From contig OZ237748.1 of NCBI GenBank assembly GCA_965178125.1, positions 1,116,001-1,180,000 on the forward strand: a stretch of DNA of 64,000 nt, read 5' to 3'. A model generated the notes under the pieces. The model did not search any database, had not been told where the DNA came from, and saw nothing but the letters and a program-made list of their open reading frames with translations. Both the position numbers and the translations under genes were made by a program. This DNA comes from Bilabrum cf. latius (taxonomy: Eukaryota). Numbering within the stretch: the first letter of the stretch is position 1; each line of letters begins with the position of its first letter. Below, piece after piece: positions 1-64,000 of the stretch.

Positions 1-11
1 GCGCTGCTTGC

Positions 12-3000
12 GTGCATTCGGCGGCGTCCTTGCCGTCCTGGTTGCCGCAGGGCAGCAGCTCGTGGTCGTGTCCAGCATCACTAGTGCCCGATTGGAAAAC
101 CCTGGGGCAGGTTCGCAATGATTTTCTTCGTTTGGTTAGTGCTTCCGGGGCATCATCTGCATCGGCGTCCCGACTAGAGGTGGTGTTTGCCGCTGTGTGT
201 GTGATACCACGCGGAAGTTCAGCCTTTGAGATGCTCTCCTCCCATGCTTGGCGCCATACAGGCGAACGCTGTGACGTTGAGATTCGTGACCTTGTTGGGA
301 ATGAGATTCCTTCGTGCTCTTCTGGCGACTGCATGCGTCTCCTACAATTGCTGCATCCGTGGGCCACTGAGGCATGCAGATCAGGCGAACCTGGCCTCGT
401 GCGCGGACTGCTACAGGGAGTCCAGGCTGACATGCAGGCGCCGTCCCGTCGAGCAGCACTGTCCCGTCACTTCGACCCCCGCGGGGGCAGTGGAGGCCGG
501 GGCAGTGGAGGCGGGGGCAGTGGAGGCTCCAGGCGCAGTGGGGGCGACAGCGACCAGCCCAGTACCGATCGTGGCGGAGGTCGACACCGTCGAGGCCGTG
601 GACGTGGCGGTGCAGGCCAGCAAGGTGGCCAGCACCAGCGTGCGGACCGGCAGGACGGGGGTTCCACCAGGAAGTCCAAGGAGCCTTCACCTGACCCTCC
701 CCCACGAGGTACGTCACGTCAGAGCCAGCCCAGCACTCCAACACCAACACTGCCGCAGGGGCGTACGCAGACTACCACCACATCGGACGCGTGTGCTGCT
801 TCCACACCACCTGTCACGTCAACGCCCGCGCTTCACCCAGTCCTGGTGGCCCTAGCGCGCCCTAAGCGACCGCAGCGGCCGCCCACGGCGTCATCCACGA
901 GGCTGCCAGGTAGGACGGACATCTCTCCAGCATTCGTTGACTGGGCATATCCAGCTCCGGATCCAAGCCATGAGTGGGCAGGGACGACAGCACCCTCCGT
1001 AGAGGACTTCATCCAGCGAAAGGACGATCACCAGCGTACCAGAGACTGTCCCGGCGAATTCGTGGAGGCTCCAGCTGCGACGTGGGACCGTGAGCGGATC
1101 CACCTGAAGGTTCACGAAGACCCGCTGGCATTCACGCCACGCAAGTACTTCGACAAGGTGCCTCGCTAGACTGCAACACTGCGGACTCGGCGGGAGGTTC
1201 TGTTTGGCGGCCGCACACCGAGGAAGGCCCCGTCCCTTGCCGAGTTCAAAGCCCTCCCACGAGTCGAGCGTGTACTGGCAGCACTGAACTATGGTTGCCC
1301 CCTAGCCATCGTGGACGAGGTGCCCAAAGAGCACGATCTAGACTACAAGGACCGTAAGCTGTCTCCGGAAGAAAAGTGGGAGATCGCCTGCGAGATCGGG
1401 CGCTCCATGCGGGCTGGCGAGCGTGACTTCGTGTCACCCAAAGATTTCGACACAGCCCGGGCCCGGCCGCTGGTGATCCCCAAGAAGGACTCGACAAAGC
1501 TACGGTTCCTTCAGGACTCCTCACTCAAGGTGAACGGCCAGCGTACCGGTCTGAACAAGGCCATCGACTACAGTGCAGCCACGCCTGTGCAGCAGACGAG
1601 CAGCATGGACGTGCTGCGCTCGGCAGCCGCAGCAGTTCGATCCTGCCCCAAGCGTGCCAGCGGATACGTCGTCGACATTTCCTCGTACTTTCGGGTCCTG
1701 CCGGTGGCAGTGGAGGATCTCCGATACAACCTGATCAAGCTGCCCGACGGGCGCATCGTGCAAGACTTCAGGCTCTCTATGGGCAGCTCATCATCTCCCG
1801 CGTTCGCAACTACGATCAGTTCGGCTTTGGCCCAAGCCCTCGAGGAGCAGTCCATTGGCAGGGCCATGCGACCCGGACGGAGACACAAGCAGAAGCAACG
1901 ACGCCGGCAGCAGCAGCACGCCAACGCCCAATCCAGCACGACGGACCAGGCGCCCCAGGCGAACTCGTCAGCAACGTCCACCCCGCCTGCCGCTAGCACG
2001 ACAACGGGACAGGTCAAGACGGCCCAAGACTAGTCCCGCCATTGGTAGGTCGAAAATGAGGTGTTTGTAGATGACTTTGCCTGCCTCGGCGGAGATCACG
2101 AAGTCGATGCATGGGCAATTCGAGCCATGGGGCAGCTGGACTCCACAAACTTCCCCGTCAGCATCTCGAAAGCATTGAAGCAAGGGGCCCCAGCCCCGGT
2201 GTTCGAGTACTTGGGCCTCACCTACGACTTGATCAAACACGAGGTGCGGTGCCCTAAGGACAAGGCCACCGACGTCCTGCGCAGACTGCACGAGGCACTC
2301 ACGACGAAGGGGATGCTGCTGTCTAGCTTTGAGACCTTGGTCGGCAAGTTGTCCTTCCTGTCGGGCGCACTTTATGGTATGCGCGGTGCTCTACGTCCCC
2401 TGTATGACGCCAAGGGCTGGGCCCTTCACAAGTAGGCCAGCCGGTCACGACCAGGTGAGGTGTGGGTCCCCACCTCCTTCGTGTCCAAGGGTGGCTTCAC
2501 AGTTGGGGAAATCCTCGAGGGATTCCAGGTGGCTATCCAGCGCAAAGGCGGGCGCAGTTTTCCGATGCGGGGCACCATTGACTGTCCCATCATTCGCACT
2601 GATGCGTCGGTGACAGGCTACGGCGCCGAGCTACTTCTCCACGACACGGACGGAAACATCACATCGCACACCGGCATCCACGGCACTTGGCCGCATCGCC
2701 TAGAGGCGAAGGATGTAGCGGCGGCAGAACTTGCAACATGTTTGTTGGCACTGGCGCATTGGCGACAGCACCTGCGTGGACGTGTGGTGCGTTTGTGGTG
2801 TGATAATGATGCTTCCGTGTAGCTGATACGCTACGGCAGACCCAAGAGCCACATCATGGCAGCCTTACTTCGCCCTATCTTCGTACTGCAGACAACGCAA
2901 GATGTGCAGATTCACGTGAAACACATTCCTGGCGAGGACAACATCGTTGCGGACGCTTTGAGCCGCGGCTCACAGGAGGCATACACGCACCTGGACGCGG

Positions 3001-3953
3001 TGTATCAGGTCGACTGTCCCACGCCGATCTGGAGGACCTTGTACAAGCACGACCATTTCACGCTGGTGGCCACTCTGGACTCAGTGGGTTGCGCACGGCG
3101 TGGGGGCACTTCGACAACTTCCTCACGTGGTACGACATCGACCGCAGCTTCATGGACGGGCATCTTCCAGCAGCTCGCAGACTCTTCGCGTTCAGGCTCA
3201 ATGCAGCGCTCTCGAGATTTGCAGTCTTCTTAGGGGAATGTTCGCCTCTCAGTGGCGGCACCATCGCTACATACACCAGAAATGCCTAGCGAGTCGTCAT
3301 CGAGTCCACAGGAGCGTGCGGCGTCCCACGGTCAAGCTAGCTCGACAGCATCCTCCGGTACTACCACAAAGCATCGCCATCGGCGCACCCGTTGCGTCGA
3401 TCTTCAGCCCCACTCCGCGCAATCCGACGGTGTTTCTCGACAGCCGGTTGCAGCACAACAGAGTAGGCTGCTCGGGCAGCTGTCTGTCTCTGCTTCTGTG
3501 GGGGCCTCCGGCTGGGAGAGCTCGTCGGTGCGTCCAGACGACAAGCCGGCCTCCAATGGCAGCAAGTGCAGTTCATCACGCGAGACGGACGCATCCATGG
3601 TGTTGCCATCCGCCTGGGCCTCCACAAAGCCGACGGTCCAGCCAAGTTCTCCATCCAAGCCGCAGAGCCCATCGCAGTCCATTGCAGAGCCGGACGATGG
3701 GCAGTCACAGGCAGCAGGTTCTGCGGCGTGCGAGCCTTCGTGGCGTGGGCAGCAGCGAGCCACGCCCCAACTGCAGGCGCAGACGAAGACTACGCCCGGT
3801 AGCTGGCGCTCAGCTGCCCCACGTCAGGGCCAGTCTTCGTGGCGAACACGAAGCCGATCGTCAAGGCGCAGGTCGTACGGGCGCTCCGCAGCTTCTGCTC
3901 ACGAGAAGTTGCAGGAGCGGTGCACGGACATTCCATCCGCATCGCGGCAGTGA
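12..3953 (+). CDS. Gag-like/RT/RNase H polyprotein (5'-partial; continuous if TAG=Gln)
   Basis: Track ORFs 12, 1311, 2061, 2460, 2856 and 3252 share one frame, separated only by TAG (1167, 2031, 2046, 2433, 2820, 3231). RT motifs VVDISSYF, LSMGSSSSP, FVDD, YLG; RNase H motifs TDAS, AELA, CDN, NIVADALSR. First non-TAG stop is TGA at 3951-3953. Confidence 0.85.
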
Positions 3954-4147
3954 TGTGTTTGGACCGTGCTGGGGTCGCCTTCGAGGTCATTAGGCGATTC
4001 GGCAGATGGAAGTCGGCATCTGCATGCGAGGTGTACTTGCGGGGCGTCAGGGAAGGCTTGCCTCCTCTGGAGCTCGGCGGCAGGAGCCTCGATTTGAACA
4101 GGCCAGTGTGGGTGCTGGCCAGCGCGCTGCGGCTGAACTTGGAGTGA
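3089..4147 (+). CDS. Tyrosine recombinase of the Ngaro element (start unresolved; four in-frame TAG)
   Basis: Reading through TAG gives GLRLGEL, HKAD, GHSIR, GRWKS and VYLR, the R-K-H-R-W-Y catalytic set of DIRS/Ngaro YRs. Ends at TGA. Confidence 0.87.
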
Positions 4148-4187
4148 GCCACACAGCCGCAGCGTACAAGACATGGCGGTAAGATTT

Positions 4188-4649
4188 GGCGGAGTAGTGC
4201 ACGTGCTCTTCCCAGCCCCGGTCAGTCCGGTCAAGGGTAGCGCACAGGCACAGCTTTGTCAGGTCTTGCCATGTCTGATTGTTAACGAGACTAGGTTGCG
4301 CGTACACTCTGGCATCATGATCCTAACGCCGGATGGGGTTCGGTGTTGATGCCAGAGTGGGAGCGCGTGAACGTCTCGTTGGGTTCCGATGGCGGTTGCG
4401 ACCGGGAAGGTGCGACCAAGCCAACGGATTGCTTGCGATGACGCGCATACCCTCTCTGTGTTCAGGAGAGGGGCGGAGATTGGGTAATTTTTGCCCACCC
4501 TCCCAACCCCCTCCTCCTCGGCGGAGTAGTGCACGTGCTCTTCCCAGCCCCGGTCAGTCCGGTCAAGGGTAGCGCACAGGCACAGCTTTGTCAGGTCTTG
4601 CCATGTCTGATTGTTAACGAGACTAGGTTGCGCGTACACTCTGGCATCA
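4188..4649 (+). repeat. Ngaro split direct repeats: B1 (4188-4317), A2 (4318-4493), C-rich spacer, B2 (4520-4649)
   Basis: B1 and B2 are identical 130-bp blocks. A2 matches the 5' terminus of copy 2 (15718-15893). Confidence 0.93.
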
Positions 4650-6210
4650 TATTAAATATAATATTGTTATGTCCACAAATTTTCTAGCTGTAATTTTGAT
4701 ACAATAAATTAATATAAGAAAAATTGATCTGTATGAAATTCTTGTATTAAAGTAAAAATGTAGAAATTATGAAATCGTATACTGTTTACTTTTGGATATA
4801 ATTTGTGGACATAACATTTTTTAATTAATTAAAATACTATTAAATATAATATTGTTATGTCCACAAATTTTCTAATTATGTTCTTAATATTTTCTAGGCT
4901 TTTTATTTCAATACATATGGCTGAAAAGAAAAAATTTATTAAAAATCAGAATAAAATCGCACGTTACTTTAAGACTCGGAATCATAATCTACACGTCAAG
5001 GGCTTTCGAATGATATAATATTGTATAGGGTTAATAATGACTGGAAGGGTCATCCTGTTTTCTGGAAGTGGCATCCTGCTCTCTGGAAGTGGCATCCTGT
5101 TTTCTGGAATGGCGTTCCTGTCCTCCGAATGTGTCATCCAAACATTTTAAATATAACAAATTATATATTTTCTGAATCCTCATGAGCTAGGGAACAAGAA
5201 AATAATAGTTATATGTTACGTGCATTTTTCTGTAATTTTTTAATAATCATTAAATCGAATGTCTTCCTGTTTCCCTATTGTTGCAATTTATTCCTTAGAT
5301 TTAAATAGGTCATAAATAATGGTTAATAATATTTGACGCTCACCCTACGATTTACAATAAAAAAGTGAAACAGATAAGGATGACAGATTTGATGACAGAA
5401 TTGAAAATTTAGGTAGAATAAATAATTTAATATAATATTAACTTTTATTTTTTTTCTTTCAATGTTGAAAATATAGTGTTTTGTCACACATTTGTCATCC
5501 TTATCTGTTTCACTTTTTTTTGTTACATTTAATAGTGGTCATCGTGTTGACATATTTGTGCTGGGAATTTTTACGTGACAGATTTGATGACGGAATTGAA
5601 ATTTTAAGGTAAATAAACAATTTAATATAATATTAACTTTTATTTTTTTTCTTTCAATGTTGCAAATATAGTGTTTTGTCACACATTTGTCATCCTTGTC
5701 TGTTTCACTTTTTTATACATTATAAAGTGTTCTTCTAGTTACTATATTTATGTTTACATATTTGTTTGAATATTGTGGATAAATGTGTGTTGCGTAAGTT
5801 ATTCAGCTGAGCAATTTGGACACAGCGGTTTGGGACGGGGCGAAGGAGCATACTCTGTACTATGATAAATCTATTTTTTGTTTTACTTTATCGTATTCTG
5901 ATAAGTTATTGATTCGAGGACTTAATTCAAAAAGTACTTGAAAATTCAGAATAAAATCGCACGTTACTTTAAGACTCGGAATCATAATCTACACGTCAAG
6001 GGCTTTCGAATGATATGATATTGTATAGGGTTTATGAGCTTGTCCTAGGCTTTGAGAGCCTTGTCAGGCCCGACACGAACTTTGTCAGCCCCGACACCGA
6101 CTTTGTCAGCCCCGACACCGACTTTGTCTTCCCCGACAAGATCCAAAAATCGACGGACATATGACAAATTATATATTTTCTGAATGCACATGAGCTAGGA
6201 AACACGATGG
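4650..6210. repeat. Non-coding viral region with direct repeats, inverted repeats and 21-bp arrays
   Basis: Duplicated module ~4945-5198 / ~5945-6205, each enclosing a different 21-bp array. Inverted repeat ~5359-5385 / ~5492-5518. Duplication ~5381-5518 / ~5577-5713. Confidence 0.8.
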
Positions 6211-6252
6211 TATGACTTATAGTTGCGTGTCGTTTTAAAATAAGATTTTATT

Positions 6253-7620
6253 TTAAGATAGGATATCGAGGAGTACATCAACAAAATCACTATTATGTCC
6301 TCCTCCTTTGTTCCTTAGCCTTGCAGATCTCCTTATTCCTTCACTTGGTATGGTTTGAAGGTTTCTAGTTTGTCTTTTAGTTTTTTTTGGTTCAGGTTGT
6401 TTGCGTCCCTTGTCCCAGTAGAAACTATCACCATCCCATATCACGTTATTTTGGCGTTCAAATCGATCAACAACTTTTGGTATGTCCTCAATTAATTTCT
6501 CACGTGGTTCAAAGGTGTCATCCTTGGGTCCATAATGTTTCCAGCGGACAATATAGCCTTGCACACCCTTCTGGATGCTAGGACGGACCAGTTTCGATAC
6601 CTCATAGGTCTCTGGATCGTCTGTTTCATTCTCCACACCATCGATGGGTAATAAATCATGATTATAATATATTTCTTTCTGTCCTTCCAATTTATACTGA
6701 GGAGCACGTAGGTTGTCTTTTGGTTTCATTACTTGACTAATAGTATAAATATTTTTGGTCCAGTACGTGCCATCCTGAGATCTTTCCTCTAGTTTTACCC
6801 TTACCTTCTGTCCTTTTTTTAAAATACGATCATCAGTTTTTTTGGATGCTTTCATAATATTCTTAGTAATTTCTGGTTGCTCTTTATCCTTTGAATGAAT
6901 ATCGTCAGGTGATGCCTTAATTGTCCTTTGATATGTTGAATTATAATAGTCCACTAATTGTTGTAAATATTCATGCCAATTCTTGTCACCCGATGCCTTG
7001 ACGTTCATTCTTATTAATTTTTTAATTGATTGATTGAATCTCTCAATTCCACCATTACTTTGGGGGCGACTAGGTAGGGAGAAAACCTGCTTGATACCTT
7101 CAGATTTTAAATAGTCTTTGAATTTTTTATTTACAAACTCTGATCCATTATCTGATCTAATTGAGCTGGGTATTTTTCTCATTCCCTTAACAATTTTTTT
7201 CATGGCATCCAATACTGTTTTCTCCTGCTTATTTTCTAATGCTTCAGCCCATGCATATTTCGAGTATAAATCTATGGCTGTTAAAATGTAGCGATACCCA
7301 CCAAAAGCATAGCGTTGCATATCAACTAAATCAATAGCTACCTGAGATAATGTATGCCTCATAATTGTTGGCCTTACTAAAGTTTTCTGTTTTTCTGGTC
7401 TAGTAAACATTTGATTTACTTCTTGTTTTTTTAACCATTGCATAACGTGTCTACGTGATACATTAATACCCTTGGATTTCGCAAGTCTCCAGAGTCGGTC
7501 TCTACCCCACATTTGCTTTTGATTGTAATAAAGATCATGTAATGCTTCCTCAGCCTGGGTACTTATAAATGTTCTTCTTTTATCGGCTTCTTTTTTATCT
7601 GACTTTTTTTCATCTGTCAT
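6253..7620 (-). CDS. Retroviral-type (rve) DDE integrase with C-terminal chromodomain
   Basis: IDLVDM, SDNGSEF and SNGGIERFN form the D-D-E core. YEVSKL..YIVRWKHYGPKDDTFEP is a chromodomain. This architecture is typical of Polinton/mavirus integrases. Confidence 0.92.
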   Translation of the reverse strand: MTDEKKSDKKEADKRRTFISTQAEEALHDLYYNQKQMWGRDRLWRLAKSKGINVSRRHVMQWLKKQEVNQMFTRPEKQKTLVRPTIMRHTLSQVAIDLVDMQRYAFGGYRYILTAIDLYSKYAWAEALENKQEKTVLDAMKKIVKGMRKIPSSIRSDNGSEFVNKKFKDYLKSEGIKQVFSLPSRPQSNGGIERFNQSIKKLIRMNVKASGDKNWHEYLQQLVDYYNSTYQRTIKASPDDIHSKDKEQPEITKNIMKASKKTDDRILKKGQKVRVKLEERSQDGTYWTKNIYTISQVMKPKDNLRAPQYKLEGQKEIYYNHDLLPIDGVENETDDPETYEVSKLVRPSIQKGVQGYIVRWKHYGPKDDTFEPREKLIEDIPKVVDRFERQNNVIWDGDSFYWDKGRKQPEPKKTKRQTRNLQTIPSEGIRRSARLRNKGGGHNSDFVDVLLDILS

Positions 7621-7656
7621 TTATAATTTAGATAAAGATAATTATCCTTACCAAAA

Positions 7657-8334
7657 TTAAACATTAGAATTCTTTTCTTGCTCCTTCTTCAATCTACGTA
7701 GTTTTCTACGTCTCTCATTTATCCTTTGTCGATTTTCTCTCAAGTACTTCCTTTTCTTTACTAGTATTTCTTCCTTATTTTTTTCATAGTATGTTTTTTT
7801 ATTTTCAAGTATATTTTCTTTATTCTTTTCATAATACCCTTTTTTTGTTTCCTTTATTCTTTCCTGATTGTCTTTCTGGTACTGTTTTTTCTTTTCAAGA
7901 ATTTTGTCCCTGTTTGCTTTGTAGTACGCCTTAATTTTGTCTACATTTTCTGCATAATACTCTTTACTTTTTTCTCTCAGCTTTTCCTTATTGGCTATTC
8001 TATACTGTTCACTGTACTCCTTAAAACTTCTTCCTGCAATGTTTTTGTTCACGCACGGATTGTTCCTTATAAAATCTCCTTCGATCTTGTTTAATTCTTC
8101 CCTGTCATTACACGGACATTTTTGTACCAACTCTATTTCAACATTTCCGAGCTTGAATATTTCGAATGCTGTGATATAATTGGCTTTTCCATTATTGTAC
8201 AACTTATACTTAGTTGTGTGACTCCCCTTTCGTTTATACAAAGGTTGACAAGTAGAACCATAATAAACCATTTTTGGATCATCACAATTTCTTGAGTACA
8301 ACTTATAAATTTTTGCGTTTTGATAATTAACCAT
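7657..8334 (-). CDS. GIY-YIG-like endonuclease with Lys-rich helical tail
   Basis: KIYKL..YYGST..L..R...H and a later conserved E (E..FI), followed by YYEKNKE-type repeats. Confidence 0.75.
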   Translation of the reverse strand: MVNYQNAKIYKLYSRNCDDPKMVYYGSTCQPLYKRKGSHTTKYKLYNNGKANYITAFEIFKLGNVEIELVQKCPCNDREELNKIEGDFIRNNPCVNKNIAGRSFKEYSEQYRIANKEKLREKSKEYYAENVDKIKAYYKANRDKILEKKKQYQKDNQERIKETKKGYYEKNKENILENKKTYYEKNKEEILVKKRKYLRENRQRINERRRKLRRLKKEQEKNSNV

Positions 8335-8374
8335 CTTTTAATATCGTTAATTATCTTTTTTTCTTTAAATGTAA

Positions 8375-9343
8375 TTACTCTTGTAAAGCGTCGGTCATCA
8401 ATTTGTTTAATAGCTTCAACTTTTCATCCTTTGTCATGTCTTGCATTAAACATTTCATCTTATCTTCAACATTTCCGTGGACCATCTTTGAGTATTTGCT
8501 ATAAATTCTATTTTCGGTTTGCATTGAATGACCCAATACGTGGCAGTCACGCATTCTTTCCTTCATGGAAACCTTTGGATTATCGATTCTTTCACTTACA
8601 TACTTATTCCTTATATCGTTGGGTGAAATACCAAAATATTTCTTGGTACATCTTTGGATTGTTTTTCTATCTGTTTCTTTATCTGGATTTTTTAATGATG
8701 AAAACATGTATTTTGGAGTGTAGATACTCAAAATTGAATTCACCAAATCGATGTATTCATCAGATAATTCTATTTCTTTTCCCTTATTATGTTTATCCGT
8801 TTTATGGTTCACAATAATCAATTTCTTGTCCTCAATAATTAATCGATTTAATTTATGGTATTTTTTAGAATCCTTTAATACAACAATGGATGATGTGAAC
8901 TCGGATGGTCTCAATGGACCGATCAAATTAAAACTAGCTAGAATCCATTTATTTACAATATCATTTACATCATTGCTATCCTTGAGTTTATTATATGCTT
9001 CACCAACTTTACAGAATTTAAAGTCTTTCATTTTGGAATCATCCAATTTATTCTCATAGACTTTTCTATTTTTTTCTGTCATTTTTACCTCTTTTCTTAA
9101 ATCAATATACACTGAATCCACATGAAGTTTCAATGCATCCAAGCATTTAACAAATCCTCTTAGTGTTGGACTTTGACTTCCTACAGAAATGGATTTAATA
9201 AATTTCATGACTTTCTTTGGATCATTTATATCATCCACATTTTCATAAACCCTTTTAAATCTATTTATGTATGCAGTTTTTGAGTTGCTATTTTCATTTT
9301 TAAATGCTTGTTCAAGCTTTTTAATGTAATTTTGTAATTTCAT
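8375..9343 (-). CDS. Viral tyrosine recombinase
   Basis: Motifs PLRPSE, NHKT, DIRNKY, LGHS and a downstream Tyr occur in YR order. Confidence 0.75.
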   Translation of the reverse strand: MKLQNYIKKLEQAFKNENSNSKTAYINRFKRVYENVDDINDPKKVMKFIKSISVGSQSPTLRGFVKCLDALKLHVDSVYIDLRKEVKMTEKNRKVYENKLDDSKMKDFKFCKVGEAYNKLKDSNDVNDIVNKWILASFNLIGPLRPSEFTSSIVVLKDSKKYHKLNRLIIEDKKLIIVNHKTDKHNKGKEIELSDEYIDLVNSILSIYTPKYMFSSLKNPDKETDRKTIQRCTKKYFGISPNDIRNKYVSERIDNPKVSMKERMRDCHVLGHSMQTENRIYSKYSKMVHGNVEDKMKCLMQDMTKDEKLKLLNKLMTDALQE

Positions 9344-9392
9344 CTTATATATTTATACAAGATAAAATATTCTTTAGGTGCGTTTTTCATCG

Positions 9393-10001
9393 TTATTCTT
9401 CAACCTGATTTTGCTTCTTTTTTTTCACATAGTATTCTTTGGCTTTTTGTAAGCGTAAATCTCTATTTTTCTCATAATTTGATTTAAAATATTGTTTTAT
9501 TTTCTCTTTATTTTCTTCTCTATATTTTTTTGCATATTCCTTTTTCTTCTCTTTCTGCTTTTTATAACTTTCATAATTTGATTGATAGTACTGTCTAATT
9601 TTCTCTTTGTTTGCTTTATAATACTGTCTACTTTTCTCTTTAAGTTTGTCCTTGTTAGATTCTCGATATGTTTTCATTTGGTCTTCTCGAGACCTTCCAG
9701 CTATATATTTGTTTACACATGCATTGTTTTTAATAAACTCTCCTTCTATTTTACTTAGCTCTTCTCTATCATTGCATGGGCATTTCTTGACTAATTCAAT
9801 TTCAATATCTCCAAGCTCGATTATCTTAAATGATGTTACGTAATGTCCTTTTCCTCCTGTAGTATAATTTTTGTAGTATGACATATGTCCACCCTTACGC
9901 TTATATAATGGTTGACATGTAGAGCCGAAATAAACCATAACTGGATCATCGCAATTTTTGGAATATAGTTTGTAAATTTTAGCGTTCTGATAATTAACCA
10001 T
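9393..10001 (-). CDS. GIY-YIG-like endonuclease, paralog of 7657-8334
   Basis: Near-identical N-terminus MVNYQNAKIYKLYS..YFGSTCQPLYKRK. Confidence 0.75.
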   Translation of the reverse strand: MVNYQNAKIYKLYSKNCDDPVMVYFGSTCQPLYKRKGGHMSYYKNYTTGGKGHYVTSFKIIELGDIEIELVKKCPCNDREELSKIEGEFIKNNACVNKYIAGRSREDQMKTYRESNKDKLKEKSRQYYKANKEKIRQYYQSNYESYKKQKEKKKEYAKKYREENKEKIKQYFKSNYEKNRDLRLQKAKEYYVKKKKQNQVEE

Positions 10002-10108
10002 CGTTTTATATCTTATAATAGTTTTTTTTCTTTATGTATATAATATAATTATTTTAGTGCGTTTGAAAGATCGCAAAGTATCCATTTTTTATCTCTTCAT
10101 AAATTATT

Positions 10109-10393
10109 ATGGATTACCAAAAAATGCTTGGTGCTAAAATATTAAAGAAACGAAAATTAAATAAAAAATTAGGTTATTTTCTCGATCAATTGGATAAACT
10201 AAGTGATTTTTTACGAGGAAATGATATAAGGTTGACAATGCATAAATTCAAAACAATAGGTAACCACAGCAAACTACGAGACGATATAAGGTATACAAAA
10301 ACGCAATGTGTTACAGAATTAAACAAATTAGAATCGAAATACTTAGAAAAATATGGCTGTGTTCCTGTATTTAAAAGTGAAGCACTAAATTAA
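10109..10393 (+). CDS. Hypothetical viral protein
   Basis: ATG-TAA ORF in compact AT-rich context; stop overlaps that of the convergent gene. Confidence 0.5.
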   Translation: MDYQKMLGAKILKKRKLNKKLGYFLDQLDKLSDFLRGNDIRLTMHKFKTIGNHSKLRDDIRYTKTQCVTELNKLESKYLEKYGCVPVFKSEALN

Positions 10394-10764
10394 ATTATTT
10401 TTTTTTCATTCTCATCCTTTTTACTGTGACTAGCAATGGGACTATTAAGATCCACTTGCTTGGATTGTTTTTTCTTTCTTTGATAATACTCTCGTTGCTT
10501 GGCCCTGATTTTTTCTTTATTATTTTGATAATAATTTTTCATACATGAGCGATGCTTGGCTTTCCCCTTCTCTGTATTTAGATAATTATAAATATATTTT
10601 TTATTTCTTTCATAATTACCTGTGTATTTGGATTTTAAGGTATCGTATTTTTCTTTTAACTTATCGTAATCCTGTTTTAGCTTTTTTATACCTTGCTTTA
10701 CATGTTTGCTGATTTCTCCTTCTGACTTAAGAAGGTCATTTAATTTTTTTTCGGTATTCTCCAT
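10390..10764 (-). CDS. Hypothetical viral protein (coiled-coil, basic)
   Basis: ATG-TAA ORF with YYQNNKEKI-type tail and the shared upstream TTTTCTA motif. Confidence 0.65.
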   Translation of the reverse strand: MENTEKKLNDLLKSEGEISKHVKQGIKKLKQDYDKLKEKYDTLKSKYTGNYERNKKYIYNYLNTEKGKAKHRSCMKNYYQNNKEKIRAKQREYYQRKKKQSKQVDLNSPIASHSKKDENEKKII

Positions 10765-10805
10765 TTATATAATCTATAAATAGAAAATAATTTTAAGTAC
10801 GTTTA

Positions 10806-11919
10806 TTATCTAGCCCATTTTATAATTAAAACATAAGAATTATCTTTTTTCTTTTTCACATTAAACCCATATAATATCATATCTTCGGATGGATGAATGC
10901 GTCCATGTTCTTCTTCAAAGAATTCATAAAGACCGTATGCATGGGTCATTAATGATAACATTGATGAATCCGTAATTTCAGCCGAAACCTTCTTTTTCTT
11001 ATATCTAAATTCTAATACTATTTTTTTTCCTATTGCAAATAATGAGTTTGTCATTTCTTCTAATTGGGAAGATGTAATATATTTTTTAATCTCTAGCATC
11101 ACTTTAAAACTTGGATTTTTTCCATGATCATAAATTATATCATTATATTATCTGTGTCGTCAAGACATTGGGATTGAGGTCTGTGAGACGGCAGTGAGGG
11201 CTCCGCTGGGGAGGGATAAAGCGGCAGGGTGCAGGCAGGGGGAGGACAGCAGCGACGGAAGGAGGAGGGAAACGGGCCAGGACAGGGCGGGTGGGGTGGG
11301 GGTGGGGGGTGGAGGAGGCGACGGGCAACAGGGGCGAGGTCGGCCGAGGAGGGCAAGGCCGAGGAGAGGAGAAGGATTCCAAGATGAACGGAGGATAGGG
11401 AGGAAGGGAGGCCCTGAGCGCGGTACCAGGCGCGTGGCGGGGACGACGAAGGGGCACTGACAGGCCCGAGCAAGCCAGCGGGCTCGGGAGCGTGGAGGCC
11501 CATCGGGTAGGGAGGGGAAGCGGGCGCAGCCAAGTGGATCCAGACCACGAGGCAGCAGGATTTCTGACGAGGGCTGACACGCAAGGGCGCGGGGGTGACA
11601 GCAGATCAGAATGGGGTTGGAATAGACAGGGAGGCACCGGGGCGAGCCTGGAGGCGCGGACGGTGCAAGAACAGAGGTAACGTGTACATTAGTGACGAGT
11701 GTGGTTTAGCATGCGCGAGACGAGACTGAGCGGTTCAGTCGATTCGGGGCGGACTGTCCCAGGGAAGGGGGGGCATCTTTTCTTTTTTTTATGGAACTAC
11801 TCCAACTGTGGGAGTGGATCCGTGATTTGGCCATTGGGCATGTAGAAGGAGCACTCATTGATTCGCAGCAGAGTTCATTTTTTAAATAAATCATTTATTG
11901 TATTTTGTGTATTTTCCAT
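10806..11919 (-). pseudogene. Viral gene interrupted by a GC-rich insertion
   Basis: Removing 11148-11877 fuses MENTQNTINDLFKK to YNDIIYDHGKNPSFKVMLEIKK... in frame up to TAA at 10806. The N-terminus resembles the neighbouring gene (MENTEKKLNDLLK). Confidence 0.8.
11148..11877. mobile_element. 730-bp GC-rich non-coding insertion of unknown family
   Basis: Sharp compositional boundaries. Precise removal restores a viral ORF. Confidence 0.7.
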
Positions 11920-11958
11920 TTATTATATACTATAAATAGAAAATAATTTTAAATATGT

Positions 11959-12234
11959 TTAATCTAAATAATTTTTGTAAATTTCATATTCGACCCTGCA
12001 CGATCTATATTCGGAACAGTTCATGTTACTATTTATCGCAGTATCTAAATTGAACTCCTCTATTTTAAGTTCATCATCTGTATGTTCATTAAAATCATCG
12101 AATATTTCTTTTTTTACATATTCCAATGCTTTTTTTCGAGTAGAAAAGCATTCACAAATGTGACGATCTTGAATATTTTTATAGTCATCATCATAAAAAG
12201 TAATTTTGGCTAACCAAACAATTTTTTTTACCAT
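11959..12234 (-). CDS. Hypothetical viral protein
   Basis: ATG-TAA ORF with upstream TTTTCTA motif. Confidence 0.6.
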   Translation of the reverse strand: MVKKIVWLAKITFYDDDYKNIQDRHICECFSTRKKALEYVKKEIFDDFNEHTDDELKIEEFNLDTAINSNMNCSEYRSCRVEYEIYKNYLD

Positions 12235-12444
12235 TTATATACTTTAAATAGAAAATAATTTTTAAGCTTATTAATATTTTTTCTCGATTCGTTGGATTCT
12301 TGAGTATGTAGTTTTTAGATGTTTTTTAAAGCCGAGTGCGTATTTATATTTATAGAATACTTGCCTTTTGTACTCATTATCGAGTCCTTTGTAAATAACA
12401 ACGTATTTATATTTATTCATTATATATAGTGTTCGGAAATTAAT

Positions 12445-12708
12445 TTACTCTTGGTGCGTTTGCTTGGACTTTTGTTTTCGTTTTTTATACTGCTCACGAT
12501 ACAGTTTGCGTCTCTCTTCTCTGTGTTTCAAATAGTATTTTCTTTGAGCTAGTCTATTTTGTTCTCGCAATCTGTCTTTCTTTTCCTGTTTAATTTTCTG
12601 GATTTCAATGTCCTTCAATTGTTGCTCTAAATTCTTGTATAAATTATAAGTACCTTCGATTGCTTTCATCTCCTCGATGATTTTTTTGGTCATTTCTTCA
12701 GTGTTCAT
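12445..12708 (-). CDS. Hypothetical basic coiled-coil viral protein
   Basis: ATG-TAA ORF with upstream TTTTCTA motif. Confidence 0.6.
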   Translation of the reverse strand: MNTEEMTKKIIEEMKAIEGTYNLYKNLEQQLKDIEIQKIKQEKKDRLREQNRLAQRKYYLKHREERRKLYREQYKKRKQKSKQTHQE

Positions 12709-12802
12709 ATAATACTATATTAGAAAAAAAACTTTATATAATATAGAATTTTTTTCATATAAGAAAATGGTTTAAAAATATTTTCTTATATTAAAGTATA
12801 AA

Positions 12803-15800
12803 ATGAAAATCGAAGAATTTATTTCGAAATACAATCTTCCATATATGATGCCAGAGTGTACGCGCAACCTAGTCTCGTTAACAATCTCCGCCCCTCTCCT
12901 GAACACAGAGAGGGTATGCGCGTCATCGCAAGCAATCCGTTGGCTTGGTCGCACCTTCCCGGTCGCAACCGCCATCGGAACCCAACGAGACGTTCACGCG
13001 CTCCCACTCTGGCATCAACACCGAACCCCATCCGGCGTTAGGATCAGGAAAGTCACATTGATCAAAAAGAATGGTGAAAAAGTACCTATTGGTGATAGGA
13101 ACAACATGACACTTAATGAGATCAGACAAAATACTGGTTTCTGGAATCCTTGCTTTGAGGGATTCATTAATTTTATTAAATCAAGGGAAGATGTAAAAAA
13201 AAGAATAATCAAGAAATTAAAAATTGACTCCATTGATGAGATCAAGAAAGAGGATGTCATTGAAGTGTATTCTATTTATGTTCAATATACTGATTATACT
13301 ATTATTGATATTGATGATGTAAGATTAAAGGAAGACATTAAAATTGTACCAATAGAAATTCGCCGTAAATTAAAAGATAATTTTTATGACCTCTCAACTG
13401 GTAAAAAATTGCCTCATTACTGGGTGAAGGTCACAAATAAACCAAAGGACTTCTTAGAAAAATACGATCAAATTAAAATATTCAAAGACTTCGATGGGGA
13501 TCTGCTACATGAAAAAAAATGTATTTGGGTCAGGCGTGGAGCTAACATCAAAGGGAATCAATTTAATACTATTGATTGGTCAGTTCTTGAACCACATTGT
13601 CAAATGAAAGATGAGGTCACAGTAAAACCACAACAAAAACGAGGAAAAGGAAGACCTAAAAAAGAAAGAGGGAAATATGAAGAAAATGATGATGTTATAC
13701 CAGAGAAGATTAAGGTTTCGGATTCAACTGATCCACTTGTTTTTTACCTTTCATGCATTCCTAATAATCCTACTAAGTCATTTGATACTTGGTATAAAAT
13801 TGGAGCTATTCTGTATAATGAAGGTGGAACTATTGAACAATGGATAGACTGGACAAACCAGAGTCCAGATTACGGATCAGAAACCAAGGATGATTTAATA
13901 ACAACATGGGAAAGTTTTGGTAAAAGAAGTAAAGGTAGAAAAGCCAATTTAGGGTCATTAATCAAACTAGCTAAAAAATATGTTCCAGATTGTGTCGAAA
14001 TATTTCAGGAAAAGCACATTGATTTTGGAGATTTAAACATAGAGGAGTTTCCAAATGTTGAAATCTATAATAATAAGTTCGTCAAAAAATCTCCTTTGCA
14101 TGAATATGACTACTGGATTGAAAGAAGTCGTATGGGTTCTGGTAAAACTTTCGGCATCAAACAATACCTAAAAGCACATCCAAACAAAAGAGTTCTATTT
14201 TATTCTCCAAGAATTTTGTTCAGCAATAATCTAATTGGTCAATTGAAGGATCTCAAATTTGAGAATTATAAGTCTTGCATGAATGCTGTAGAATCCAAAA
14301 GGTTAATTATGAGTGTTGAAAGTTTGCATAAAATTATGGATGCAAAATATGACCTGCTTATAATAGATGAAGTTGAAACGATTTTAAATGTTTTTAATTC
14401 TCCAACAAATAAAGAGATTAAAAAGAATGTCAATATTTTTGAGAGGCTTGTGAAGTCTACTAAAAAGATCGCATTTATGGATGCATTCCTGTCCAATAAA
14501 ACCCTGCAATTTATTAAAAACATGAAATTAAATGAGTCCAAAACAATAATTAGAATTAACAATAATAAGCCAGTAGCAAGAAAAGCATTGGGAATCCAAG
14601 ATAAAGATATTTTTACAAATAGAGTATTCGATAAATTAAAGCAAAATAAAAAAGTTGTTGTTTTTTCATTTACAAAAAGTTATGCTGACACTTTAGTTGC
14701 TGAGGTACAGGGCTATAATAGAGGAACAGAAAATAAAATAAAATTCAAATACTATTACGGAAATATGCCTGATTCAGTGTACGACGAACGCGTTCCAAAT
14801 TCATACGATTGCTCAAAAGATGATTTATTAAATGTTAAAGAATCATGGTCAGGTATCGATTTATTAATCTATACTCCTACCATTACAGTGGGGGTTAATT
14901 TTGATCTTCCTAATGTGTTTGATTCTTTATTTGTATTCACATCAAATAAATCATGTTGCGTACGAGATGGTATGCAATCGACTATGAGAGTCAGACACCT
15001 CAAGAGCAATAAAATGTATTTTTACTATGATCCAAAACAAAGATTCGGACATGAGGATAAAATCAGATCGAAGGAAATGATTCGTGATGATTTCCACAAA
15101 AGAGGAATGAAAGCATTAGAAATACTTGAAGAGCTAAAAAGAAAAAATAATGTGGATGATATTTCTTTAGAGGAAATTCCACAATGGCTTGAAGATGTGC
15201 TAGTGGATGCAGAATATGAACATATTCAATCCCGAGTATTTTTTATGCCAATCTTTAGAAAATACCTTTCAATGCTAAACTATAAAATTGTAAATTTATG
15301 CTGTGAAAATATTGTGGAAGCAGATCCTTATGGCAAATTCAAAACATCTTATATGTGGGATATGGAAGACAAAGTGCAACTTAAATTTATTCAGAATGCA
15401 ATTTTAAACGAAATGGAGGAGGAATGTAAAGAAATAAATAAATGGCAAATGGAAAGACGTTCTGTTTGGGAAAAGCAAAGAGAAGATTATATGGCAAATA
15501 GAATTCAAGAAATGAAAGAGGAATTACAGAAAAATAAAGAAAGAATTGCAAAAGAAAATTCTTTACTATCTAAAACAGAAGAAGAAAGAAATGACAGTGT
15601 TGATAAAATTACTGAGTATTTCGATTCAATTGCTGAAATCGATGAGGACACTTTTGAAGAGCTAGAGAGACTAAAAAAAGCTGGAGACTTAAATGTGGAA
15701 GATAATAAACTTTATCATGATCCTAACGCCGGATGGGGTTCGGTGTTGATGCCAGAGTGGGAGCGCGTGAACGTCTCGTTGGGTTCCGATGGCGGTTGCG

Positions 15801-18800
15801 ACCGGGAAGGTGCGACCAAGCCAACGGATTGCTTGCGATGACGCGCATACCCTCTCTGTGTTCAGGAGAGGGGCGGAGATTGGGTAATTTTTGAAGAAAG
15901 TTCCTGCTCCGTTCATTTAACATGAACAGCGCCGGTAGCCATCGGATCGACCCGGCGGCGCGCGGGGCAGCAGGCAGCGCCAGGGTGATCGCCGCAGCTG
16001 CAGTGTTCGCTCGCGCGGTAGGCCAACCTGCGGTCACGTTGGCCGATTTAGCTACTCGATATGGTATGAATGATGCTGTGTTCTCGGATTTCATTGCTCG
16101 TCTCAACGTGCAGCGCGACACCATGGCACCTCGCGATCCCGATCTTCAACGTGCACACGATGCGGGGTTCCTGTGCTACTTGCTCGACAGGTACTCATCA
16201 AAGCAGTCCTTCACGGCATCACGGTCCATTAATGCTGTCAAGAGCACCGCTCTCGCCAAGTTCGTGTCAAATGGGACGCTAACGACTCTCGGTGCACGGC
16301 TGCTTCTGCCGGCGTCGCCGAGCTCTCCTCGACGGCAACAGCCTGAGCGACTCGCAGGACAAGTACATCTTCATCCTGTTCAGCAATCTCCAGAGGCTCC
16401 TTCTTCAATCGAGTCTCCATGGTCCCTGAGTTCACTACCGACGGGCCGGCGGACCGCTCCTCTTCGCGGACAGCATCGGCCACCAGGACGCCTCGACTTC
16501 GGCGCCGCCATCCATGCTTCACCTGGACGCGACCGAGCGGCGTAGAGTGCCACCAGGACAAGCCGCGGAATTTCGCCCTTGCGGGCGCGGCCAGGCTCTT
16601 CGACGACGCGGCAGGCCCCGCTCGCGCGCGGCGGGCGGGCCCACCTGCACGAGTCCCCGAACCGAGGGCCCCCGGGGACAGCAGCAGATACCCAGCGCAG
16701 CGCCCAGCCCAACTTCTCAACGTCTTCACCCCCGCGGCACCAACCTCCACCTGCCTCGGGCATGATCCCCGGTAGGCCAGGCACTCGGGACTTCGGCGAT
16801 CCGACAGTGCTCGCGGAGGCGCTCAGCAGTGCAGCATCACGGTCAACGGGCCCGGCAGGCCCCCAGCTTCTTCTTCCTCGTGTGTCTCCGGCTTACGACT
16901 CCCCCGGCGTGACTCCGGGCACCAGCCGCTAGCTCGACGCGGTCTGGGGCCGCCTTCCTGGGGATCTCCAACGGGCAGTGTTGCACTCCACGACGCTGCG
17001 GGGAACGGCCGACCCAGCGACAATTCTGCATCTACGCCTGTTTGCGCTGTGGCACAGCATTCCGACTCTGCGCCAGGAAGAGCTGCTGTCGCACCTCTCC
17101 GCCCACGTGGAATTGCAATGGTACTTCTCGCACCGACTAGCAGCCTCGATGCACTCATCCCCGCCACCGGTCGACGCTACACCCGCTCATCAGCCACCCC
17201 GTGAACCTCCTGTGTCATCTTCTGCCTCACCGCAGCCTGCGTCTTCAATTGACCCAGTTTCACCGGGCGCAGGCACGGCAGTGGACTCCGCGGTCGTTCG
17301 CTCGCAACCAGTGGAGATTTTGTAGCGTGAGGCCTCTGCACCTTCAATCGCTGCAATTCGAATGCAGAATTGGTTTTCTGATGATTTCTTGGCAACGTTG
17401 ACCTCGATCTTTCGCCAATCCGCGTTCATGCCGCGGTTTTGCTAGGCTGACGCGCTTCATTTGGACGCTAGCGGCCGCGATTTCGCTGCAGAACTGGCCC
17501 GTGCCCTGTTTGGTCAGGCCGTGACGAGAGCCAAGATTGAATCGGCTATTTTCTCGTTCACGAGCCGGCTTCATGCAGCTCTGCCGATGAGCAATGCCAG
17601 TTTTGGGAAGTTTGATGCGTCCAACTCGGAGTCGTCTGCTGCAGGCGGACGAGAAAAGTAGGTGCCATCTAGCGAGTTACTATGCACTATTTACTCGGCT
17701 ATTTCCTTTGCTTTAGGCTGTGTGCTCGTGCGCGCTGCTTGCGTGCATTCGCGTCCTTGCCGTCCTGGTTGCCGCAGGGCAGCAGCTCGTGGTCGTGTCC
17801 AGCATCACTAGTGCCCGATTGGAAAACCCTGGGGCAGGTTCGCAATGATTTTCTTCGTTTGGTTAGTGCTTCCGGGGCATCATCTGCATCGGCGTCCCGA
17901 CTAGAGGTGGTGTTTGCCGCTGTGTGTGTGATACCACGCGGAAGTTCAGCCTTTGAGATGCTCTCCTCCCATGCTTGGCGCCATACAGGCGAACGCTGTG
18001 ACGTTGAGATTCGTGACCTTGTTGGGAATGAGATTCCTTCGTGCTCTTCTGGCGACTGCATGCGTCTCCTACAATTGCTGCATCCGTGGGCCACTGAGGC
18101 ATGCAGATCAGGCGAACCTGGCCTCGTGCGCGGACTGCTACAGGGAGTCCAGGCTGACATGCAGGCGCCGTCCCGTCGAGCAGCACTGTCCCGTCACTTC
18201 GACCCCCGCGGGGGCAGTGGAGGCCGGGGCAGTGGAGGCGGGGGCAGTGGAGGCTCCAGGCGCAGCGGGGGTGACAGCGACCAGCCCAGTGCCGATCGTG
18301 GCGGAGGTCGACACCGTCGAGGCCGTGGACGTGGCGGTGCAGGCCAGCAAGGTGGCCAGCACCAGCGTGCGGACCGGCAGGACGGGGGTTCCACCAGGAA
18401 GTCCAAGGAGCCTTCACCTGACCCCCCCCCCACGAGGTACGTCACGTCAGAGCCAGCCCAGCACTCCAACACCAACACTGCCGCAGGGGCGTACGCAGAC
18501 TACCACCACATCGGACGCGTGTGCTGCTTCCACACCACCTGTCACGTCAACGCCCGCGCTTCACCCAGTCCTGGTGGCCCTAGCGCGCCCTAAGCGACCG
18601 CAGCGGCCGCCCACGGCGTCATCCACGAGGCTGCCAGGTAGGACGGACATCTCTCCAGCATTCGTTGACTGGGCATATCCAGCTCCGGATCCAAGCCATG
18701 AGTGGGCAGGGACGACAGCACCCTCCGTAGAGGACTTCATCCAGCGAAAGGACGATCACCAGCGTACCAGAGACTGTCCCGGCGAATTCGTGGAGGCTCC

Positions 18801-21800
18801 AGCTGCGACGTGGGACCGTGAGCGGATCCACCTGAAGGTTCACGAAGACCCGCTGGCATTCACGCCACGCAAGTACTTCGACAAGGTGCCTCGCTAGACT
18901 GCAACACTGCGGACTCGGCGGGAGGTTCTGTTTGGCGGCCGCACACCGAGGAAGGCCCCGTCCCTTGCCGAGTTCAAAGCCCTCCCACGAGTCGAGCGTG
19001 TACTGGCAGCACTGAACTATGGTGGCCCCCTAGCCATCGTGGACGAGGTGCCCAAAGAGCACGATCTAGACTACAAGGACCGTAAGCTGTCTCCGGAAGA
19101 AAAGTGGGAGATCGCCTGCGAGATCGGGCGCTCCATGCGGGCTGGCGAGCGTGACTTCGTGTCACCCAAAGATTTCGACACAGCCCGGGCCCGGCCGCTG
19201 GTGATCCCCAAGAAGGACTCGACAAAGCTACGGTTCCTTCAGGACTCCTCACTCAAGGTGAACGGCCAGCGTACCGGTCTGAACAAGGCCATCGACTACA
19301 GTGCAGCCACGCCTGTGCAGCAGACGAGCAGCATGGACGTGCTGCGCTCGGCAGCCGCAGCAGTTCGATCCTGCCCCAAGCGTGCCAGCGGATACGTCGT
19401 CGACATTTCCTCGTACTTTCGGGTCCTGCCGGTGGCAGTGGAGGATCTCCAATACAACCTGATCAAGCTGCCCGACGGGCGCATCGTGCAAGACTTCAGG
19501 CTCTCTATGGGCAGCTCATCATCTCCCGCGTTCGCAACTACGATCAGTTCGGCTTTGGCCCAAGCCCTCGAGGAGCAGTCCATTGGCAGGGCCATGCGAC
19601 CCGGACGGAGACACAAGCAGAAGCAACGACGCCGGCAGCAGCAGCACGCCAACGCCCAATCCAGCACGACGGACCAGGCGCCCCAGGCGAACTCGTCAGC
19701 AACGTCCACCCCGCCTGCCGCTAGCACGACAACGGGACAGGTCAAGACGGCCCAAGACTAGTCCCGCCATTGGTAGGTCGAAAATGAGGTGTTTGTAGAT
19801 GACTTTGCCTGCCTCGGCGGAGATCACGAAGTCGATGCATGGGCAATTCGAGCCATGGGGCAGCTGGACTCCACAAACTTCCCCGTCAGCATCTCGAAAG
19901 CATTGAAGCAAGGGGCCCCAGCCCCGGTGTTCGAGTACTTGGGCCTCACCTACGACTTGATCAAACACGAGGTGCGGTGCCCTAAGGACAAGGCCACCGA
20001 CGTCCTGCGCAGACTGCACGAGGCACTCACGACGAAGGGGATGCTGCTGTCTAGCTTTGAGACCTTGGTCGGCAAGTTGTCCTTCCTGTCGGGCGCACTT
20101 TATGGTATGCGCGGTGCTCTACGTCCCCTGTATGACGCCAAGGGCTGGGCCCTTCACAAGTAGGCCAGCCGGTCACGACCAGGTGAGGTGTGGGTCCCCA
20201 CCTCCTTCGTGTCCAAGGGTGGCTTCACAGTTGGGGAAATCCTCGAGGGATTCCAGGTGGCTATCCAGCGCAAAGGCGGGCGCAGTTTTCCGATGCGGGG
20301 CACCATTGACTGTCCCATCATTCGCACTGATGCGTCGGTGACAGGCTACGGCGCCGAGCTACTTCTCCACGACACGGACGGAAACATCACATCGCACACC
20401 GGCATCCACGGCACTTGGCCGCATCGCCTAGAGGCGAAGGATGTAGCGGCGGCAGAACTTGCAACATGTTTGTTGGCACTGGCGCATTGGCGACAGCACC
20501 TGCGTGGACGTGTGGTGCGTTTGTGGTGTGATAATGATGCTTCCGTGTAGCTGATACGCTACGGCAGACCCAAGAGCCACATCATGGCAGCCTTACTTCG
20601 CCCTATCTTCGTACTGCAGACAACGCAAGATGTGCAGATTCACGTGAAACACATTCCTGGCGAGGACAACATCGTTGCGGACGCTTTGAGCCGCGGCTCA
20701 CAGGAGGCATACACGCACCTGGACGCGGTGTATCAGGTCGACTGTCCCACGCCGATCTGGAGGACCTTGTACAAGCACGACCATTTCACGCTGGTGGCCA
20801 CTCTGGACTCAGTGGGTTGCGCACGGCGTGGGGGCACTTCGACAACTTCCTCACGTGGTACGACATCGACCGCAGCTTCATGGACGGGCATCTTCCAGCA
20901 GCTCGCAGACTCTTCGCGTTCAGGCTCAATGCAGCGCTCTCGAGATTTGCAGTCTTCTTAGGGGAATGTTCGCCTCTCAGTGGCGGCACCATCGCTACAT
21001 ACACCAGAAATGCCTAGCGAGTCGTCATCGAGTCCACAGGAGCGTGCGGCGTCCCACGGTCAAGCTAGCTCGACAGCATCCTCCGGTACTACCACAAAGC
21101 ATCGCCATCGGCGCACCCGTTGCGTCGATCTTCAGCCCCACTCCGCGCAATCCGACGGTGTTTCTCGACAGCCGGTTGCAGCACAACAGAGTAGGCTGCT
21201 CGGGCAGCTGTCTGTCTCTGCTTCTGTGGGGGCCTCCGGCTGGGAGAGCTCGTCGGTGCGTCCAGACGACAAGCCGGCCTCCAATGGCAGCAAGTGCAGT
21301 TCATCACGCGAGACGGACGCATCCATGGTGTTGCCATCCGCCTGGGCCTCCACAAAGCCGACGGTCCAGCCAAGTTCTCCATCCAAGCCGCAGAGCCCAT
21401 CGCAGTCCATTGCAGAGCCGGACGATGGGCAGTCACAGGCAGCAGGTTCTGCGGCGTGCGAGCCTTCGTGGCGTGGGCAGCAGCGAGCCACGCCCCAACT
21501 GCAGGCGCAGACGAAGACTACGCCCGGTAGCTGGCGCTCAGCTGCCCCACGTCAGGGCCAGTCTTCGTGGCGAACACGAAGCCGATCGTCAAGGCGCAGG
21601 TCGTACGGGCGCTCCGCAGCTTCTGCTCACGAGAAGTTGCAGGAGCGGTGCACGGACATTCCATCCGCATCGCGGCAGTGATGTGTTTGGACCGTGCTGG
21701 GGTCGCCTTCGAGGTCATTAGGCGATTCGGCAGATGGAAGTCGGCATCTGCATGCGAGGTGTACTTGCGGGGCGTCAGGGAAGGCTTGCCTCCTCTGGAG

Positions 21801-22456
21801 CTCGGCGGCAGGAGCCTCGATTTGAACAGGCCAGTGTGGGTGCTGGCCAGCGCGCTGCGGCTGAACTTGGAGTGAGCCACACAGCCGCAGCGTACAAGAC
21901 ATGGCGGTAAGATTTGGCGGAGTAGTGCACGTGCTCTTCCCAGCCCCGGTCAGTCCGGTCAAGGGTAGCGCACAGGCACAGCTTTGTCAGGTCTTGCCAT
22001 GTCTGATTGTTAACGAGACTAGGTTGCGCGTACACTCTGGCATCATGATCCTAACGCCGGATGGGGTTCGGTGTTGATGCCAGAGTGGGAGCGCGTGAAC
22101 GTCTCGTTGGGTTCCGATGGCGGTTGCGACCGGGAAGGTGCGACCAAGCCAACGGATTGCTTGCGATGACGCGCATACCCTCTCTGTGTTCAGGAGAGGG
22201 GCGGAGATTGGGTAATTTTTGCCCACCCTCCCAACCCCCTCCTCCTCGGCGGAGTAGTGCACGTGCTCTTCCCAGCCCCGGTCAGTCCGGTCAAGGGTAG
22301 CGCACAGGCACAGCTTTGTCAGGTCTTGCCATGTCTGATTGTTAACGAGACTAGGTTGCGCGTACACTCTGGCATCATGAAAAAGATATCAAAAGAGCGG
22401 AGGGCAAAGCCCGAGCATCTTGGGAACTTAATTTATTCTTTCTAAGTCTCTTATAA
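12803..22456 (+). CDS. Viral primase-helicase (AEP-like + PriCT-2 + UL9/origin-binding-type SF2 helicase), split by Ngaro copy 2: 12803-15717 joined to 22378-22456
   Basis: IDIDD and STGKKLPHYW (AEP-like); W.KIG.IL......W..W..QSPDY (PriCT-2); MGSGKT, IIDEVE, MDA, TPTITVGVNFD, MQSTMRVR (SF2). Removing the retroelement gives ..KLYHEKDIKRAEG.. in frame to TAA at 22454-22456. Confidence 0.82.
12846..13046 (-). mobile_element. 201-bp miniature Ngaro derivative (A start fused to B end)
   Basis: Reverse complement reads TGATCCTAAC...GGCGGAGATTG/TTAACGAGAC...GGCATCA, carrying both exact element termini joined at a GATTG microhomology. Confidence 0.93.
15922..21681 (+). CDS. Gag-like/RT/RNase H polyprotein of copy 2 (TAG read-through; frameshifted near 17750 and 18425)
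   Basis: Track ORFs 15922, 16579, 16978 and 17461 are one frame separated only by TAG. Relative to copy 1 there is a 4-bp deletion near 17750 and +1 in a C run near 18425. RT and RNase H are as in copy 1. Confidence 0.75.
20817..21875 (+). CDS. Tyrosine recombinase of copy 2
   Basis: Same sequence and same four TAG positions as 3089-4147. Confidence 0.87.
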
Positions 22457-22835
22457 TTGACCTGTAAAATTGACAAGTTTTTTGGGGACTTTTCGAAAGG
22501 GACTTAAAATACGTTTTCGTTTTCCTTTTAATTTTAATGGTGGCATCATTGGAATTATAACATTTAATTTTAATTGGAAAATATATTTATTCTTTCTAAG
22601 TCTCTTATAATTGACCTGTCAAATCTCTCAATTTTTGGGGGACTTTTCCAAAGGGACTTAAAATACAATTATAATTTGTTTTCGTTTTCCTTATAATGTA
22701 TCATCTCTTGGGTAATCGGTTTGGTTGCTTCGGAGAACAATTTAGTCGCTTGGGAAATCCTTGGGAAATCCTTGGGAAATCCTTGGGAAATCCTTGGGAA
22801 ATCCTTGGTCGGTTCATCGGTCGGTTCATCGGTTT
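22431..22835. repeat. Viral right-end repeats
   Basis: Direct repeat ~22431-22512 / ~22586-22666 and five tandem copies of TTGGGAAATCC from 22751. Confidence 0.8.
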
Positions 22836-23234
22836 GTCGCTTGGTGTAACTACCTTGTTCTCTTGATAAAATACCTTGTTCTCTTGGGAAAATCCTCGGT
22901 TGGTCTCTTGGTCTCTTGGGAATTCATCCTTTCGTTCCTACAGCAAACACAGAGAGGTTTTTGACACTTGGTTAATTTCTTCATTTTTTCCTACTTTACT
23001 AAAACATCTCTGTCTTTGCTGTTAGAGTTTATAAGGGGGATAAAGATTAGAATTCTTCAATTTACCCCTACTTCGTAGGAGTAAATTTTATATCTGAAAA
23101 TGGGTACATAGAGGGGTTCTATAGGGGTTCTTGGGGAACCCCTTGGGAAATCATCTAGGTTTATAGGGAAAACACTTGAGTTGCTAAATATGCCTTTAAA
23201 GGAGGGGCGAGCGTAGCGTAGCCCTCGTCCTCAA

Positions 23235-23870
23235 CGCTTGGTGTACCTACCACCACCCGTTGTCCCCCCCATCCGCGTGCCGGGTGATACAGATGACCGC
23301 GCAGTCGTCAACGTAGGTACCCATGTCACACAGCTGTTGTGGAGTCACTTCCCGCAGCCGATCCCGGAAGGCCTGATGGAAGCCCCGGCCTAGGGTGCAC
23401 GCAAATGCAGGACTCGAGCGCGAACCCATGGAGGCGGTCACGTCTATCATCGCGACCTGGCCAAACGAACCCCAGACCGCCCCCGCCTCAGTGAGGTCGG
23501 TGGGGAGCAACCGAAAGAACTTGCTCCAGTCCAGCACGAACAACGTGAACTCAGCCGGCTCACCCCGCCGCAGGCACGCCGCCTCCATGGCCCGGAGCTT
23601 GGAACCGAGCACGTCGATGCGGTCCATGACAGCCTCCGCGTACGGCTCCGGGTTGATCTGCCGATTGGGGCCCTGCCGCAGACCCGAGGAGTCAAATGCC
23701 GACATGTCCGTGATGCTCCGGGAACCAGCACCGTGGGCCTTGGGGATCATGATGGTACGACTCGCGCGGCAGCGAGGAGCCACCGCCCCGGGCACCGCGA
23801 TCCGCCACCCGCGGCCAAGGGCCAGACCGCCTTCAAGGAGCTGTTCCCCTGACGCGCTGCCGGAACCACC
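23235..23870 (-). pseudogene. Reverse transcriptase fragment of a second, divergent DIRS/Ngaro-like family
   Basis: IPK..R.ITD.S, VLDWSKFFRLLP, SMGSRSSPAFA and YVDD. Sequence stops shortly after YVDD at the AT-rich element. Confidence 0.8.
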
Positions 23871-24129
23871 ATGGGCCGGGACCGGAGCAGCTTGTGACCT
23901 CTCAACTTCCACATCCGCATGTGGTCGGTGATCCGATCCCCCTGATCCGAGTCACTCGTCACACATGCCCAACCCACACTTGCCCGGCCTGTGCCTCCCC
24001 CTTCCTATCCGCCTCATCAACCCAATGACCCCACCGATCATCTTCTCTTCCACCATTTCCTCCCCCGTTCCGGTGAACCGTGAACCGTCGTCCCCCCCTC
24101 CCTTTGCTCTACCCTCCCCCCCCTAGCTG

Positions 24130-24131
<2 letters not shown>

Positions 24132-24177
<46 letters not shown>
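24132..24177. repeat. (CT)n microsatellite
   Basis: Pure CT run. Confidence 0.95.
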
Positions 24178-24179
<2 letters not shown>

Positions 24180-25079
24180 CACTCCTCCGCATCGCTACGT
24201 CGCATCTGAGCCTGCTCCTCGAGCGGGTCCTGCGCCCACCGAGCGACCTCAATCTCAGAGACCTTGCTGGCCTCACCAACCCACATCCGCATGTGGTCGG
24301 GTAATCCAATCCCATAATCTGAGCCACTCGTCTCACAAACGCCCAAACCCCCACCTGCCAGGCCTGTGCCTCCCCCTTCCAATCCGCCGTATCGACCCGA
24401 TGGCCCCACCACTCATCTTCTCCTCCACTACTTCCTCACCCGCTTTGGTGAACCATCGCCCCCTCCCCATCTGCTCCGCTCTCAACCCCCATACGCTCAC
24501 CCTTCGTCGCCGCCGCTCCTGGTCTGCATCCCTAGCCGCTCTCTCTCTCACACTCCTCCGCATCGCTGCTTTGCATCTGCTCCTGCAACTCGCGCGAGTC
24601 CTGCGACCACCGCTCCACCTCAATCTCAAATACTGTGCTGGCCTCACCAACCAACACGCTGCCATTGGGCGACGGGTTTCCACAGCGTGCTGCCGGCCAG
24701 CCCCAGCCCTCGTGCACAGCCCCTAGGCCAGGACCCATCGCCTGACCCAGACGTGGATCCAGTGGCCCACTCGCCTAGATCGTCGAGCAGCAGCTGCAGC
24801 ACCATTCTCCCGCCCCAACTATGCGAGTCTACATCCGCGTCCCCGACCTGTTCTATGGTACGCGCTACCTATCTATACATCCCCATCCATACCAGATCTG
24901 ATCCAAATCTCAGAACTCCTTCGGATATCACCGCCCTTCTTTCCCACATCCCAGCCCTGTCTGTGCCACTTGTTTCTTCGAATCCACCCACCCTATCCAC
25001 CATGTATTCTTCATCCCTCCTCTTCGACACTTCATATTCATCTCACGCATGTATTGCCTCCAGCGCACAGCCACAGCCC

Positions 25080-26904
25080 TCAACGCCATATGCCCAAGTC
25101 CGCGCCCTGATCCTTCAGCAACGCCTCGCATTCAACGTGCCCACCCCGTACAGCCGCTTCCAAAGCTGTCACACACGTACCAGCATCACCTGAATCACCC
25201 GCCAGCAAATAACCCTTCCGATGATGCCCGCCAGCCAGCTTGCCTAATCGCAGACGCTTGGCCAGTTCCAGAGGCCGGCCCTCGCTCGCTGCTTTAAACA
25301 CCAGCGCTGCATCCCTGTGCGCCTCCATCCCCTACCGCCAGCCCACCACCGCCCATATCCTATCCCGCGGATCTGGAGGTCCTTCCCGTAGTGTCTCACG
25401 ATCCCCTGTGGCCTTGAGGTGGTCGATGATGAGCCGGAGAAGCCGCTGGGGGTTGCCGCGTGCTGATGGCAGCAGTGCTGGCACAAACGATGGTCTGTGT
25501 GGGTAGATAAATAGTTTGAGATCGCCTGGCGGCTCCTGTAGCAAATGCTCGATAGAAGTCCCATCATCCGATACAAAGTCTAATCTAGCACCGGCTTGCA
25601 ACAGATGCATGAGTCCGCTGATGTCTTTGTAGATCTAAGTTAGGACCACCAGAGGGAGGCCAGACTGGGAGGGAACAGGTTAGGTAGAAACAATTGTTGA
25701 GAGGACGATCATCAGCACTGCAATCATGACGCAGCGATACATGTGGTACATACTACTTATGTACCTTGATTCTCACTTTATCTATCCGGTCCGCCGACAT
25801 GCCGTGCTTGAGCAACAGCGGTATCTTGCCGTCAAATGCCCATGGAGCGTATGCTTTGGTCTTCTCAGCCACATGGCAGTCTGGATCTGCCCCTCTGGAC
25901 AGCAAGGTACGCGATATTGCGCCTTTAATTGGCGGTTGACACGATGCAAATTCCAGAAAAGGAGTATCGAAGGGATTGTGCTGTGATAGAGCAGGTAGGG
26001 AAAGAGGCGCAGCGCACGTGCAGCAAAAGCACGTAATCCGTTGTAACTGACAAACACAGCGCATGCCATGCGATGCTCTCACGCTGTTGTCCAGTGGAAC
26101 CCCAGCATCGAGCAGCAATCTGCAAACCTCGGGGGCATCTGTTTTCTTGCCTAGTGAACGACAATTTCGGACTATTCTGTCAGTCTGCGCTCGAGAAAGA
26201 TGTTTCGTTGGCCTCAAATACATAAGACGTATGAAACTTGTTATACACGTCTGAACACACAGCAGGCATGAAACAATACTCCCCTAACTCACCCTCTTGC
26301 ACAGGTTAAGCCCATGACGGATTTGCAGCGCCACGCCCACCGCTCGGCCCATGCTGTACATCACCTGCGGTCTCGTACATGAGCAAATCACTTAGTGGGA
26401 GTTGTTCCATTCTCAACACTCTATTGCACAAACGAATGATCTGCACTCTCACCGGTGGGATCCCCCAGCTGTACAGCAGGCCAAGCACCGATTCAAAGAC
26501 AGAATCTTCGGCACCACGCAGCCAGGCTTCCATGCTCTGTCTCACAGCCTGCATGCAGAAAGAATGCGATTCAAAGCAGGATACCAGCGTGCACAGCTTC
26601 ATAATCAAATGTAAGGATACTATTGCGATTCGGATTCACCTAGTGCGTGAAGTCAACTCCTGCCTCTCGGCAGACTTCCCAGTACGAAAGGGGCAGGTCT
26701 TTGCCACACAAAAACTTAATTGTGAACTGCGGTGATGTAACGGAGACCAATGGACGCTAGAAATTTCAGGACACAGCAGAAAGGTACTGAATGAATGCAA
26801 TGGCAACTCACTGGGGCGTATTGCAGCAGTTCATCAAGTTTGTCTCTGTGATGGCTGACAACCTCATCAAAGCATTTTGCCTTAAGAAGATCCACCAACT
26901 CCAT
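25080..26904 (-). CDS. Multi-exon ankyrin-repeat-like protein, paralog A
   Basis: VCRLLLDAGVPLD, LLSRGADPD, LLQAGARLD, TALEAAVRGGHVEC..LL. GT-AG introns (e.g. GTGAGT donors). In-frame TAG at 25635 and 25332. Exon boundaries not fully resolved. Confidence 0.65.
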
Positions 26905-27411
26905 AAATGGTGGTGTTACGACAAGCAATAAATCACTGGATTAGATTTTGCAAAAATTGTATTGAAGCTGTGAGGGAACGTTCGTCAAACGGAGCCAGAA
27001 TTCCGGAAAGTGTACCCAACTTCAAAATCTCCCCTATTTGGACTAGGCAGATTTTTAGAAAACTAGACCACGGCTGGACTGCCTCATGATCCCACCTCCC
27101 TCTTGGCCCTCCTCAGCGCCTGCACCACCCCCTCAAGGCTCCTCACAGACCATCCTCGCCTCATGATCCCACCTCCCTCTTGGCCCTCCTCAGCGCCTGC
27201 ACCACCCTCTCAAGGCTCCTCACAGACCCGCTTGCCATGCTTCCAGTCATTGAATTCGTCTCGCTGCAGTTCACGATGGTTCTTAGTGTCCTAGCCTCAC
27301 GGTGACTTGGGGCATGGGTCAGTAGCCGGTGCAATCGATAGCTATGCGAGGGGACGATCCGCCGCCGCTGGATCGTCGGGTTAGCATGGATCGTCGGTTG
27401 AGCTGGACACG

Positions 27412-29373
27412 TTGTTCCGCGAGAGGGGTGGGGTTCGATCCCGGTGGGAGAGGGAACAAGCCGAGAAGGATGCACTGCACGGTGGTGCAAGCAGCCCGCA
27501 CCCAGGCCCGGAGGCAGCAACGGAGGCGGGGCGTCTGGCGGGTGCATCGCACGGTGGTGCTGACGGTCGGCAAAGGATTTCGGACGGTTCCGGAGTCTCG
27601 TATGGCGTGACGAGTGCACGCCCCCGCTGGGAGCAGGACGGCCTCACGAGGCAAGAGAGGGAGAAGCAAGCAGAAACAGACCCAGGCGAGAGGAAGGCCA
27701 CCGAGCATCAGAGGCAGGAGCAGGAACAGGAGCAGGAACTGGGGCAGGAACCGGGGCAGGGACAGCCATTGGCTCAATCCCGCTGGTTGCAGCCGCAGCC
27801 GCAAGGTTCTCCGTCCCTGTCCCTGTCCCAGTCCCAGCAGCAGCAGCAGCAACAACAGGAGCAGCAGCAGCAGCAACAACAGGAGCAGCAGCAGCAGCAA
27901 CAACAGCAACAACAGGAGCGGACGCCTGCCAAAGGGGGCGCTAGAGGGTACAGCCCCGCCCCCGTCATGGGGACGCGCCCGTCACACGCTTAGAACTCGC
28001 CGCAATACCGGCAGCAGCAGCAGCAGCATAGCGCGCCCGTTGGTGTGACGAGTGCGGCCCAGATGGTGCTGCCGCGCACCGGAAGCAGCCGGAGCATCGG
28101 GGGCGGCGGTGTGACGAGTGGCAGCCGCATGCCGCAGGGCCCCCGCGTCTACTCGCCCCTCGCCGAGGCTGTGCGGGGGAGCAGCGGTGTGACGAGTGGT
28201 AGCCGCATGCCGCAGGGCCCCCGCGTCTACTCGCCCCTCGCCGAGGCCGTGCGGGGGAGCAGCGGTGTGACGAGTGGTAGCCGCATGCCGCAGGGCCCCC
28301 GCGTCTACTCGCCCCTCGCCGAGGCCGTGCGGGGGAGCAGCGGTGTGACGAGTGGTAATGGGTCGGGCACGGGCAGGTCGAGCGGCGGCGGCAGTCGCTT
28401 TAGCCGTGTGACGAGTGCATCGACCCCTGGGACCAAGCCGTCGCTGGCCGAGGCCGGGCGATCAGCCTCGTCTTCGTCTCTTTCGCGCTCCGGGTCTGGC
28501 CGCGGGCTGGGTGTGACGAGTGGTATCGGACAGGGGCGCAAGCAGCAGCGCAATGTGACGAGTGAAGGGACGGATGTCTCAAAGCAGGCGTCCCAAGGTG
28601 CATCCGCCGGCACCTCACTAGAGATAGCAGCAGCGGCATCATCATCAGCATCAGCATCAGCATCAAGCATGCAGGCTTCCTCGGCCCCTGCCCCTGCCCC
28701 TGGTCCAGCTGCTTCTTCTCCTCCCGCGTGGTCCATCCACCAGTCTAGCTCCACAGGCCTGCTGTACTACCACAATCGTCACACCGGCAAGACCCAGTGG
28801 GACGAACCCGCGGACCTCGACTGCCAGTACGAGGGATGGCAGCTGGCCGTGCTCCGTGTGACGAGTGAGGCGTTCAGGAGGCACGCGATGCCGGCCGCCA
28901 CGGAGCTGCACGCCGCCAGGGAGCGGGTGCAGGCGCAGGAGCGAGAGGCCAAGCGGCTGCAGGAGGCGGCCGAGAGGAGGGCGGGGTACGGTGTGACGAG
29001 TGCTACGGCTGGTGGGGATGTTGCAGGTCGGGCGGGTGCTTCCGCAATAGACGCATCTTCATCTGTGGAAGGTGCATCGCACGGTGGTGTCCCCGGCCGG
29101 TCGGACCGCCTCGTGCTGGAGCACGCGATCCAGGGTGCATCGAACGGCAGCGCACATCACTCGTCACACCACCCCGCTAGATCTAGATCCAGTGGTGAGG
29201 AGGCCCCGTATGACCCCGAGCAGGACGCTAGCTTGTGGAGCGCGCACGAAGACGAGGAGGGGCACCTGTTCTACTACAACGCGAGGACGGACAGGTCGGT
29301 GTGGGAGAGGCCGGCCTGTCTGGGGCCAGTGCCTGCCGGGTATGAGATGGTGGGTGGTGTGGGGGGCAGGTGA
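27412..29373 (+). CDS. Low-complexity protein with two WW domains (start unresolved)
   Basis: WSIHQSSSTGLLYYHNRHTGKTQWDEP and WSAHEDEEGHLFYYNARTDRSVWERP. ORFs 27412 and 28045 are in frame across TAG 27991. Poly-Q tract and internal 78-bp repeat. Ends at TGA. Confidence 0.75.
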
Positions 29374-30694
29374 TATTAGGCCTTGGGGGGAATAGCATCG
29401 TTTCAAGCTGGGATGTACACTTGGAGGCCTTTCCACATCGCAAGTCTTTTATGGCTTGCAAGATATTCTCTGGCACTACCCGTGTGAGCTTTCGTTGTGT
29501 CTCAACACTTCTTCAAACCACCTGTCTCATTTGTTGCAGCGTGCAAGTCGTTCACATCAGTCTATCTCCACGCCTGGCGTGACATGCGACAGACCGGCTG
29601 CTTGTGGTCCAGGCCAGGTTTACCGCCACTTACATACTCTGCATAGCATATCCCTCATATATTATAGACTAAAATCGAATACTACGGGTAGACTTCATGC
29701 AAACGAACTGTTTCGAATGCACTGCGACAGAATTCCACTGAGATACTGCGCAACGGACCTCACCACTCCAGATTTTAGGAATAATATATTCATTAGCACG
29801 TTGTATGCCTGAATGAAAGCTATTTATTCCTAAATGACGTGCAACAATGCATCCAATATCATATGGAGGCCTGGCGAGCGTAAGATTCGATACCATCAAA
29901 TCGGGAAATCGGGCAATGCAACCGTATGCAACCATTTCTATCAGTGGATTGAAAGTATGAAAGTACCAATGAACTCCGTCTGTCGCATGCAATTGATGAT
30001 TTTAGCATATTGTTTCATTTAGGTGCTCCCGATGTGCCAAGGGGTCCCCATCACACGGGAGAACGAGGGAGATCTTTTGCTTGGCAGCCAGGCACGCGCC
30101 GCTGCTGGGAAGGCGGCAAGTTCACGCCTCAGGGGGGTTATATCGGGCGACCAAGAGCAATTCCCTGCTACAAATACTCACAATACTTCATCTAGCTCAG
30201 ATGCTATGGCATTCGAGCAAGTTGCGGCCTGGGGAAGGGCCCGCGAGGGACACAGCGGGTGCGCTTACCTGCATCGCCCCGCAAAAGATACCAGGCCAGC
30301 TTACGCGTTCAACCTGGTGCTTGAAGGATTGTACACGTATGTAGTCGAGATAGGTCCCATGCAGTTCATCAAAGCAGGCTACTTTAGGGATACTCTAGAG
30401 TTTCGAGGCGCTTGGAGGAGCAGTCACAGTCGCCAGCGCTGGGACTTCAAGTGCGACGTGCCGGCCCCGCTCCGACAGTTCGCTTGGAGGACCAGATTAC
30501 CGTGTGAGATTGAAGTATTTCTAGCCATCCTGATATGCACCGCATGTCGCTCCACTAGTATCGTCAATTGAAGAGTCCGACGAGCAACCGGCTGATGGTC
30601 GCTCGTTGTTGCCATGCCTTGCATCGCACCTTAGAAGCCAAGTTTCGATTTCTATATCGCAGCAACTGAGGTTGTACTCGTCGATGCAAATCCA

Positions 30695-32347
30695 GTGTCT
30701 GCAAAAGGCGTGAAAAGGGATATTTTCCCAGTCATTGAGACTGCCAGTACGAGGCAAGGAGTCGATTCGAGCAGCGACGGGGCGGCGGCAGGAGGTGCAA
30801 GCGACGCTGACAGTGTAGGTGGAAGTTCAGTCGATTCGAGCCGCCGAGAAATTGCAGTCGATGGATCGCAGGTGCCGGACCTTCAGTTCACAAGCAGACA
30901 GTGCGCCGCGGAGGGTGACGTGGACCTGATTCGGCAGCTGGTTGCAACCATTTTCTCACGGCGGCACACGGAGATTTGCTCCCTCGCCAACCTGAGCCTA
31001 GAGCAGTACTGCAGCACGCATGGGGGATTTCCAGAAGCCCTCGGAAAACTGCCGAAATCTGACCAGTCCCAGATCTTCGTGCAGCACGTCAAGACTGTGC
31101 AGGTTCTTGTGCGGGCCTCGATCGTGCCAAACTGCGGTGGAAAGGTTGGGCAGCGATGGGACAAGTTCGCCAATTCATTGACTCCAGCGGCAGAGGGCTG
31201 TGGCAGAGCTCCTAAGAAGATGGGTAGGTCTGGACGAGCGAGCAAGTAGGCAGACATACCGCCTCCTGGCGTGAGTAAGTGCCAAAAACTCGGATTGCAA
31301 TACTCGGGACTTGATGAGGACTGGCACCACCAGGAGAAGGAAGGGAAACGCGCCGTAGAACCGGATGGACCTGGTAGCGACGCCGGGGGGTCTGCTGGGG
31401 CGTACAAGACTGGCGGTGATATCGCGGGACCCGCGGAAGGGACAAAATCAAAGCGAAGGGAGGGAAAAGGTGCAGATGAAGAGGCCACCGGAGACGCAGC
31501 AGAACCGGAGAAACAGTCTGAATCAGCGCCAGCACCAGCACCAGCACCAGCATCAGCACCAGCATCAGCACCAGCATCAGCACCAGCACCAGCACCAGCA
31601 CCAGCACCAGCACCAGCACCAGCACCAGCACCAGGAGAAGGGGCAGGAGAAGGGTCAGCCGCAGGACCAGCAGCAGCTAGTGGAGCAGGAACTGGCGAAG
31701 AAGATCCAGATGCACGGACGGATCCGGAGACGTTCCAGTCCTGCCAGCTCCCTCACCCTGACAGAACTCAATTCGGTGTCCCTGGCATCCACGTCAGCAT
31801 GTATGGCCTCGAGAAGGAGATGCACAAGTGGATTAGATTCGCCGGCCTGAAGGCGTTCAAGCACATCTTTAATCTCAAGCCCCCCGACTCGCTGCGTGGA
31901 CTAGACGAGTTCTTCGCAGGGGCGTCGACCGGCAAGAGGCGCAGCAGCGAGGCCGGCGTGATGGCTGCCTGCAAAAAGTTCCACGCCGCAAGCTTTGCGA
32001 ACATGATGTCTCCTATCGATCTGGTAAAGACCGTGAGCGGCAGGAAATTTCGGGAGGTCATTGCAGCCATCCGTGCCGGTAAAGATCACGTCTCAACCAC
32101 AAAGTGGCTACAGCAGGAGGTAATCAATAATTCAGAGGATGATAAGGATCTTGGTATTGGGGCTGATGACAAAGCTGCAGACTAGATCCTTGAAGAGTGC
32201 TCCAATCTGGTGTCTGCATTCGATGTGATTGGCAGAGTGGTGACCCGTCTTCCCATGGCCGGACTGTTCGTGCAGAACGAGAATCGTGAATGGCTGATTG
32301 TGGCAGCGCCTTCCTCGGCAAAGTTTCACAAGTTTATTTTGATTTGA
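30695..32347 (+). CDS. Hypothetical protein with (AP/AS)n linker
   Basis: One frame across TAG 31247 and TAG 32183 to TGA 32345. No recognisable domain; 5' end uncertain. Confidence 0.5.
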
Positions 32348-32360
32348 TGCATGCAGTTGT

Positions 32361-32693
32361 TGATCCTAACGCCGTATGGGGTTCGGTGTTGATGCCAGAG
32401 TGGGAGCGCGTGAACGTCTCGTTGGGTTCCGATGGCGGTTGCGACCGGGAAGGTGCGACCAAGCCAACGGATTGCTTGCGATGACGCGCATACCCTCTCT
32501 GTGTTCAGGAGAGGGGCGGAGATTGGGTACTTTTTGCCCACCCACCCAACCCCCTCCTCCTCGGCGGAGTAGTGCACGTGCTCTTCCCAGCCCCGGTCAG
32601 TCCGGTCAAGGGTCGCGCACAGGCACAGCTTTGTCAGGTCTTGCCATGTCTGATTCATTTATGAGACTAGTTTGCGCGTACCCTCTGGCATCA
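32361..32693 (+). mobile_element. Solo Ngaro A-spacer-B footprint (333 bp)
   Basis: Runs from TGATCCTAAC to GGCATCA, colinear with A2-spacer-B2 of the full copies, with several substitutions. Confidence 0.92.
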
Positions 32694-32717
32694 ATACCTG
32701 TATCTACTTGATAATAG

Positions 32718-32850
32718 ATCAGGGTCATGCGGCGCCATGGTGTCACGCTGTGCGTTGAGACTAGCAATGATATCAAAGATCACTGCATCATTCATGTCAC
32801 ACCGATCAGCTAAATCGGCCAAAGTGACCACAGATTGACCGGCAGCGCGA
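32718..32850 (-). pseudogene. Diverged fragment of Ngaro ORF1 N-terminus
   Basis: GQSVVTLADLADRCDMNDAVIFDIIASLNAQRDTMAPHDPDL aligns with GQPAVTLADLATRYGMNDAVFSDFIARLNVQRDTMAPRDPDL (~16020-16146). Confidence 0.85.
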
Positions 32851-33399
32851 GAGGAGCTCGCCCTGTGCGTTTTGAAGCAGCGCCAGGCGAAATGCGTTCG
32901 CAGGAGACTTTTGGTTACTACTAGGGCAATAAGTACATATACCAGCGTGCATTTGAAATGGCTGATGTTTGCGTTTACCTTCGAGGGTTCAACCTGAGAC
33001 GCACACATCACGATTGCCCTTGGAGCCAGCTGATAGGCCTCTCGAAAAACTTTGCAAGCCGACTCAGAATTACAAAACATCGTAGTACGTGTCTTCTTGA
33101 GCACTGCCGAGATCAGTACCCTTGCGAACCTAGATACGATCAGATCGAATCCGATCGAATACCATAGATACCCGTAATTACCCAGAATATCAGTTCATCA
33201 TCCGATTCGGATATATTCGATTGTGGATTGATCTCGGAATCAGGTGAATAGGAAATTACCCACCATCCTTTCCGGATCAGATCGGATCCCCCAGATCCAG
33301 ATTCCGGAACAGAGAATTTAGTAGATCAGGGCTGGATCCATCAAATCCTAACATCCAGGAAAGCTGAGTAACTCTGGGTGTTCACGATGTGCTACAACC

Positions 33400-35209
33400 T
33401 CAAATATAGTGCATCCCGTGAACACCTAGCAATGCCTCGCATTCAACGTGCCCACCCCGTACAGCCGCTTCCAAAGCTGTCACATACTCACCAGCATCAC
33501 CTGAATCGACCCCCGGTAAACACCCCTTCCGATGATGCCCGCCAGCTAGCTTGCCCAATCGCAGACGCTTGGCCAGTTCCAGAGGCCGGCCCTCGCTCGC
33601 TGCTTTAAACACCAGCGCTGCATCCCTGTGCGCCTCCATCCCCTACCGCCAGCCCACCACCGCCCATATCTTATCGCGCGGATCTGGAGGTCCTTCCCGA
33701 AGTGTCTCGCGATCCCCTGTTGCCTTGAGGTGGTCGATGATGAGCCGGAGAAGCCGCTGGGGGTTGCCACGTGCTGATGGCAGCAGTGCTAGCACAAAGG
33801 ACGGCATGAACTAGTAGCTTAAAACCTTCAGATTGGCAGGCGGCTCCTGCAGCAAATGCTCGATCGAAGTCCCATCATCCGATACAAAGTCTAATCTAGC
33901 ACCGGCTTGCAACAGGTGCATGAGTCCGCTGATGTCTTCGTAGATCTGGGTTAGGACCACCAGAGGGAGGCCAGACTGGGAGGGAACAGGATCGGTGGAT
34001 TCTAGTGATGGCAAGCATAGTACCAGCTTTCCACTCATGGCTAATCGGCACATGAGATACATAATACTCGTGTAATTTGATTCTCACTTTATCTATCCGG
34101 TCCGCCGACATGCCGTGCTTGAGCAACAGCGGTATCTTGCCGTCAAATGCCCATGGAGCATATGCTTTGGTCTTCTCGACCACATGGCAGTCTGGATCTG
34201 CCCCTCTGGAAAGTAAGTTGCGCAATATTGCACCCTTTATTGGGGGTCTACACGATGGGAACTCCAGCAAAGGAGAATCGAACGGGTTGTGCTGCGATGG
34301 AGACGATACATGAGGGCAGGGCACATGCAGTACGACTTGCCCTCACGTTGCAAATGCCAAATACAGCGCATGCCATGCAATGCTCTCACGCTGTTGTCCA
34401 GTGGAACCCCAGCATCGAGCAGCAGTCTGCAAACTTCGGGGGCATCTGTCTTCGTGCCTAAGCAAAGGCAGTTTCGGACAACTGTGTAAGTCTGCGCTTG
34501 AGATATATGATTCGTTCTCCTCACATCCAAAATAAAGGTGAAATATTGGTCTAGTCTAAACACACAGCAGGCATGAAACAATACTCCCCTAACTCACCCT
34601 CTTGCACAGGTTCAGCCCATGACGGATTTGCAGCGCCACGCCCACCGCTCGGCCCATGCTGTACATCTCCTGCGGTCTCGCACATGATTGAGTTACTAGT
34701 TGGGAGTTGTTGCATTGTCAACATTCAATTGCACAAACGAATGATCTGCACTCTCACCGGTGGGATCCCCCAGCTGTACAGCAGGCCAAGCACCGATTCA
34801 AAGACAGAATCTTCGGCATCACTTAGCCAGGCTTCCATGCTCTGTCTCATAGCCTGCTTGCAGGGAGAATACGATTCAAAGCAGGATACCAGCTTGCAGA
34901 GCTACAGAATCAAATGCAAGGATACTCTTGCGATTCGGATTCACCCAGTGCGTGAAGTCAACTCCTGCCTCTCGGCAGATTTCCCAGTACGAAAGGGGCA
35001 GGTCTTTGCCACACAAAAACTTGATCGTTGACTGCAGTGATGTGACGGAGACCAACGGACGCTAGGAACTTCCCGACACAGCAGAAAGGTACTGAATGAA
35101 TGCAATGGCAACTCACTGGAGCGTATTGCAGCAGTTCATCAAGTTTGTCTCTGTGATGGCTGACAACTTTATCAAAGCCTTTGGCCTTGAGAAGATTCAC
35201 CAACTCCAT
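33400..35209 (-). CDS. Ankyrin-repeat-like protein, paralog B
   Basis: Colinear with paralog A; different extreme C-terminus. Confidence 0.6.
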
Positions 35210-36230
35210 GAATACTAGTCTTACGACAAATGATAAGACACTGGATTTGCTTTTGCAGAAATTGCATTGAAGCCGTGAGGGAACGTTCGTCAGGCTTCTA
35301 TAGAATATACCCCTCCTCAAAATCTTCCCTACTATGATCACACGTTGTAAAATATGGCGAGCGCTGCCCCTCAGTGCCTGATTAGCAGACGGCTTCATCG
35401 CCGCTCAAGTCTAATAGCGACCTTCCACCTTCCACATCCGCATGTGGTCGGGTGATCCGATCCCATAATCCGAGCCACTCGTCTCACAAACGCCCAAACC
35501 CCCACCTGCCCAGCCTTTGCCTCCCCCTTCCACTCCGCCCGATCAACCTGATGACCCCACCAATCATCTTCTCCTCCACTTCAACCTCCACCCCTTTGGT
35601 GAACTATCGCCCCATCCCCATCTGGTCCGCCCTCAACCCCCATTCGCTCACCCTTCGTCGCCGCCGCTCCTGCTCTTCATCCCTAGCCGCTCTCTCTCGC
35701 TCACTCCTCCGCATCGCTACGTCGCATCTGAGCCTGCACCTCGAGCAAGTCCTGCGCCCACCGCTCCACCTCAATCTCAAATACTGTGCTGGCCTCAACA
35801 ACCAACACGCTGCCATTGGGCGACGGGTTTCCGTAGCGTGCTGCCGGCCAGCCCCAGCCCTCGTGCAGAGCCCCTAGACCAGGACCCATCGCCTGACCCA
35901 GACGTGGATCCAGTGGCCCACTCGCCTAGACCGTCGAGCAGCAGCTGCAGCACCATTCTCCCGCCCCAACTATGCGAGTCTACATCCGCGTCCCCGACCT
36001 GTTCTATGGTACGCGCTACCTATCTATACATCCCCATCCATACCAGATCTGATCCAAATCTCAGAACTCCTTCGGATATCACCGCCCTTCTTTCCCACAT
36101 CCCAGCCCTGTCTGTGCCACTTGTTTCTTCGAATCCACCCACCCTATCCACCATGTATTCTTCATCCCTCCTCTTCGACACTTCATATTCATCTCACGCA
36201 TGTATTGCCTCCAGCGCACAGCCACAGCCC

Positions 36231-38051
36231 TCAACGCCATATACCCAAGTCCGCGCCCTGATCCTTCAGCAACGCCTCGCATTCAACGTGCCCACCCCGT
36301 ACAGCCGCTTCCAAAGCTGTCACACACGTACCAGCATCACCTGAATCACCCGCCAGCAAATAACCCTTCCGATGATGCCCGCCAGCCAGCTTGCCTAATC
36401 GCAGACGCTTGGCCAGTTCCAGAGGCCTCCCCTCGCTCGCTGCTTTAAACACCAGCGCTGCATCCCTGTGCGCTTCCATCCCCTACCGCCAGCCCACCAC
36501 CGCCCATATCCTATCGCGCGGATCTGGAGGTCCTTCCCGTAGTGTCTCACGATCCCCTGTGGCCTTGAGGTGGTCGATGATGAGCCGGAGAAGCCGCTGG
36601 GGGTTGCCACGTGCTGAAGGCAGCAGTGCTAGCACAAAGGAAGGCCTGCGCGGGTAGATTAATCCTTTGAGATTGGCAGGCGCCTCCTGCAGCAAATGCT
36701 CAATAGAAGTCCCATCATCCGATACAAAGTCTAACCTAGCACCGGCTTGCAGAAGGTGCATGAGTCCGCTGATGTCTTTGTAGATCTGGGTCAGGACCAC
36801 CAGAGGCAGGCCAGACTGGGAGGGAACAGGATCGGTGGATTCTAGTGATGGCAAGCATAGTACCAGCATTGCACTCATGGCTCAACTATTCATGGGGTAA
36901 ATACTACTTCCCTACCTTGATTCTCACTTTATCTATCCGGTCCGCCGACATGCCGTGCTTGAGCAACAGCGGTATCTTGCCTCTGAAAATCCATGCAACA
37001 TATGCTTTGGTCTTTTCGGCCACATGGCAGTCTGGATCTGCCCCTCTGGACAGCAAGGTACGCGATATTGCGCCTTTAATTGGCGGTTGACACGATGCAA
37101 ATTCCAGAAAAGGAGTATCGAAGGGATTGTGCTGTGATAGAGCAGGTAGGGAAAGAGGCGCAGCGCACGTGCAACAAAAGCACGTAATCCGTTGTAACTG
37201 ACAAACACAGCGCATGCCATGCGATGCTCTCACGCTGTTGTCCAGTGGAACCCCAGCATCGAGCAGCAATCTGCAAACCTCGAGGGCATCTGTTTTCTTG
37301 CCTAAACAAAGACAGTTTCGGACTATTATGTAAGTCTGCGCTCGAGAAAGATGTTTCGTTCGCCTCGTATACAAAAAAAGTAAAATATCATTCATGTTTA
37401 AACACACCGCAAGCATGAAACAATACTCCCCTAACTCACCCTCTTGCACAGGTTAAGCCCGTGACGGATTTGCAGCGCCACGCCCACCGCTCGGCCCATG
37501 CTGTACATCTCCTGCGGTCTCGCACATGATTGAGCTACTAGATCGGAGTTGTTGCATTCTCAACATTCAATTGCACAAACATATGCTTTGAACTCTCACC
37601 GGTGGGATCCCCCAGCTGTACAGCAGGCCAAGCACCGATTCAAAGACAGAATCTTCGGCATCACTTAGCCAGGCTTCCATGCTCTGTCTCACAGCCTGCT
37701 TGCAGATAGAATGCAATCCAAAGCAGGATACCAGCGTGCAGAGCTACAGAATCAAATGCAAGGATACTCTTGCGATTCGGATTCACCTAGTGCGTGAAGT
37801 CAACTCCTGCCTCTCGGCAGACTTCCCAGTATGAAAGAGGCAGGTATTTGCCACACAAAAACTTAATTGTGAACTGCGGTAAAGTGATGGAGACCAATGG
37901 ATGCTAGGAATATCAGGACACAGCAGAAAGGTACTGAATGAATGCAATGGCATCTCACTGGAGCGTATTGCAGCAGTTCATCTAGTTTGTCTCTGTGATG
38001 GCTAACAACCTCATCAAAGCCTTTCGCATTGAGAAGATCCACCAACTCCAT
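36231..38051 (-). CDS. Ankyrin-repeat-like protein, paralog C
   Basis: Colinear with paralog A, including ~0.9 kb of downstream flank (35430-36230 vs 24280-25080). Confidence 0.65.
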
Positions 38052-38709
38052 GAATACTGGTGTAACAACAACAAATAAGTCACTGGATTTGGTTTTTCAG
38101 TCAGGGAACGTTCGCTAGGCTTCCATGGACCATGAGAATTCTGGAGTTGTACGCAACACCCAGAAGAACTGGTGAGCGCTGCTCTTCAGCGCCCGAATAG
38201 CACGCGGCTTGATTGCGGCTCAAGTTTAATTGTGACCTCTCAACTTGCACACATCCGCATGTGGTCGGGTGATCCGATCCCTTGATCCGATTCACTCGTC
38301 ACACATATGCATAATTCCCCAACTGCCCGGCCTGTGCCTCCCACTTGTCATCCGCCGTATAAACCCGATCGTCCCAACAATCATCTTGTCCTCCTCTACT
38401 TCCTCAACCCCCTTCGGTGAACCGTCGCCCCTCTCCCTCTGGTCCGCCCTCACCTCCACCCCCATTCCCTTCGCCCACCCCTCGTTGCCGCCGCTCCTGC
38501 ACCTCCTCCTCACGAGCCGTTCTCTCTCTTCCCCTTTGCATCGCTGCTTTGCATCTGGACCTGCACCTCGCGCGAGTCCTGCGACCACCGCTCCACCTCA
38601 ATCTCAAAGACCTTGCCTGCCTCAACAACATATATGTACCCCACTTCAAAGTCTTCCCTATTTAGACTGGATAAAATTAAGGAAACATAAAATTCAGCGA
38701 GACATCCTT

Positions 38710-39314
38710 ATGATCCCACCTCCCTCTTGGCCCTCCTCAGCGCCTGCACCACCCTCTCAAGGCTCCTCACAGACCCTCCCCGCCTCATGATCCCACCTCC
38801 CTCTTGGCCCTCCTCAGCGCCTGCACCACCCTCTCAAGGCTCCTCACAGACCATCCCCGCCTCATGATCCCACCTCCCTCTTGGCCCTCCTCAGCGCCTG
38901 CATCACCCTCTCAAGGCTCCTCACAAACCATCCCCGCCTCATGATCCCACTTTCCTCTTGGCCCTCCTCAGCGCCTGCACCACCCTCTCAAGGCTCCTCA
39001 CAGATCATCCCCGCCTCATGATCCCACCTCCCTCTTGGCCCTCCTCAGCGCCTGCACCACCCTCTCAAGGCTCCTCACAGACCATCCCCGCCTCATGATC
39101 CCACCTCCCTCTTGGCCCTCCTCAGCGCCTGCACCACCCTCTCAAGGCTTCTCACAGACCATCCCCGCCTCATGATCCCACCTCCCTCTTGGCCCTCCTC
39201 AGCGCCTGCACCACCCTCTCAAGGCTTCTCACAGACCATCCCCGCCTCATGATCCCACCTCCCTCTTGGCCCTCCTCAGCGCCTGCACCACCCTCTCAAG
39301 GCTCCTCACAGACC
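38710..39314. repeat. 77-bp minisatellite, ~8 copies (two more at ~27086-27228)
   Basis: Unit ATGATCCCACCTCCCTCTTGG...CCCCGCCTC at 77-bp spacing. Confidence 0.92.
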
Positions 39315-41800
39315 CGCTTGCCATGCTTCCAGTCATTGAATTGGACTCGCTGCTCTGCTTTACCTGTTCCGTGCGTTGCCATCGAGAAATGGATTTCCCC
39401 ACCTGCATCGGCCCTGGCACCAGCACCGAATCGCCGTCCTGCCCATCTGCCAGCTCGATTTGCAGCTCACCCGGGGTCCCGCTGCCTTGCCAGTCAAATG
39501 TGCGTGATATTTGGTGCCTGCCACGTCTCCTGACTGTTTCGTCTCTCCTGGCCTTGTGCCTCCGCCCCTTCCCCTGCAGCAGAGAAGACAGCGTGCTGCG
39601 GGCTGTTCCAGGCCCCTGCGCTGTGCCTCCGGGCCAGGATCCATCTCCAGATCCAGATCCAGAGTTTGATCCAGGCCCTGGCTCGGCATAACCGTCGAGG
39701 TGCAGCTGAAGCATGTAACTCCCGCCCCTGCTTTTCGATTCCGAGTCAGCGCCCCCACCAAGGTCGATTGGACCCACCACGCTGCCGCCACCGGGGCTAG
39801 AAGCAGAGCTACGAGAGAACAGTCGCCGCAGGATGGACAGGTAGGTGCTGCCTGTGTGACGAGTGCCACCGGACGTTTCTCCCGTTGATGGGGCCATTCG
39901 TTTGCTGACGACAGAGAACCACGAGCTGGACCCTTGCCCTGATCTAGACAATGAACCAGACCCAGACCCAGACCCAGACCCTAGTGCATGGTCTGCCACA
40001 GGCACAAGCACAGCCCCTCTCTCCCTCTGCCACGACATCGGGGTGGTGGTTTTGCGGGAGGTGCCATGACCAACTTCGATGCGTGGGTGAAGGGCTCTAT
40101 CCAACGCACGGACTTCACCTGCTAGCTCACCTTGCTCCCACCCACGAACACTCGCTGTGGATCCAGTTGCGGAGGGGATGCCCAGCTGCTGAGCCAGTTG
40201 CAAGGCCACTGGAAACTCGCACTGCGGAATCGCAATCACGTTCGAGGAGGAACGGGTGCAGTGCACTGACGCGATGGAGGCCGGAAACCGGCGCATCCTT
40301 TGCACGGCCGCACCCCGAATAGATCTATGGATCTCTTGGATATCGTGTGACGAGTGCTGCGCCTGGATTCTGCCCTGGTCCTACGAGAGTGGGGCGCTTC
40401 CTGCGGAACCGTGCGCGGTGCCCAATCCACCGGTGGATCCCATCACGCGCACGTCGTCCTCGCGCCCCTCCAACGTCGCCCCGCTGTCGTGCTGGCTGGC
40501 ACCGGGACCTGCATCCATACCCACACCAAAGCTAGATCCAGCGACCAAGGGTGCCCGTAGGCTTGGTTGCTCGCGCGTGTTAGTGCTTGGACCCGTGTCT
40601 GCACCACTAGTTGCTTTCGTGGTGCACTGGTTTACATCCGAGAATGATGACGGGGACGATGGAGATGGATCCTGGTCGTTGTGCTGGTACCACGCACGGC
40701 TGTAGGCTTCCCACACGCGGGTTCGATTCCGGTAGAAGATCCCAGGACCGCTTCTGGACCGCTTGTCTAGCCAAGCCAGAGGGTCAGCACTAGGTGCTGG
40801 CTGCACTGAAGCTGCTGCACTGTCATGCGGTGCACCCATGGCCAGTCCCTCGCCCCACAGGCTGACTCGGGGGCTCTTGGTCCCGGATGCCTCCAGCCCG
40901 ATATCGTTGCTGTCATTTTCGTTCTCCTGCTCCTACCGTGACCCGCCCTCGCATGGCTCCTCATGCAGCGGTGGTTCTCGGTCCCCTGCAGGCAGCGCCC
41001 CCACTCTGCCCATCACGACAGACGGCTGCAGCGGCATGCGATGCACCCGCTCTCGAGCAATGTCACTCGTCACACCCCTCCACACGTCGGGCGCCGGAGG
41101 CAGGAACAGCCCCACGCTCCATCCGGGCCGCATGTCCGCCTCGCCCTGACCATGGGTCAGATCCACCAGTGGAGCGCCTTTGGCCATGTATTTGCCCATC
41201 TCAGGCATGTACAGAGGCGTGCTGGCGTGTGACTCGAGCTCTGCCCGGAGGTTCCGCACTTTGATCGCGCGGCGCCTCCTCCCCTCCCAAGGGTCCCGCG
41301 AGTCGGTTGCAACCGGCGCGCTCACCCACCTGCCCCTGCCCTCCCACGAAGCAGGCCCACCTAGCTCAGAGTGGTGCTCCATGAAACGAAGGTAACGAGC
41401 CAGGCCATGCAGGCCTGTATCCCACTGGGCGGCAGGTAGTCGGAGGAGACCGTCCTCTTTCCGTTGCCTTCCCGCGCCCAATGACGGGGTAGTTGGAGGT
41501 GATAGTGATGGTGATGGTGATGAGGATGAGGATGGGGATGGGGATATTGCCCGGGTCCCATCATTGTCCACATCATCATCATCATCGTCGTCGTCGTGGG
41601 AGTGGGGATGGTCAAAGTCAGAATTTTCATCCTGACCATCCCTGCACCGGCCCAGCCACTTCCCCTCACCATGCCCCTACATCGAGACGCCCTCACTTGT
41701 CATCTCCTTCCCCTCACCATGCCCCTACATCGAGACACCCTCACTTGTCATCTCCTTCCCCTCACCATGCCCCTACATCGAGACACCCTCACTCGTCATC
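39247..41800 (-). CDS. Long low-complexity hypothetical protein (ends uncertain)
   Basis: Track ORFs 40933, 40381 and 39247 share a frame separated by TAG only. The 48-bp repeat at ~41660-41800 is open in this frame if TAG is sense. Confidence 0.45.
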
Positions 41801-43278
41801 TCCCGGATGGGCGACAGGAGGCCGACGGGGTGGTGTCTCTACCCTGTGTTCCCCCATCCAATGTGACGAGTGGGCGGCTATTCCCCCCCAACAGCTGGCA
41901 ACTGGGGCTGGGGCTGTGCGTGTGCATGCAAAGGCACTGGCAGTGGCAGATGATCGTCATCATGTAGAGGCTGTGATGAGGGGCCGTTGCTCGCCCCAGT
42001 CCTCGTCCTGATGTCTGTGCGATCCACGCATCTCCCGCATCTCGTGAACTTGCTAGAATACTACTAGTCTCTATGATTTCCGGGTGGACCGCGCTCGTTC
42101 GATCCGTTGCTGCCATGCCTGCCGCCTCGCTATTCTCTTAGCGCTGGCTGGGCCTCCTCCACCTGGCACAATGCCTCTTGTCGCTGCTAGCACAAATCGA
42201 TTTAGGATAGCTGAGTTCAAATATGATAAATCATGCTGCAACGAAGCGCAAATGCTGAGGATTGCATCAGCTGCGTCGATGATGTCGGCTGTGTCCCACT
42301 GCAACTGGCGGAGATGCATCGAAAACAAAGGGATTTTGATCTCACAGCGCTCGATTCTAGCTCAATCGAATATCCAGCATACTCACCTGCGTGCGTTTGG
42401 AACCGATTGTGCGTTTGTGCATGTTGGAGGGACAGGCACAGCAGCGATACGCCACGAGCACACTCGAAGCCAGCTTGTTTCCAGCAATGGAAATCCGTCG
42501 ATACCGCTGAAGGGTATAGTTCCTTGCATAGAGTCACAATATATCGTTAGCTCCCATGCGTGGGCTCGTCGCTGTGTTTGGCTAGTCCCGTCACGCACCA
42601 GGTGGCCATTTGGTCGCAATGCGCTTCCTATCGCGCACGTTGAGCAGTCGATACCGCAAAATATCAAACCAAAATGCAAGCTTCCTAATAAATGCATGCT
42701 GTCTTACTCCATCGTTCTACTTTTGCCCTCCTGGACAGCTCGATCGGTGCTTCTTGCCCGCCGTTCTGCGAGCAGCTGGTCGCGCCACGGGTCGTGCCGG
42801 CAGCTGCCGTCCGTCGGTTTCGGAGCTCGCCGCCGCTGCCGCCGTCAAAAGATGCTTCCGGGGGAGCCACGGCGCCAGTGCTGCTGAGTGACAGGCAGTT
42901 TCCCATACTTGTTTCTTCTGTAGACTATTACGATTCGGACAGGCAAGCTTTCTCCGATGAAATGGCCCAAGAGTTGTGAATGCCTCGGTTTGCTTGCTGA
43001 TGGGATGCAGCGTCATCGTCATCACACCAGTGAGAGCACCAATTCGGAGCGGCAAATACTCCGTCAGTGTGCTCATATGCACCAGAACTGGACTCTGTAG
43101 CTAAAAACACCGTGACTTCATGCTGCCGGACAAAGCAAGCAGGGAGGCAGGAAAGGGCCCCTAGCCCGAAGCGACCAAATGGTATTTGAGTCATGAGTTT
43201 TGACGCCTGCGACGATTGTTGCGCGATAGTATTCTGCGAATTTACCTTGTTCATTCCCAGTCGATGTCCTTACCCACT

Positions 43279-45982
43279 TCACCTGCCCGCCTGCCCCTTC
43301 CTGAAGCTCACCAGCGCCGGCCCATTCGCAGCCGCGGCCGCCCACTCCCCCGTCACACCCGGGCACGCCGCCTCCGCTGCCTCCTCCGCCGCTGTCCCCT
43401 CCACGGGGGCGCCCCGCACCAGCGCACTCGTCACACTCAGGGCGTCCTCCAGCGCGGAACCCAGACCAGAGGCACCAAACGCACTCGTCACACCTCCCCC
43501 GTCCTCGGCGAACACCTCGCACGCGAAATCGACCGCCGCCGCCGCCAGACGCGCCCCCCTGGCCCAGGCGGCCCCAACGGCGGCTGACCCGGTGGGGCCA
43601 CTCGTCACACCTGCAGAGGCGGTGGCAGGCAGGATGGCCAGCTCCTTGGCTGCCCCGAGGCACGCGGCCGCCGCGCGCCCCGCCTCCAGGAGCACCTCGC
43701 CCTCCTTCGAGCACTCGTCACACCCCGCCAGCGCGCTCCCCGCCGCCGCCAGCAGCCGATGGGCCACCGGGTCATCAGGCCCCCCCTTCTTAAGGAGGGA
43801 CAGCAGCGCCCTGCCCGCTCCCAGCCTCCAGGCCCCCGGTGCCCCCCTCCCTCCGTCCCCCAGCAGCCCGGCGCAGTCCACGGCCCCCCGCAGCAAGGGC
43901 CCCTTGCCCTCCCCCGCCAGCCGGAGGAGTCCCTGCACCGCCTCGCAGCACCCCCGCAGCTGCGCGGGGGACGGGGGGGGGCAAGCGGCCCCGCCTGCAG
44001 AGGATGCTGCTCCCGAGGACGCGCTGCCTCTGCCGCCAGAGCCCCAGCCCCAGCCCCAGCCACCTCCCCGCAGCAGTCCAGCCGCCAGCTGAGCAGCCGC
44101 ATCCGCTGGCCGCAGCAGAAGCCCGCGCACCTCGCCCGCCGCACCACTCGTCACACCCCTGGGCATGGCCGCGCCGGCTCTCTCGGTGAGTCGCAGGGCC
44201 GTCCGCAGCAGAGAGCCGGCGCGACCCACCGGGCCCGGGGCACCGGTTGCAACCGCCCGAGCCACTGCCACAAGCGCCTCCCCCGGCCCTGCACCCGATT
44301 CCTCCCCACCTTCAGCTGCATCTTCCTCTTCTTCTTCATCGCTGCCGGTCGCCAGGCCCCATGCCCTGCACACCGCCCCCGCCGCCCCCAGCAGCAAACA
44401 CACGGGCACGGCCCCCAGGGACTCGGCCCTCGCGCTGGCCAGCTCCCGATGGGCCCTGGCCGAGGACTGCGCCGACTGGCCCACCACGGCGCCCAGGCCC
44501 TCCTCCTCCTCGTCCTCCACACTCGTCACACCCCCACTCGCCGCCCCTGCAGCACCCGTCCCCGCCCCCTTGCCGCCCCCCGCTGCCCCCGACTCCCTCT
44601 CCCTCGAGGCGGCAGCGGCCGCCTGCACCTCCCCCTCTCTGGCGCCCGCTCTGACAGCCGCCTCGGCGCCGGACAGAGCCGAGCCCCCGCTCGCGGCCCA
44701 CCCCAGCAGACCCCCCGCCTCACTCGTCACACCCCCACCGGCCCCCACCGCGGCCCTCCCCGCCGCCTCCCCCGCCTCCTTGGGCGCCCCAGGGGCACAG
44801 GCCAGCCGCACCAGGGCGGCGGCGGCGGCGGCGCGACCAGCGGGGTGCACGCAGCCGGTTGCAACCGCTTTGCCACCGCCTGCAGACCCGGCGGTCCCTC
44901 CCTCGGTTGCAACCGCCAGCAGCGCCCCTCGGAGGCCCCCCTGCCTGGCCAAACCCGCGGCGCCCTCCACCCCGTCACCCGCCGCAGCAGCCACCTCCAG
45001 CGCCAGACGGGCCGCCCCGCAGTGCAGTGCACCCGCGCTCCAGTCCCCCGTGGCCTCCGCCAGCGCCCTGGTCCTCGACACGGCGGGCTGCACCCATGAG
45101 GGCAGGCGGGGAGGGGAGGGGGGGCCCGAGGCAGCTCCCGCTCCTGCTCCCGCTCCTGCTCCTGCTCCTGCTCCCTGTCCTGGCGGTGCACCTGTGCCTG
45201 CGGGAGGACTGGGGGGGAAGGCGGGTCTGCCCTCGGCCAGGGCCGCGCAATCCACCGGTGGAGCGGGCTGTTCCCTGGACCACGCCTTGGCCAGAGCATC
45301 CATGCCCCCGGCACTGGAATCGCTCCCACTGCCCCCCCCCCTTGCTGGATAAAGCAGCAGCAGCAGCCCCGTCCTCACCCTCACCCTCACCCGCCCTTGG
45401 GCAGTCCCCTCTGTGGGCGAGGGCGGTCCGCATCACGTCCACCAGCTCCCCCTTTGCACCGCCATGCGATGCACCCCCCTCCTCCAGCGCCATTGCCGCC
45501 CTGCCCACAGCCCCCGCGCTGGTGGACGCCAGAGCCCCAGCCGCGCTCAGGGCCTGGGCCAGACCCCTCACCCGAGTGGGGTCAGCCCCACCACCGTGAA
45601 TGGCACGGGCCTGGCGGATGCAAGTATCCATCAGCTGCACCGCGCTCTCGTCGTCCCCCGCCAAAGCGCCCGTGCTGGCAGCCGCACGGACGGCCTGAAA
45701 GGCTGCGACCGTCGTCTCGAAGCTACTGCTCAGGATGGCAGAGCACAAGGCGCGAGCTCCGCCGGCGCGGAAAAACATGGTACCCGTGCTTGTTCCTTTG
45801 CTGGATTGCAGTGCCTCGCAGGTTCGAAGGCACGCGGCCAGCTGCTGCTGCGGATCGGCAGCATCCAATCCGGCGGCAAAGTCTGGAAGCGGTACGCTCG
45901 GGCCTCCTCTGCGCGCAGACCCGTTTCCCCCTGAAGCCTAGCCTCCATGCTTTCGATTTCTTCTACCCCGCGACTTCGGCAT
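43279..45982 (-). CDS. HEAT/ARM-repeat protein, HEATR3/Syo1-like
   Basis: Basic N-terminus MPKSRGRRNRK (ATG 45980-45982, TAG at 45938), then ARM-like L.AADP.QQLAACL and C-terminal AVDFACEVFAED. One apparent frameshift in the G homopolymer near 45332-45341. Ends at TGA. Family assignment is by eye. Confidence 0.6.
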
Positions 45983-46561
45983 GCCAATCGACTCAAGAAA
46001 CACCTGGTAAAGTGGATAGTTGCAGCTAGCGAGCATGAGTTCCTCGTTTGTTGCGTGCTACCACTGCTGGAATCCGATATACTGCAAGTGATTTTCGCTG
46101 GAACGTCACAGCATACAGCGAAACGAAGCTTCCCTCTAGTTGCATTATCAGTTACATAGTGCTTAATTCAGCATGGCAATGTCCGCTGCATTGATCGCCA
46201 GACCATCCAGGAAAGGCTTGGATGGTGTGGAGGCGGAGCGCGATCCGGAAGCGACTGGGCGATTCGTCCTACCATCTGTTGCTGACGTGAGTTAGGGGTT
46301 TCGATTGGACAATAATATCTTGAGGTGTGCGTGCTGGCGCTTAAAGGTCCCATGCAGCCCAGTGGCGATCGCTCTAACAGGGCCAGGTCCATCTTTTGGC
46401 TGGCGTGCTCGTCTTGGCGCATATGCTATTCTAGACAATATTGCCTGTATAAGAGCTTGGAATTCAATCGAATGAATCATAAAAGTGGTCTAGAGTCCGC
46501 TTCGTGCCAGGGAAAACCTCTATTTCGGATTGTAGTTTAATGCTAGTTCTACCATTCGAAC

Positions 46562-47545
46562 GTGGCAGTACAAGGCGAGACGCAAACTGCTGCCCACAGC
46601 ACCCAAGCACAAGGATCCTTGCATTGCATTCATGTTGGCTGTCGTGCGGACCATGTCAATCGAGGCCCCACGCCACTGCCTCCCCATGCCCAGCCCCCAC
46701 TCACCCGCTCGCTGCCTCTTTCTCTCCTCCTTTCCTCCCCTTCGCCCCTGCAGCCCGCGCTGTACGTCAAGACGCACCTGCACGCGCGATACGACACAGA
46801 GGGCCTAGATGAGCGACTCCGGTTCGCGAAAGGGACCACCACTCTCGGGTTCAAGTACCAGGGGGGGGTCATCATCTCGGTGGACTCGAGGAGCACGCAG
46901 GGACCCTACGTGGCCAGCGGGAGCGTCAAGAAGGTCATCGAGATCAACCCACACCTGCTGGGGACCATGGCGGGAGGTGCCGCAGACTGCGCCTTCTGGG
47001 AGCGGAACCTGGGGAGGCAGTGCAGGCTGCACCAGCTGAGGGAGGGCAGGCGCATCACGGTGGCAGCGGCCTCCAAGCTGCTTGCCAACACGCTGGCGTC
47101 GTACAGGGGGTATGGCCTGAGCGTGGGCACCATGGTGGCGGGGTGGGACGAGGGGCCCAAGGGGAAGGCCCAGCTGTACTACGTGGACAACGACGGGCTC
47201 CGGTTCCAGGCCAAGGACACGATGCCCTACTTCTCGGTGGGGTCAGGGTCCACCTTCGCGTACGGTGTTTTGGATTCCGGATACAAGTGGGACATGACGG
47301 ACGAGGAGGCTGTGGAGCTGGGCCAGCGCGCGATCTACCACGCGACCCACCGGGACGCCTACTCTGGAGGCTTCAACAACGTGTACCACGTGAGGCAGGA
47401 GGGCTGGAAGCAGGTCAAGCACCAGGACGTCTTCGAGCTGCACGACATGTTCGGGGTGGATGCGCGGGTCAAGGAGGCGGAGGCGAGGGGGGAGGGCGGG
47501 AGCGGGGCTGCTGCGGGGGGGGCTGCCAGCGGGGCGGGGCAGTGA
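46562..47545 (+). CDS. PSMB5: 20S proteasome subunit beta type-5 (true start/first exon unresolved)
   Basis: KG/TTTL with catalytic Thr at 46835, [37 protein letters not shown]. Probable splice acceptor near 46753. Ends at TGA. Confidence 0.96.
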
Positions 47546-47721
47546 GCGGATCTGTGGGGGGAGGGCGTGCGGGCGTGCGGGCGATTGGGCGATTGGGAGG
47601 TGTGGTGCAATTGTACCCGGAGCTATGGTGGGTGCATTGCATTGCCTGCGAATACATGGCTGGTGTAGACTCTAATGCCACTGAATATGTATCCAATACT
47701 GAATGCACCCACTGCATCTCG

Positions 47722-48066
47722 CACCATTCACAGCTCCCCGCTCACCAGTGCCTCACGCAGAGCAGTGCACGCAGCGCCCACCATTCACAGCTCCCCGCTC
47801 GCCAGTGCCTCACGCAGAGCAGTGCACGCAGCGCCCACCATTCACAGCTCCCCGCTCGCCAGTGCCTCACGCAGAGCAGTGCACGCAGCGCCCACCATTC
47901 ACAGCTCCCCGCTCGCCAGTGCCTCACGCAGAGCAGTGCACGCAGCGCCCACCATTCACAGCTCCCCGCTCGCCAGTGCCTCACGCAGAGCAGTGCACGC
48001 AGCGCCCACCATTCACAGCTCCCCGCTCGCCAGTGCCTCACGCAGAGCAGTGCACGCAGCGCCCAC
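47722..48066. repeat. 57-bp minisatellite, 6 copies
   Basis: Unit CACCATTCACAGCTCCCCGCTCGCCAGTGCC...GCAGCGCC. Confidence 0.93.
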
Positions 48067-49110
48067 CACGGCGCCGGCCCCCAGCTTGCCCAGCGGCGGC
48101 GCACTCGTCACACCCCCCCCACCCCCGCCAGCAGGCAGATCCACCGTCACCCACACAGAGCCCACGACAGCCCCCCTCTCCCCTTGAGGCCCCCCTGCTG
48201 TTCTCTTGTCCCCACCAATCGCATCGGTGCCTCCAGCAGCACCTGCTCCAACGCTCGCACCCGCCCCACCGGGGTCTGCCGGTGATGCCCCCGAGTCCGT
48301 TCTGGACAACCTCACCGGTGCCCCGATGAGCTTGGTTGCAACCGATGCCTCCAGCCGCCTCACGTCCTCCTCCTCGATCGAGTCGCCCTCGGAGATGGAG
48401 CCCATCGCCGTGCGGGCCGTGGATGCGCTGGCCGAGCCACTGCTGGAACTGGGCTCAGAGGATGACGCACTTCCACTCCGGGGCAGATCAAGCACTCTCG
48501 CCACGGTGGGCGGCTTGGTCCGTGACATTTTTGAGCTCTGTGCCTGCCGCCGCGCTCCGGCGCAAACCGAGACGGTCGAGATGCACGCCCCGGAGTTTCG
48601 CGTGCCGATCCACACCAAAAGCTGGCACTTGCTCGAAGCAGCAGTCGCCTTGGGTGTATCAGATGAAGTACAGCTTCGTAACACCTATGCGCGTGCAATC
48701 CAAGTCACAGGAGGCATAGAAGGAGCCAGAGAGCCTTCAACCTCAGGAACCTCTACATCTCCTGTTCGTGTCAAAACTTGCATGGAAACCAGCAAATGAT
48801 AATAAATAATATAGTTTAGAATAAAAGAGGAACCGACCCGAGCTTTACCAAGCTCATGGAAGAAGCTCTATGGAATATGTGATTAGCACGTTACATTGAT
48901 CCGTGCCGAAGCTTCCACAAACCCGAATTAAAAGCATATCCCGAGTTTCTGTGAGGCGCAGGTCGATGATGGCTGTCTGCTGGTCATAACTTGAATGTTC
49001 ATGATTGTCTACATCTAAAATACTGGACTGCCTCACAAGTTTACAACTGATACCCTTTCTGTCCACTTCTGCTTTATTGGTCACTTGAAATCCGCAGGCA
49101 GACTGCAATT

Positions 49111-49623
49111 ATGTCCGCAATGTGCGCTCCCCAGGTGGCTTGGAGTGTTGTTCGCAAGAACACTTGCTTCCTTGTCAAGCGTGATGGCGTGAGCTTCACT
49201 ATCGAGCCTAGGAACGCTTCCGGCAAGCACTCGTACGCTGCCAGCGGCCTCGTGCACGACAGAGCCGTCGGCGCCGAGTTTGTTGCCGCCGATGAGTCGG
49301 AGAGCGGAAAGCCTACCATCGAGGTGCAGACCGTGCCCCGCGGAAAGGCCAACCAGCCCGCCGCAGTGGAGACCGTGGCCCTGGATGCGTCTGGCGACGG
49401 CAAGGACCTCGTCAAGGCCGTGAACGCCGCCACGTTCGAGACCTACTACAGGCCCGACATGCGCTCGCACATGCTGCGCAGGGTGTACCGCCTCGCCGAC
49501 AAGGTGAAGCGCGCCGGGAAGGAGGACAAGGGCGGACGCAGGGCCAGGCACGCCGTGCGCGCTGGGCGGGTGATCCCCCCCTTCGCCGTCTTGCACGCCA
49601 AGAAGGCCGAGACCGAGGAATGA
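49111..49623 (+). CDS. RPL28: 60S ribosomal protein eL28
   Basis: W.VVRKN.CFLVKR....F..EP.N....HSY..SGL and YYRPD motifs. Ends at TGA. Confidence 0.9.
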   Translation: MSAMCAPQVAWSVVRKNTCFLVKRDGVSFTIEPRNASGKHSYAASGLVHDRAVGAEFVAADESESGKPTIEVQTVPRGKANQPAAVETVALDASGDGKDLVKAVNAATFETYYRPDMRSHMLRRVYRLADKVKRAGKEDKGGRRARHAVRAGRVIPPFAVLHAKKAETEE

Positions 49624-50157
49624 GCACTTTGTATTTAAAGTGTGTGATAGGATTCACTGCAGGGCGTGTGTCTGATCTGTGCGTTGCCGGGGGCTGGCGG
49701 CAGGGCGAGGAGATGGCCAGCGGCTGGGATGCTGCTTTGAGCTTGTCTCCCGCGATGGGCTTGAGATTGCTGTCTCTGGGGATGCATTGAATAGAAAACC
49801 ATGGTACATGCTTGACTTTGTCAGACCTGGAGGACGATCATGCCTCGACCACTCCACGGTACGACCACCTGCGATTTTTAGTAGCTTGAAGTATCTGTCA
49901 CCGGGTGCATTTATCCAATCTACTTCAATATGGCAGGTCACACAGCCCACTTTCGAGCTACGAACTTCGTAACCGGCACGCACGCCCCGCGCCTGGGGCG
50001 GTAGCCGAGCAAGGTACAGCCTATCCGGATCCGGATTCCGGATTTAGGGACCGACAAGCCACCCATCCATCTGTGGGCCGCTGCAACACAACCGCGACAC
50101 ATCATTCAGCCGTAGCACCTTTTGTTGCGCTGGTCAACACTCTCTGGCACCCGCCCG

Positions 50158-53100
50158 TCACACCTCAATGGCGCCCGCGCTCTGGGCGTCGTCGAAGCGC
50201 TCGTCCTTCTGGTTGGGCGAAGGCTTGCCCCGGCTGCCACTCGTCACAGTGACGTTCACACCCGCCTTGTCCTTGGGCTCCTCGGCCGCGTCCCCGGCCT
50301 TGCGCATCTGCCTCCACAGCACGAAGGCCGCCAGGGCAAGGAGCCCCACGCCGCACACGGCGATGGCCGCGACCAAGCCGGTCGAGAGCCCGTCATCACC
50401 GTCGCTCGAGGGCCGGTCCAGCAACGCCGCGGCCCTCCCCGCCCCCGACGTCTGCTGGTCGATGGCCACACCGCCAGTGCCGTCCCCCAGCAGGATCTCG
50501 CTGAGAACGGCGTCGGCTTGGATCGACGCGGCCAGGCTCCCGTCCGCCTGCGCACTCGTCACACGGGCCAGGCCGGCGGTCGCCTGCTCCTCGTCCTCGG
50601 CGGTGATGACGATCGTCACGTTGCTGCTAAAGTACACGTCACCCTCGCCGGAAACCTGATCCTGCAGCAGACGCCCCCTCCCGCGCCGCCTGCCCCTCTT
50701 GGACGACCGCACCGTGGCCGAGGTCAGGGGCGGCTCCTCGGCGTCAACTTCTCTGGCGGCCTCGAAGGCCGCTTCCCGGATGACCCTGGCGAGAGCACCG
50801 GCCTCGTCACAGCCCACGATGTCGCTCGTGTCCAGCATCAGGTCCAGCCGCACCACTGGCTGGGTGCCCGGGATGGTGGCCAGGGGAACCAGGGGGGCCT
50901 CGGGGGTGCCCTCGCACTCCTCCTCCTCGTCCACGTCGGCTGGCACCGCCGCCGGCACCACGGTCAGGGCGACCGCGGCGGCCGCAGAGGTCTGCAGACC
51001 CCCGTTGGTGCTCGTGTTCCCCACGGCCCCGGCGTCGGTGACGGTGAACTCAACGGACACTTCCGTCTTCAAGCCCTGGAAGCTGCTCCTGGCGCGGAAC
51101 CCGACGGCCCGCCCGGCTGCCTCCAGCACATCCAGCGACAGGCCGGGGCTCTGGGCGTCGGTCGAAGTCACCGCGAGCGTGCACGAGTCGTTCGACTCGG
51201 CCGACGACGCAGGCCCCGTCCAGACCCCCTGCACCGAGGCGGGCGCGCCCCCCCCCAGGAACAGCTCGTCCTCGGCGGGCCGGCAGCCCGCGGCGACGCG
51301 CACGTCCAGCCTGGCCATCGTGTCGTCGTCCACGTCGGTCAGCGAGATGATGGCCGAGTCACCAAGCAGCGCCACGCCGTCGGCGCCGCGCACGTAGTTC
51401 CCCAGCGGAGCCGCCAGGGCGATCTCCAGCAGCGGGGCCTGGTTGACGTGACGGATCGCCACGCCCCTGCCGACGGTTGCGACCGCGGGGGCGCCGCCGC
51501 TCGCGGCGACGGCGCGTGGGCTCGCGTCGTGCAGCGTGGCTACCACCCGCCTCGCGCCCACGGGGATGGCGGAGCCGGCCATAGACCGGAACCCAAGGCC
51601 TCGCAGTGCCTCCAAAACGGTCGCCAGCGAGCCCTCCTCGATGGAGCCCATGCGACCCCCGTCGGTCAGTGTGACGAGTGCGTCCACGTCGGGGTCCGCC
51701 ACCACCAGCTGGTCTCCTGCCCTGGCCATCTCAATCGTCACATCGGCGCTGATGTTGCGCCCCGTGTCCTGCGCCCGCACCTGCAGCCCCAGGAAGAGCG
51801 CCACGGGGCCGTCCTGCCCCTCCACGAACACGGCCGACTCGGAATCGACCAGGAGCTCGGGAACCCGGTAGTCCAGCAGTACGTCGATCGTGACGCTGTC
51901 CGAGGCAGACTCTTGGTCGCTCTCGTCCACCTGGCCGCGGCTGCCCGTGTCCTTGATCGTCACATCCAGGTGGCGATCACCCGGAGTCATAAACGCGGCC
52001 GAGCTGTTGAAGGCGAGTCCCTCCAGCGCCGTCTGCAGGTCCATCGGCGACATGCCGGCGGTGATGGCGGTCAGGCCGTCCAGGCCCAGCATCAGGCCGC
52101 CCGCACCCCCCGTCAGGTCCACCAGATGGTCTCCCTGCATGGGATCCTGCAGCTCCACCGCTGCCTCCAGCAGCACGTCGTCCGCGTCCGTGAGCATCAC
52201 ACCCCCCAGCAGCTGCAGCGGCATGTGCGCACCCTCGTCATATGTGACCGTTGAGTTCTACAGGGCGATCACGGGCGCCTGGTTGGCCGGGATGATGGCG
52301 ATACTCACGTTGAGGGACGTGGACACGCCCGCCACGCTCCCAAAACCGGCATCCGTCAGCGTCAGCGTGACGGTGCGGGTCAGCGAGGCCGAGTAGGGGG
52401 CGTCAGTCCTGAACTGGAACCCGCGCAGCACCTCCGGGATATCGGCCGTGGCGATGCGCTGCGCCGGGTCGCTGGTGGCAGAGTGCCCACCAGACACGAC
52501 GGAAATGCCCGCGCCGGCCTGGCCCGTGGGTGCCCACACGATGGCGTCGCCCTCCACGGGCTGCTGGATGGCCACGTGCACGTCGTAGCTGCGGGTCTCC
52601 TCGGGGTCGGTCACGGTGACGCCGTCAAAGAGCGTGGGGAAGGGTGCGTCCTGCCCCTCGGTGACTGGGGCCGGGGCGGTGCCCGCCTGGATTGAGTGGC
52701 CGTCGTTGACAGGCGTGATGGCCACGCGCTGCACGAAGGTGGACGTGAGGCTTCCCTCCCCCGCACTGTCCGTCACATTGACCTCGATGCTGCGGCCGTT
52801 CTCGTAGACCTCGCTCGTCGTGAAGAAGCTGACGGCCTCGAGTGCTGCCCCCACCGTGGAGATGTCGCCTCTCGGGATGGTTGCAACCGTGTCGTCCGCC
52901 GAGAGCGCGATGCTGGATCCGGTGAACTCCAGCCGGTCCCCCGTCTGCGGGTTCTTGATGCTCACCACAGCCTAGACCTCGTCGCTGTCGGGGTCCCTCA
53001 GGGCGATGCCCGCCAGCAGCTGCGCCGCAGGGGTGCCCTCCGTGTAGGCCACCGGAGTCGTCACGGCGCTGGCATCGATGACGGGGGCGTCGTTCACCTC

Positions 53101-55123
53101 GACGACCAACACCTTCAGCACGGCGCTCGCCACGGCTCCGTCCGCGTCCGTCGCGTTGATGAGGATGTGACGAGTGGGGCCGCCCGCGGGCCTGTCCTCC
53201 GCCTCGCTGCTGAAGGCGACCGTCCGGAGCGCCGCCTGCGCCGCATCCGCCGCCTGCTCCGCGACCATCGCCATGTGCGAGTCCCCGGACAGCGTGACGA
53301 GTGCGGTGTCAGCCGAGAGCGCGTCCTCCTCCGCGTGAGGCCCGCTGATGGTCACGTTGATGGCCACATCACTGTCGGGGTCCGTGACGTTGACAGCCGA
53401 CAGGATCGGCATAGCTGGCGACCCTTCCCTGTACTCGATGAGATCCTCGGGGACGGCGATGATCGGCACGTCGTTCGTGGGCGTGATGCGGATGGTGATG
53501 GTGACCAGTGTCTCGAGTCCGTCGTTCTCGTCCCGGGACACGAGCGTGAGGTTCTTGGAGGTCTTCTCCGTGCCAGACCGGAACAGGAGCTTGCCGAAGT
53601 CGCCCTCCACCATGGAGTCCGACTGCGGGCCGAATGTGAAGGTGTGGCCGTCCGCCCCCATGACCCGGTGATCACCCAGGGTGCCGGTGTACACGAGCTC
53701 GTCCTGCTCCTCCGGGTCGTCGATGCTCACCACAAGGGTGGCCTTGCCGCCCTCGGGGTCCACCATGTCGAGCCCCGTCAGGAACGCAACCCCGTCCGCT
53801 CCCTCCGTGTAGGCCACGGGGAGCGTCATGCCGGACGTGTCCAGGACTGGGGGGTCGTTGATGTTCGTGATACTCAGCGTGATCTGCGCCGTCGCCGACA
53901 TGCCCGCGAAGTCGGTCGCCGTGAGAGTGATGGTCTTCGAGGCTGACTCCGTGCCAGACCGGAACGAGAGGCTGTCCACGTCCGCGAGTAGCTCGGGGGG
54001 GAATTGCGGGCCGAAGGTGAAGGTGTGCTTGTCAGTCGCCAGCACCCGCATCACCGCAGCACCCGTCGACCCCGTCCACACGAGCTCGTCCTGCTCCTCC
54101 GCGTCGTCGATGCTCACCACCAGGGTCATGTTCTGGCCCTCTGGGTCCGTGACGTTCAGCCCGGTCAGGATAGCCACTGCGTCTGCTGACTCGGTGTAGG
54201 CCACGGGGAGCGTCAGGCCGGACGTGTCCAGGACTGGGGGGTCGTTGGGCGGACCCACGTTGATGATGATGTCCTCATGAACCACATATTGTGCGAAAAT
54301 GTCCGTGAGCGTTATGTGCACGGTGCGGGCCCCCAACTTCTGCCCGGTGGAAGTGAACGTGACCTCTTCGTAGTTCGCAGGTGATCCCATGGTTTGTTCA
54401 TTCCGCTGGTGCATTTCTCCAATTGTAGCATTAACCTCAAACACTGCATCGTCCTCCTCGAGTGTCCAACCCGACGCCATCCCGTTTGAGAATTGCAGCT
54501 TGTCCCCCTCCTGGGCGTTGACAATTTCCGCTCGCAGGCTAAGGTACGCTTTTTCACGCGCGACGACGTCGAGCTTCTCCATGATCGGCAGAGGATCCGT
54601 CTCGCCGGGTAGGAAATTTCGGGTCAGGCTCATCCGGGAGGTGTTCAATGCCGGCATGGGGGGCTTCTTTAAGGTCACGTTGACGTTGATCTCCTGATAT
54701 TTCGATCGGTCGTCATGGTCACTGAACTTAACCTGGTACAGGCGCCAAGTGGGCCGCTGCAGCATTTCTTTCAGCCAATATTTACCTCTTTCCAAATCAA
54801 ATTCAGGATGGAGTAGGACTTGAAACCTAGCTAGGTCCTACAGGAAATCATCCTGATTGTCATAGAGACGACTGCTTACAGCCTCAGCAGTCGGATTATC
54901 GAACAGTGACGAATCGTTGCCTGAAAACTCAATGAGAACCTTCCGCCCACCGAGGAAGGCATCGGGGTACACGGATAGCCTCAGATCTTTCAGCTCGAAA
55001 AGGACCGCTTTTAGCGGCGGCACTTTAGCTTGGGTGCCCTCGGTCTCCACGTGTGTTGGAAACAACGTCGCATTCATGAACGGTCCGTCCGGATTGCGTT
55101 CGGTCGGGTTACCTTGCACCCCC
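50158..55123 (-). CDS. Large type-I membrane protein with tandem cadherin-like repeats (last exon; 5' exons unresolved)
   Basis: ORFs 54838, 52972, 52258 and 50158 are one frame joined across TAG 54838, 52972 and 52258. Repeated NDPPV/NDAPV...Y.EG...TDPD/E motifs and TM helix GLVAAIAVCGVGLLALAAFVLW. CTAAC...CTGCAG acceptor near 55124. Ends at TGA. Confidence 0.85.
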
Positions 55124-56230
55124 CTGCAGAGAAAAATTCGAGTCAACATGTTAGCTTGCGAGTGGCGGTAGGGTAGGGACCAAGTCTGTGCTCTCCGCAG
55201 GAGGAGGAGGACGGCCTGCTCATGCACCAGCTGATTGATTCTGCTGGTTTGCCTTCACCAAGACTTAAAGAGGAATCAACAGGAGGCATACGGGGAAGGG
55301 AAAATGGTATACATGTTTATCACGTTTACGCCTGGAAAAGTCCTGCACGACCACGGCTACGAGTATGTCGGGAAGGCGATAGCCAGAATGTCACGACCAG
55401 GACACGAAAACTGGGCTGCTTGGCCACGATTTGCTCACGAAACGAAGACAAGTGCAGCCCATGCACTTAAAAACACTGATTGTACGAGGTTGCCCGATTT
55501 GGGTCGCATGCTGCTCGCCTACTAGCTGTTTGTCACTAGCGGCCCGGGGCCACCTGGCGCTAGATCTAGAGCCGGACCGACGGCCGGTTTCGAGGTTGCG
55601 TCGGATTTTGGTTAATTCAGATTTCTTGGTCTGCATTTTCGTGAGCCCTACCGAGTGTTGCAGGGCCTTTCTGCCAACTCAGGAACTGTATTAGTAGTTT
55701 TAACCAATACGTGCGTCCTTGTGTCTGCCATGAATCGCGCAGTTAATCCTCGGTTGCTGCGTTTGGGCGAGGCCCTCCGATGGAGCGGTTGGAGGGGGCA
55801 AGTTCCGCGGCCGATTCGGAGGGACCTGAGACATATCTCGGATACCGTACCTGCAATTCGCTTCAAAGTTGGCTCATTGTTTTGTGAGTGCTTGTTGCAG
55901 GGAATTGAGATGCGCATTTGAGCCTCGTGCCTATCGCCGGACCCGGAGGGGGGGGGGGGGCGGAGCAGGGGAACCGCCCACCCGCGGGCTCGTAGATGGG
56001 AAGCGATGCCATCGGGTCCCTGAGCGGAGTAGGCGCGCGGGGGGCGGGGGCCGCGTCGGCCGTGGGGCAGGACCCCTTGCTGGCGGGGCTGCGGCTGCTG
56101 CTGATGCTGCGCGAGGGAGGGCGGGCGGGGGCAGGGGCGGGGTTCGTCCCAATCGGCGCACTGGGCAGTGTTGGCGGGGGACATGGCGCACCTGAGCCAC
56201 CAGAAGGGGGCAGGGAGTAAACGATGCCAG

Positions 56231-56870
56231 TGGTGCAGGGTGGATGGTGCGTGCGCTGGGCCTGGTGCAGGGCGGATGGTGCGTGCGCTGGGCCTGGTGC
56301 AGGGCGGATGGTGCGTGCGCTGGGCCTGGTGCAGGGCGGATGGTGCGTGCGCTGGGCCTGGTGCAGGGCGGATGGTGCGTGCGCTGGGCCTGGTGCAGGG
56401 CGGATGGTGCGTGCGCTGGGCCTGGTGCAGGGCGGATGGTGCGTGCGCTGGGCCTGGTGCAGGGCGGATGGTGCGTGCGCTGGGCCTGGTGCAGGGCGGA
56501 TGGTGCGTGCGCTGGGCCTGGTGCAGGGCGGATGGTGCGTGCGCTGGGCCTGGTGCAGGGCGGATGGTGCGTGCGCTGGGCCTGGTGCAGGGCGGATGGT
56601 GCGTGCGCTGGGCCTGGTGCAGGGCGGATGGTGCGTGCGCTGGGCCTGGTGCAGGGCGGATGGTGCGTGCGCTGGGCCTGGTGCAGGGCGGATGGTGCGT
56701 GCGCTGGGCCTGGTGCAGGGCGGATGGTGCGTGCGCTGGGCCTGGTGCAGGGCGGATGGTGCGTGCGCTGGGCCTGGTGCAGGGCGGATGGTGCGTGCGC
56801 TGGGCCTGGTGCAGGGCGGATGGTGCGTGCGCTGGGCCTGGTGCAGGGCGGATGGTGCGTGCGCTGGGCC
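56231..56870. repeat. 32-bp minisatellite, 20 copies
   Basis: Unit TGGTGCAGGGCGGATGGTGCGTGCGCTGGGCC. Confidence 0.95.
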
Positions 56871-56915
56871 CGGGGCTGCTGGGGCAACTGAGGGCAACCG
56901 AGGTGGGCGCGGGGA

Positions 56916-57693
56916 TGGTGGACCGGTGGGGGCTGGAGGCGCTCGGGTGGATCGAGGCTGTGCTGGTGGACCGGCGGGGGCTGGAGGTGCTCGGGTGGAT
57001 CGAGGCCGTGCTGGTGGACCGGCGGGGGCTGGAGGCGCTCGGGTGGATCGAGGCCGTGCTGGTGGACCGGTGGGGGCTGGAGGCGCTCGGGTGGATCGAG
57101 GCCGTGCTGGTGGACCGGCGGGGGCTGGAGGCGCTCGGGTGGATCGAGGCCGTGCTGGTGGACCGGTGGGGGCTGGAGGCGCTCGGGTGGATCGAGGCCG
57201 TGCTGGTGGACCGGTGGGGGCTGGAGGCGCTCGGGTGGATCGAGGCCGTGCTGGTGGACCGGTGGGGGCTGGAGGCGCTCGGGTGGATCGAGGCCGTGCT
57301 GGTGGACCGGTGGGGGCTGGAGGCGCTCGGGTGGATCGAGGCCGTGCTGGTGGACCGGCGGGGGCTGGAGGCGCTCGGGTGGATCGACGCCGTGCTGGTG
57401 GACCGGCGGGGGCTGGAGGCGCTCGGGTGGATCGACGCCGTGCTGGTGGACCGGCGGGGGCTGGAGGCGCTCGGGTGGATCGAGGCCGTGCTGGTGGACC
57501 GGCGGGGGCTGGAGGCGCTCGGGTGGATCGAGGCCGTGCTGGTGGACCGGTGGGGGCTGGAGGCGCTCGGGTGGATCGAGGCTGTGCTGGTGGACCGGCG
57601 GGGGCTTGAGGCGCTCGGGTGGATCGAGGCCGTGCTGGTGGACCGGCGGGGGCTGGAGGCGCTCGGGTGGATCGAGGCCGTGCTGGTGGACCG
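56916..57693. repeat. 48-bp minisatellite, ~16 copies
   Basis: Unit TGGTGGACCGGYGGGGGCTGGAGGCGCTCGGGTGGATCGAGGCCGTGC. Confidence 0.95.
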
Positions 57694-58979
57694 GGGGCCC
57701 GAGGGCAGGCGGGGAGTAAGGCATGCTCTGGGGCATCACCCCGCACTGATGATGTAGCGAGCATTAATATCAAGCTTGTATTGCTACTTTCAAGTGCTCG
57801 GAAGGGGGTATCCTGTTCGGTCACCCAGATTGTGGACAAGAGGATCAGGAACAATGCTGTGTGGAAGTCGGCTCGCCAATGCTGGCGACTACTACGTCGA
57901 ACGAGAATACAGAAGAAGAATTACGATCAACCACAATTTGGCTGCAGCTGGATTTTCCAACTTAATATCCCAGCTGACAAGTTCCTGCATGCGTGCATGG
58001 TGTGCAGTCGATCCATTGGATACGACCTGAAGCGGTGCGGAGGAATCCGCGACAAGACCAAGGCCCTGGGCATTAAGACCAAGAGAACACTCGGTGCGAC
58101 CAATGTGTCTCGCTACTTTGATGCAGTATGGTTCATCGAGAACTCCGAGTGGTGCATTATGAGCTCCTGCCAAGGCATTGTCTACGTTCTGGACGCGGGG
58201 ACCCTACGAATCATGTACCTACCTTAAGCGTACAAGTGAGGCAAGAAACACCGCAAAAAAGGGGCAGTTGCAAAGGGGCAGTTGCCAAGCAGCTTATGAA
58301 CGGTGCAGCTAGAAGACCCCTGGGGGCAGACAAGCCCAAGAAGCCCCAGTTCATCAGGCGGGCATTCAGGCCGAAGAATGCAACCGGAACCTGGGCATAG
58401 CGTGTGGCTATTGCGGCCGCAGGCCAATGCAGCAGCTTCAGCGAACAATGTGACGGTGGCCGTGTACGCCGATCACAGGCCTGATCCGCACGTGTACAGC
58501 GCAGAAGCGGGGGAGGATCGCCCAGTTGTTGCCCTGCACCTGGCAAGGAACCACTGCCAGTGCAGCCCTTTCTTCGCAGAATAGCCTACGGTGCGTCGAG
58601 TCGTAGATCGACTAGCACGGCCAGGCTCGGCCGCATTTGCATGCCATGTAGTCTGTGGAAGGCATGGTCTGGCCATGAACGCCCAGTATAGCCACCTTAA
58701 GGGTTGTTTTGTGCGTGAATGTGAGCTCGTAGGAGCCTAGAAGATATTGATAGCAATTTGAACAGTGGCTGGTACAACTTTCACGCGTTTTCAGCCCTTA
58801 ACTGGTTACCATTTATCTGATTTTGGCACTTGAGACCTTACATGGCAGGACCCCTGGCACACGGTAGGAGAGGGGTGCGGGTCAGGAATGAATTGCGCGT
58901 ATGTGTGCCTTAAATTTGCTCCGGATATACTGAAAATACTATCATGTACAAGTGTTGCATAGACCTGCAACAGGTTTCT

Positions 58980-60659
58980 TTAGTAGTGGGTCTTCTTATC
59001 TTGGGCATTGCGCACATACTCGAACGCCTCCTCGAACCTGGATCCGATAAGTCCTGCATGGGGCGCATAACACTTTGGCACACCCTCGCAGGTTTCCGAG
59101 TACCAGACAGTACTGCCCGTAGCCTGCTGGCGGAGGTACGCGGCGTTGTGAATTAGCGTCAACATCGAGGGCCCGGGCCACACGTAGGACGAGGCGAGAC
59201 TCCAGATGTATGCCCCGCTGTCCATGTCTACGAGAGCAAGATCTCCCGTGCGGTCGCACTCGTCCCCCGTGATGACGAATGCGCATTTCTGGGCCATTGC
59301 CCGGGTGTTCGAATGCCAACTTCGGGACCCGGAGTTTCTCGTCTCCACCACGTCGCAGTCGTTGCCTACCATCAGAGTGGCCCTGCTATTGCCCCCCACC
59401 CGGAGCGCCTACCCCATGGCCAGCACCTCATCGTCCCACAGAGTGCGCCCCTTGGCGGCAGGTCGCTTGGCGAGCGCCTTTGGATCGCAGCGATGAACTG
59501 ACCAATAGATGGCTTTCTGCAGCACGCCCGTCTTGCGACCATTGCCGAAGGTCTCGTCGTCGTCGGGACTATCCAGGTCCGCCGATCCCGCAGACCACAC
59601 GATCACACCGCCCTGCTGGTGCAGGACGGCATTCCCGTCCCCCTGCAGACGAAGGGTATCTGCACCCGGGTCCATCAGCGAGGTAGGCACCCGCCAGATG
59701 TACTGCCCGGAGGCGCTGTCCACGATGGCCAGGTCGCCCTTGGTGTCGCACCCGTCGCCTGTGATGACGAGTGCGCACTTCCCTTCGGTACCCTTGCCCT
59801 TCGTGTTGGTCGCGAACACCGCTTCGCCCTCTCGGTACACCACCAGGTTGCAGTCTCCCTGCATGCGCAGCTCGGCCCCATCGCCCGCCCTCAAGGCGGC
59901 CCCGGCTCGCAGCACCTGCCTCGGAGACAGCACGTCGCCGTCGGTCACTTGGTGGTACGAAGATTGCATTGATCCTGCATCGCAGTGTAGACTGTGCACG
60001 TCCTCTCGCACCTACAGATCGAAGTGGAACTTCCCTCCCCCCTTCGAGTGGCCCCCGGTGTCGGTGCTCCACAGCAGGTGCGCGCCCTCTTGAAGGAGAA
60101 CGGCATTGCCGTCTCCCTAGACCAGAAACGTGTCCACCTCGGGTGTGAAGATAGACGATCGTACCCGCCAGAGGTACTTGCCCGTATCCGTGTCGATGAT
60201 GGCCAGGTCTCCCTGCATGCTACACGATGCATCCGTCAAGACCAGCGCACAGTGCTCGGGAGGCTCCTCCTTTGTATCCCAGTTGCCGGCGATGAACAGG
60301 TTCTAAGTAGAACCATCTCTAGGTATGACCAGCATGCACTCAGTCGTGAGCCGCACCTCCGTCGAATCCTTGGACAAGGCGTGGGAGGAATGCAGGATCT
60401 CGCCTCTCCGGAGCCTGTCGCCCTCTGCCGGCTTCCTCGCGGCCAAGGCGCTGACGTCGCAGGAGTCTACGTCACCTTTGTTAAGCTTGGCGTCCAATAA
60501 TTGGATGTCGCGGCTCTGGTGCCTGCTGCTGGCGTGGACCGAGGCCTACGAGAAAGAGCCAGCGCTGCGAAGGTGCTGCTGGCCTGCTGCTCGTCGCCCG
60601 TGCACACTGAGTGGCGAACAGGCGGCGATAGCTACCAGAATAGAAACGATTGATCGCAT
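58980..60659 (-). CDS. Secreted protein with three bulb-type (B-)lectin-like domains
   Basis: Signal-peptide-like MRSIVSILVAIAAC. MQGDCNLVVY and LQGDGNAVL match QxDxNxVxY. One frame across TAG at 60546, 60303, 60117, 60012 and 59409. Ends at TAA 58980-58982. Confidence 0.85.
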
Positions 60660-63600
60660 TCCTGCAGATATGAGGCTGATGCGACCGTTGTATCCCTTCG
60701 CGCTGTTGCAGGGAAGTGCGAGAGTCGGAGAGCAAGGTTGCAATCACTTCTAGTTATACCTCATTCTAGTGCACTAAAGTGTACGTAACTATACCGGTCG
60801 AGCTCGGCTCACCCAGACCCCGCCAAAGGGGCTGTCAACAAGAGGGTTGTAAACTAGGGTGTCAACAACTATGTAGTCAAATCATGAGCTATTGTTGACA
60901 CCCCCCCCCTTAAGGCGTGATGGCTTTGGGCACCGGAAATGGCGAATACATATTTGGATTATTCATTAAATGTACGTATATTAATGTCTTAGTCTAGCTA
61001 TCAGCTACCTTCTTGCATGAAATACAGAAATACAGAAATACATTGTTGGGTAAAGATTCCATAAACACCCAGATGCACCGTCGCCCCCGAGGGGGTTTGG
61101 GTGATCACCTAGATCCAGAGGAGCCCTAAAAATAAAGGACTACAAGACCCCCGACCCTTTCAGGCCAAAGGCCCCCCGTTCTCAGCCTATGCCGCCGAGT
61201 TCCCATTTTTCGCCATCAGTGTGGTCCCCCACAGGCCCCCAGCCTGTTGCCTTCACAAGGAGAAAGCATACTGCATGTAGAGATAAAATTGTAGCGTTAT
61301 GAGGTGTATGACCAATCTGCATTGCAGAAAGGTGCTAGTCAATTGCGATACGGCGGAGCTCGTCCTTGTCATCGATCAGCCCCTGCTCCGCTTGCAGCTT
61401 CTAGAGCATCAGCATCACCAATCTGGTTCTCATTTCCTCTAGGTACACACCTGATTCCACCGGTAAGTCAGCACAATCGGGAAAAAGGAGTTGGAGTTGC
61501 CTCGTGCCTCTCGCCGGGCCTGCGCCGGGCGGCAGATCATCCAGGGAGAGCTGCTCTAATGGGCAGGGGAACCGCCTACCCGGTGCGTCTATCGGGCCCC
61601 GCTGTGCTGTGCTGTGCCGTCCTGGGGCTGAGCATGTGCAGGACGCGGGGGTGGACCTGCTGTGGAGGCTGGCCGGGGCGGTAGGGTCGGCGGGGGATAG
61701 ATATCTAGGGGCCATTCTAAACCGACCCGGAGCTTCAATTATCAGCTGCCCCGAACACGTCTCCTTGATACTCTAGTGGTCCGGCACCCGAGCGTCCGAC
61801 TGCCCCTGGCCCCGGATGAAATTCACCGCGTGCTGCGGCCGGGCGGGCGCTTCGTGTTCCTCGAGAACGACGCACCCCTTATGCTGTGATGCACTTTCTC
61901 ATCTCTCCAACCCCTTTCCCACTGGGGAGCGTCAGCATTCACGTGGGAAGAGGAATTGTAGCGTTAGACATCGTAATCTGATTAACGGAAGAGGCAGGCC
62001 ACGAAGAGTGGAGGTTGGCATTTCTCCAGTCAATCGCCTCCATTCGGGGTGGAAGAGCTCAGGACTGACAGACTAGACATGGCCTTAGGCCCCTTCCCCC
62101 GTCTGCCTTACGGGGGGGAAGGGGCCGGGAGCAGGGCGCGCCTCGTCCCGAAGCGAGGGAAGCCCAGCGCGGGCGTGACTCGCAGGGTGGTCGCGCAGCT
62201 GGTCGCAAGCTGGTCCTGTGGCAGGCCTGGGGGGAGCCGGATGAATGGCCTTGCCGGCTGCTGACCTACGATATTCCGTGCAAAGATTGTTGCATTCAAC
62301 ATAGTATGCAATCTATAGCCATGGCGTTTGAATGCGTGCGCGCAGGGTTGTCGGGGTCGCTCACTTCCACAGGTTGTCACTGCCACGGCATCGTCGTAGT
62401 ACCCAGTGTTGTACACACGAACGCACCAAAGCTGCGAGCCAGCAAGTTAAGTTGAACACGATGTCTACACGACTTGTTGGTATTGTGATGTAAGTCACAG
62501 CTCTTCTGAGCATCGCCACGTATGCCAGTCGTGTACAGGAAATCGCCACGTCACGGTGGCGTTGCCGAGCGGCGAAGATGAATTCCTGAAACACACTCTC
62601 GCCTTGCAGCGATGCATGCACCTCGAGCAACCGACTGCCACACACAGTGTTGGAACGCCGCAGTCGTGCATCGTGGAGCCAATATCTGTCCCAATGCAAT
62701 GGCGCTGGTGCGGGCGCCGTCTGATCTCCCTGCGAGCAGCGAGGTCCAGAATTCGGATGGTCGGGCCGCTCAGGAAGATGAGTGAAAATCGGGATCTATC
62801 ACTGCGAGATTGTTTCGTCATGGTCTACAGTCCTCGCTACGATGCTTGGCTCTCAGGGCGGTGGCGTATTGCCACCTTTGTAGACACGCGTGTGTCTAGT
62901 GACCGACCTGGCTCTATCTCCAGGTCATGTGCTAGTGGTCGGGCAGCCCTGGTATGGGCTGCCGAGTCACCATGCCTCACGGCTCTGCCAAGACTTGGAT
63001 TGTCTTGGCGAAGCGGTTACAACCGCTAACAGCGCGGAGCAACAGCCCTGTATCGATTCACTGCCAGTCAGTGCTTGCCCAAGGGGGAAGGTGGGCGGGT
63101 AAAATGTGATGAGTTACGAATGAAAAGACTGGCGATGGGATGCGATAGTAGGCACTGCTGCAGTAGCGCGGCTGTGGTAGTAACTGCGGGGATGGTGGGT
63201 GGGTTCAAAACAACAAGCAGCGGGAATCACCTCCTCTGGAGTTGCCCCTGCCTGTCTTCCCAGTGTGTATTGCCACATAATGACAATTATTACTGAGAAT
63301 ATCGGGGCACAGCTGTAGAACACAGGTGCCACCGAAATTCCGAACAAGTGAGAGCCTCACATCTGCGCTCGGACTTGCGACCAATACTACACAATCTCTC
63401 CGATCTAAATCACTTCGTAACGTGCCTCCGTACCTACGGCACACAACTGACGGTTTCGGGCTCGGCCGTCGGGGCAAATTTCCGGTGCGTTGCCAGCGTC
63501 GGAGCTCATCGGAGCGCGGCGCGTAGGTTACTCCAGGTCTCAATCTAGCGATCCGGCGGGGCGGCGGGGCGGGTTGGCGTGGTCGAGCAGAGCGGATCGC

Positions 63601-64000
63601 GAAAACGACGGAAAGTTTTGCAGCATTGCCCGCCCAGCGGATGCCGTTGCCAGTGGGTGCGTTGCAATGTTTGTCGAAATACGCAGAGATTTGCAAGATG
63701 GATTTTCGAGTTAGGTCCTCGTTCGCGAGCGAGGTCCCCGGACGTCCGATTTCGGCTTGCTGCCGACGGAATTCTCGAGGTTTTTCGCCCCGGCATGCGC
63801 TTTCCCAGCGGTGATCGTGAAGCCGACTGGCATACAAAGTTGCGGATGCGTGATATCAAGTGCTTGGTTGGGGTCCGATGCCGGGTCCGGCGCGCGTGCG
63901 CGGCGCTAGGTCCAATTGTCAAAGTAGGGTGGGAGCGAGCCTATATATAATATCCTTAATCGTCTTAATTCTTTTTTTCGTTGTGTGTCTCCGCTGGTGG

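Follow-up and report, generated by a model that had tools for sequence, protein, structure and literature searches.

A young Ngaro-type retrotransposon family, very probably written in a host code with TAG as glutamine, inside a virophage/polinton-like element of Bilabrum cf. latius

The window (the whole 64-kb stretch of Bilabrum cf. latius DNA that was analysed) carries two forward-strand copies of a Ngaro-type retrotransposon. Copy 1 (1..4652) is truncated at its 5' side by the edge of the window; when translated with TAG as glutamine, it comprises a Gag-like plus reverse transcriptase (RT)/RNase H frame (3..3953), a tyrosine recombinase (YR) frame (3089..4147) and the 3' repeats B1 (4188-4320), A2 (4314-4493) and B2 (4520-4652). 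Copy 2 (15714..22380) is of full length, about 6.66 kb, and displays the complete split direct repeat arrangement A1-[ORFs]-B1A2B2, with the same 3' arrangement in copy 1. Its 180-nt repeat A1 (15714..15893, 100% identical to A2) precedes ORF1 (15922..17750, 609 codons, 5 TAG), a Gag-like Arg/Gly-rich segment (17751..18422), RT with an FVDD motif plus RNase H (18423..20830, 5 TAG), YR (20817..21875, 4 TAG) and the 3' repeats B1 (21916-22048), A2 (22042-22221) and B2 (22248-22380), with a 26-nt spacer between the last two. Loose ends of sequencing-run contigs place the true 5' end of copy 2 at 15718. Contig joints, e.g. 15906 to 22019/22351, were also seen in single contigs with sides of 27-29 nt; we do not read them as circles or solo forms.

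The terminal repeats, described as intact in the initial annotation, are indeed so: repeat A (180 nt) occurs three times at 100% identity and repeat B (133 nt) four times at 98-100%, with A1 and A2 matching at 180/180 and B1 and B2 at 133/133 within copy 2. A 7-nt sequence, ATCATGA, is common to the end of B and the start of A, and also to the copy 2 target and the B/A junction. Insertion of copy 2 left no target-site duplication, with the flanks rejoining into a continuous helicase frame with 0 duplicated bases. Among contigs of 4 sequencing runs, several different sequences precede the start of A within every run. Because of this variety and the identity of A1 with A2 and of B1 with B2 in copy 2, we conclude that the Ngaro family is young.

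The low-GC (~29-39%) virus-like element carrying these insertions spans 4653..15713 and continues from 22378 to about 23190. It encodes an rve plus chromodomain integrase on the reverse strand (6253-7620; rve 1.7e-17, Chromo 2.4e-8), a forward-strand PriCT_2/Herpes_ori_bp primase-helicase cut by copy 2 (12803-15841; Herpes_ori_bp 2.9e-30, PriCT_2 3.6e-7) and small ORFs, with no Pfam match for three low-GC ORFs. A solo A-B repeat of 207 nt (12843..13049, reverse strand), made of the first 168 nt of A and the last 42-44 nt of B joined at a GATTG microhomology, sits in frame within the 5' end of the primase-helicase gene. TAG is absent from the carrier both as a sense codon and as a terminator. 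Atlas look-alike clusters are mostly Preplasmiviricota. No capsid or morphogenesis gene (major or minor capsid protein, packaging ATPase, protease) was found among the 10 carrier ORFs scanned, nor were terminal inverted repeats of the carrier found in the window; for these reasons, and because the remainder may lie left of the window, we call the carrier virophage/polinton-like rather than file it as one of these.

The initial annotation had proposed a search of the TAG=Q translation with the RVT_1 and Phage_integrase HMMs. Matches were seen, but both lay below the Pfam cut-offs for the window sequences (RT alone on RVT_1, E=0.07; YR on Phage_integrase, E=7.4e-5, 23 bits vs. a cut-off of 27.1), and we therefore rest membership on profile, fold and repeat evidence, which supports assignment to the Ngaro-type (DIRS-order, tyrosine-recombinase) retrotransposons. 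An RT/RNase H profile comprising the window sequence and 13 relatives matched a Ty3 RT/RNase H chain (E=9.2e-21), and 8 of the 14 aligned members matched RVT_1 (best 4.4e-11); the RNase H downstream of RT scored 26.3 bits on RVT_3 (cut-off 21.6), with a weak match to RT_RNaseH. As for YR, the relatives P0174 and P0176 carry PF00589, all 7 sequences compared share H281, R284 and Y316, and a fold search with an AlphaFold model (pLDDT 71) ranked Cre, XerA, Flp, Tn1549 Int and lambda Int highest (best E=6.8e-4); the YR sequence profile had no match among PDB sequences. ORF1 matched no Pfam family and shows ~30% identity with the N-terminal portion of the polyprotein of L001, a metagenome relative. 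Upstream, the YR frame stays open as far as 20601 or beyond, and its conserved N-terminus lacks an ATG; the pol frame is open to 21681, its tail overlapping the YR frame and probably not coding. The stretch between RNase H and YR matched no Pfam family, the absence of a match being weak evidence on a methyltransferase-like domain. Ngaro elements are not known to carry this domain, a feature separating them from DIRS1/PAT-like elements.

Read with TAG as glutamine, the copy 1 frame at 3..3953 runs through 1,316 codons, exactly 6 of them TAG, to a terminal TGA, and the YR frame contains 4 TAG, also ending in TGA. These counts agree with the initial annotation, which had reported six gag-pol and four YR TAGs with no internal TAA/TGA and had stated that all were conserved in copy 2, where the same 6 (pol, 17953..21681) and 4 (YR) indeed recur at the same relative positions. 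The 5' frame of copy 2 (15922..17931) comprises 7 TAG, of which 5, the additional ones already noted for ORF1, lie before 17750 in the real ORF1 and 2 in a frame-shifted tail. Overall, the element coding frames hold 14 TAG and 0 TAA/TGA in 1,986 non-overlapping codons. Translated with the standard code, the element yields no piece above 388 aa, in keeping with the prediction that it would be mis-annotated as a pseudogene.

In-frame TAG is also found in two reverse-strand host frames of the window, namely a bulb-lectin-like gene (58980..60743; 5 in-frame TAG, ending in TAA) and a 1,698-codon frame for a repeat/transmembrane protein (50158..55254; 3 in-frame TAG, ending in TGA). One TAG in the lectin falls on the Gln of the QxDxNxVxY sugar-binding motif, a position occupied by Q in paralogous repeats of the same lectin and in solved lectins. 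The share of TAG among Gln-type codons is 15% in the element and 4.5% and 20% in the two host genes. Host frames end in TGA (4/5) or TAA (1/5), and low-GC ORFs in TAA (9/10) or TGA (1/10), a small sample. Ten further host-side ORFs had no Pfam match, with no conserved housekeeping gene among them; ARAGORN found 0 tRNA genes in the 64-kb window, and Rfam gave no RNA family match. A code in which only TAG is reassigned to Gln resembles NCBI table 15.

Relatives of the element bear on the identity of the residue as well. Ordinary Gln codons occur in two related copies at window TAG positions; P0162 (~96% identical) has a standard Gln codon at pol site 737, and Q is found at YR site 238 in P0173 (83%) and P0172 (62%). 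Among the closest relatives, Q appears at 4 of 7 aligned TAG sites, and in all close relatives it is kept at pol site 315 (P0007, P0012, P0016, L001) and at YR site 84 (P0172, P0174, P0175/L001). L001, at 36-45% identity, comprises one 1,841-codon ORF in which 7 TAG are the only stop triplets; 1 TAG is found in its YR. Scans of IMG/VR with pol and with the helicase yielded no relatives, nor did a metagenome search that used the pol piece of the window alone. Random decay at the TAG sites of other copies, against which the initial annotation had weighed its own proposal, is not the pattern observed: copies keep TAG or swap one for a Gln codon, with no mixture of stop types.

Selection downstream of the TAGs was gauged by comparing the contigs of 4 sequencing runs, each from a different study; contigs collapse copies and drop rare variants, and one run (X1) may be the window's own source. 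Among the differences listed between runs, a listing from which 16 further substitution rows are absent, were an in-frame 3-nt deletion and 40 substitutions, 0 of them in a TAG codon; of the 37 coding substitutions listed, 20 were synonymous and 17 not, vs. ~27% synonymous expected (binomial P=4.5e-4). On the basis of the motif Gln in the lectin, the Gln-codon swaps in relatives, the L001 ORF and this synonymous excess, we read TAG as glutamine. Judging from the sequence, it is very probable that the genes of this young Ngaro-type family, with two copies and a solo A-B repeat in a virophage/polinton-like element, are written in the host nuclear code, with TAG specifying Gln and TAA/TGA terminating. 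The swaps, the in-frame TAG of host genes and the synonymous excess likewise support the earlier proposal of a recently active element adapted to a TAG=Gln host, and the family looks alive rather than decayed.

Whether the copies at hand are themselves intact is a separate matter. The initial annotation had considered the element probably intact, with copies differing at only a few positions. At the level of identity this stands, since an alignment of copies 1 and 2 in 4,651 columns shows 99.76% identity, 6 mismatches and 2 gap openings, but the two gaps are indels private to copy 2 (4 nt missing after 17750 and an extra C at 18422) that break its ORF1-gag-pol frame, putting 671 nt, including the Gag-like segment, out of frame. 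The visible part of copy 1, with its Gag-like counterpart in frame (24-693), has the family's continuous frame, which is likewise uninterrupted in the contigs of all 4 runs and in two relatives. It is possible, though in our judgment rather unlikely, that the family functions under TAG=Gln with both window copies being inert relics and active masters residing elsewhere. Such a view would accommodate the absence of the copy 2 indels from copy 1 and from the run contigs, the TGA at 17929-17931 that the shifted frame meets, and the truncation of copy 1 by the window start, the unseen 5' part of which may be damaged. However, the indels sum to -3 and the frame is regained downstream, so assembly errors are possible as well; in addition, the identity of A1/A2 and B1/B2 and the sharing of all TAG sites and motifs by both copies speak against relics. 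As assembled, copy 2 is probably either a defective copy or mis-assembled at its two indel sites.

With respect to the reading of TAG, we deem it improbable that the codon is sense but not (only) Gln, i.e. specifying another residue or serving as a context-dependent stop/sense codon. Some sites would fit such a reading, in that 4 relatives show F, L and W opposite YR site 67, A stands opposite pol site 866 in P0010, P0017 and L001, and the comparison with L001 as a whole gives Q at only 3 of 21 aligned TAG sites; nevertheless, the lectin motif, the swaps between TAG and Gln codons in near-identical relatives and the retention of Q at pol 315 and YR 84 all point to Gln, and none of the window ORFs examined ends in TAG. 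Less probable still is that these are dead pseudogenes of a standard-code host, with TAGs accumulated as nonsense mutations such as CAG to TAG: the standard code does fragment every frame, and CAG-to-TAG transitions would also put TAG at Gln positions, but new nonsense mutations would all be TAG at 14 of 14 sites with a probability of only ~3e-5. Moreover, in the pol region TAA+TGA number 0+1 in the coding frame, the one being the terminator, vs. 4+13 and 0+12 in the other two frames, while TAG is equally dense in all three (6 vs. 7 and 7), a pattern that is not due to chance. The synonymous excess downstream of the TAGs, the same TAG-only pattern in the independent relative L001, in-frame TAG in host genes and identical terminal repeats also argue against decay. 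Programmed UAG read-through in a standard-code host, like that of UAG as Gln at a retroviral gag-pol junction, is hardly credible, as multiplied efficiencies would be negligible over 14 sites in all ORFs and unrelated host genes have the same in-frame TAG.

Returning to the reading of TAG as Gln in a host-adapted family, we propose that the element would encode one long ORF1-gag-like-RT-RNase H polyprotein together with a tyrosine recombinase from an overlapping frame. If it works like other DIRS/Ngaro elements, 1) the element RNA would be reverse-transcribed; 2) the split repeats would allow a closed circle with a B/A junction to form, the B2/A1 junction of this circle being the same in sequence as the B1A2 junction inside the element; 3) the recombinase would insert this circle without target-site duplication. 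Two copies and the solo A-B repeat have landed in the low-GC virophage/polinton-like integrated element.

Ciliate transposons, for example Tec, TBE1 and Tetrahymena non-LTR elements, contain their host's reassigned stops within their reading frames and seem defective when the standard code is applied. They belong to other element classes and host lineages, whereas the change here is confined to TAG, in a GC-rich genome. A parallel in architecture is Cafeteria burkhardae, where Ngaro types 1-4 are integrated in endogenous mavirus-like elements (Hackl et al. 2021, PMC8547959): as described there, those Ngaros are also GC-rich insertions, ~6-7 kb long, that combine split direct repeats of the form A1-[ORFs]-B1A2B2 with the ORF order Gag-like, RT/RNase H and YR, nested in low-GC integrated virus-like elements that also contain solo AB repeats, and they are fragmented by automatic gene callers. 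This comparison is by description rather than by sequence, and the carrier here lacks capsid genes within the window. In the present case, element and host share TAG as a sense codon; the main text of PMC8547959 makes no mention of a genetic code or of in-frame TAG codons in Ngaros. With regard to the code, endogenous viral elements of Streblomastix strix use the TAA/TAG=Gln code of their host (Bellas et al. 2023, PMC10120064), and similarly the present element is an integrated one in its host's reassigned-stop code, which is taken as a sign of long host association. Those insertions are, however, of DNA viruses with capsid genes under reassignment of both TAA and TAG, as compared with a retrotransposon and TAG only here; furthermore, the virus-like neighbour element in our window, in contrast to the Streblomastix insertions, uses no TAG. 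A Halocafeteria preprint reports that species to be without Ngaro. Among the papers listed, none treats variant codes in Ngaro by title or abstract, nor was any found on endogenous virophages with UAG as glutamine.

The contrast between a passenger with TAG=Gln at host-like frequency and a TAG-free carrier raises the tentative, admittedly doubtful notion of nested parasites partitioned by genetic code, in which the Ngaro would be locked to a TAG=Gln protist clade while the carrier, readable in both codes, could move between recoded and standard-code hosts. If true, the carrier could bring with it a passenger that works in only one of two codes. On a practical level, gene annotation run under the standard code would label all members of this family, along with many host genes, as pseudogenes; the window, for its part, offers a compact internal proof of the host TAG=Gln code. 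The arrangement of a Ngaro inside a virophage-like element, so far described in Cafeteria, is extended to a recoded host, and the system lends itself to asking, as a natural test, whether a change of code restricts the retrotransposon's horizontal spread while leaving that of its DNA-virus-like carrier unaffected.

The in-frame TAG pattern of the Ngaro element is real. With TAG read as Gln, the frame at 3..3953 in copy 1, the copy cut by the window start, stays open for 1,316 codons with 6 TAG, and the YR frame (3089..4147) carries 4; both patterns recur in copy 2, where ORF1 on the 5' side contributes 5 additional TAG before 17750, so that the counts in the initial annotation, including the lack of internal TAA or TGA, are borne out. 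A standard-code translation leaves no piece longer than 388 aa. Across the non-overlapping coding parts (ORF1, gag-like segment, RT/RNase H and YR, with overlaps counted once), 1,986 codons comprise 14 TAG, 0 TAA and 0 TGA; among fresh nonsense mutations, codon content predicts ~47-49% TAG, and the probability that all 14 would be TAG is ~3e-5. Within pol, TAA is absent from the coding frame and the sole TGA is the terminator, as compared with 4+13 and 0+12 (TAA+TGA) in the other two frames, while TAG is equally dense in all three (6, 7 and 7). Selection thus acts against in-frame TAA and TGA but not against TAG.

Host-side frames in the window likewise need a sense TAG. The frame of a host repeat/transmembrane protein has 3 TAG in 1,698 codons, and a bulb-lectin-like gene has 5, of which TAG 209 opens a QGDGNAVL stretch; the lectin's own paralogous repeats have Q, from ordinary codons, at the matching position. 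In addition, the second lectin domain aligns with solved mannose-binding lectins, with Q at the QxDxNxVxY motif. The lectin gene terminates in TAA and the other 4 host frames in TGA, and no tRNA genes were found within the 64-kb window. The proposal that the element uses its host's code, with TAG as Gln, is right in its core.

An exhaustive protein search returned 2,667 proteins at E<=1e-3, 7 of them at E<=1e-30. Among the matches are pieces, cut up by standard-code translation, of near-identical copies that lie on metagenome contigs of 18,878, 15,936 and 2,613 bases; the copy on the 18,878-base contig differs at a few residues, and its fragments end exactly at window TAG sites 603, 737 and 866. 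The ~96% identical copy on the 2,613-base contig (P0162) continues past site 737, where it has a standard Gln codon, and ends at site 866. Among related proteins, YR site 238 is Q in P0173 (83%) and P0172 (62%), and Q is kept at YR site 84 in P0172, P0174 and P0175/L001; YR site 67 faces F, L and W, and site 126 faces H or A. For pol, P0007, P0012, P0016 and L001 all have Q at site 315, and P0007 also has it at site 737; three relatives have A at site 866. The closest relatives (P0007, P0172) have Q at 4 of 7 aligned TAG sites, about the share expected for a Gln codon at 55-62% identity. L001, a metagenome contig of 6,002 bases, 36-45% identical to the window element, has one 1,841-codon ORF in which 7 TAG are the sole stops, and an overlapping YR with 1 TAG; when it is aligned with the window element, just 3 of the 21 TAG sites compared face a Q, indicating that most TAGs lie at variable positions. 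A second related contig, L002, has a circularly permuted sequence whose ends overlap by 146 nt (1-146, 6499-6644; period 6,498 nt), as expected from assembly of a repeat-bounded element, from tandem copies or from a circle; at 4283-4966, after its YR, it has a 300-nt repeat at 384-nt spacing.

Part of the element was present in 13 sequencing runs from 7 studies, none recorded as RNA, with half or more of its sampled words in 9 runs. We compared copy 2 with contigs of X1, X2, X3 and X7 (one run per study, four studies). None of the 40 substitutions among the rows listed (56 rows in all) fell in a TAG codon, in a comparison of contigs, in which copies are merged and rare variants lost and in which X1 is possibly the window's own source. 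Of the coding substitutions listed, 20/37 were synonymous and 17/37 were not, against ~27% synonymous expected (binomial P 4.5e-4; 0.014 at an assumed 35%), and downstream of the first ORF1 TAG the ratio was 8 synonymous to 6 non-synonymous, consistent with purifying selection past the TAGs. The two substitutions in the pol/YR overlap leave the YR protein unchanged but replace residues in the pol frame, so the pol-frame tail, including the sixth TAG, is probably non-coding. An in-frame 3-nt deletion at 15962 was common to three runs. Every run also had 2-5 contigs with unrelated sequence directly before the A start, which points to several insertion sites of the element or its solo repeats.

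Two indels set copy 2 apart from copy 1, 4 nt missing after 17750 and an additional C at 18422, and in copy 2 the intervening 671 nt, a gag-like Arg/Gly-rich segment, is consequently out of frame and reaches a TGA at 17929-17931. In contigs of all four runs the 4 nt are present, as GGCG or GACG, and the extra C is absent, P0007 combines gag-like segment and RT in one 724-aa ORF, and L001 has all parts in one frame, so an unbroken ORF1-gag-pol frame, as in copy 1, is the norm for the family. Either copy 2 is defective or its assembly is wrong at 17750/18422. The view of a probably intact element does not hold for copy 2 as assembled.

By composition, the window comprises GC-rich blocks (1-4652 and 15714-22380, 60-63% GC), a low-GC block (29-39% GC) between them that resumes from 22378 to ~23190, and host-like DNA (52-73% GC) after ~23190. 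A single element accounts for both 60-63% GC blocks; its copy 2 is complete, and copy 1 has the same arrangement at the 3' end. In copy 2, a first repeat A (15714-15893) is followed by the ORFs, a first B (21916-22048), a second A (22042-22221), a 26-nt spacer and a second B (22248-22380), with A identical at 180/180 positions between its copies and B at 133/133 within copy 2. This order is the A1-[ORFs]-B1A2B2 given for Ngaro by Hackl et al. (PMC8547959). The 7-nt ATCATGA is a candidate core for crossover by the recombinase: copy 2 has it at the 5' junction (15711-15720), the 3' junction (22374-22380) and the internal B1/A2 junction (22042-22048); the 3' junction of copy 1 and the solo repeat have only ATCAT in common with it. 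In-silico excision of copy 2 rejoined the helicase frame of the surrounding carrier, with 0 duplicated bases and ~25 further codons before a stop. Together with ATCATGA, common to the B/A junction and the insertion target, this agrees with insertion of a putative circle by the recombinase.

Translated with TAG as Q, the window RNase H exceeded the RVT_3 cut-off, but the RT alone matched RVT_1 weakly (E=0.07) and the YR remained below the Phage_integrase cut-off (23 bits vs. 27.1). The RT has a Q/S/T-rich insert, ~60 residues long, ahead of its FVDD motif; a profile of the window RT and 13 relatives matched a Ty3 RT/RNase H chain at 9.2e-21, and 8 of the 14 aligned members matched RVT_1. We count the YR as a tyrosine recombinase nonetheless, because the invariant H-x-x-R and Tyr are kept, two YR relatives carry PF00589, and the top matches of its predicted model (pLDDT 71) are Cre, XerA, Flp, Tn1549 and lambda integrases. 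Upstream, the YR frame remains open to at least 20601, with a conserved N-terminus lacking an ATG: 20601-20880 encodes a stretch conserved in relatives with Leu in place of initiator Met, and translation might start at a non-AUG codon, by frameshift from pol or otherwise.

The carrier encodes an rve integrase with chromodomain, whose Atlas look-alikes are mostly Preplasmiviricota, and a PriCT_2/Herpes_ori_bp primase-helicase with metagenome relatives of about 1,020-1,030 aa; since no capsid genes or terminal inverted repeats were found within the window, we name it virophage/polinton-like only. Its 10 ORFs (4653-15713, 22378-23190) have 0 in-frame TAG, 78 CAA and 28 CAG and end in 9 TAA, 1 TGA and 0 TAG, and hence are readable under both codes; in the neighbouring Ngaro, TAG makes up 15% of Gln-type codons. 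Two paralogous minus-strand ORFs, 7657-8334 (225 aa) and 9393-10001 (202 aa), have a near-identical N-terminal half and lysine-rich tails without a Pfam match; their N-terminus presumably resembles GIY-YIG-type nuclease starts. A strongly purine-skewed, GC-rich (53-74%) island of ~700 nt at ~11170-11850 has no relation to the Ngaro repeats and may represent a further insertion or captured fragment. The carrier contains both Ngaro copies and a solo A-B repeat (12843-13049, minus strand), which joins A and B at a GATTG microhomology with the A end, spacer and most of B deleted. Lying 14 codons into the primase-helicase gene, it is exactly 207 nt (69 codons) and in frame, and thus ORF 12803-15841 reads through without a stop. 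In the host part, 23965-26361 and 35551-37416 resemble a segmental duplication, with two nearly identical pairs of ORF translations and no Pfam families in the duplicated ORFs.

Ciliate transposons are written in ciliate codes. Ngaros nested in endogenous virophages have already been described, and the copies and solo repeat inside a virus-like carrier parallel the Cafeteria case (PMC8547959); integrated viral elements using their host's reassigned stops are described for Streblomastix (PMC10120064). Our literature search found no link between Ngaro and a variant genetic code. The finding is of use mainly as a warning for annotation and as a compact, clean demonstration of which code the host uses.

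Follow-up and report, generated by a model that had tools for sequence, protein, structure and literature searches.

The window, by which we mean the whole 64-kb stretch of DNA analysed (GC about 60%), holds ordinary host genes, two retroelement copies and a virus-like element. On the minus strand lie the last large exon of a cadherin-like membrane protein gene (50158..55122; TAG at 54838, 52972 and 52258; TGA at 50158-50160), a gene for a three-domain B-lectin with a signal peptide (58980..60662; TAG at 60546, 60303, 60117, 60012 and 59409; TAA at 58980-58982) and an Ala/Gly-rich conserved (HEAT-like) gene (43279..45979; TAG at 45938; TGA end) with an orthologue on L001, a metagenome contig syntenic with the window over the WW end, the HEAT-like gene and PSMB5. 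With TAG read through, the cadherin-like frame comprises 1,698 codons including three TAGs and the lectin frame 587 codons including five. Omitting the extra base at 45332 brings the HEAT-like gene into a single frame; this base is absent from contig sets X1, X5 and X7, so the window contains at least one single-base error. Plus-strand genes are a WW-domain protein frame (26974..29373; WW E 2e-17; TAG at 27991; TGA end; 799 codons with four TAGs when read through), PSMB5 and the gene for ribosomal protein eL28 (RPL28; 49111..49623; Ribosomal_L28e 62 bits; TGA end, no TAG). PSMB5 has a first exon at 46173..46286 (MAMSAALIARPSRKGLDGVEAERDPEATGRFVLPSVAD, conserved in L001) and a second at 46754..47545 (Proteasome 174 bits; TGA end, no TAG). 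A three-copy family occupies the minus strand at 25060..26990 (A), 33380..35300 (B) and 36210..38110 (C); a TAG at 25332 in A is conserved as TAG in all three copies (33643 in B, 36483 in C), and TAG 25635 in A stands opposite CAG in both B (33946) and C (36786). Several gene names in the initial annotation proved insecure: the lectin matches B_lectin (29.6 bits) and monocot mannose-binding lectins (E 2.5e-10), but 'cadherin-like' is a weak label (Cadherin_4 at 19.8 bits, cut-off 25.1), as is 'ankyrin' for the three-copy family (E 0.05, below cut-off), and no Pfam family was found for the 'HEAT-repeat' protein.

A full tyrosine-recombinase (Ngaro/DIRS-like) retroelement lies at 15714..22380 on the plus strand, with ORF1 (15895-17931; seven TAGs), a pol frame (17932-21681; six TAGs) and a recombinase frame (20538-21875; four TAGs), each ending in TGA. 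The second copy, cut by the window start (1..4650, plus strand), differs from it by 6 mismatches and 2 gaps over 4,651 bases (99.76% identity) and carries identical in-frame TAGs in its pol and recombinase frames; the element has apparently been active recently. Between the two copies is an AT-rich integrated virus-like element (4651..15713; about 35% GC), whose ORFs include two small related ones and encode an rve+chromo integrase, a primase-helicase and, likely, a tyrosine recombinase.

The initial annotation had proposed that host genes are broken by in-frame TAG with coding sequence continuing beyond, and this was borne out. All 17 codon positions that it cited are correct on the given strand: the 14 host-gene TAGs listed above and the CAGs at 59643, 33946 and 36786. 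Nine coding segments (5,682 codons), each backed by homology or transcripts, contain 21 in-frame TAGs and no TAA or TGA, whereas the two off-frames of the same DNA contain 18 and 28 TAG, 5 and 14 TAA, and 105 and 69 TGA. Thus the coding frames exclude TGA and TAA but show no depletion of TAG; the frames were initially bounded by TAA and TGA, which biases the stop count, although their extents are fixed by homology or transcripts. Two of the 21 probably fall outside true coding sequence, namely 46058, upstream of the likely HEAT-like start (MPKSRG), and 3231, at the point in the retroelement where the recombinase frame takes over, leaving 19 when these are set aside. The sample is the 64-kb window and a 4.7-kb relative; in supported frames TAG makes up roughly 7% of the 'Gln' codons. 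Third-position GC (GC3, 60 codons) stays level across all 11 TAGs tested, for example from 0.93 to 0.88 at 52972.

Contigs covering the TAGs match the window. One record (X5 record 14) comprises 53656-53829 and 54217-55122 and is then joined to 55438; it covers TAG 54838 with no differences across the joints 53829>54217 and 55122>55438, the latter having CT..AC ends, equivalent to GT..AG on the minus strand. X6 record 21 likewise covers TAG 54838 without differences, and X6 record 15 and X7 record 23 do so for TAG 45938. RNA status in X5, X6 and X7 was assigned by a program's guess, X5 being flagged 'probably DNA', but the runs show RNA-like signs: a poly(A) loose end in X5 behind the eL28 gene (A's behind 49815), a GT..AG joint in PSMB5 (46286>46754, in X6 and X7) and a depth of 2,462 over RPL28 against about 14 nearby. 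At 54838 a spliced contig retains the codon unchanged, indicating that the site is neither edited nor spliced out. At the DNA level, X1 contigs cover 54838, 45938 and 52258 with no differences. One TAG was misread in the initial annotation: that heading its 'PSMB5' frame lies in the intron (46287-46753).

Further TAGs occur in L001. Its HEAT-like orthologue (444 of 855 aligned residues identical to the window gene) has 12 TAGs in frame, nine of them within the aligned part, and its PSMB5 has an in-frame TAG at L001 4627 followed by a conserved 13-residue stretch and then TGA; a standard-code prediction (P0005) terminates at this TAG. By sequence comparison, the trait appears to be common to at least one related species, known from the metagenome contig alone. 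There is thus good support for UAG being a sense codon, from the frame statistics, the level GC3 across TAGs, the spliced contig, the identical TAGs of the retroelement copies and those of L001; ordinary host genes and the retroelement both use it.

Gene ends give the complementary picture. Of nine compared, eight use TGA (five in the window, three in L001), one uses TAA and none TAG. In the window TGA terminates the WW, HEAT-like, PSMB5, RPL28 and cadherin-like genes and TAA the lectin, in agreement with the ends claimed earlier (TGA for PSMB5, RPL28, the cadherin-like gene and the tyrosine recombinase, TAA for the lectin), and GC3 falls beyond all five TGA ends. The claim that UAA and UGA are both kept as stops is clear for UGA and probable for UAA, the latter on the basis of one host gene end, the lack of in-frame TAA and the virus-like element. 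UAA and UAG might both encode glutamine, with UGA the sole stop and TAA rare through GC richness, as in the UAR = Gln codes (NCBI table 6) of many ciliates, Ulvophyceae, Hexamita, Streblomastix and Amoeboaphelidium, which likewise involve a stop-to-glutamine reassignment of UAG. The two codons usually change together according to PMC5304391 and PMC11687900, and the predominance of TGA, with a single host gene ending in TAA, would fit such a code. However, use of TAA at the rate of CAA (CAA:CAG 62:228 in frames) would predict about five to six in-frame TAAs, against none found beside the 21 TAGs; GC3 drops from 0.68 to 0.43 beyond the lectin TAA; and a lectin homologue fragment (P0139) ends no more than four residues from it. 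The six ORFs of the virus-like element, up to 1,021 codons long, also contain neither TAA nor TAG in frame and end in TAA five times and TGA once, though TAA is frequent there (693 occurrences in 12 kb, both strands counted). We regard the joint reassignment as unlikely.

With UAG a sense codon, its meaning can be read from alignments, in which glutamine stands opposite TAG at 7 of 23 compared positions (5 of 13 in the window, 2 of 10 in L001). Two of the three alignments put forward initially could be reproduced. TAG 60117 corresponds to the Q of the lectin motif QxDxNxVxY, for which domain 2 has CAG 59643, which PDB lectins align to the Q of their own motif, and TAG 25635 faces the two paralogue CAGs. 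The third, at TAG 59409, was not recovered: MAFFT sets this codon opposite A and H of the other two lectin domains. A separate homologue fragment (P0126, 75% identity) does have Q there (LAMG-Q-SLR). Q also faces retroelement TAGs 1167 and 2433 in homologue P0125 (context PR-Q-T) and, with the window as reference, one L001 HEAT-like TAG (LRTCEA-Q-SKGT) and the L001 PSMB5 TAG (CAG 47411). TAG 27991 adjoins a run of Gln codons (YR-TAG-QQQQH). In these comparisons no residue but glutamine comes up repeatedly opposite TAG where the context is conserved (the lectin motif, the lectin homologue, two retroelement sites, the CAG paralogues, the HEAT-like orthologue and PSMB5).

Another amino acid (Glu, Lys, Leu, Ser, Tyr or Trp) or an ambiguous reading would fit the 16 of 23 positions without Gln. 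Partners other than Gln are S opposite TAG 60546 in a lectin homologue; P and A opposite retroelement TAGs 2031 and 2046 in P0125; TAT, CCA/CCG and TCG/CCG opposite other TAGs of the three-copy family; G opposite 45938 in L001; and window D, R, G, K, G, G, R and G opposite L001 HEAT-like TAGs. When the lectin domains are aligned with one another, V and R stand opposite 60303 and D opposite 60012. Among 121 homologues, moreover, the column of the L001 PSMB5 TAG is mostly K (76; Q 16), and a second copy of the cadherin-like gene, roughly 5% diverged, has CGG (Arg) at the 52258 site. Such codes exist in some ciliates and, as given in PMC11687900, in the uncultured rhizarian exLh (UAG = Leu) and in Scotinosphaera (UAG = Ser), which resemble the present case in uncoupling UAG from UAA in a nuclear code but differ in the amino acid assigned. 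Against this, no alternative residue recurs in conserved contexts, all five G partners fall in the Gly-rich HEAT-like protein, every well-conserved context has Gln (the lectin motif, LAMG-Q-xLR, PR-Q-T, LRTCEA-Q-SKGT and the closest PSMB5 orthologue), and TAG and CAG are one transition apart, as between the paralogues; this alternative is quite improbable. Least credible is a standard code, under which the TAGs would be nonsense mutations in pseudogenes, parts of introns, sites of RNA editing or errors of assembly: while the window's cadherin-like copy is about 10-fold less covered in transcript contigs than its twin (CGG at one TAG site), the three-copy family and retroelements could be decaying, one cited TAG is intronic and base 45332 is an error, the interruptions are TAG alone (off-frames average 87 TGA), frameshifts are absent apart from 45332, TAG 54838 is kept in a spliced contig, DNA contigs match the window at TAGs, and PSMB5 of a different species has a TAG with conserved sequence after it.

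The initial annotation held that the taxon could not be determined from the window, but PSMB5 groups with stramenopiles and has Cafeteria as its closest named match (75% identity), which points to a host near Cafeteria; at only 75% identity the genus would be a different one. Two candidates were rejected on genome properties: Amoeboaphelidium (GC about 40% in Table 1 of PMC10608142, against about 60% here) and Halocafeteria (which lacks Ngaro elements and has a host GC of 47%, as described in preprint 10.64898/2026.07.28.741278). The same preprint cites endogenous virophages invaded by Ngaro retrotransposons in Cafeteria burkhardae, recalling the arrangement here of an AT-rich integrated virus-like element adjoining tyrosine-recombinase retroelements.

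Overall, we consider it likely that the nuclear code reads UAG as glutamine, with UGA the usual and UAA a rarer stop, in a GC-rich protist, most probably a relative of Cafeteria among the non-photosynthetic stramenopiles; the sense reading of UAG draws on frame statistics, coding potential, the spliced contig, the retroelement copies and the L001 TAGs, and the glutamine meaning proposed at the outset on Gln in conserved contexts. It differs from the UAR = Gln codes, which also reassign UAA, in having no in-frame TAA in 5,682 codons and one gene ending in TAA. The closest parallel is the fornicate Iotanema spirale (UAG = Gln, UAA and UGA stops; PMC5304391; PMC11687900), likewise a non-ciliate protist, with the same codon and meaning and UAA kept as stop, as these sources describe it, but in an unrelated supergroup (Metamonada) and with its cognate tRNA and eRF1 examined, whereas here the code is read from codons, homologues and contigs. 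PMC11687900 also lists Protocruzia tuzeti and two phyllopharyngean clades with UAG = Gln only, of several independent origins; these share the code variant but are ciliates with macronuclear genomes, whereas PSMB5 places the window organism with stramenopiles. Our literature search found no report of a nuclear UAG-to-Gln code in stramenopiles or of a variant code in Cafeteria, consistent with the suggestion that the case is possibly unreported. By analogy with other UAG-reassigned lineages, UAG would be decoded by a tRNA-Gln with anticodon CUA, and eRF1 would have lost recognition of UAG while keeping that of UAA and UGA. A change of UAG alone from stop to glutamine is a rare kind of nuclear code change.

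With TAG read through, the host genes of the window form open frames that end in TGA, except for the lectin, which ends in TAA. These genes lie in DNA of about 60% GC, a composition found throughout the window apart from an AT-rich block (~35% GC) at 4.0-16.0 kb. They comprise a paralogue family in three copies (25-27, 33-35 and 36-38 kb), a WW-domain protein (26974-29373, plus strand), a conserved Ala/Gly-rich gene previously labelled HEAT-repeat (43279-45979, minus strand; HEAT-like below), PSMB5 (46173-46286 and 46754-47545, plus strand), eL28 (RPL28; 49111-49623, plus strand), a cadherin-like frame of 1,698 codons on the minus strand and a B-lectin with three domains (58980-60662, minus strand). 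The PSMB5 intron is set by the joint 46286>46754, which has GT..AG ends and is present in X6 and X7, two transcript-like contig sets, but missing from the DNA run X1. Pfam searches returned no match for the HEAT-like gene, for frames of 583 and 984 codons or for the first open reading frame (ORF1) of a retroelement. The HEAT-like gene initially appeared as two overlapping frames, which become a single gene once base 45332 is removed; contigs covering this base in X1, X5 (a third transcript-like set) and X7 have a gap there, X6 showing none, and the base is therefore probably a one-base assembly error. Long tandem arrays occur in the GC-rich DNA at 28099-28357, 38706-39300, 47700-48100 and 55615-57735.

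The initial annotation proposed that UAG encodes glutamine in these genes while UAA and UGA remain stops, and the codons it relied on are as reported, with TAG at all 14 named positions and CAG at all three. As a control, nine supported coding segments (5,682 codons) were compared with the two off-frames of the identical DNA. In frame they contain 21 TAG and neither TAA nor TGA, as against 18 TAG, 5 TAA and 105 TGA in one off-frame and 28 TAG, 14 TAA and 69 TGA in the other. The reading frames are purged of TGA and TAA as they would be of stops, and TAG is equally common in and out of frame. Two of the in-frame TAGs are likely non-coding, one upstream of the probable start of the HEAT-like gene (46058) and one where the recombinase frame of a retroelement takes over (3231), leaving 19. 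GC3 serves as a local coding signature, being 0.7-0.95 inside genes and approximately 0.5 outside; it stays level across all 11 TAGs tested and drops past all five TGA ends, as well as past the TAA of the lectin. TGA terminates eight of nine genes and is clearly a stop, and TAG terminates none of nine, a small sample made up of six genes from the window and three from L001, a 4,753-base metagenome contig from a related species.

Twelve public runs contain this stretch, none of them recorded as RNA, and four were compared over 42000-56200; a tandem array at 56242-56870 separates this read-covered part from the lectin, which lies outside it. The RNA label of X5, X6 and X7 is a software guess, not a run record. 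Their contigs behave like assembled transcripts: eL28 has a summed contig depth of 2,462 versus ~14 in adjacent bins, and a loose poly-A end is found behind 49815, 190 nt downstream of the RPL28 TGA. One X5 contig (record 14) spans 53656-53829 and 54217-55122 and then joins 55438, a last joint with CT..AC ends that read GT..AG on the minus strand; it includes TAG 54838 in the cadherin-like gene and has no differences from the window. The same TAG is covered by an X6 contig (record 21), and two low-depth contigs, record 15 of X6 and record 23 of X7, cover TAG 45938 in the HEAT-like gene, again with no differences. Retention of TAG in the transcript-like contigs was thus seen unchanged at two sites only, 54838 and 45938, indicating neither splicing-out nor editing at these positions. 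Introns as the location of the TAGs were rejected, the sole intronic one being that upstream of PSMB5 exon 2. Contigs of X1 match the window at 54838, 45938 and 52258, although this run may be the assembly's own source data. The cadherin-like gene has a second copy that is ~5% diverged over 51881-53652 and of similar depth in the DNA run; in the transcript-like runs its summed contig depth is ~10x that of the window copy (585 vs ~60), depth being a poor measure of expression.

Support from a second species comes from L001, which was found through its PSMB5 protein and has the gene order of the window (end of the WW gene, HEAT-like gene, PSMB5) at ~78% DNA identity and 91-92% PSMB5 protein identity. 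Within its PSMB5, the codon at L001 position 4627 is an in-frame TAG; conserved sequence matching the window follows and then TGA, and the window codon opposite this TAG is CAG (47411). The PSMB5 protein predicted from L001 under the standard code (P0005, 240 aa) terminates exactly at the TAG. The HEAT-like orthologue in L001 is one frame with 12 TAGs, in which 444 of 855 aligned residues are identical to the window; nine of the 12 fall within the aligned part, at positions unlike those of the window. Pseudogenes or assembly errors poorly account for an in-frame TAG that another species carries in a housekeeping gene with conserved sequence beyond it. The spacing between the ends of the WW and HEAT-like genes is ~150 bases in L001 (363-519) versus 14 kb in the window (29373-43279), where the interval holds the paralogue family and repeats, which suggests a lineage-specific insertion or expansion.

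To identify the amino acid, the residue opposite every TAG with a non-identical homologue was recorded, giving 13 positions in the window and 10 in L001. In the lectin, TAG 60117 takes the place of the first residue of the sugar-binding motif QxDxNxVxY, where domain 2 has CAG and lectins in the PDB align the motif Q, TAG 59409 faces Q in the lectin homologue P0126 (LAMG-Q-SLR, 75% identity) and TAG 60546 faces S in another homologue, P0129. Four retroelement TAGs (1167, 2031, 2046 and 2433) face Q, P, A and Q, respectively, in the homologue P0125 (58% identity). TAG 25635 of the paralogue family is CAG in both other copies, and three further TAG columns of this family have TAT, CCA/CCG and TCG/CCG. 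The two remaining window positions face CGG (Arg) in the diverged cadherin-like copy (TAG 52258) and G in L001 (TAG 45938), so that Gln stands opposite 5 of the 13 window TAGs. In L001 the proportion is 2 of 10, with a window Q opposite the TAGs in PSMB5 and in LRTCEA-Q-SKGT, and D, R, G, K, G, G, R and G opposite the others, which lie in the low-complexity HEAT-like protein. Overall, Gln is found at 7 of 23 compared positions and other residues at 16, a small sample, and the seven include all well-conserved contexts, among which no second residue recurs. TAG 27991 of the WW gene adjoins a run of Gln codons, and the column of the L001 PSMB5 TAG across 121 homologues contains K in 76 and Q in 16. 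Two of the three internal alignments of the initial annotation, pairing 60117 with the CAG of lectin domain 2 and 25635 with the paralogue CAG, were borne out. The third, pairing TAG 59409 with a Q, was not reproduced, as the internal three-domain alignment places A and H opposite it (V and R opposite 60303, D opposite 60012), but its conclusion of Q is upheld by P0126. These comparisons indicate that Gln is the likely amino acid encoded by UAG.

Whether UAA has kept its role as a stop bears on the main alternative, a code of the table 6 type in which both UAR codons encode Gln and TAA happens to be very rare. Such a code requires in-frame TAA beside TAG, and against it the 5,682 codons hold 21 TAG and no TAA, where ~5-6 would be expected by arithmetic from the CAA:CAG usage of 62:228. 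The lectin, moreover, is a host gene that ends in TAA: GC3 is 0.68 before this codon and 0.43 past it, and P0139, a homologue fragment, ends at most 4 residues away. TAA also closes five of the six ORFs of an AT-rich integrated element in the window and is missing from their interior. Scanning for TAA codons with long open frames on either side recovered antisense frames of known genes and nothing else. UAA is probably a stop, and we regard the table 6 type as very unlikely. UAG is translated through and positioned as Gln, and UGA ends genes. The codons named in the initial annotation are confirmed and its interpretation is supported; we consider it likely that UAG encodes Gln while UGA, and probably UAA, terminates translation. 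By analogy with other lineages that have reassigned UAG, the codon would be decoded by a tRNA-Gln(CUA) differing from tRNA-Gln(CUG) by a single anticodon change, and eRF1, whose gene does not lie in the window, would be expected to lack UAG recognition and to have kept recognition of UAA and UGA. ARAGORN detected no tRNA genes in the window, L001, L013, L015 or L041, and there were no Rfam matches in the window and L001.

The first part of the window is occupied by mobile elements. A retroelement of the tyrosine-recombinase, Ngaro/DIRS kind is present as a copy cut by the window start (1-4650) and as a full second copy (15714-22380), the two differing by 6 mismatches and 2 gaps over 4,651 bases. 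They have in common five in-frame TAGs in the reverse-transcriptase/RNase H part and four in the recombinase, and ORF1 of the full copy contains seven more. The near-identity of the copies suggests recent activity, which would require TAG to be read through. Between them lies an AT-rich integrated virus-like element (4651-15713) encoding an rve+chromo integrase (6253-7620, minus strand), two related small ORFs (7657-8337 and 9393-10031, minus strand), a putative tyrosine recombinase recognized by its motifs with no Pfam hits (8375-9352, minus strand) and a primase-helicase with Herpes_ori_bp/PriCT_2 domains (12776-15841, plus strand); no capsid gene was seen in this element. Its six ORFs, which reach 1,021 codons, have no in-frame TAG, no internal TAA and no TAG ends, and five of the six end in TAA. 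In a sample of six ORFs, this absence of TAG may, but need not, reflect adaptation of the element to the code of its host. The position of the element between copies of a tyrosine-recombinase retroelement resembles the arrangement described for virophages of Cafeteria burkhardae in the accessible portion of 10.64898/2026.07.28.741278. A GC-rich repeat of 170-330 bases, with copies 97-100% identical, occurs at 4314-4493, 12882-13049 (inverted), 15714-15893, 22042-22221 and 32361-32693; two copies flank the full retroelement, the inverted copy falls within the beginning of the primase-helicase frame, and a lone copy is at 32.4 kb.

Two short motifs recur in the host genes, both with lengths that are multiples of three. 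The 12-mer GTGTGACGAGTG has 25 exact sites versus 0 expected, between 23953 and 51680 (e.g. 28043, 43425, 44520 and 50553), exclusively in host DNA and mostly on the sense strand of genes; nine of the ten copies in the WW gene are sense, as are all seven in the HEAT-like gene. The 12-mer is translated as V-T-S in 17 sense copies among those listed and as C-D-E once (43712). A tiny intron or splice site is ruled out as the transcript contigs retain the 12-mer, and its matches in the literature were primers only. The second motif, GGTGCATCGCAYGGYGGTGC, reads GASHGG in frame and occurs three times in the window (27546, 29076 and ~45470, the last on the minus strand) and three times in L001 (171 and two on the minus strand). 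No copy of GTGTGACGAGTG was found in L001, and in the alignment of the HEAT-like orthologues two L001 copies of GGTGCATCGCAYGGYGGTGC face the window GTGTGACGAGTG copies at 44520 and 43712.

Phylogenetic placement of the source relies on PSMB5, as no rRNA was found in the window and none of the three matches to eL28 carries a taxon name. The closest named PSMB5 match is Cafeteria roenbergensis at 75% identity, and the other 12 named matches in the tree are 10 stramenopiles, Artemisia and Durusdinium. In this single-gene tree the window groups with L001 (support 100/99) and then with three further sequences (100/96). This larger group is placed beside Blastocystis with weak support (84/82), within a weakly supported group of 13 rows (81/81) that includes Cafeteria and the dinoflagellate Durusdinium. 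On this basis the source is tentatively placed as a non-ochrophyte stramenopile of another genus than Cafeteria, which was rejected as the source itself because PSMB5 identity is only 75%. Amoeboaphelidium was likewise rejected, its GC content being ~40% according to the available part of PMC10608142 versus ~60% here, as was Halocafeteria seosinensis, for which the accessible text of 10.64898/2026.07.28.741278 gives a host GC of 47% and no Ngaro elements.

Reassignment of UAG alone to Gln (table 15 type) is known from Iotanema spirale, Protocruzia tuzeti and two clades of phyllopharyngean ciliates, and of UAR to Gln from many ciliates, Ulvophyceae, Hexamita, Streblomastix and Amoeboaphelidium, according to the accessible parts of both PMC11687900 and PMC5304391. 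The former also reports UAG as Leu in an uncultured rhizarian and some ciliates and as Ser in the green alga Scotinosphaera. In the literature searched, mostly open-access articles without their supplements, no variant nuclear code has been reported for stramenopiles or bicosoecids, only mitochondrial and plastid cases. By this comparison, the code described here joins the known UAG-only cases, in a lineage for which no report of one was found. It is possible, if a little short of probable, that a Cafeteria-related clade of heterotrophic stramenopiles comprising at least two species independently reassigned UAG alone to Gln, which would be the first nuclear stop reassignment in stramenopiles, and that its mobile elements follow the host code, with an apparently active Ngaro-type retroelement carrying at least 15 in-frame TAGs and an integrated virophage- or polinton-like element avoiding TAG.

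A practical consequence is that standard-code gene callers truncate proteins of this lineage, as seen for P0005 at the PSMB5 TAG and for the lectin homologues P0129, P0140, P0126 and P0139, which are only fragments of 58-185 aa that tile the lectin and appear to be the expected output of such a caller on a TAG-containing gene. Unless gene prediction allows for the changed code, errors will enter annotations and phylogenomic data sets for the lineage. Uncoupling of UAG from UAA is rare, and each independent case tests how eRF1 discriminates between the two codons and how a mutated tRNA-Gln captures a stop, here in a GC-rich genome where mutation pressure should not make TAG rare. The source appears to be in culture, DNA and transcript data exist for it and a close relative shares the trait, so that questions about the tRNA, eRF1 and the timing of the change would be directly testable. 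The adjoining virus-like element and retroelements provide a natural experiment on the adaptation of parasites to a changed code and, if the broader interpretation is true, the host code may be a barrier to, or filter against, incoming viruses.

Follow-up and report, generated by a model that had tools for sequence, protein, structure and literature searches.

Short words dispersed through genes are described from bacteria, namely the uptake words of Pasteurellaceae (USS) and Neisseriaceae (DUS) and HIP1, the highly iterated palindrome of cyanobacteria, which are not confined to genes. To our knowledge, such a dispersed in-gene word has no eukaryotic counterpart. The stretch of 64,000 nucleotides analysed here (the window) belongs to a eukaryote, whose transcripts are spliced and polyadenylated according to the assembly contigs of the source runs. 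For this stretch, a dispersed over-represented motif had been predicted from the sequence and likened to HIP1 and uptake words.

Abundance and distribution of the word

The predicted motif was recovered as the 12-base word GTGTGACGAGTG, with 34 matches at no more than one mismatch in the whole window (25 exact and nine one-mismatch copies), where 100 dinucleotide-preserving shuffles yielded 0.28 on average and never more than 2. All copies are located between 23953 and 53303 (Table 1), and none at up to one mismatch was found in 1-23900 or 53401-64000. Under a third-order Markov model of 23901-53400, the numbers expected for exact, one-mismatch and two-mismatch copies are 0.01, 0.31 and 3.2, where 25, 9 and 5 were observed. 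All 22 positions listed in the original prediction turned out to be exact copies, and three further exact ones (28187, 28265 and 28343) had been omitted. Synonymous-codon shuffles that keep the protein gave means of 0.25, 0.13 and 0.003 copies for the three main ORFs, against 10, 7 and 2 observed. The density within GC-rich genes is about one copy per kb.

The flanks of the copies are unrelated, save for two duplicated groups. A 78-bp tandem array (28099-28357) accounts for four copies, and a dispersed repeat family (~80% identical) carries the word at the same place in 23953, 24325, 35476 and 38293, with no more than one change in each. Approximately 21 independent exact copies are left when local duplication is removed, and the enrichment thus outlasts both this removal and the codon-preserving shuffles. 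Copies persist when old, as is seen in this repeat family and in the homologous repeats of the cadherin-like protein, where two ALVTL copies occupy homologous positions in two internal repeats. A tandem repeat, a splice signal, a mobile-element scar and a peptide motif were ruled out as the identity of the word.

Table 1. Copies of GTGTGACGAGTG and GGTTGCAACC and the genes bearing them (window positions)
Feature	Position	Strand	Context
GTGTGACGAGTG, exact	23953..23964	-	dispersed repeat family, downstream of ankyrin-like gene
GTGTGACGAGTG, one mismatch (position 4)	24325..24336	-	dispersed repeat family, as 23953
GTGTGACGAGTG, one mismatch (position 2; GGT to GGC, synonymous)	27605..27616	+	VTS frame, ORF 27385-27993, from coordinates
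GTGTGACGAGTG, exact	28043..28054	+	sense G-V-T-S, WW-domain ORF
GTGTGACGAGTG, exact	28109..28120	+	sense VTS, unit 1 of 78-bp array
GTGTGACGAGTG, exact	28187..28198	+	sense VTS, tandem duplicate
GTGTGACGAGTG, exact	28265..28276	+	sense VTS, tandem duplicate
GTGTGACGAGTG, exact	28343..28354	+	sense VTS, tandem duplicate
GTGTGACGAGTG, exact	28406..28417	+	sense VTS
GTGTGACGAGTG, exact	28511..28522	+	sense VTS
GTGTGACGAGTG, one mismatch (position 1)	28553..28564	+	sense VTS
GTGTGACGAGTG, one mismatch (position 10)	28773..28784	-	antisense to WW-domain ORF
GTGTGACGAGTG, exact	28856..28867	+	sense VTS, between two WW domains
GTGTGACGAGTG, exact	28991..29002	+	sense VTS, between two WW domains
GTGTGACGAGTG, exact	29158..29169	-	antisense to WW-domain ORF, HSSH
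GTGTGACGAGTG, one mismatch (position 4)	35476..35487	-	dispersed repeat family
GTGTGACGAGTG, exact	38293..38304	-	dispersed repeat family
GTGTGACGAGTG, exact	39854..39865	+	antisense to candidate ORF 39247-40380 (-)
GTGTGACGAGTG, exact	40345..40356	+	antisense (HSSH) to candidate ORF 39247-40380 (-)
GTGTGACGAGTG, exact	41064..41075	-	sense VTS, ORF 40933-41676 (-)
GTGTGACGAGTG, one mismatch (position 1)	41861..41872	+	opposite minus-strand spliced gene
GTGTGACGAGTG, exact	43425..43436	-	sense VTS, 717-aa ORF
GTGTGACGAGTG, exact	43482..43493	-	sense VTS, 717-aa ORF
GTGTGACGAGTG, exact	43599..43610	-	sense VTS, 717-aa ORF
GTGTGACGAGTG, exact	43712..43723	-	sense C-D-E-C, 717-aa ORF
GTGTGACGAGTG, exact	44145..44156	-	sense VTS, 717-aa ORF
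GTGTGACGAGTG, exact	44520..44531	-	sense VTS, 717-aa ORF
GTGTGACGAGTG, exact	44721..44732	-	sense VTS, 717-aa ORF
GTGTGACGAGTG, exact	48102..48113	-	adjoins 57-bp tandem array; TRH in + ORF or VTS in - ORF
GTGTGACGAGTG, one mismatch (position 1)	50238..50249	-	sense T-V-T-S-G, cytoplasmic tail, cadherin-like gene
GTGTGACGAGTG, exact	50553..50564	-	sense R-V-T-S-A, collinear with RLAIA of homologue P0028
GTGTGACGAGTG, exact	51669..51680	+	antisense A-L-V-T-L, repeat domain; no indel against other repeats/homologues
GTGTGACGAGTG, one mismatch (position 1)	53165..53176	+	antisense P-T-R-H-I, repeat domain; no indel
GTGTGACGAGTG, one mismatch (position 2)	53292..53303	+	antisense A-L-V-T-L, repeat position homologous to 51669
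GGTTGCAACC	30940..30949		frame V-A-T
GGTTGCAACC	41305..41314		frame V-A-T
GGTTGCAACC	44245..44254		frame V-A-T
GGTTGCAACC	44857..44866		frame V-A-T
GGTTGCAACC	44905..44914		frame V-A-T
GGTTGCAACC	48334..48343		frame V-A-T
GGTTGCAACC	52879..52888		T-V-A-T-I, cadherin-like gene
ORF with two WW domains and Ser/Gly-rich N-terminal part	27994..29373	+	10 exact GTGTGACGAGTG
717-aa low-complexity ORF	43279..45432	-	GC 0.75-0.80; 7 exact GTGTGACGAGTG, 3 GGTTGCAACC
Cadherin-like repeat protein gene, C-terminal membrane span	50158..54837	-	GC3 ~0.9; two in-frame stops

Local GC content is at least 0.60 at 32 of the 34 copies. Such DNA makes up 52% of the zone, and the lower-GC 48% holds only the other two. 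Several copies are situated within ORFs of strong GC3 periodicity, and seven are read straight through by contigs from runs in which spliced joints occur as well, including X6 (43269-43824) and X7 (50114-51910). On these grounds, the statement that the motif lies mostly inside exons holds in part only. For the spliced minus-strand gene at 41861, a contig spans 41764-42183 and then jumps to 42346. No copy is present in the two confirmed introns, in 100%-identical, presumably young repeats, in 12.7 kb of GC-rich sequence beyond the zone, or in the low-GC integrase/primase-helicase insert and its flanking repeats. The 'Ngaro' label of the original prediction was not confirmed: a Pfam scan of seven ORFs from 1-4000 and 15900-21700, of which two duplicate others, gave no match. 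The suggestion that absence marks foreign DNA is no more than consistent with the copy-free insert and the copy-free GC-rich DNA beyond the zone; host introns and lower-GC DNA are equally copy-free, so the absence may reflect nothing more than DNA that is young, outside exons or low in GC.

Nor is the word limited to this locus, and the prediction has thus withstood the refuting tests proposed with it. About 15 of 99 fetched environmental contigs, picked by eye, carry it dispersed and with the same flank preferences, in a sample that is biased because each contig was fetched for two same-strand copies 40-70 nt apart. Many contigs of the source-run assemblies match the window over only ~20 bases at the copies and then diverge. 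Contigs of four runs from three studies carry the word unchanged, and in one of them (X1) the depth is even, as for DNA.

Another dispersed word, the perfect palindrome GGTTGCAACC, behaves like GTGTGACGAGTG, with seven exact copies in the window, three in 57 kb of like contigs and none in the remaining 370 kb of loci that were fetched. Nine of these ten copies were assigned to the frame V-A-T by longest ORF, and the tenth has this frame in the translated cadherin-like gene. The palindromic form suggests that GGTTGCAACC may be recognised as duplex DNA. TGCATCGCA is likewise over-represented in the window and in like contigs, and CCAGGGAACA and GATCGGAGCA in like contigs.

Reading frames and origin of the copies

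Five of the six frames of GTGTGACGAGTG are used in unrelated genes. The readings VTS, CDE(C), HSSH and LVT, all named in the original prediction, were found together with TRH, and the frame containing TGA is never the open one. Positions 5, 8 and 11, where the Val, Thr and Ser codons have their third bases, show zero variants across the 34 copies, and the codons include rare ones (in the local coding sequence, AGT makes up 6% of the codons for Ser and GGT 13% of those for Gly). The VTS frame was observed in 34 of 58 copies (59%) and the sense orientation in 37 (64%), where an independent-codon model, trained on ~6 kb of coding sequence itself containing copies, predicted 56% and 71%; frame assignment by longest ORF is unsafe in such GC-rich DNA. 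The frame spread follows local codon and amino acid usage, so that the cheapest reading, Gly-Val-Thr-Ser-Ala, dominates, in disordered segments. Unlike this spread, the abundance lies ~10,000-fold above prediction. Clusters in disordered coding segments are sense-oriented in all six cases with a supported coding strand, while the 4.7-kb cadherin-like gene bears two exact and three near copies on both strands (two sense, three antisense). With unrelated genes, both strands and five of six frames involved, invariant codons and no indels, the data support the predicted nucleotide-level signal overlaid on coding sequence, and not a peptide-level one.

For the cadherin-like protein, ALVTL and PTRHI could be aligned without gaps to other internal repeats, and ALVTLT, RVTSA and TVTSG are collinear with SAATVS, RLAIA and SANAS of the homologue P0028. 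In the GT41 protein on L094, both GVTS copies are collinear with homologues P0003 to P0005 and replace the conserved PLTY, PLNY and PINY. In total, seven copies at five independent sites could be aligned with homologues or internal repeats, and none of the seven differs from them in length. Neither a second conserved end nor a target duplication nor similarity between flanks was detected. These comparisons show, at the level of sequence alignment, that copies arise in place through base substitution or short-patch replacement and not by insertion.

Candidate explanations

The explanation favoured here, to which we give about an even chance, is that (G)GTGTGACGAGTG(C/G/A) represents a lineage-wide DNA-level recognition word that arises by substitution and is maintained through biased conversion or selection, its genome-wide abundance being extrapolated from the window and the contigs rather than counted. 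Superimposed on GC-rich and largely coding DNA in a eukaryote with introns, the word would be recognised as double-stranded DNA by a sequence-specific factor, such as a binding or repair protein. Copies could be acquired and maintained through repair or gene conversion biased toward the word (a molecular drive, as proposed for bacterial uptake words), through selection for a chromosomal function, or through a combination of the two. The process may act at sites of frequent recombination or repair and thereby also account for the link to extreme GC, and recently arrived mobile DNA would not yet have acquired copies. The restriction to GC-rich, exon-like DNA counts against a DNA-level reading, since any process that acts throughout the DNA ought to leave copies at least as dense in unconstrained stretches. 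This restriction, the copy-free introns and the retention of the word in X6 and X7 favour the main rival, an mRNA cis-element selected on the sense strand of exons as a site for an RNA-binding protein or guide RNA, with which the sense-only clusters in disordered segments are also compatible. Roles in export, localisation, stability, modification or exon definition could be proposed, antisense copies would be by-products or serve antisense transcripts, and 12-14 nt would be a fitting length for a guide-RNA duplex or for the code of a repeat protein. We consider such an element possible but unlikely: the cadherin-like gene holds one exact and two one-mismatch antisense copies where far less than one is expected by chance, the sense share does not exceed that expected from codon compatibility, neither RNA structure nor a second motif was found alongside the word, and the palindromic companion is more typical of duplex recognition.

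The DNA-level recognition word must also be weighed against a functionless runaway, in which chance-abundant words spread by short-patch ectopic repair, templated by any of the numerous copies already present, into near-matching sites with no dedicated factor, selection merely purging harmful readings. The several unrelated words abundant in the same DNA, the in-place replacement with sharp borders, the overridden residues on L094 and the copy-free young repeats would fit such a process, which we nevertheless regard as improbable, as the process alone leaves the restriction to GC-rich DNA unexplained; we know of no precedent for ectopic conversion templated by only 12 bases. A very small probability is given to 12-base insertions of mobile-element origin, whether excision footprints, a nano-element or remnants of introners, which were kept when in frame. 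A length that is a multiple of three, the closed TGA frame and the clustering in change-tolerant segments would suit insertions, but these are contradicted by the seven gap-free copies at five sites; the ends and duplications expected of an element are missing, and the frames are not spread evenly, as random insertion with a stop-codon filter would leave them. The least probable are a peptide motif G-V-T-S-A (e.g. a modification site), local duplication, codon bias or assembly error. Most copies do read G-V-T-S-A/G in Ser/Gly/Ala-rich segments, and eight belong to the tandem array or the repeat family, but the same codons, rare ones included, recur with invariant third positions, and other frames and the opposite strand are enriched too. 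Duplication is contradicted by the ~21 copies with unrelated flanks, codon bias by shuffle means of at most 0.25 copies per ORF, and assembly error by the unchanged word in contigs of the four runs and in unrelated environmental contigs.

Comparison with known systems

Introner elements, which are transposon-derived and occur in algal genes, resemble the word in being present as thousands of near-identical, gene-oriented short sequences in GC-rich protist genes. However, they measure 50 to a few hundred bases and are spliced out, whereas GTGTGACGAGTG, with its 12 bases, does not represent an insertion and is retained in contigs from runs showing spliced joints. The polar words of bacterial chromosomes, Chi and KOPS, are also over-represented, non-palindromic, strand-preferring and tolerated in genes, but their skew follows the direction of replication, while the only measurable skew of GTGTGACGAGTG follows transcription and can be accounted for by codon compatibility. 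The recombination hotspot words of eukaryotes (the PRDM9 target motif and the M26/CRE-type sites of fission yeast) and the minisatellite core are short words recognised by proteins on DNA, possibly within coding DNA. Biased gene conversion would be expected to create a link with GC-rich DNA, and the 78-bp array carries the word in each unit. Hotspot words are expected to erode, and are degenerate and much rarer per kb, whereas exact copies of GTGTGACGAGTG accumulate.

The likeness to HIP1 and uptake words drawn in the original prediction holds for the density and sharpness of the word, for its origin by substitution and for its preferred frames, and is strengthened by the palindromic companion. 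Like USS and DUS, GTGTGACGAGTG is one exact short word at about one copy per kb, thousands of times more abundant than composition predicts, with exact copies far outnumbering degenerate ones and placed in genes by substitution in the frames least costly to the protein. It differs in its eukaryotic host with spliced, polyadenylated transcripts (we know of no natural competence in such a eukaryote), in its near restriction to GC-rich, exon-like DNA and in the near absence of the double word from 596 Gb of prokaryote genomes (five stretches). In contrast to HIP1, it is non-palindromic, 12-14 bases long and eukaryotic. As with HIP1, a hyper-abundant short word has spread through genes by substitution, and GGTTGCAACC shares with HIP1 the palindromic form while keeping one reading frame.

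Abundance of the word in the window and beyond

For the 12-base main word GTGTGACGAGTG, 25 exact copies and nine copies with one mismatch were found in the window, all 34 within 29.4 kb (23953-53303), against a mean of 0.28 and a maximum of two copies with at most one mismatch in dinucleotide-preserving shuffles of the window. It is the commonest dispersed 12-mer of the window, and its core GTGACGAGTG occurs 32 times. The original prediction of about 30 dispersed copies far above chance agrees with these numbers, and every coordinate listed there corresponded to an exact copy. The mismatches lie at position 1 in four variants, at positions 2 and 4 in two variants each and at position 10 in one. 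Across the zone (the word-bearing part of the window, about 23901-53400) a third-order Markov model predicted 0.01 exact copies (25 seen), 0.31 with one mismatch (9 seen) and 3.2 with two (5 seen). The word family is sharp, with an almost absent degenerate tail. The enrichment also persisted under the codon-preserving control that had been suggested for it: synonymous-only shuffles of the three main ORFs, which keep the proteins, gave 0.25, 0.13 and 0.003 copies compared to 10, 7 and 2 observed, and permutation of codons within each of these ORFs gave a mean of 0.001.

Shared flanks were seen for only eight of the 34 copies, four of them located in a 78-bp tandem array (28099-28357) and four found at the same site within a dispersed repeat family (approximately 80% identity), adjoining the ankyrin-like gene copies. 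The other copies have unrelated flanks, so that about 21 independent exact copies are left after the removal of duplicates, and a tandem or segmental repeat was ruled out as their source. No spacing period could be detected in window coordinates beyond multiples of three inside an ORF. When duplicates are removed, 57 copies remain (21 in the window, 36 environmental), of which 74% are preceded by G; they are followed by C in 56% of cases, by G in 23%, by A in 18% and by T in 4%.

Confinement to this locus had been named as a reason to doubt the signal; the same word was found dispersed on other contigs. Many contigs of all four public sequencing runs compared (X1, X5, X6 and X7) match the window over only some 20 bases, at a word copy or next to it, before they diverge, for instance at joints between the copies 39854 and 40345 and at loose ends 43436 and 44733. 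These short matches, which do not amount to a count, presumably represent other word-carrying loci. A scan of metagenome contigs for two word copies 40-70 nt apart returned 97 stretches with the paired word. Most of the 99 loci fetched were unrelated arrays of satellite or minisatellite type, composed of the word and with 34-50% GC, and were set aside. Such arrays (e.g. L005, L027, L032, L060, L070 and L078) hold up to 30 copies per 1.6 kb, and word-built satellites in unrelated environmental DNA swamp database searches for the 12-mer. About 15 loci with a total of 57 kb were picked by eye as window-like (L014, L034, L042, L043, L053-L056, L063, L068, L085, L086, L094, L095 and L097), and their copies are neither independent nor unbiased, as every fetched locus was selected by a same-strand pair. 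They have a GC content of 0.53-0.63, unrelated flanks, G before and C, G or A after the word, and extra copies beyond the selecting pair, e.g. six in L095 and four in L053. Their genes include endonuclease III, a GT41 glycosyltransferase and the prenyltransferase alpha subunit. No sequence is shared between these loci and the window, while L091, which lies outside the 15, matches the ankyrin-like family in about 74% of bases and, at the protein level, 82% of residues. Prokaryote genomes totalling 596 Gb gave only five stretches with the paired-word pattern, and the two matches in IMG/VR were discarded as low-complexity arrays.

With repeats masked, the palindrome GGTTGCAACC ranks next among dispersed words and is often lengthened to CGGTTGCAACCG; it has seven exact copies in the window, three in the 57 kb of window-like contigs and none in the remaining 370 kb of the loci fetched. 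Nine of these ten copies read V-A-T in the longest ORF, and the tenth lies as TVATI in the translated cadherin-like gene. A further word, TGCATCGCA, is present in six window copies and ten copies on the window-like contigs, mostly in the orientation of the main word, and on the latter contigs CCAGGGAACA and GATCGGAGCA occur 14 and six times. The lineage seems to possess a small vocabulary of iterated words.

Features of the window and of window-like environmental contigs (positions are those of the window unless a locus is named)
Feature	Position	Remarks
WW-domain ORF	27994-29373 (+)	two WW domains
717-aa ORF	43279-45432 (-)	
Cadherin-like gene	50158-54837 (-)	two in-frame stops, one at 52258-52260; GC-rich 5' part outside the zone free of the word
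Ribosomal protein L28e gene	49111-49623 (+)	deepest coverage within 39400-53400
Ankyrin-repeat gene segments	23909-26550, 33428-35800, 36268-38634 (-)	intron-split; three copies, 80-99% identity
GGTTGCAACC, exact, window	30940, 41305, 44245, 44857, 44905, 48334, 52879	within 30940-52888
GGTTGCAACC, exact, window-like contigs	L014:6078; L055:1958, L055:5630	
GGTTGCAACC, one mismatch	4394, 12961, 15794, 22122, 32437	coincide with copies of the 295-nt repeat family (D5, inverted repeats I1-I4)
TGCATCGCA, window	27543, 29073, 30620, 41037, 45465, 59976	
Direct repeats	1-4300, 17729-22050	about 4-4.3 kb, 98-100% identity; flank the insert; GC-rich, free of the word
Insert	4300-16000	GC 29-39%
rve integrase with chromodomain	6256-7620 (-)	in the insert
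Primase-helicase	12776-15838	in the insert; PriCT_2 and D5/Herpes_ori_bp-type
295-nt repeat copies	4318, 15718, 22046, 32361; 12882	at junctions; 12882 inverted
Minisatellites	56064-57832	32-bp unit x20, then 48-bp unit x16; GC about 0.75
Two tandem arrays (same as preceding row)	56.1-57.8 kb	GC-rich, free of the word
Minisatellite	38706-39314	77-bp unit x8
Minisatellite	47722-48068	57-bp unit x6
Coding-like stretch	59.1-60.7 kb	GC-rich, free of the word
Variant stretch of cadherin-like gene	51881-53400	X5, X6 and X7 hold a version differing by about 5-7%, at far deeper coverage than the window copy

Base composition, reading frames and strands

The copies are concentrated in GC-rich DNA. Measured over 300 bp, a GC content of at least 0.60 is reached in 52% of the zone, where 32 of the 34 copies are located, leaving two below this value; 17 copies fall within the 16% where it is at least 0.70, at most an indirect hint of a recombination hotspot word, and no copy is found in the 33% below 0.55. 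Outside the zone, 12.7 kb of DNA with a GC content of at least 0.60 contains no copy. None of the long exact minisatellites (32-, 48-, 77- and 57-bp units) contains the word, while the copy at 48102 abuts the 57-bp array.

The low-GC insert (4.3-16 kb) also lacks the word. This insert, with its integrase and primase-helicase genes, resembles an element of the polinton or virophage type. The Ngaro label given to part of the window was left unconfirmed by domain search. The original prediction that absence of the word could distinguish foreign DNA is consistent with this insert being free of copies, but the observation fits equally well with only old, GC-rich exonic DNA having the word.

For the assignment of reading frames, the longest ORF through the word was used. 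A strand call based on GC3 minus GC2 was ambiguous, since GC1 is high too, and was replaced by ORF length and Pfam-supported genes. VTS is the frame of 34 out of 58 copies and of 24 out of 32 clear cases, bearing in mind that longest-ORF calls are unsafe in DNA so rich in GC. In the WW-domain region, the plus-strand copies from 27605 through 28991 follow one another at ten distances, each divisible by three. The first distance (27605 to 28043, 438 nt) crosses a stop-bounded ORF boundary; from 28043 onward all these plus-strand copies read (G)VTS. In the 717-aa ORF, VTS is read in six copies and CDEC in one. The G content 5' of the word peaks at every third base, which fits the register GGT GTG ACG AGT GCN.

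Reading frames of the word and chance probabilities from an independent-codon model (58 copies, three tandem duplicates dropped; model trained on about 6 kb of local sequence confidently assigned as coding, a small set that itself contains word copies)
Frame	Window copies (of 22)	Environmental copies (of 36)	Model probability
VTS	13	21	8.8e-8
CDE	2	1	2.4e-8
TRH	4	4	2.1e-8
LVT	0	3	1.4e-8
HSSH	3	7	1.1e-8
TGA-containing			0

The signal is located at the level of nucleotides and not of peptides. The third codon positions of Val, Thr and Ser (word positions 5, 8 and 11) show no variant in 34 copies, even though rare codons are involved: locally, AGT accounts for 6% of Ser, GGT for 13% of Gly, ACA for 5% of Thr and GCA for 11% of Ala. 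The word is also enriched antisense in genes of clear coding strand. In the cadherin-like gene (minus strand, GC3 about 0.9), sense copies are RVTSA at 50553 and TVTSG at 50238 (one mismatch), and antisense copies are ALVTL at 51669 together with ALVTL at 53292 and PTRHI at 53165 (one mismatch each). A short linear peptide motif was ruled out on these grounds, and the proposal of a DNA-level signal overlaid on coding sequence is supported by the invariant third positions, the several frames and both strands.

The codon model predicted a VTS share of 56% (59% observed) and a sense share of 71% (64% observed), so the strand and frame bias needs no RNA-level explanation. The absolute density of the word is about 10,000 times the value given by this model.

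Gain of copies by substitution and their probable passage into transcripts

Alignments indicate that copies arose without insertion. Among the internal repeats of the cadherin-like protein, the columns of ALVTL and PTRHI hold different residues in the other repeats, and the two ALVTL copies occupy homologous positions in two internal repeats. A near-length homology search with the C-terminal 698 aa of this protein gave no match, and exhaustive search revealed the homologous protein P0028, with 40% identity and the same membrane span and C-terminus. The alignment is free of gaps at the word (ALVTLT/SAATVS, RVTSA/RLAIA, TVTSG/SANAS), and VTS, LVT and VAT are all absent from P0028. The GT41 glycosyltransferase encoded on L094 has two GVTS copies, each collinear with homologues that are 30-35% identical; HGVTSA stands opposite KEVRST, and DGVTSA opposite EPLTYF, DPLNYF and EPINYF. 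Judged from these aligned sequences, the word takes the place of residues conserved in the homologues; in a PDB search, the alignment of the L094 protein was limited to the C-terminal lobe, outside the word sites. Altogether, no indel accompanies the word at any of the seven alignable copies, which represent five independent sites (51669, 53292, 53165, 50553, 50238 and both L094 copies).

In the 80-nt flanks of 58 copies, no second motif, terminal repeat or target duplication was detected and only neighbouring word copies were enriched. A second terminal motif was consequently dropped, and collinearity at seven copies together with these plain flanks contradicts a transposon footprint, a nano-element or an introner remnant. 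When the fetched loci were compared all against all, no diverged pair was found to differ at a word, and an Rfam scan of the window gave no family match.

The four runs were compared with 39400-53400, and only stretches bridged by contigs were taken into account. Coverage by X1 is even and DNA-like over this region. We guess that X6, X7 and in part X5 are derived from RNA, on the basis of splice-type joints (GT..AG at 46286/46754 and CT..AC at 42183/42346), a loose poly(A) end at 49815, 3' of the ribosomal protein L28e gene, and very uneven depth. The contigs of X5-X7 are collinear with the window through seven copies, four in X6 (43269-43824) and three in X7 (50114-51910) and X5 (49913-51910), and the word is therefore not spliced out. 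This collinearity rules out an intron of 10-12 nt. A splice signal or 5' splice site was rejected as well, because the two confirmed introns open with GTGAGT and GTGAGA and not with the main word. A variant code reading TGA was excluded by the L28e gene, which ends in TGA and has a 99% relative of equal length. In a collection of 5.8 billion proteins, the only L28e relatives have 99%, 76% and 34% identity; from this small number the lineage appears to be poorly sampled. The window copy of the cadherin-like gene may be a pseudogene or silent paralogue.

Origin of the word and comparison with bacterial iterated words

Iterated words of bacteria (uptake sequences and HIP1) are dense and sharp, are gained by substitution at some cost to the protein, keep synonymous positions and occur on both strands, with frame shares set by coding compatibility. 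They are explained by a sequence-specific molecular bias combined with recombination, or by a function at the DNA level. The features shared with them, including the palindromic companion, favour a recognition word of duplex DNA that could be kept through selection or through repair or conversion biased towards it, a reading to which our analysis gives about an even chance. A DNA-level process is placed first mainly because coding compatibility accounts for the strand and frame bias, which would otherwise speak for an element acting in mRNA. Such an mRNA element is unlikely, and yet it stays the main rival, since copies are nearly absent from lower-GC DNA and from introns, where a DNA-level reading fits poorly. 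A runaway of the word by ectopic short-patch repair, with no dedicated factor, forms a third option and is more doubtful still. Explanations by insertion, peptide motif or artefact are contradicted by the collinearity, codon, shuffle and flank tests.

A broader picture, held only tentatively and judged improbable as a whole, is that of an undersampled eukaryotic lineage with self-propagating DNA words (GTGTGACGAGTG, GGTTGCAACC and others), a eukaryotic counterpart of the uptake and HIP1 words. Gene conversion or short-patch repair with a bias towards the words would carry them through exons, where they would overwrite residues conserved in homologues. Since DNA would gain copies only as it resides in the genome, long-resident host genes would be set apart by copy density from viral or transposon DNA of recent arrival, and this difference might be exploited by the cell to tell resident from newly arrived DNA.

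To our knowledge, hyper-abundant exact words riding on coding sequence are known only from bacteria, where they have brought to light the specificity of DNA uptake, the control of recombination and biases of repair. Among the titles retrieved from the full text of main articles, no account of the word or of a comparable eukaryotic phenomenon was found, the matches presumably being primers and the like, and titles retrieved for over-represented oligomers in exons of algae or protists held nothing relevant. In a eukaryote, about one exact 12-mer per kb of GC-rich genic DNA, gained by substitution even at residues that homologues keep, implies either a sequence-specific force on nuclear DNA (drive) or a novel gene-body signal. 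Either answer would bear on the non-adaptive shaping of proteins, on the origin of extreme GC and low-complexity segments and on whether cells can distinguish old from new DNA. The word can also serve as a simple marker for metagenome binning of contigs from this lineage and for the dating of insertions.

Like the USS and DUS words, the main word is a single exact word with about one copy per kb, far beyond composition (34 in 29.4 kb with at most 0.3 expected), and its genic copies were gained by substitution with the cheapest frames favoured (five indel-free sites, shares matching the codon model). Those words belong to competent bacteria with a word-preferring receptor, whereas the host of the main word has GT-AG introns and a poly(A) tail. 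The main word also differs from the HIP1 palindrome in not being its own reverse complement, a property that its companion GGTTGCAACC does share with HIP1.
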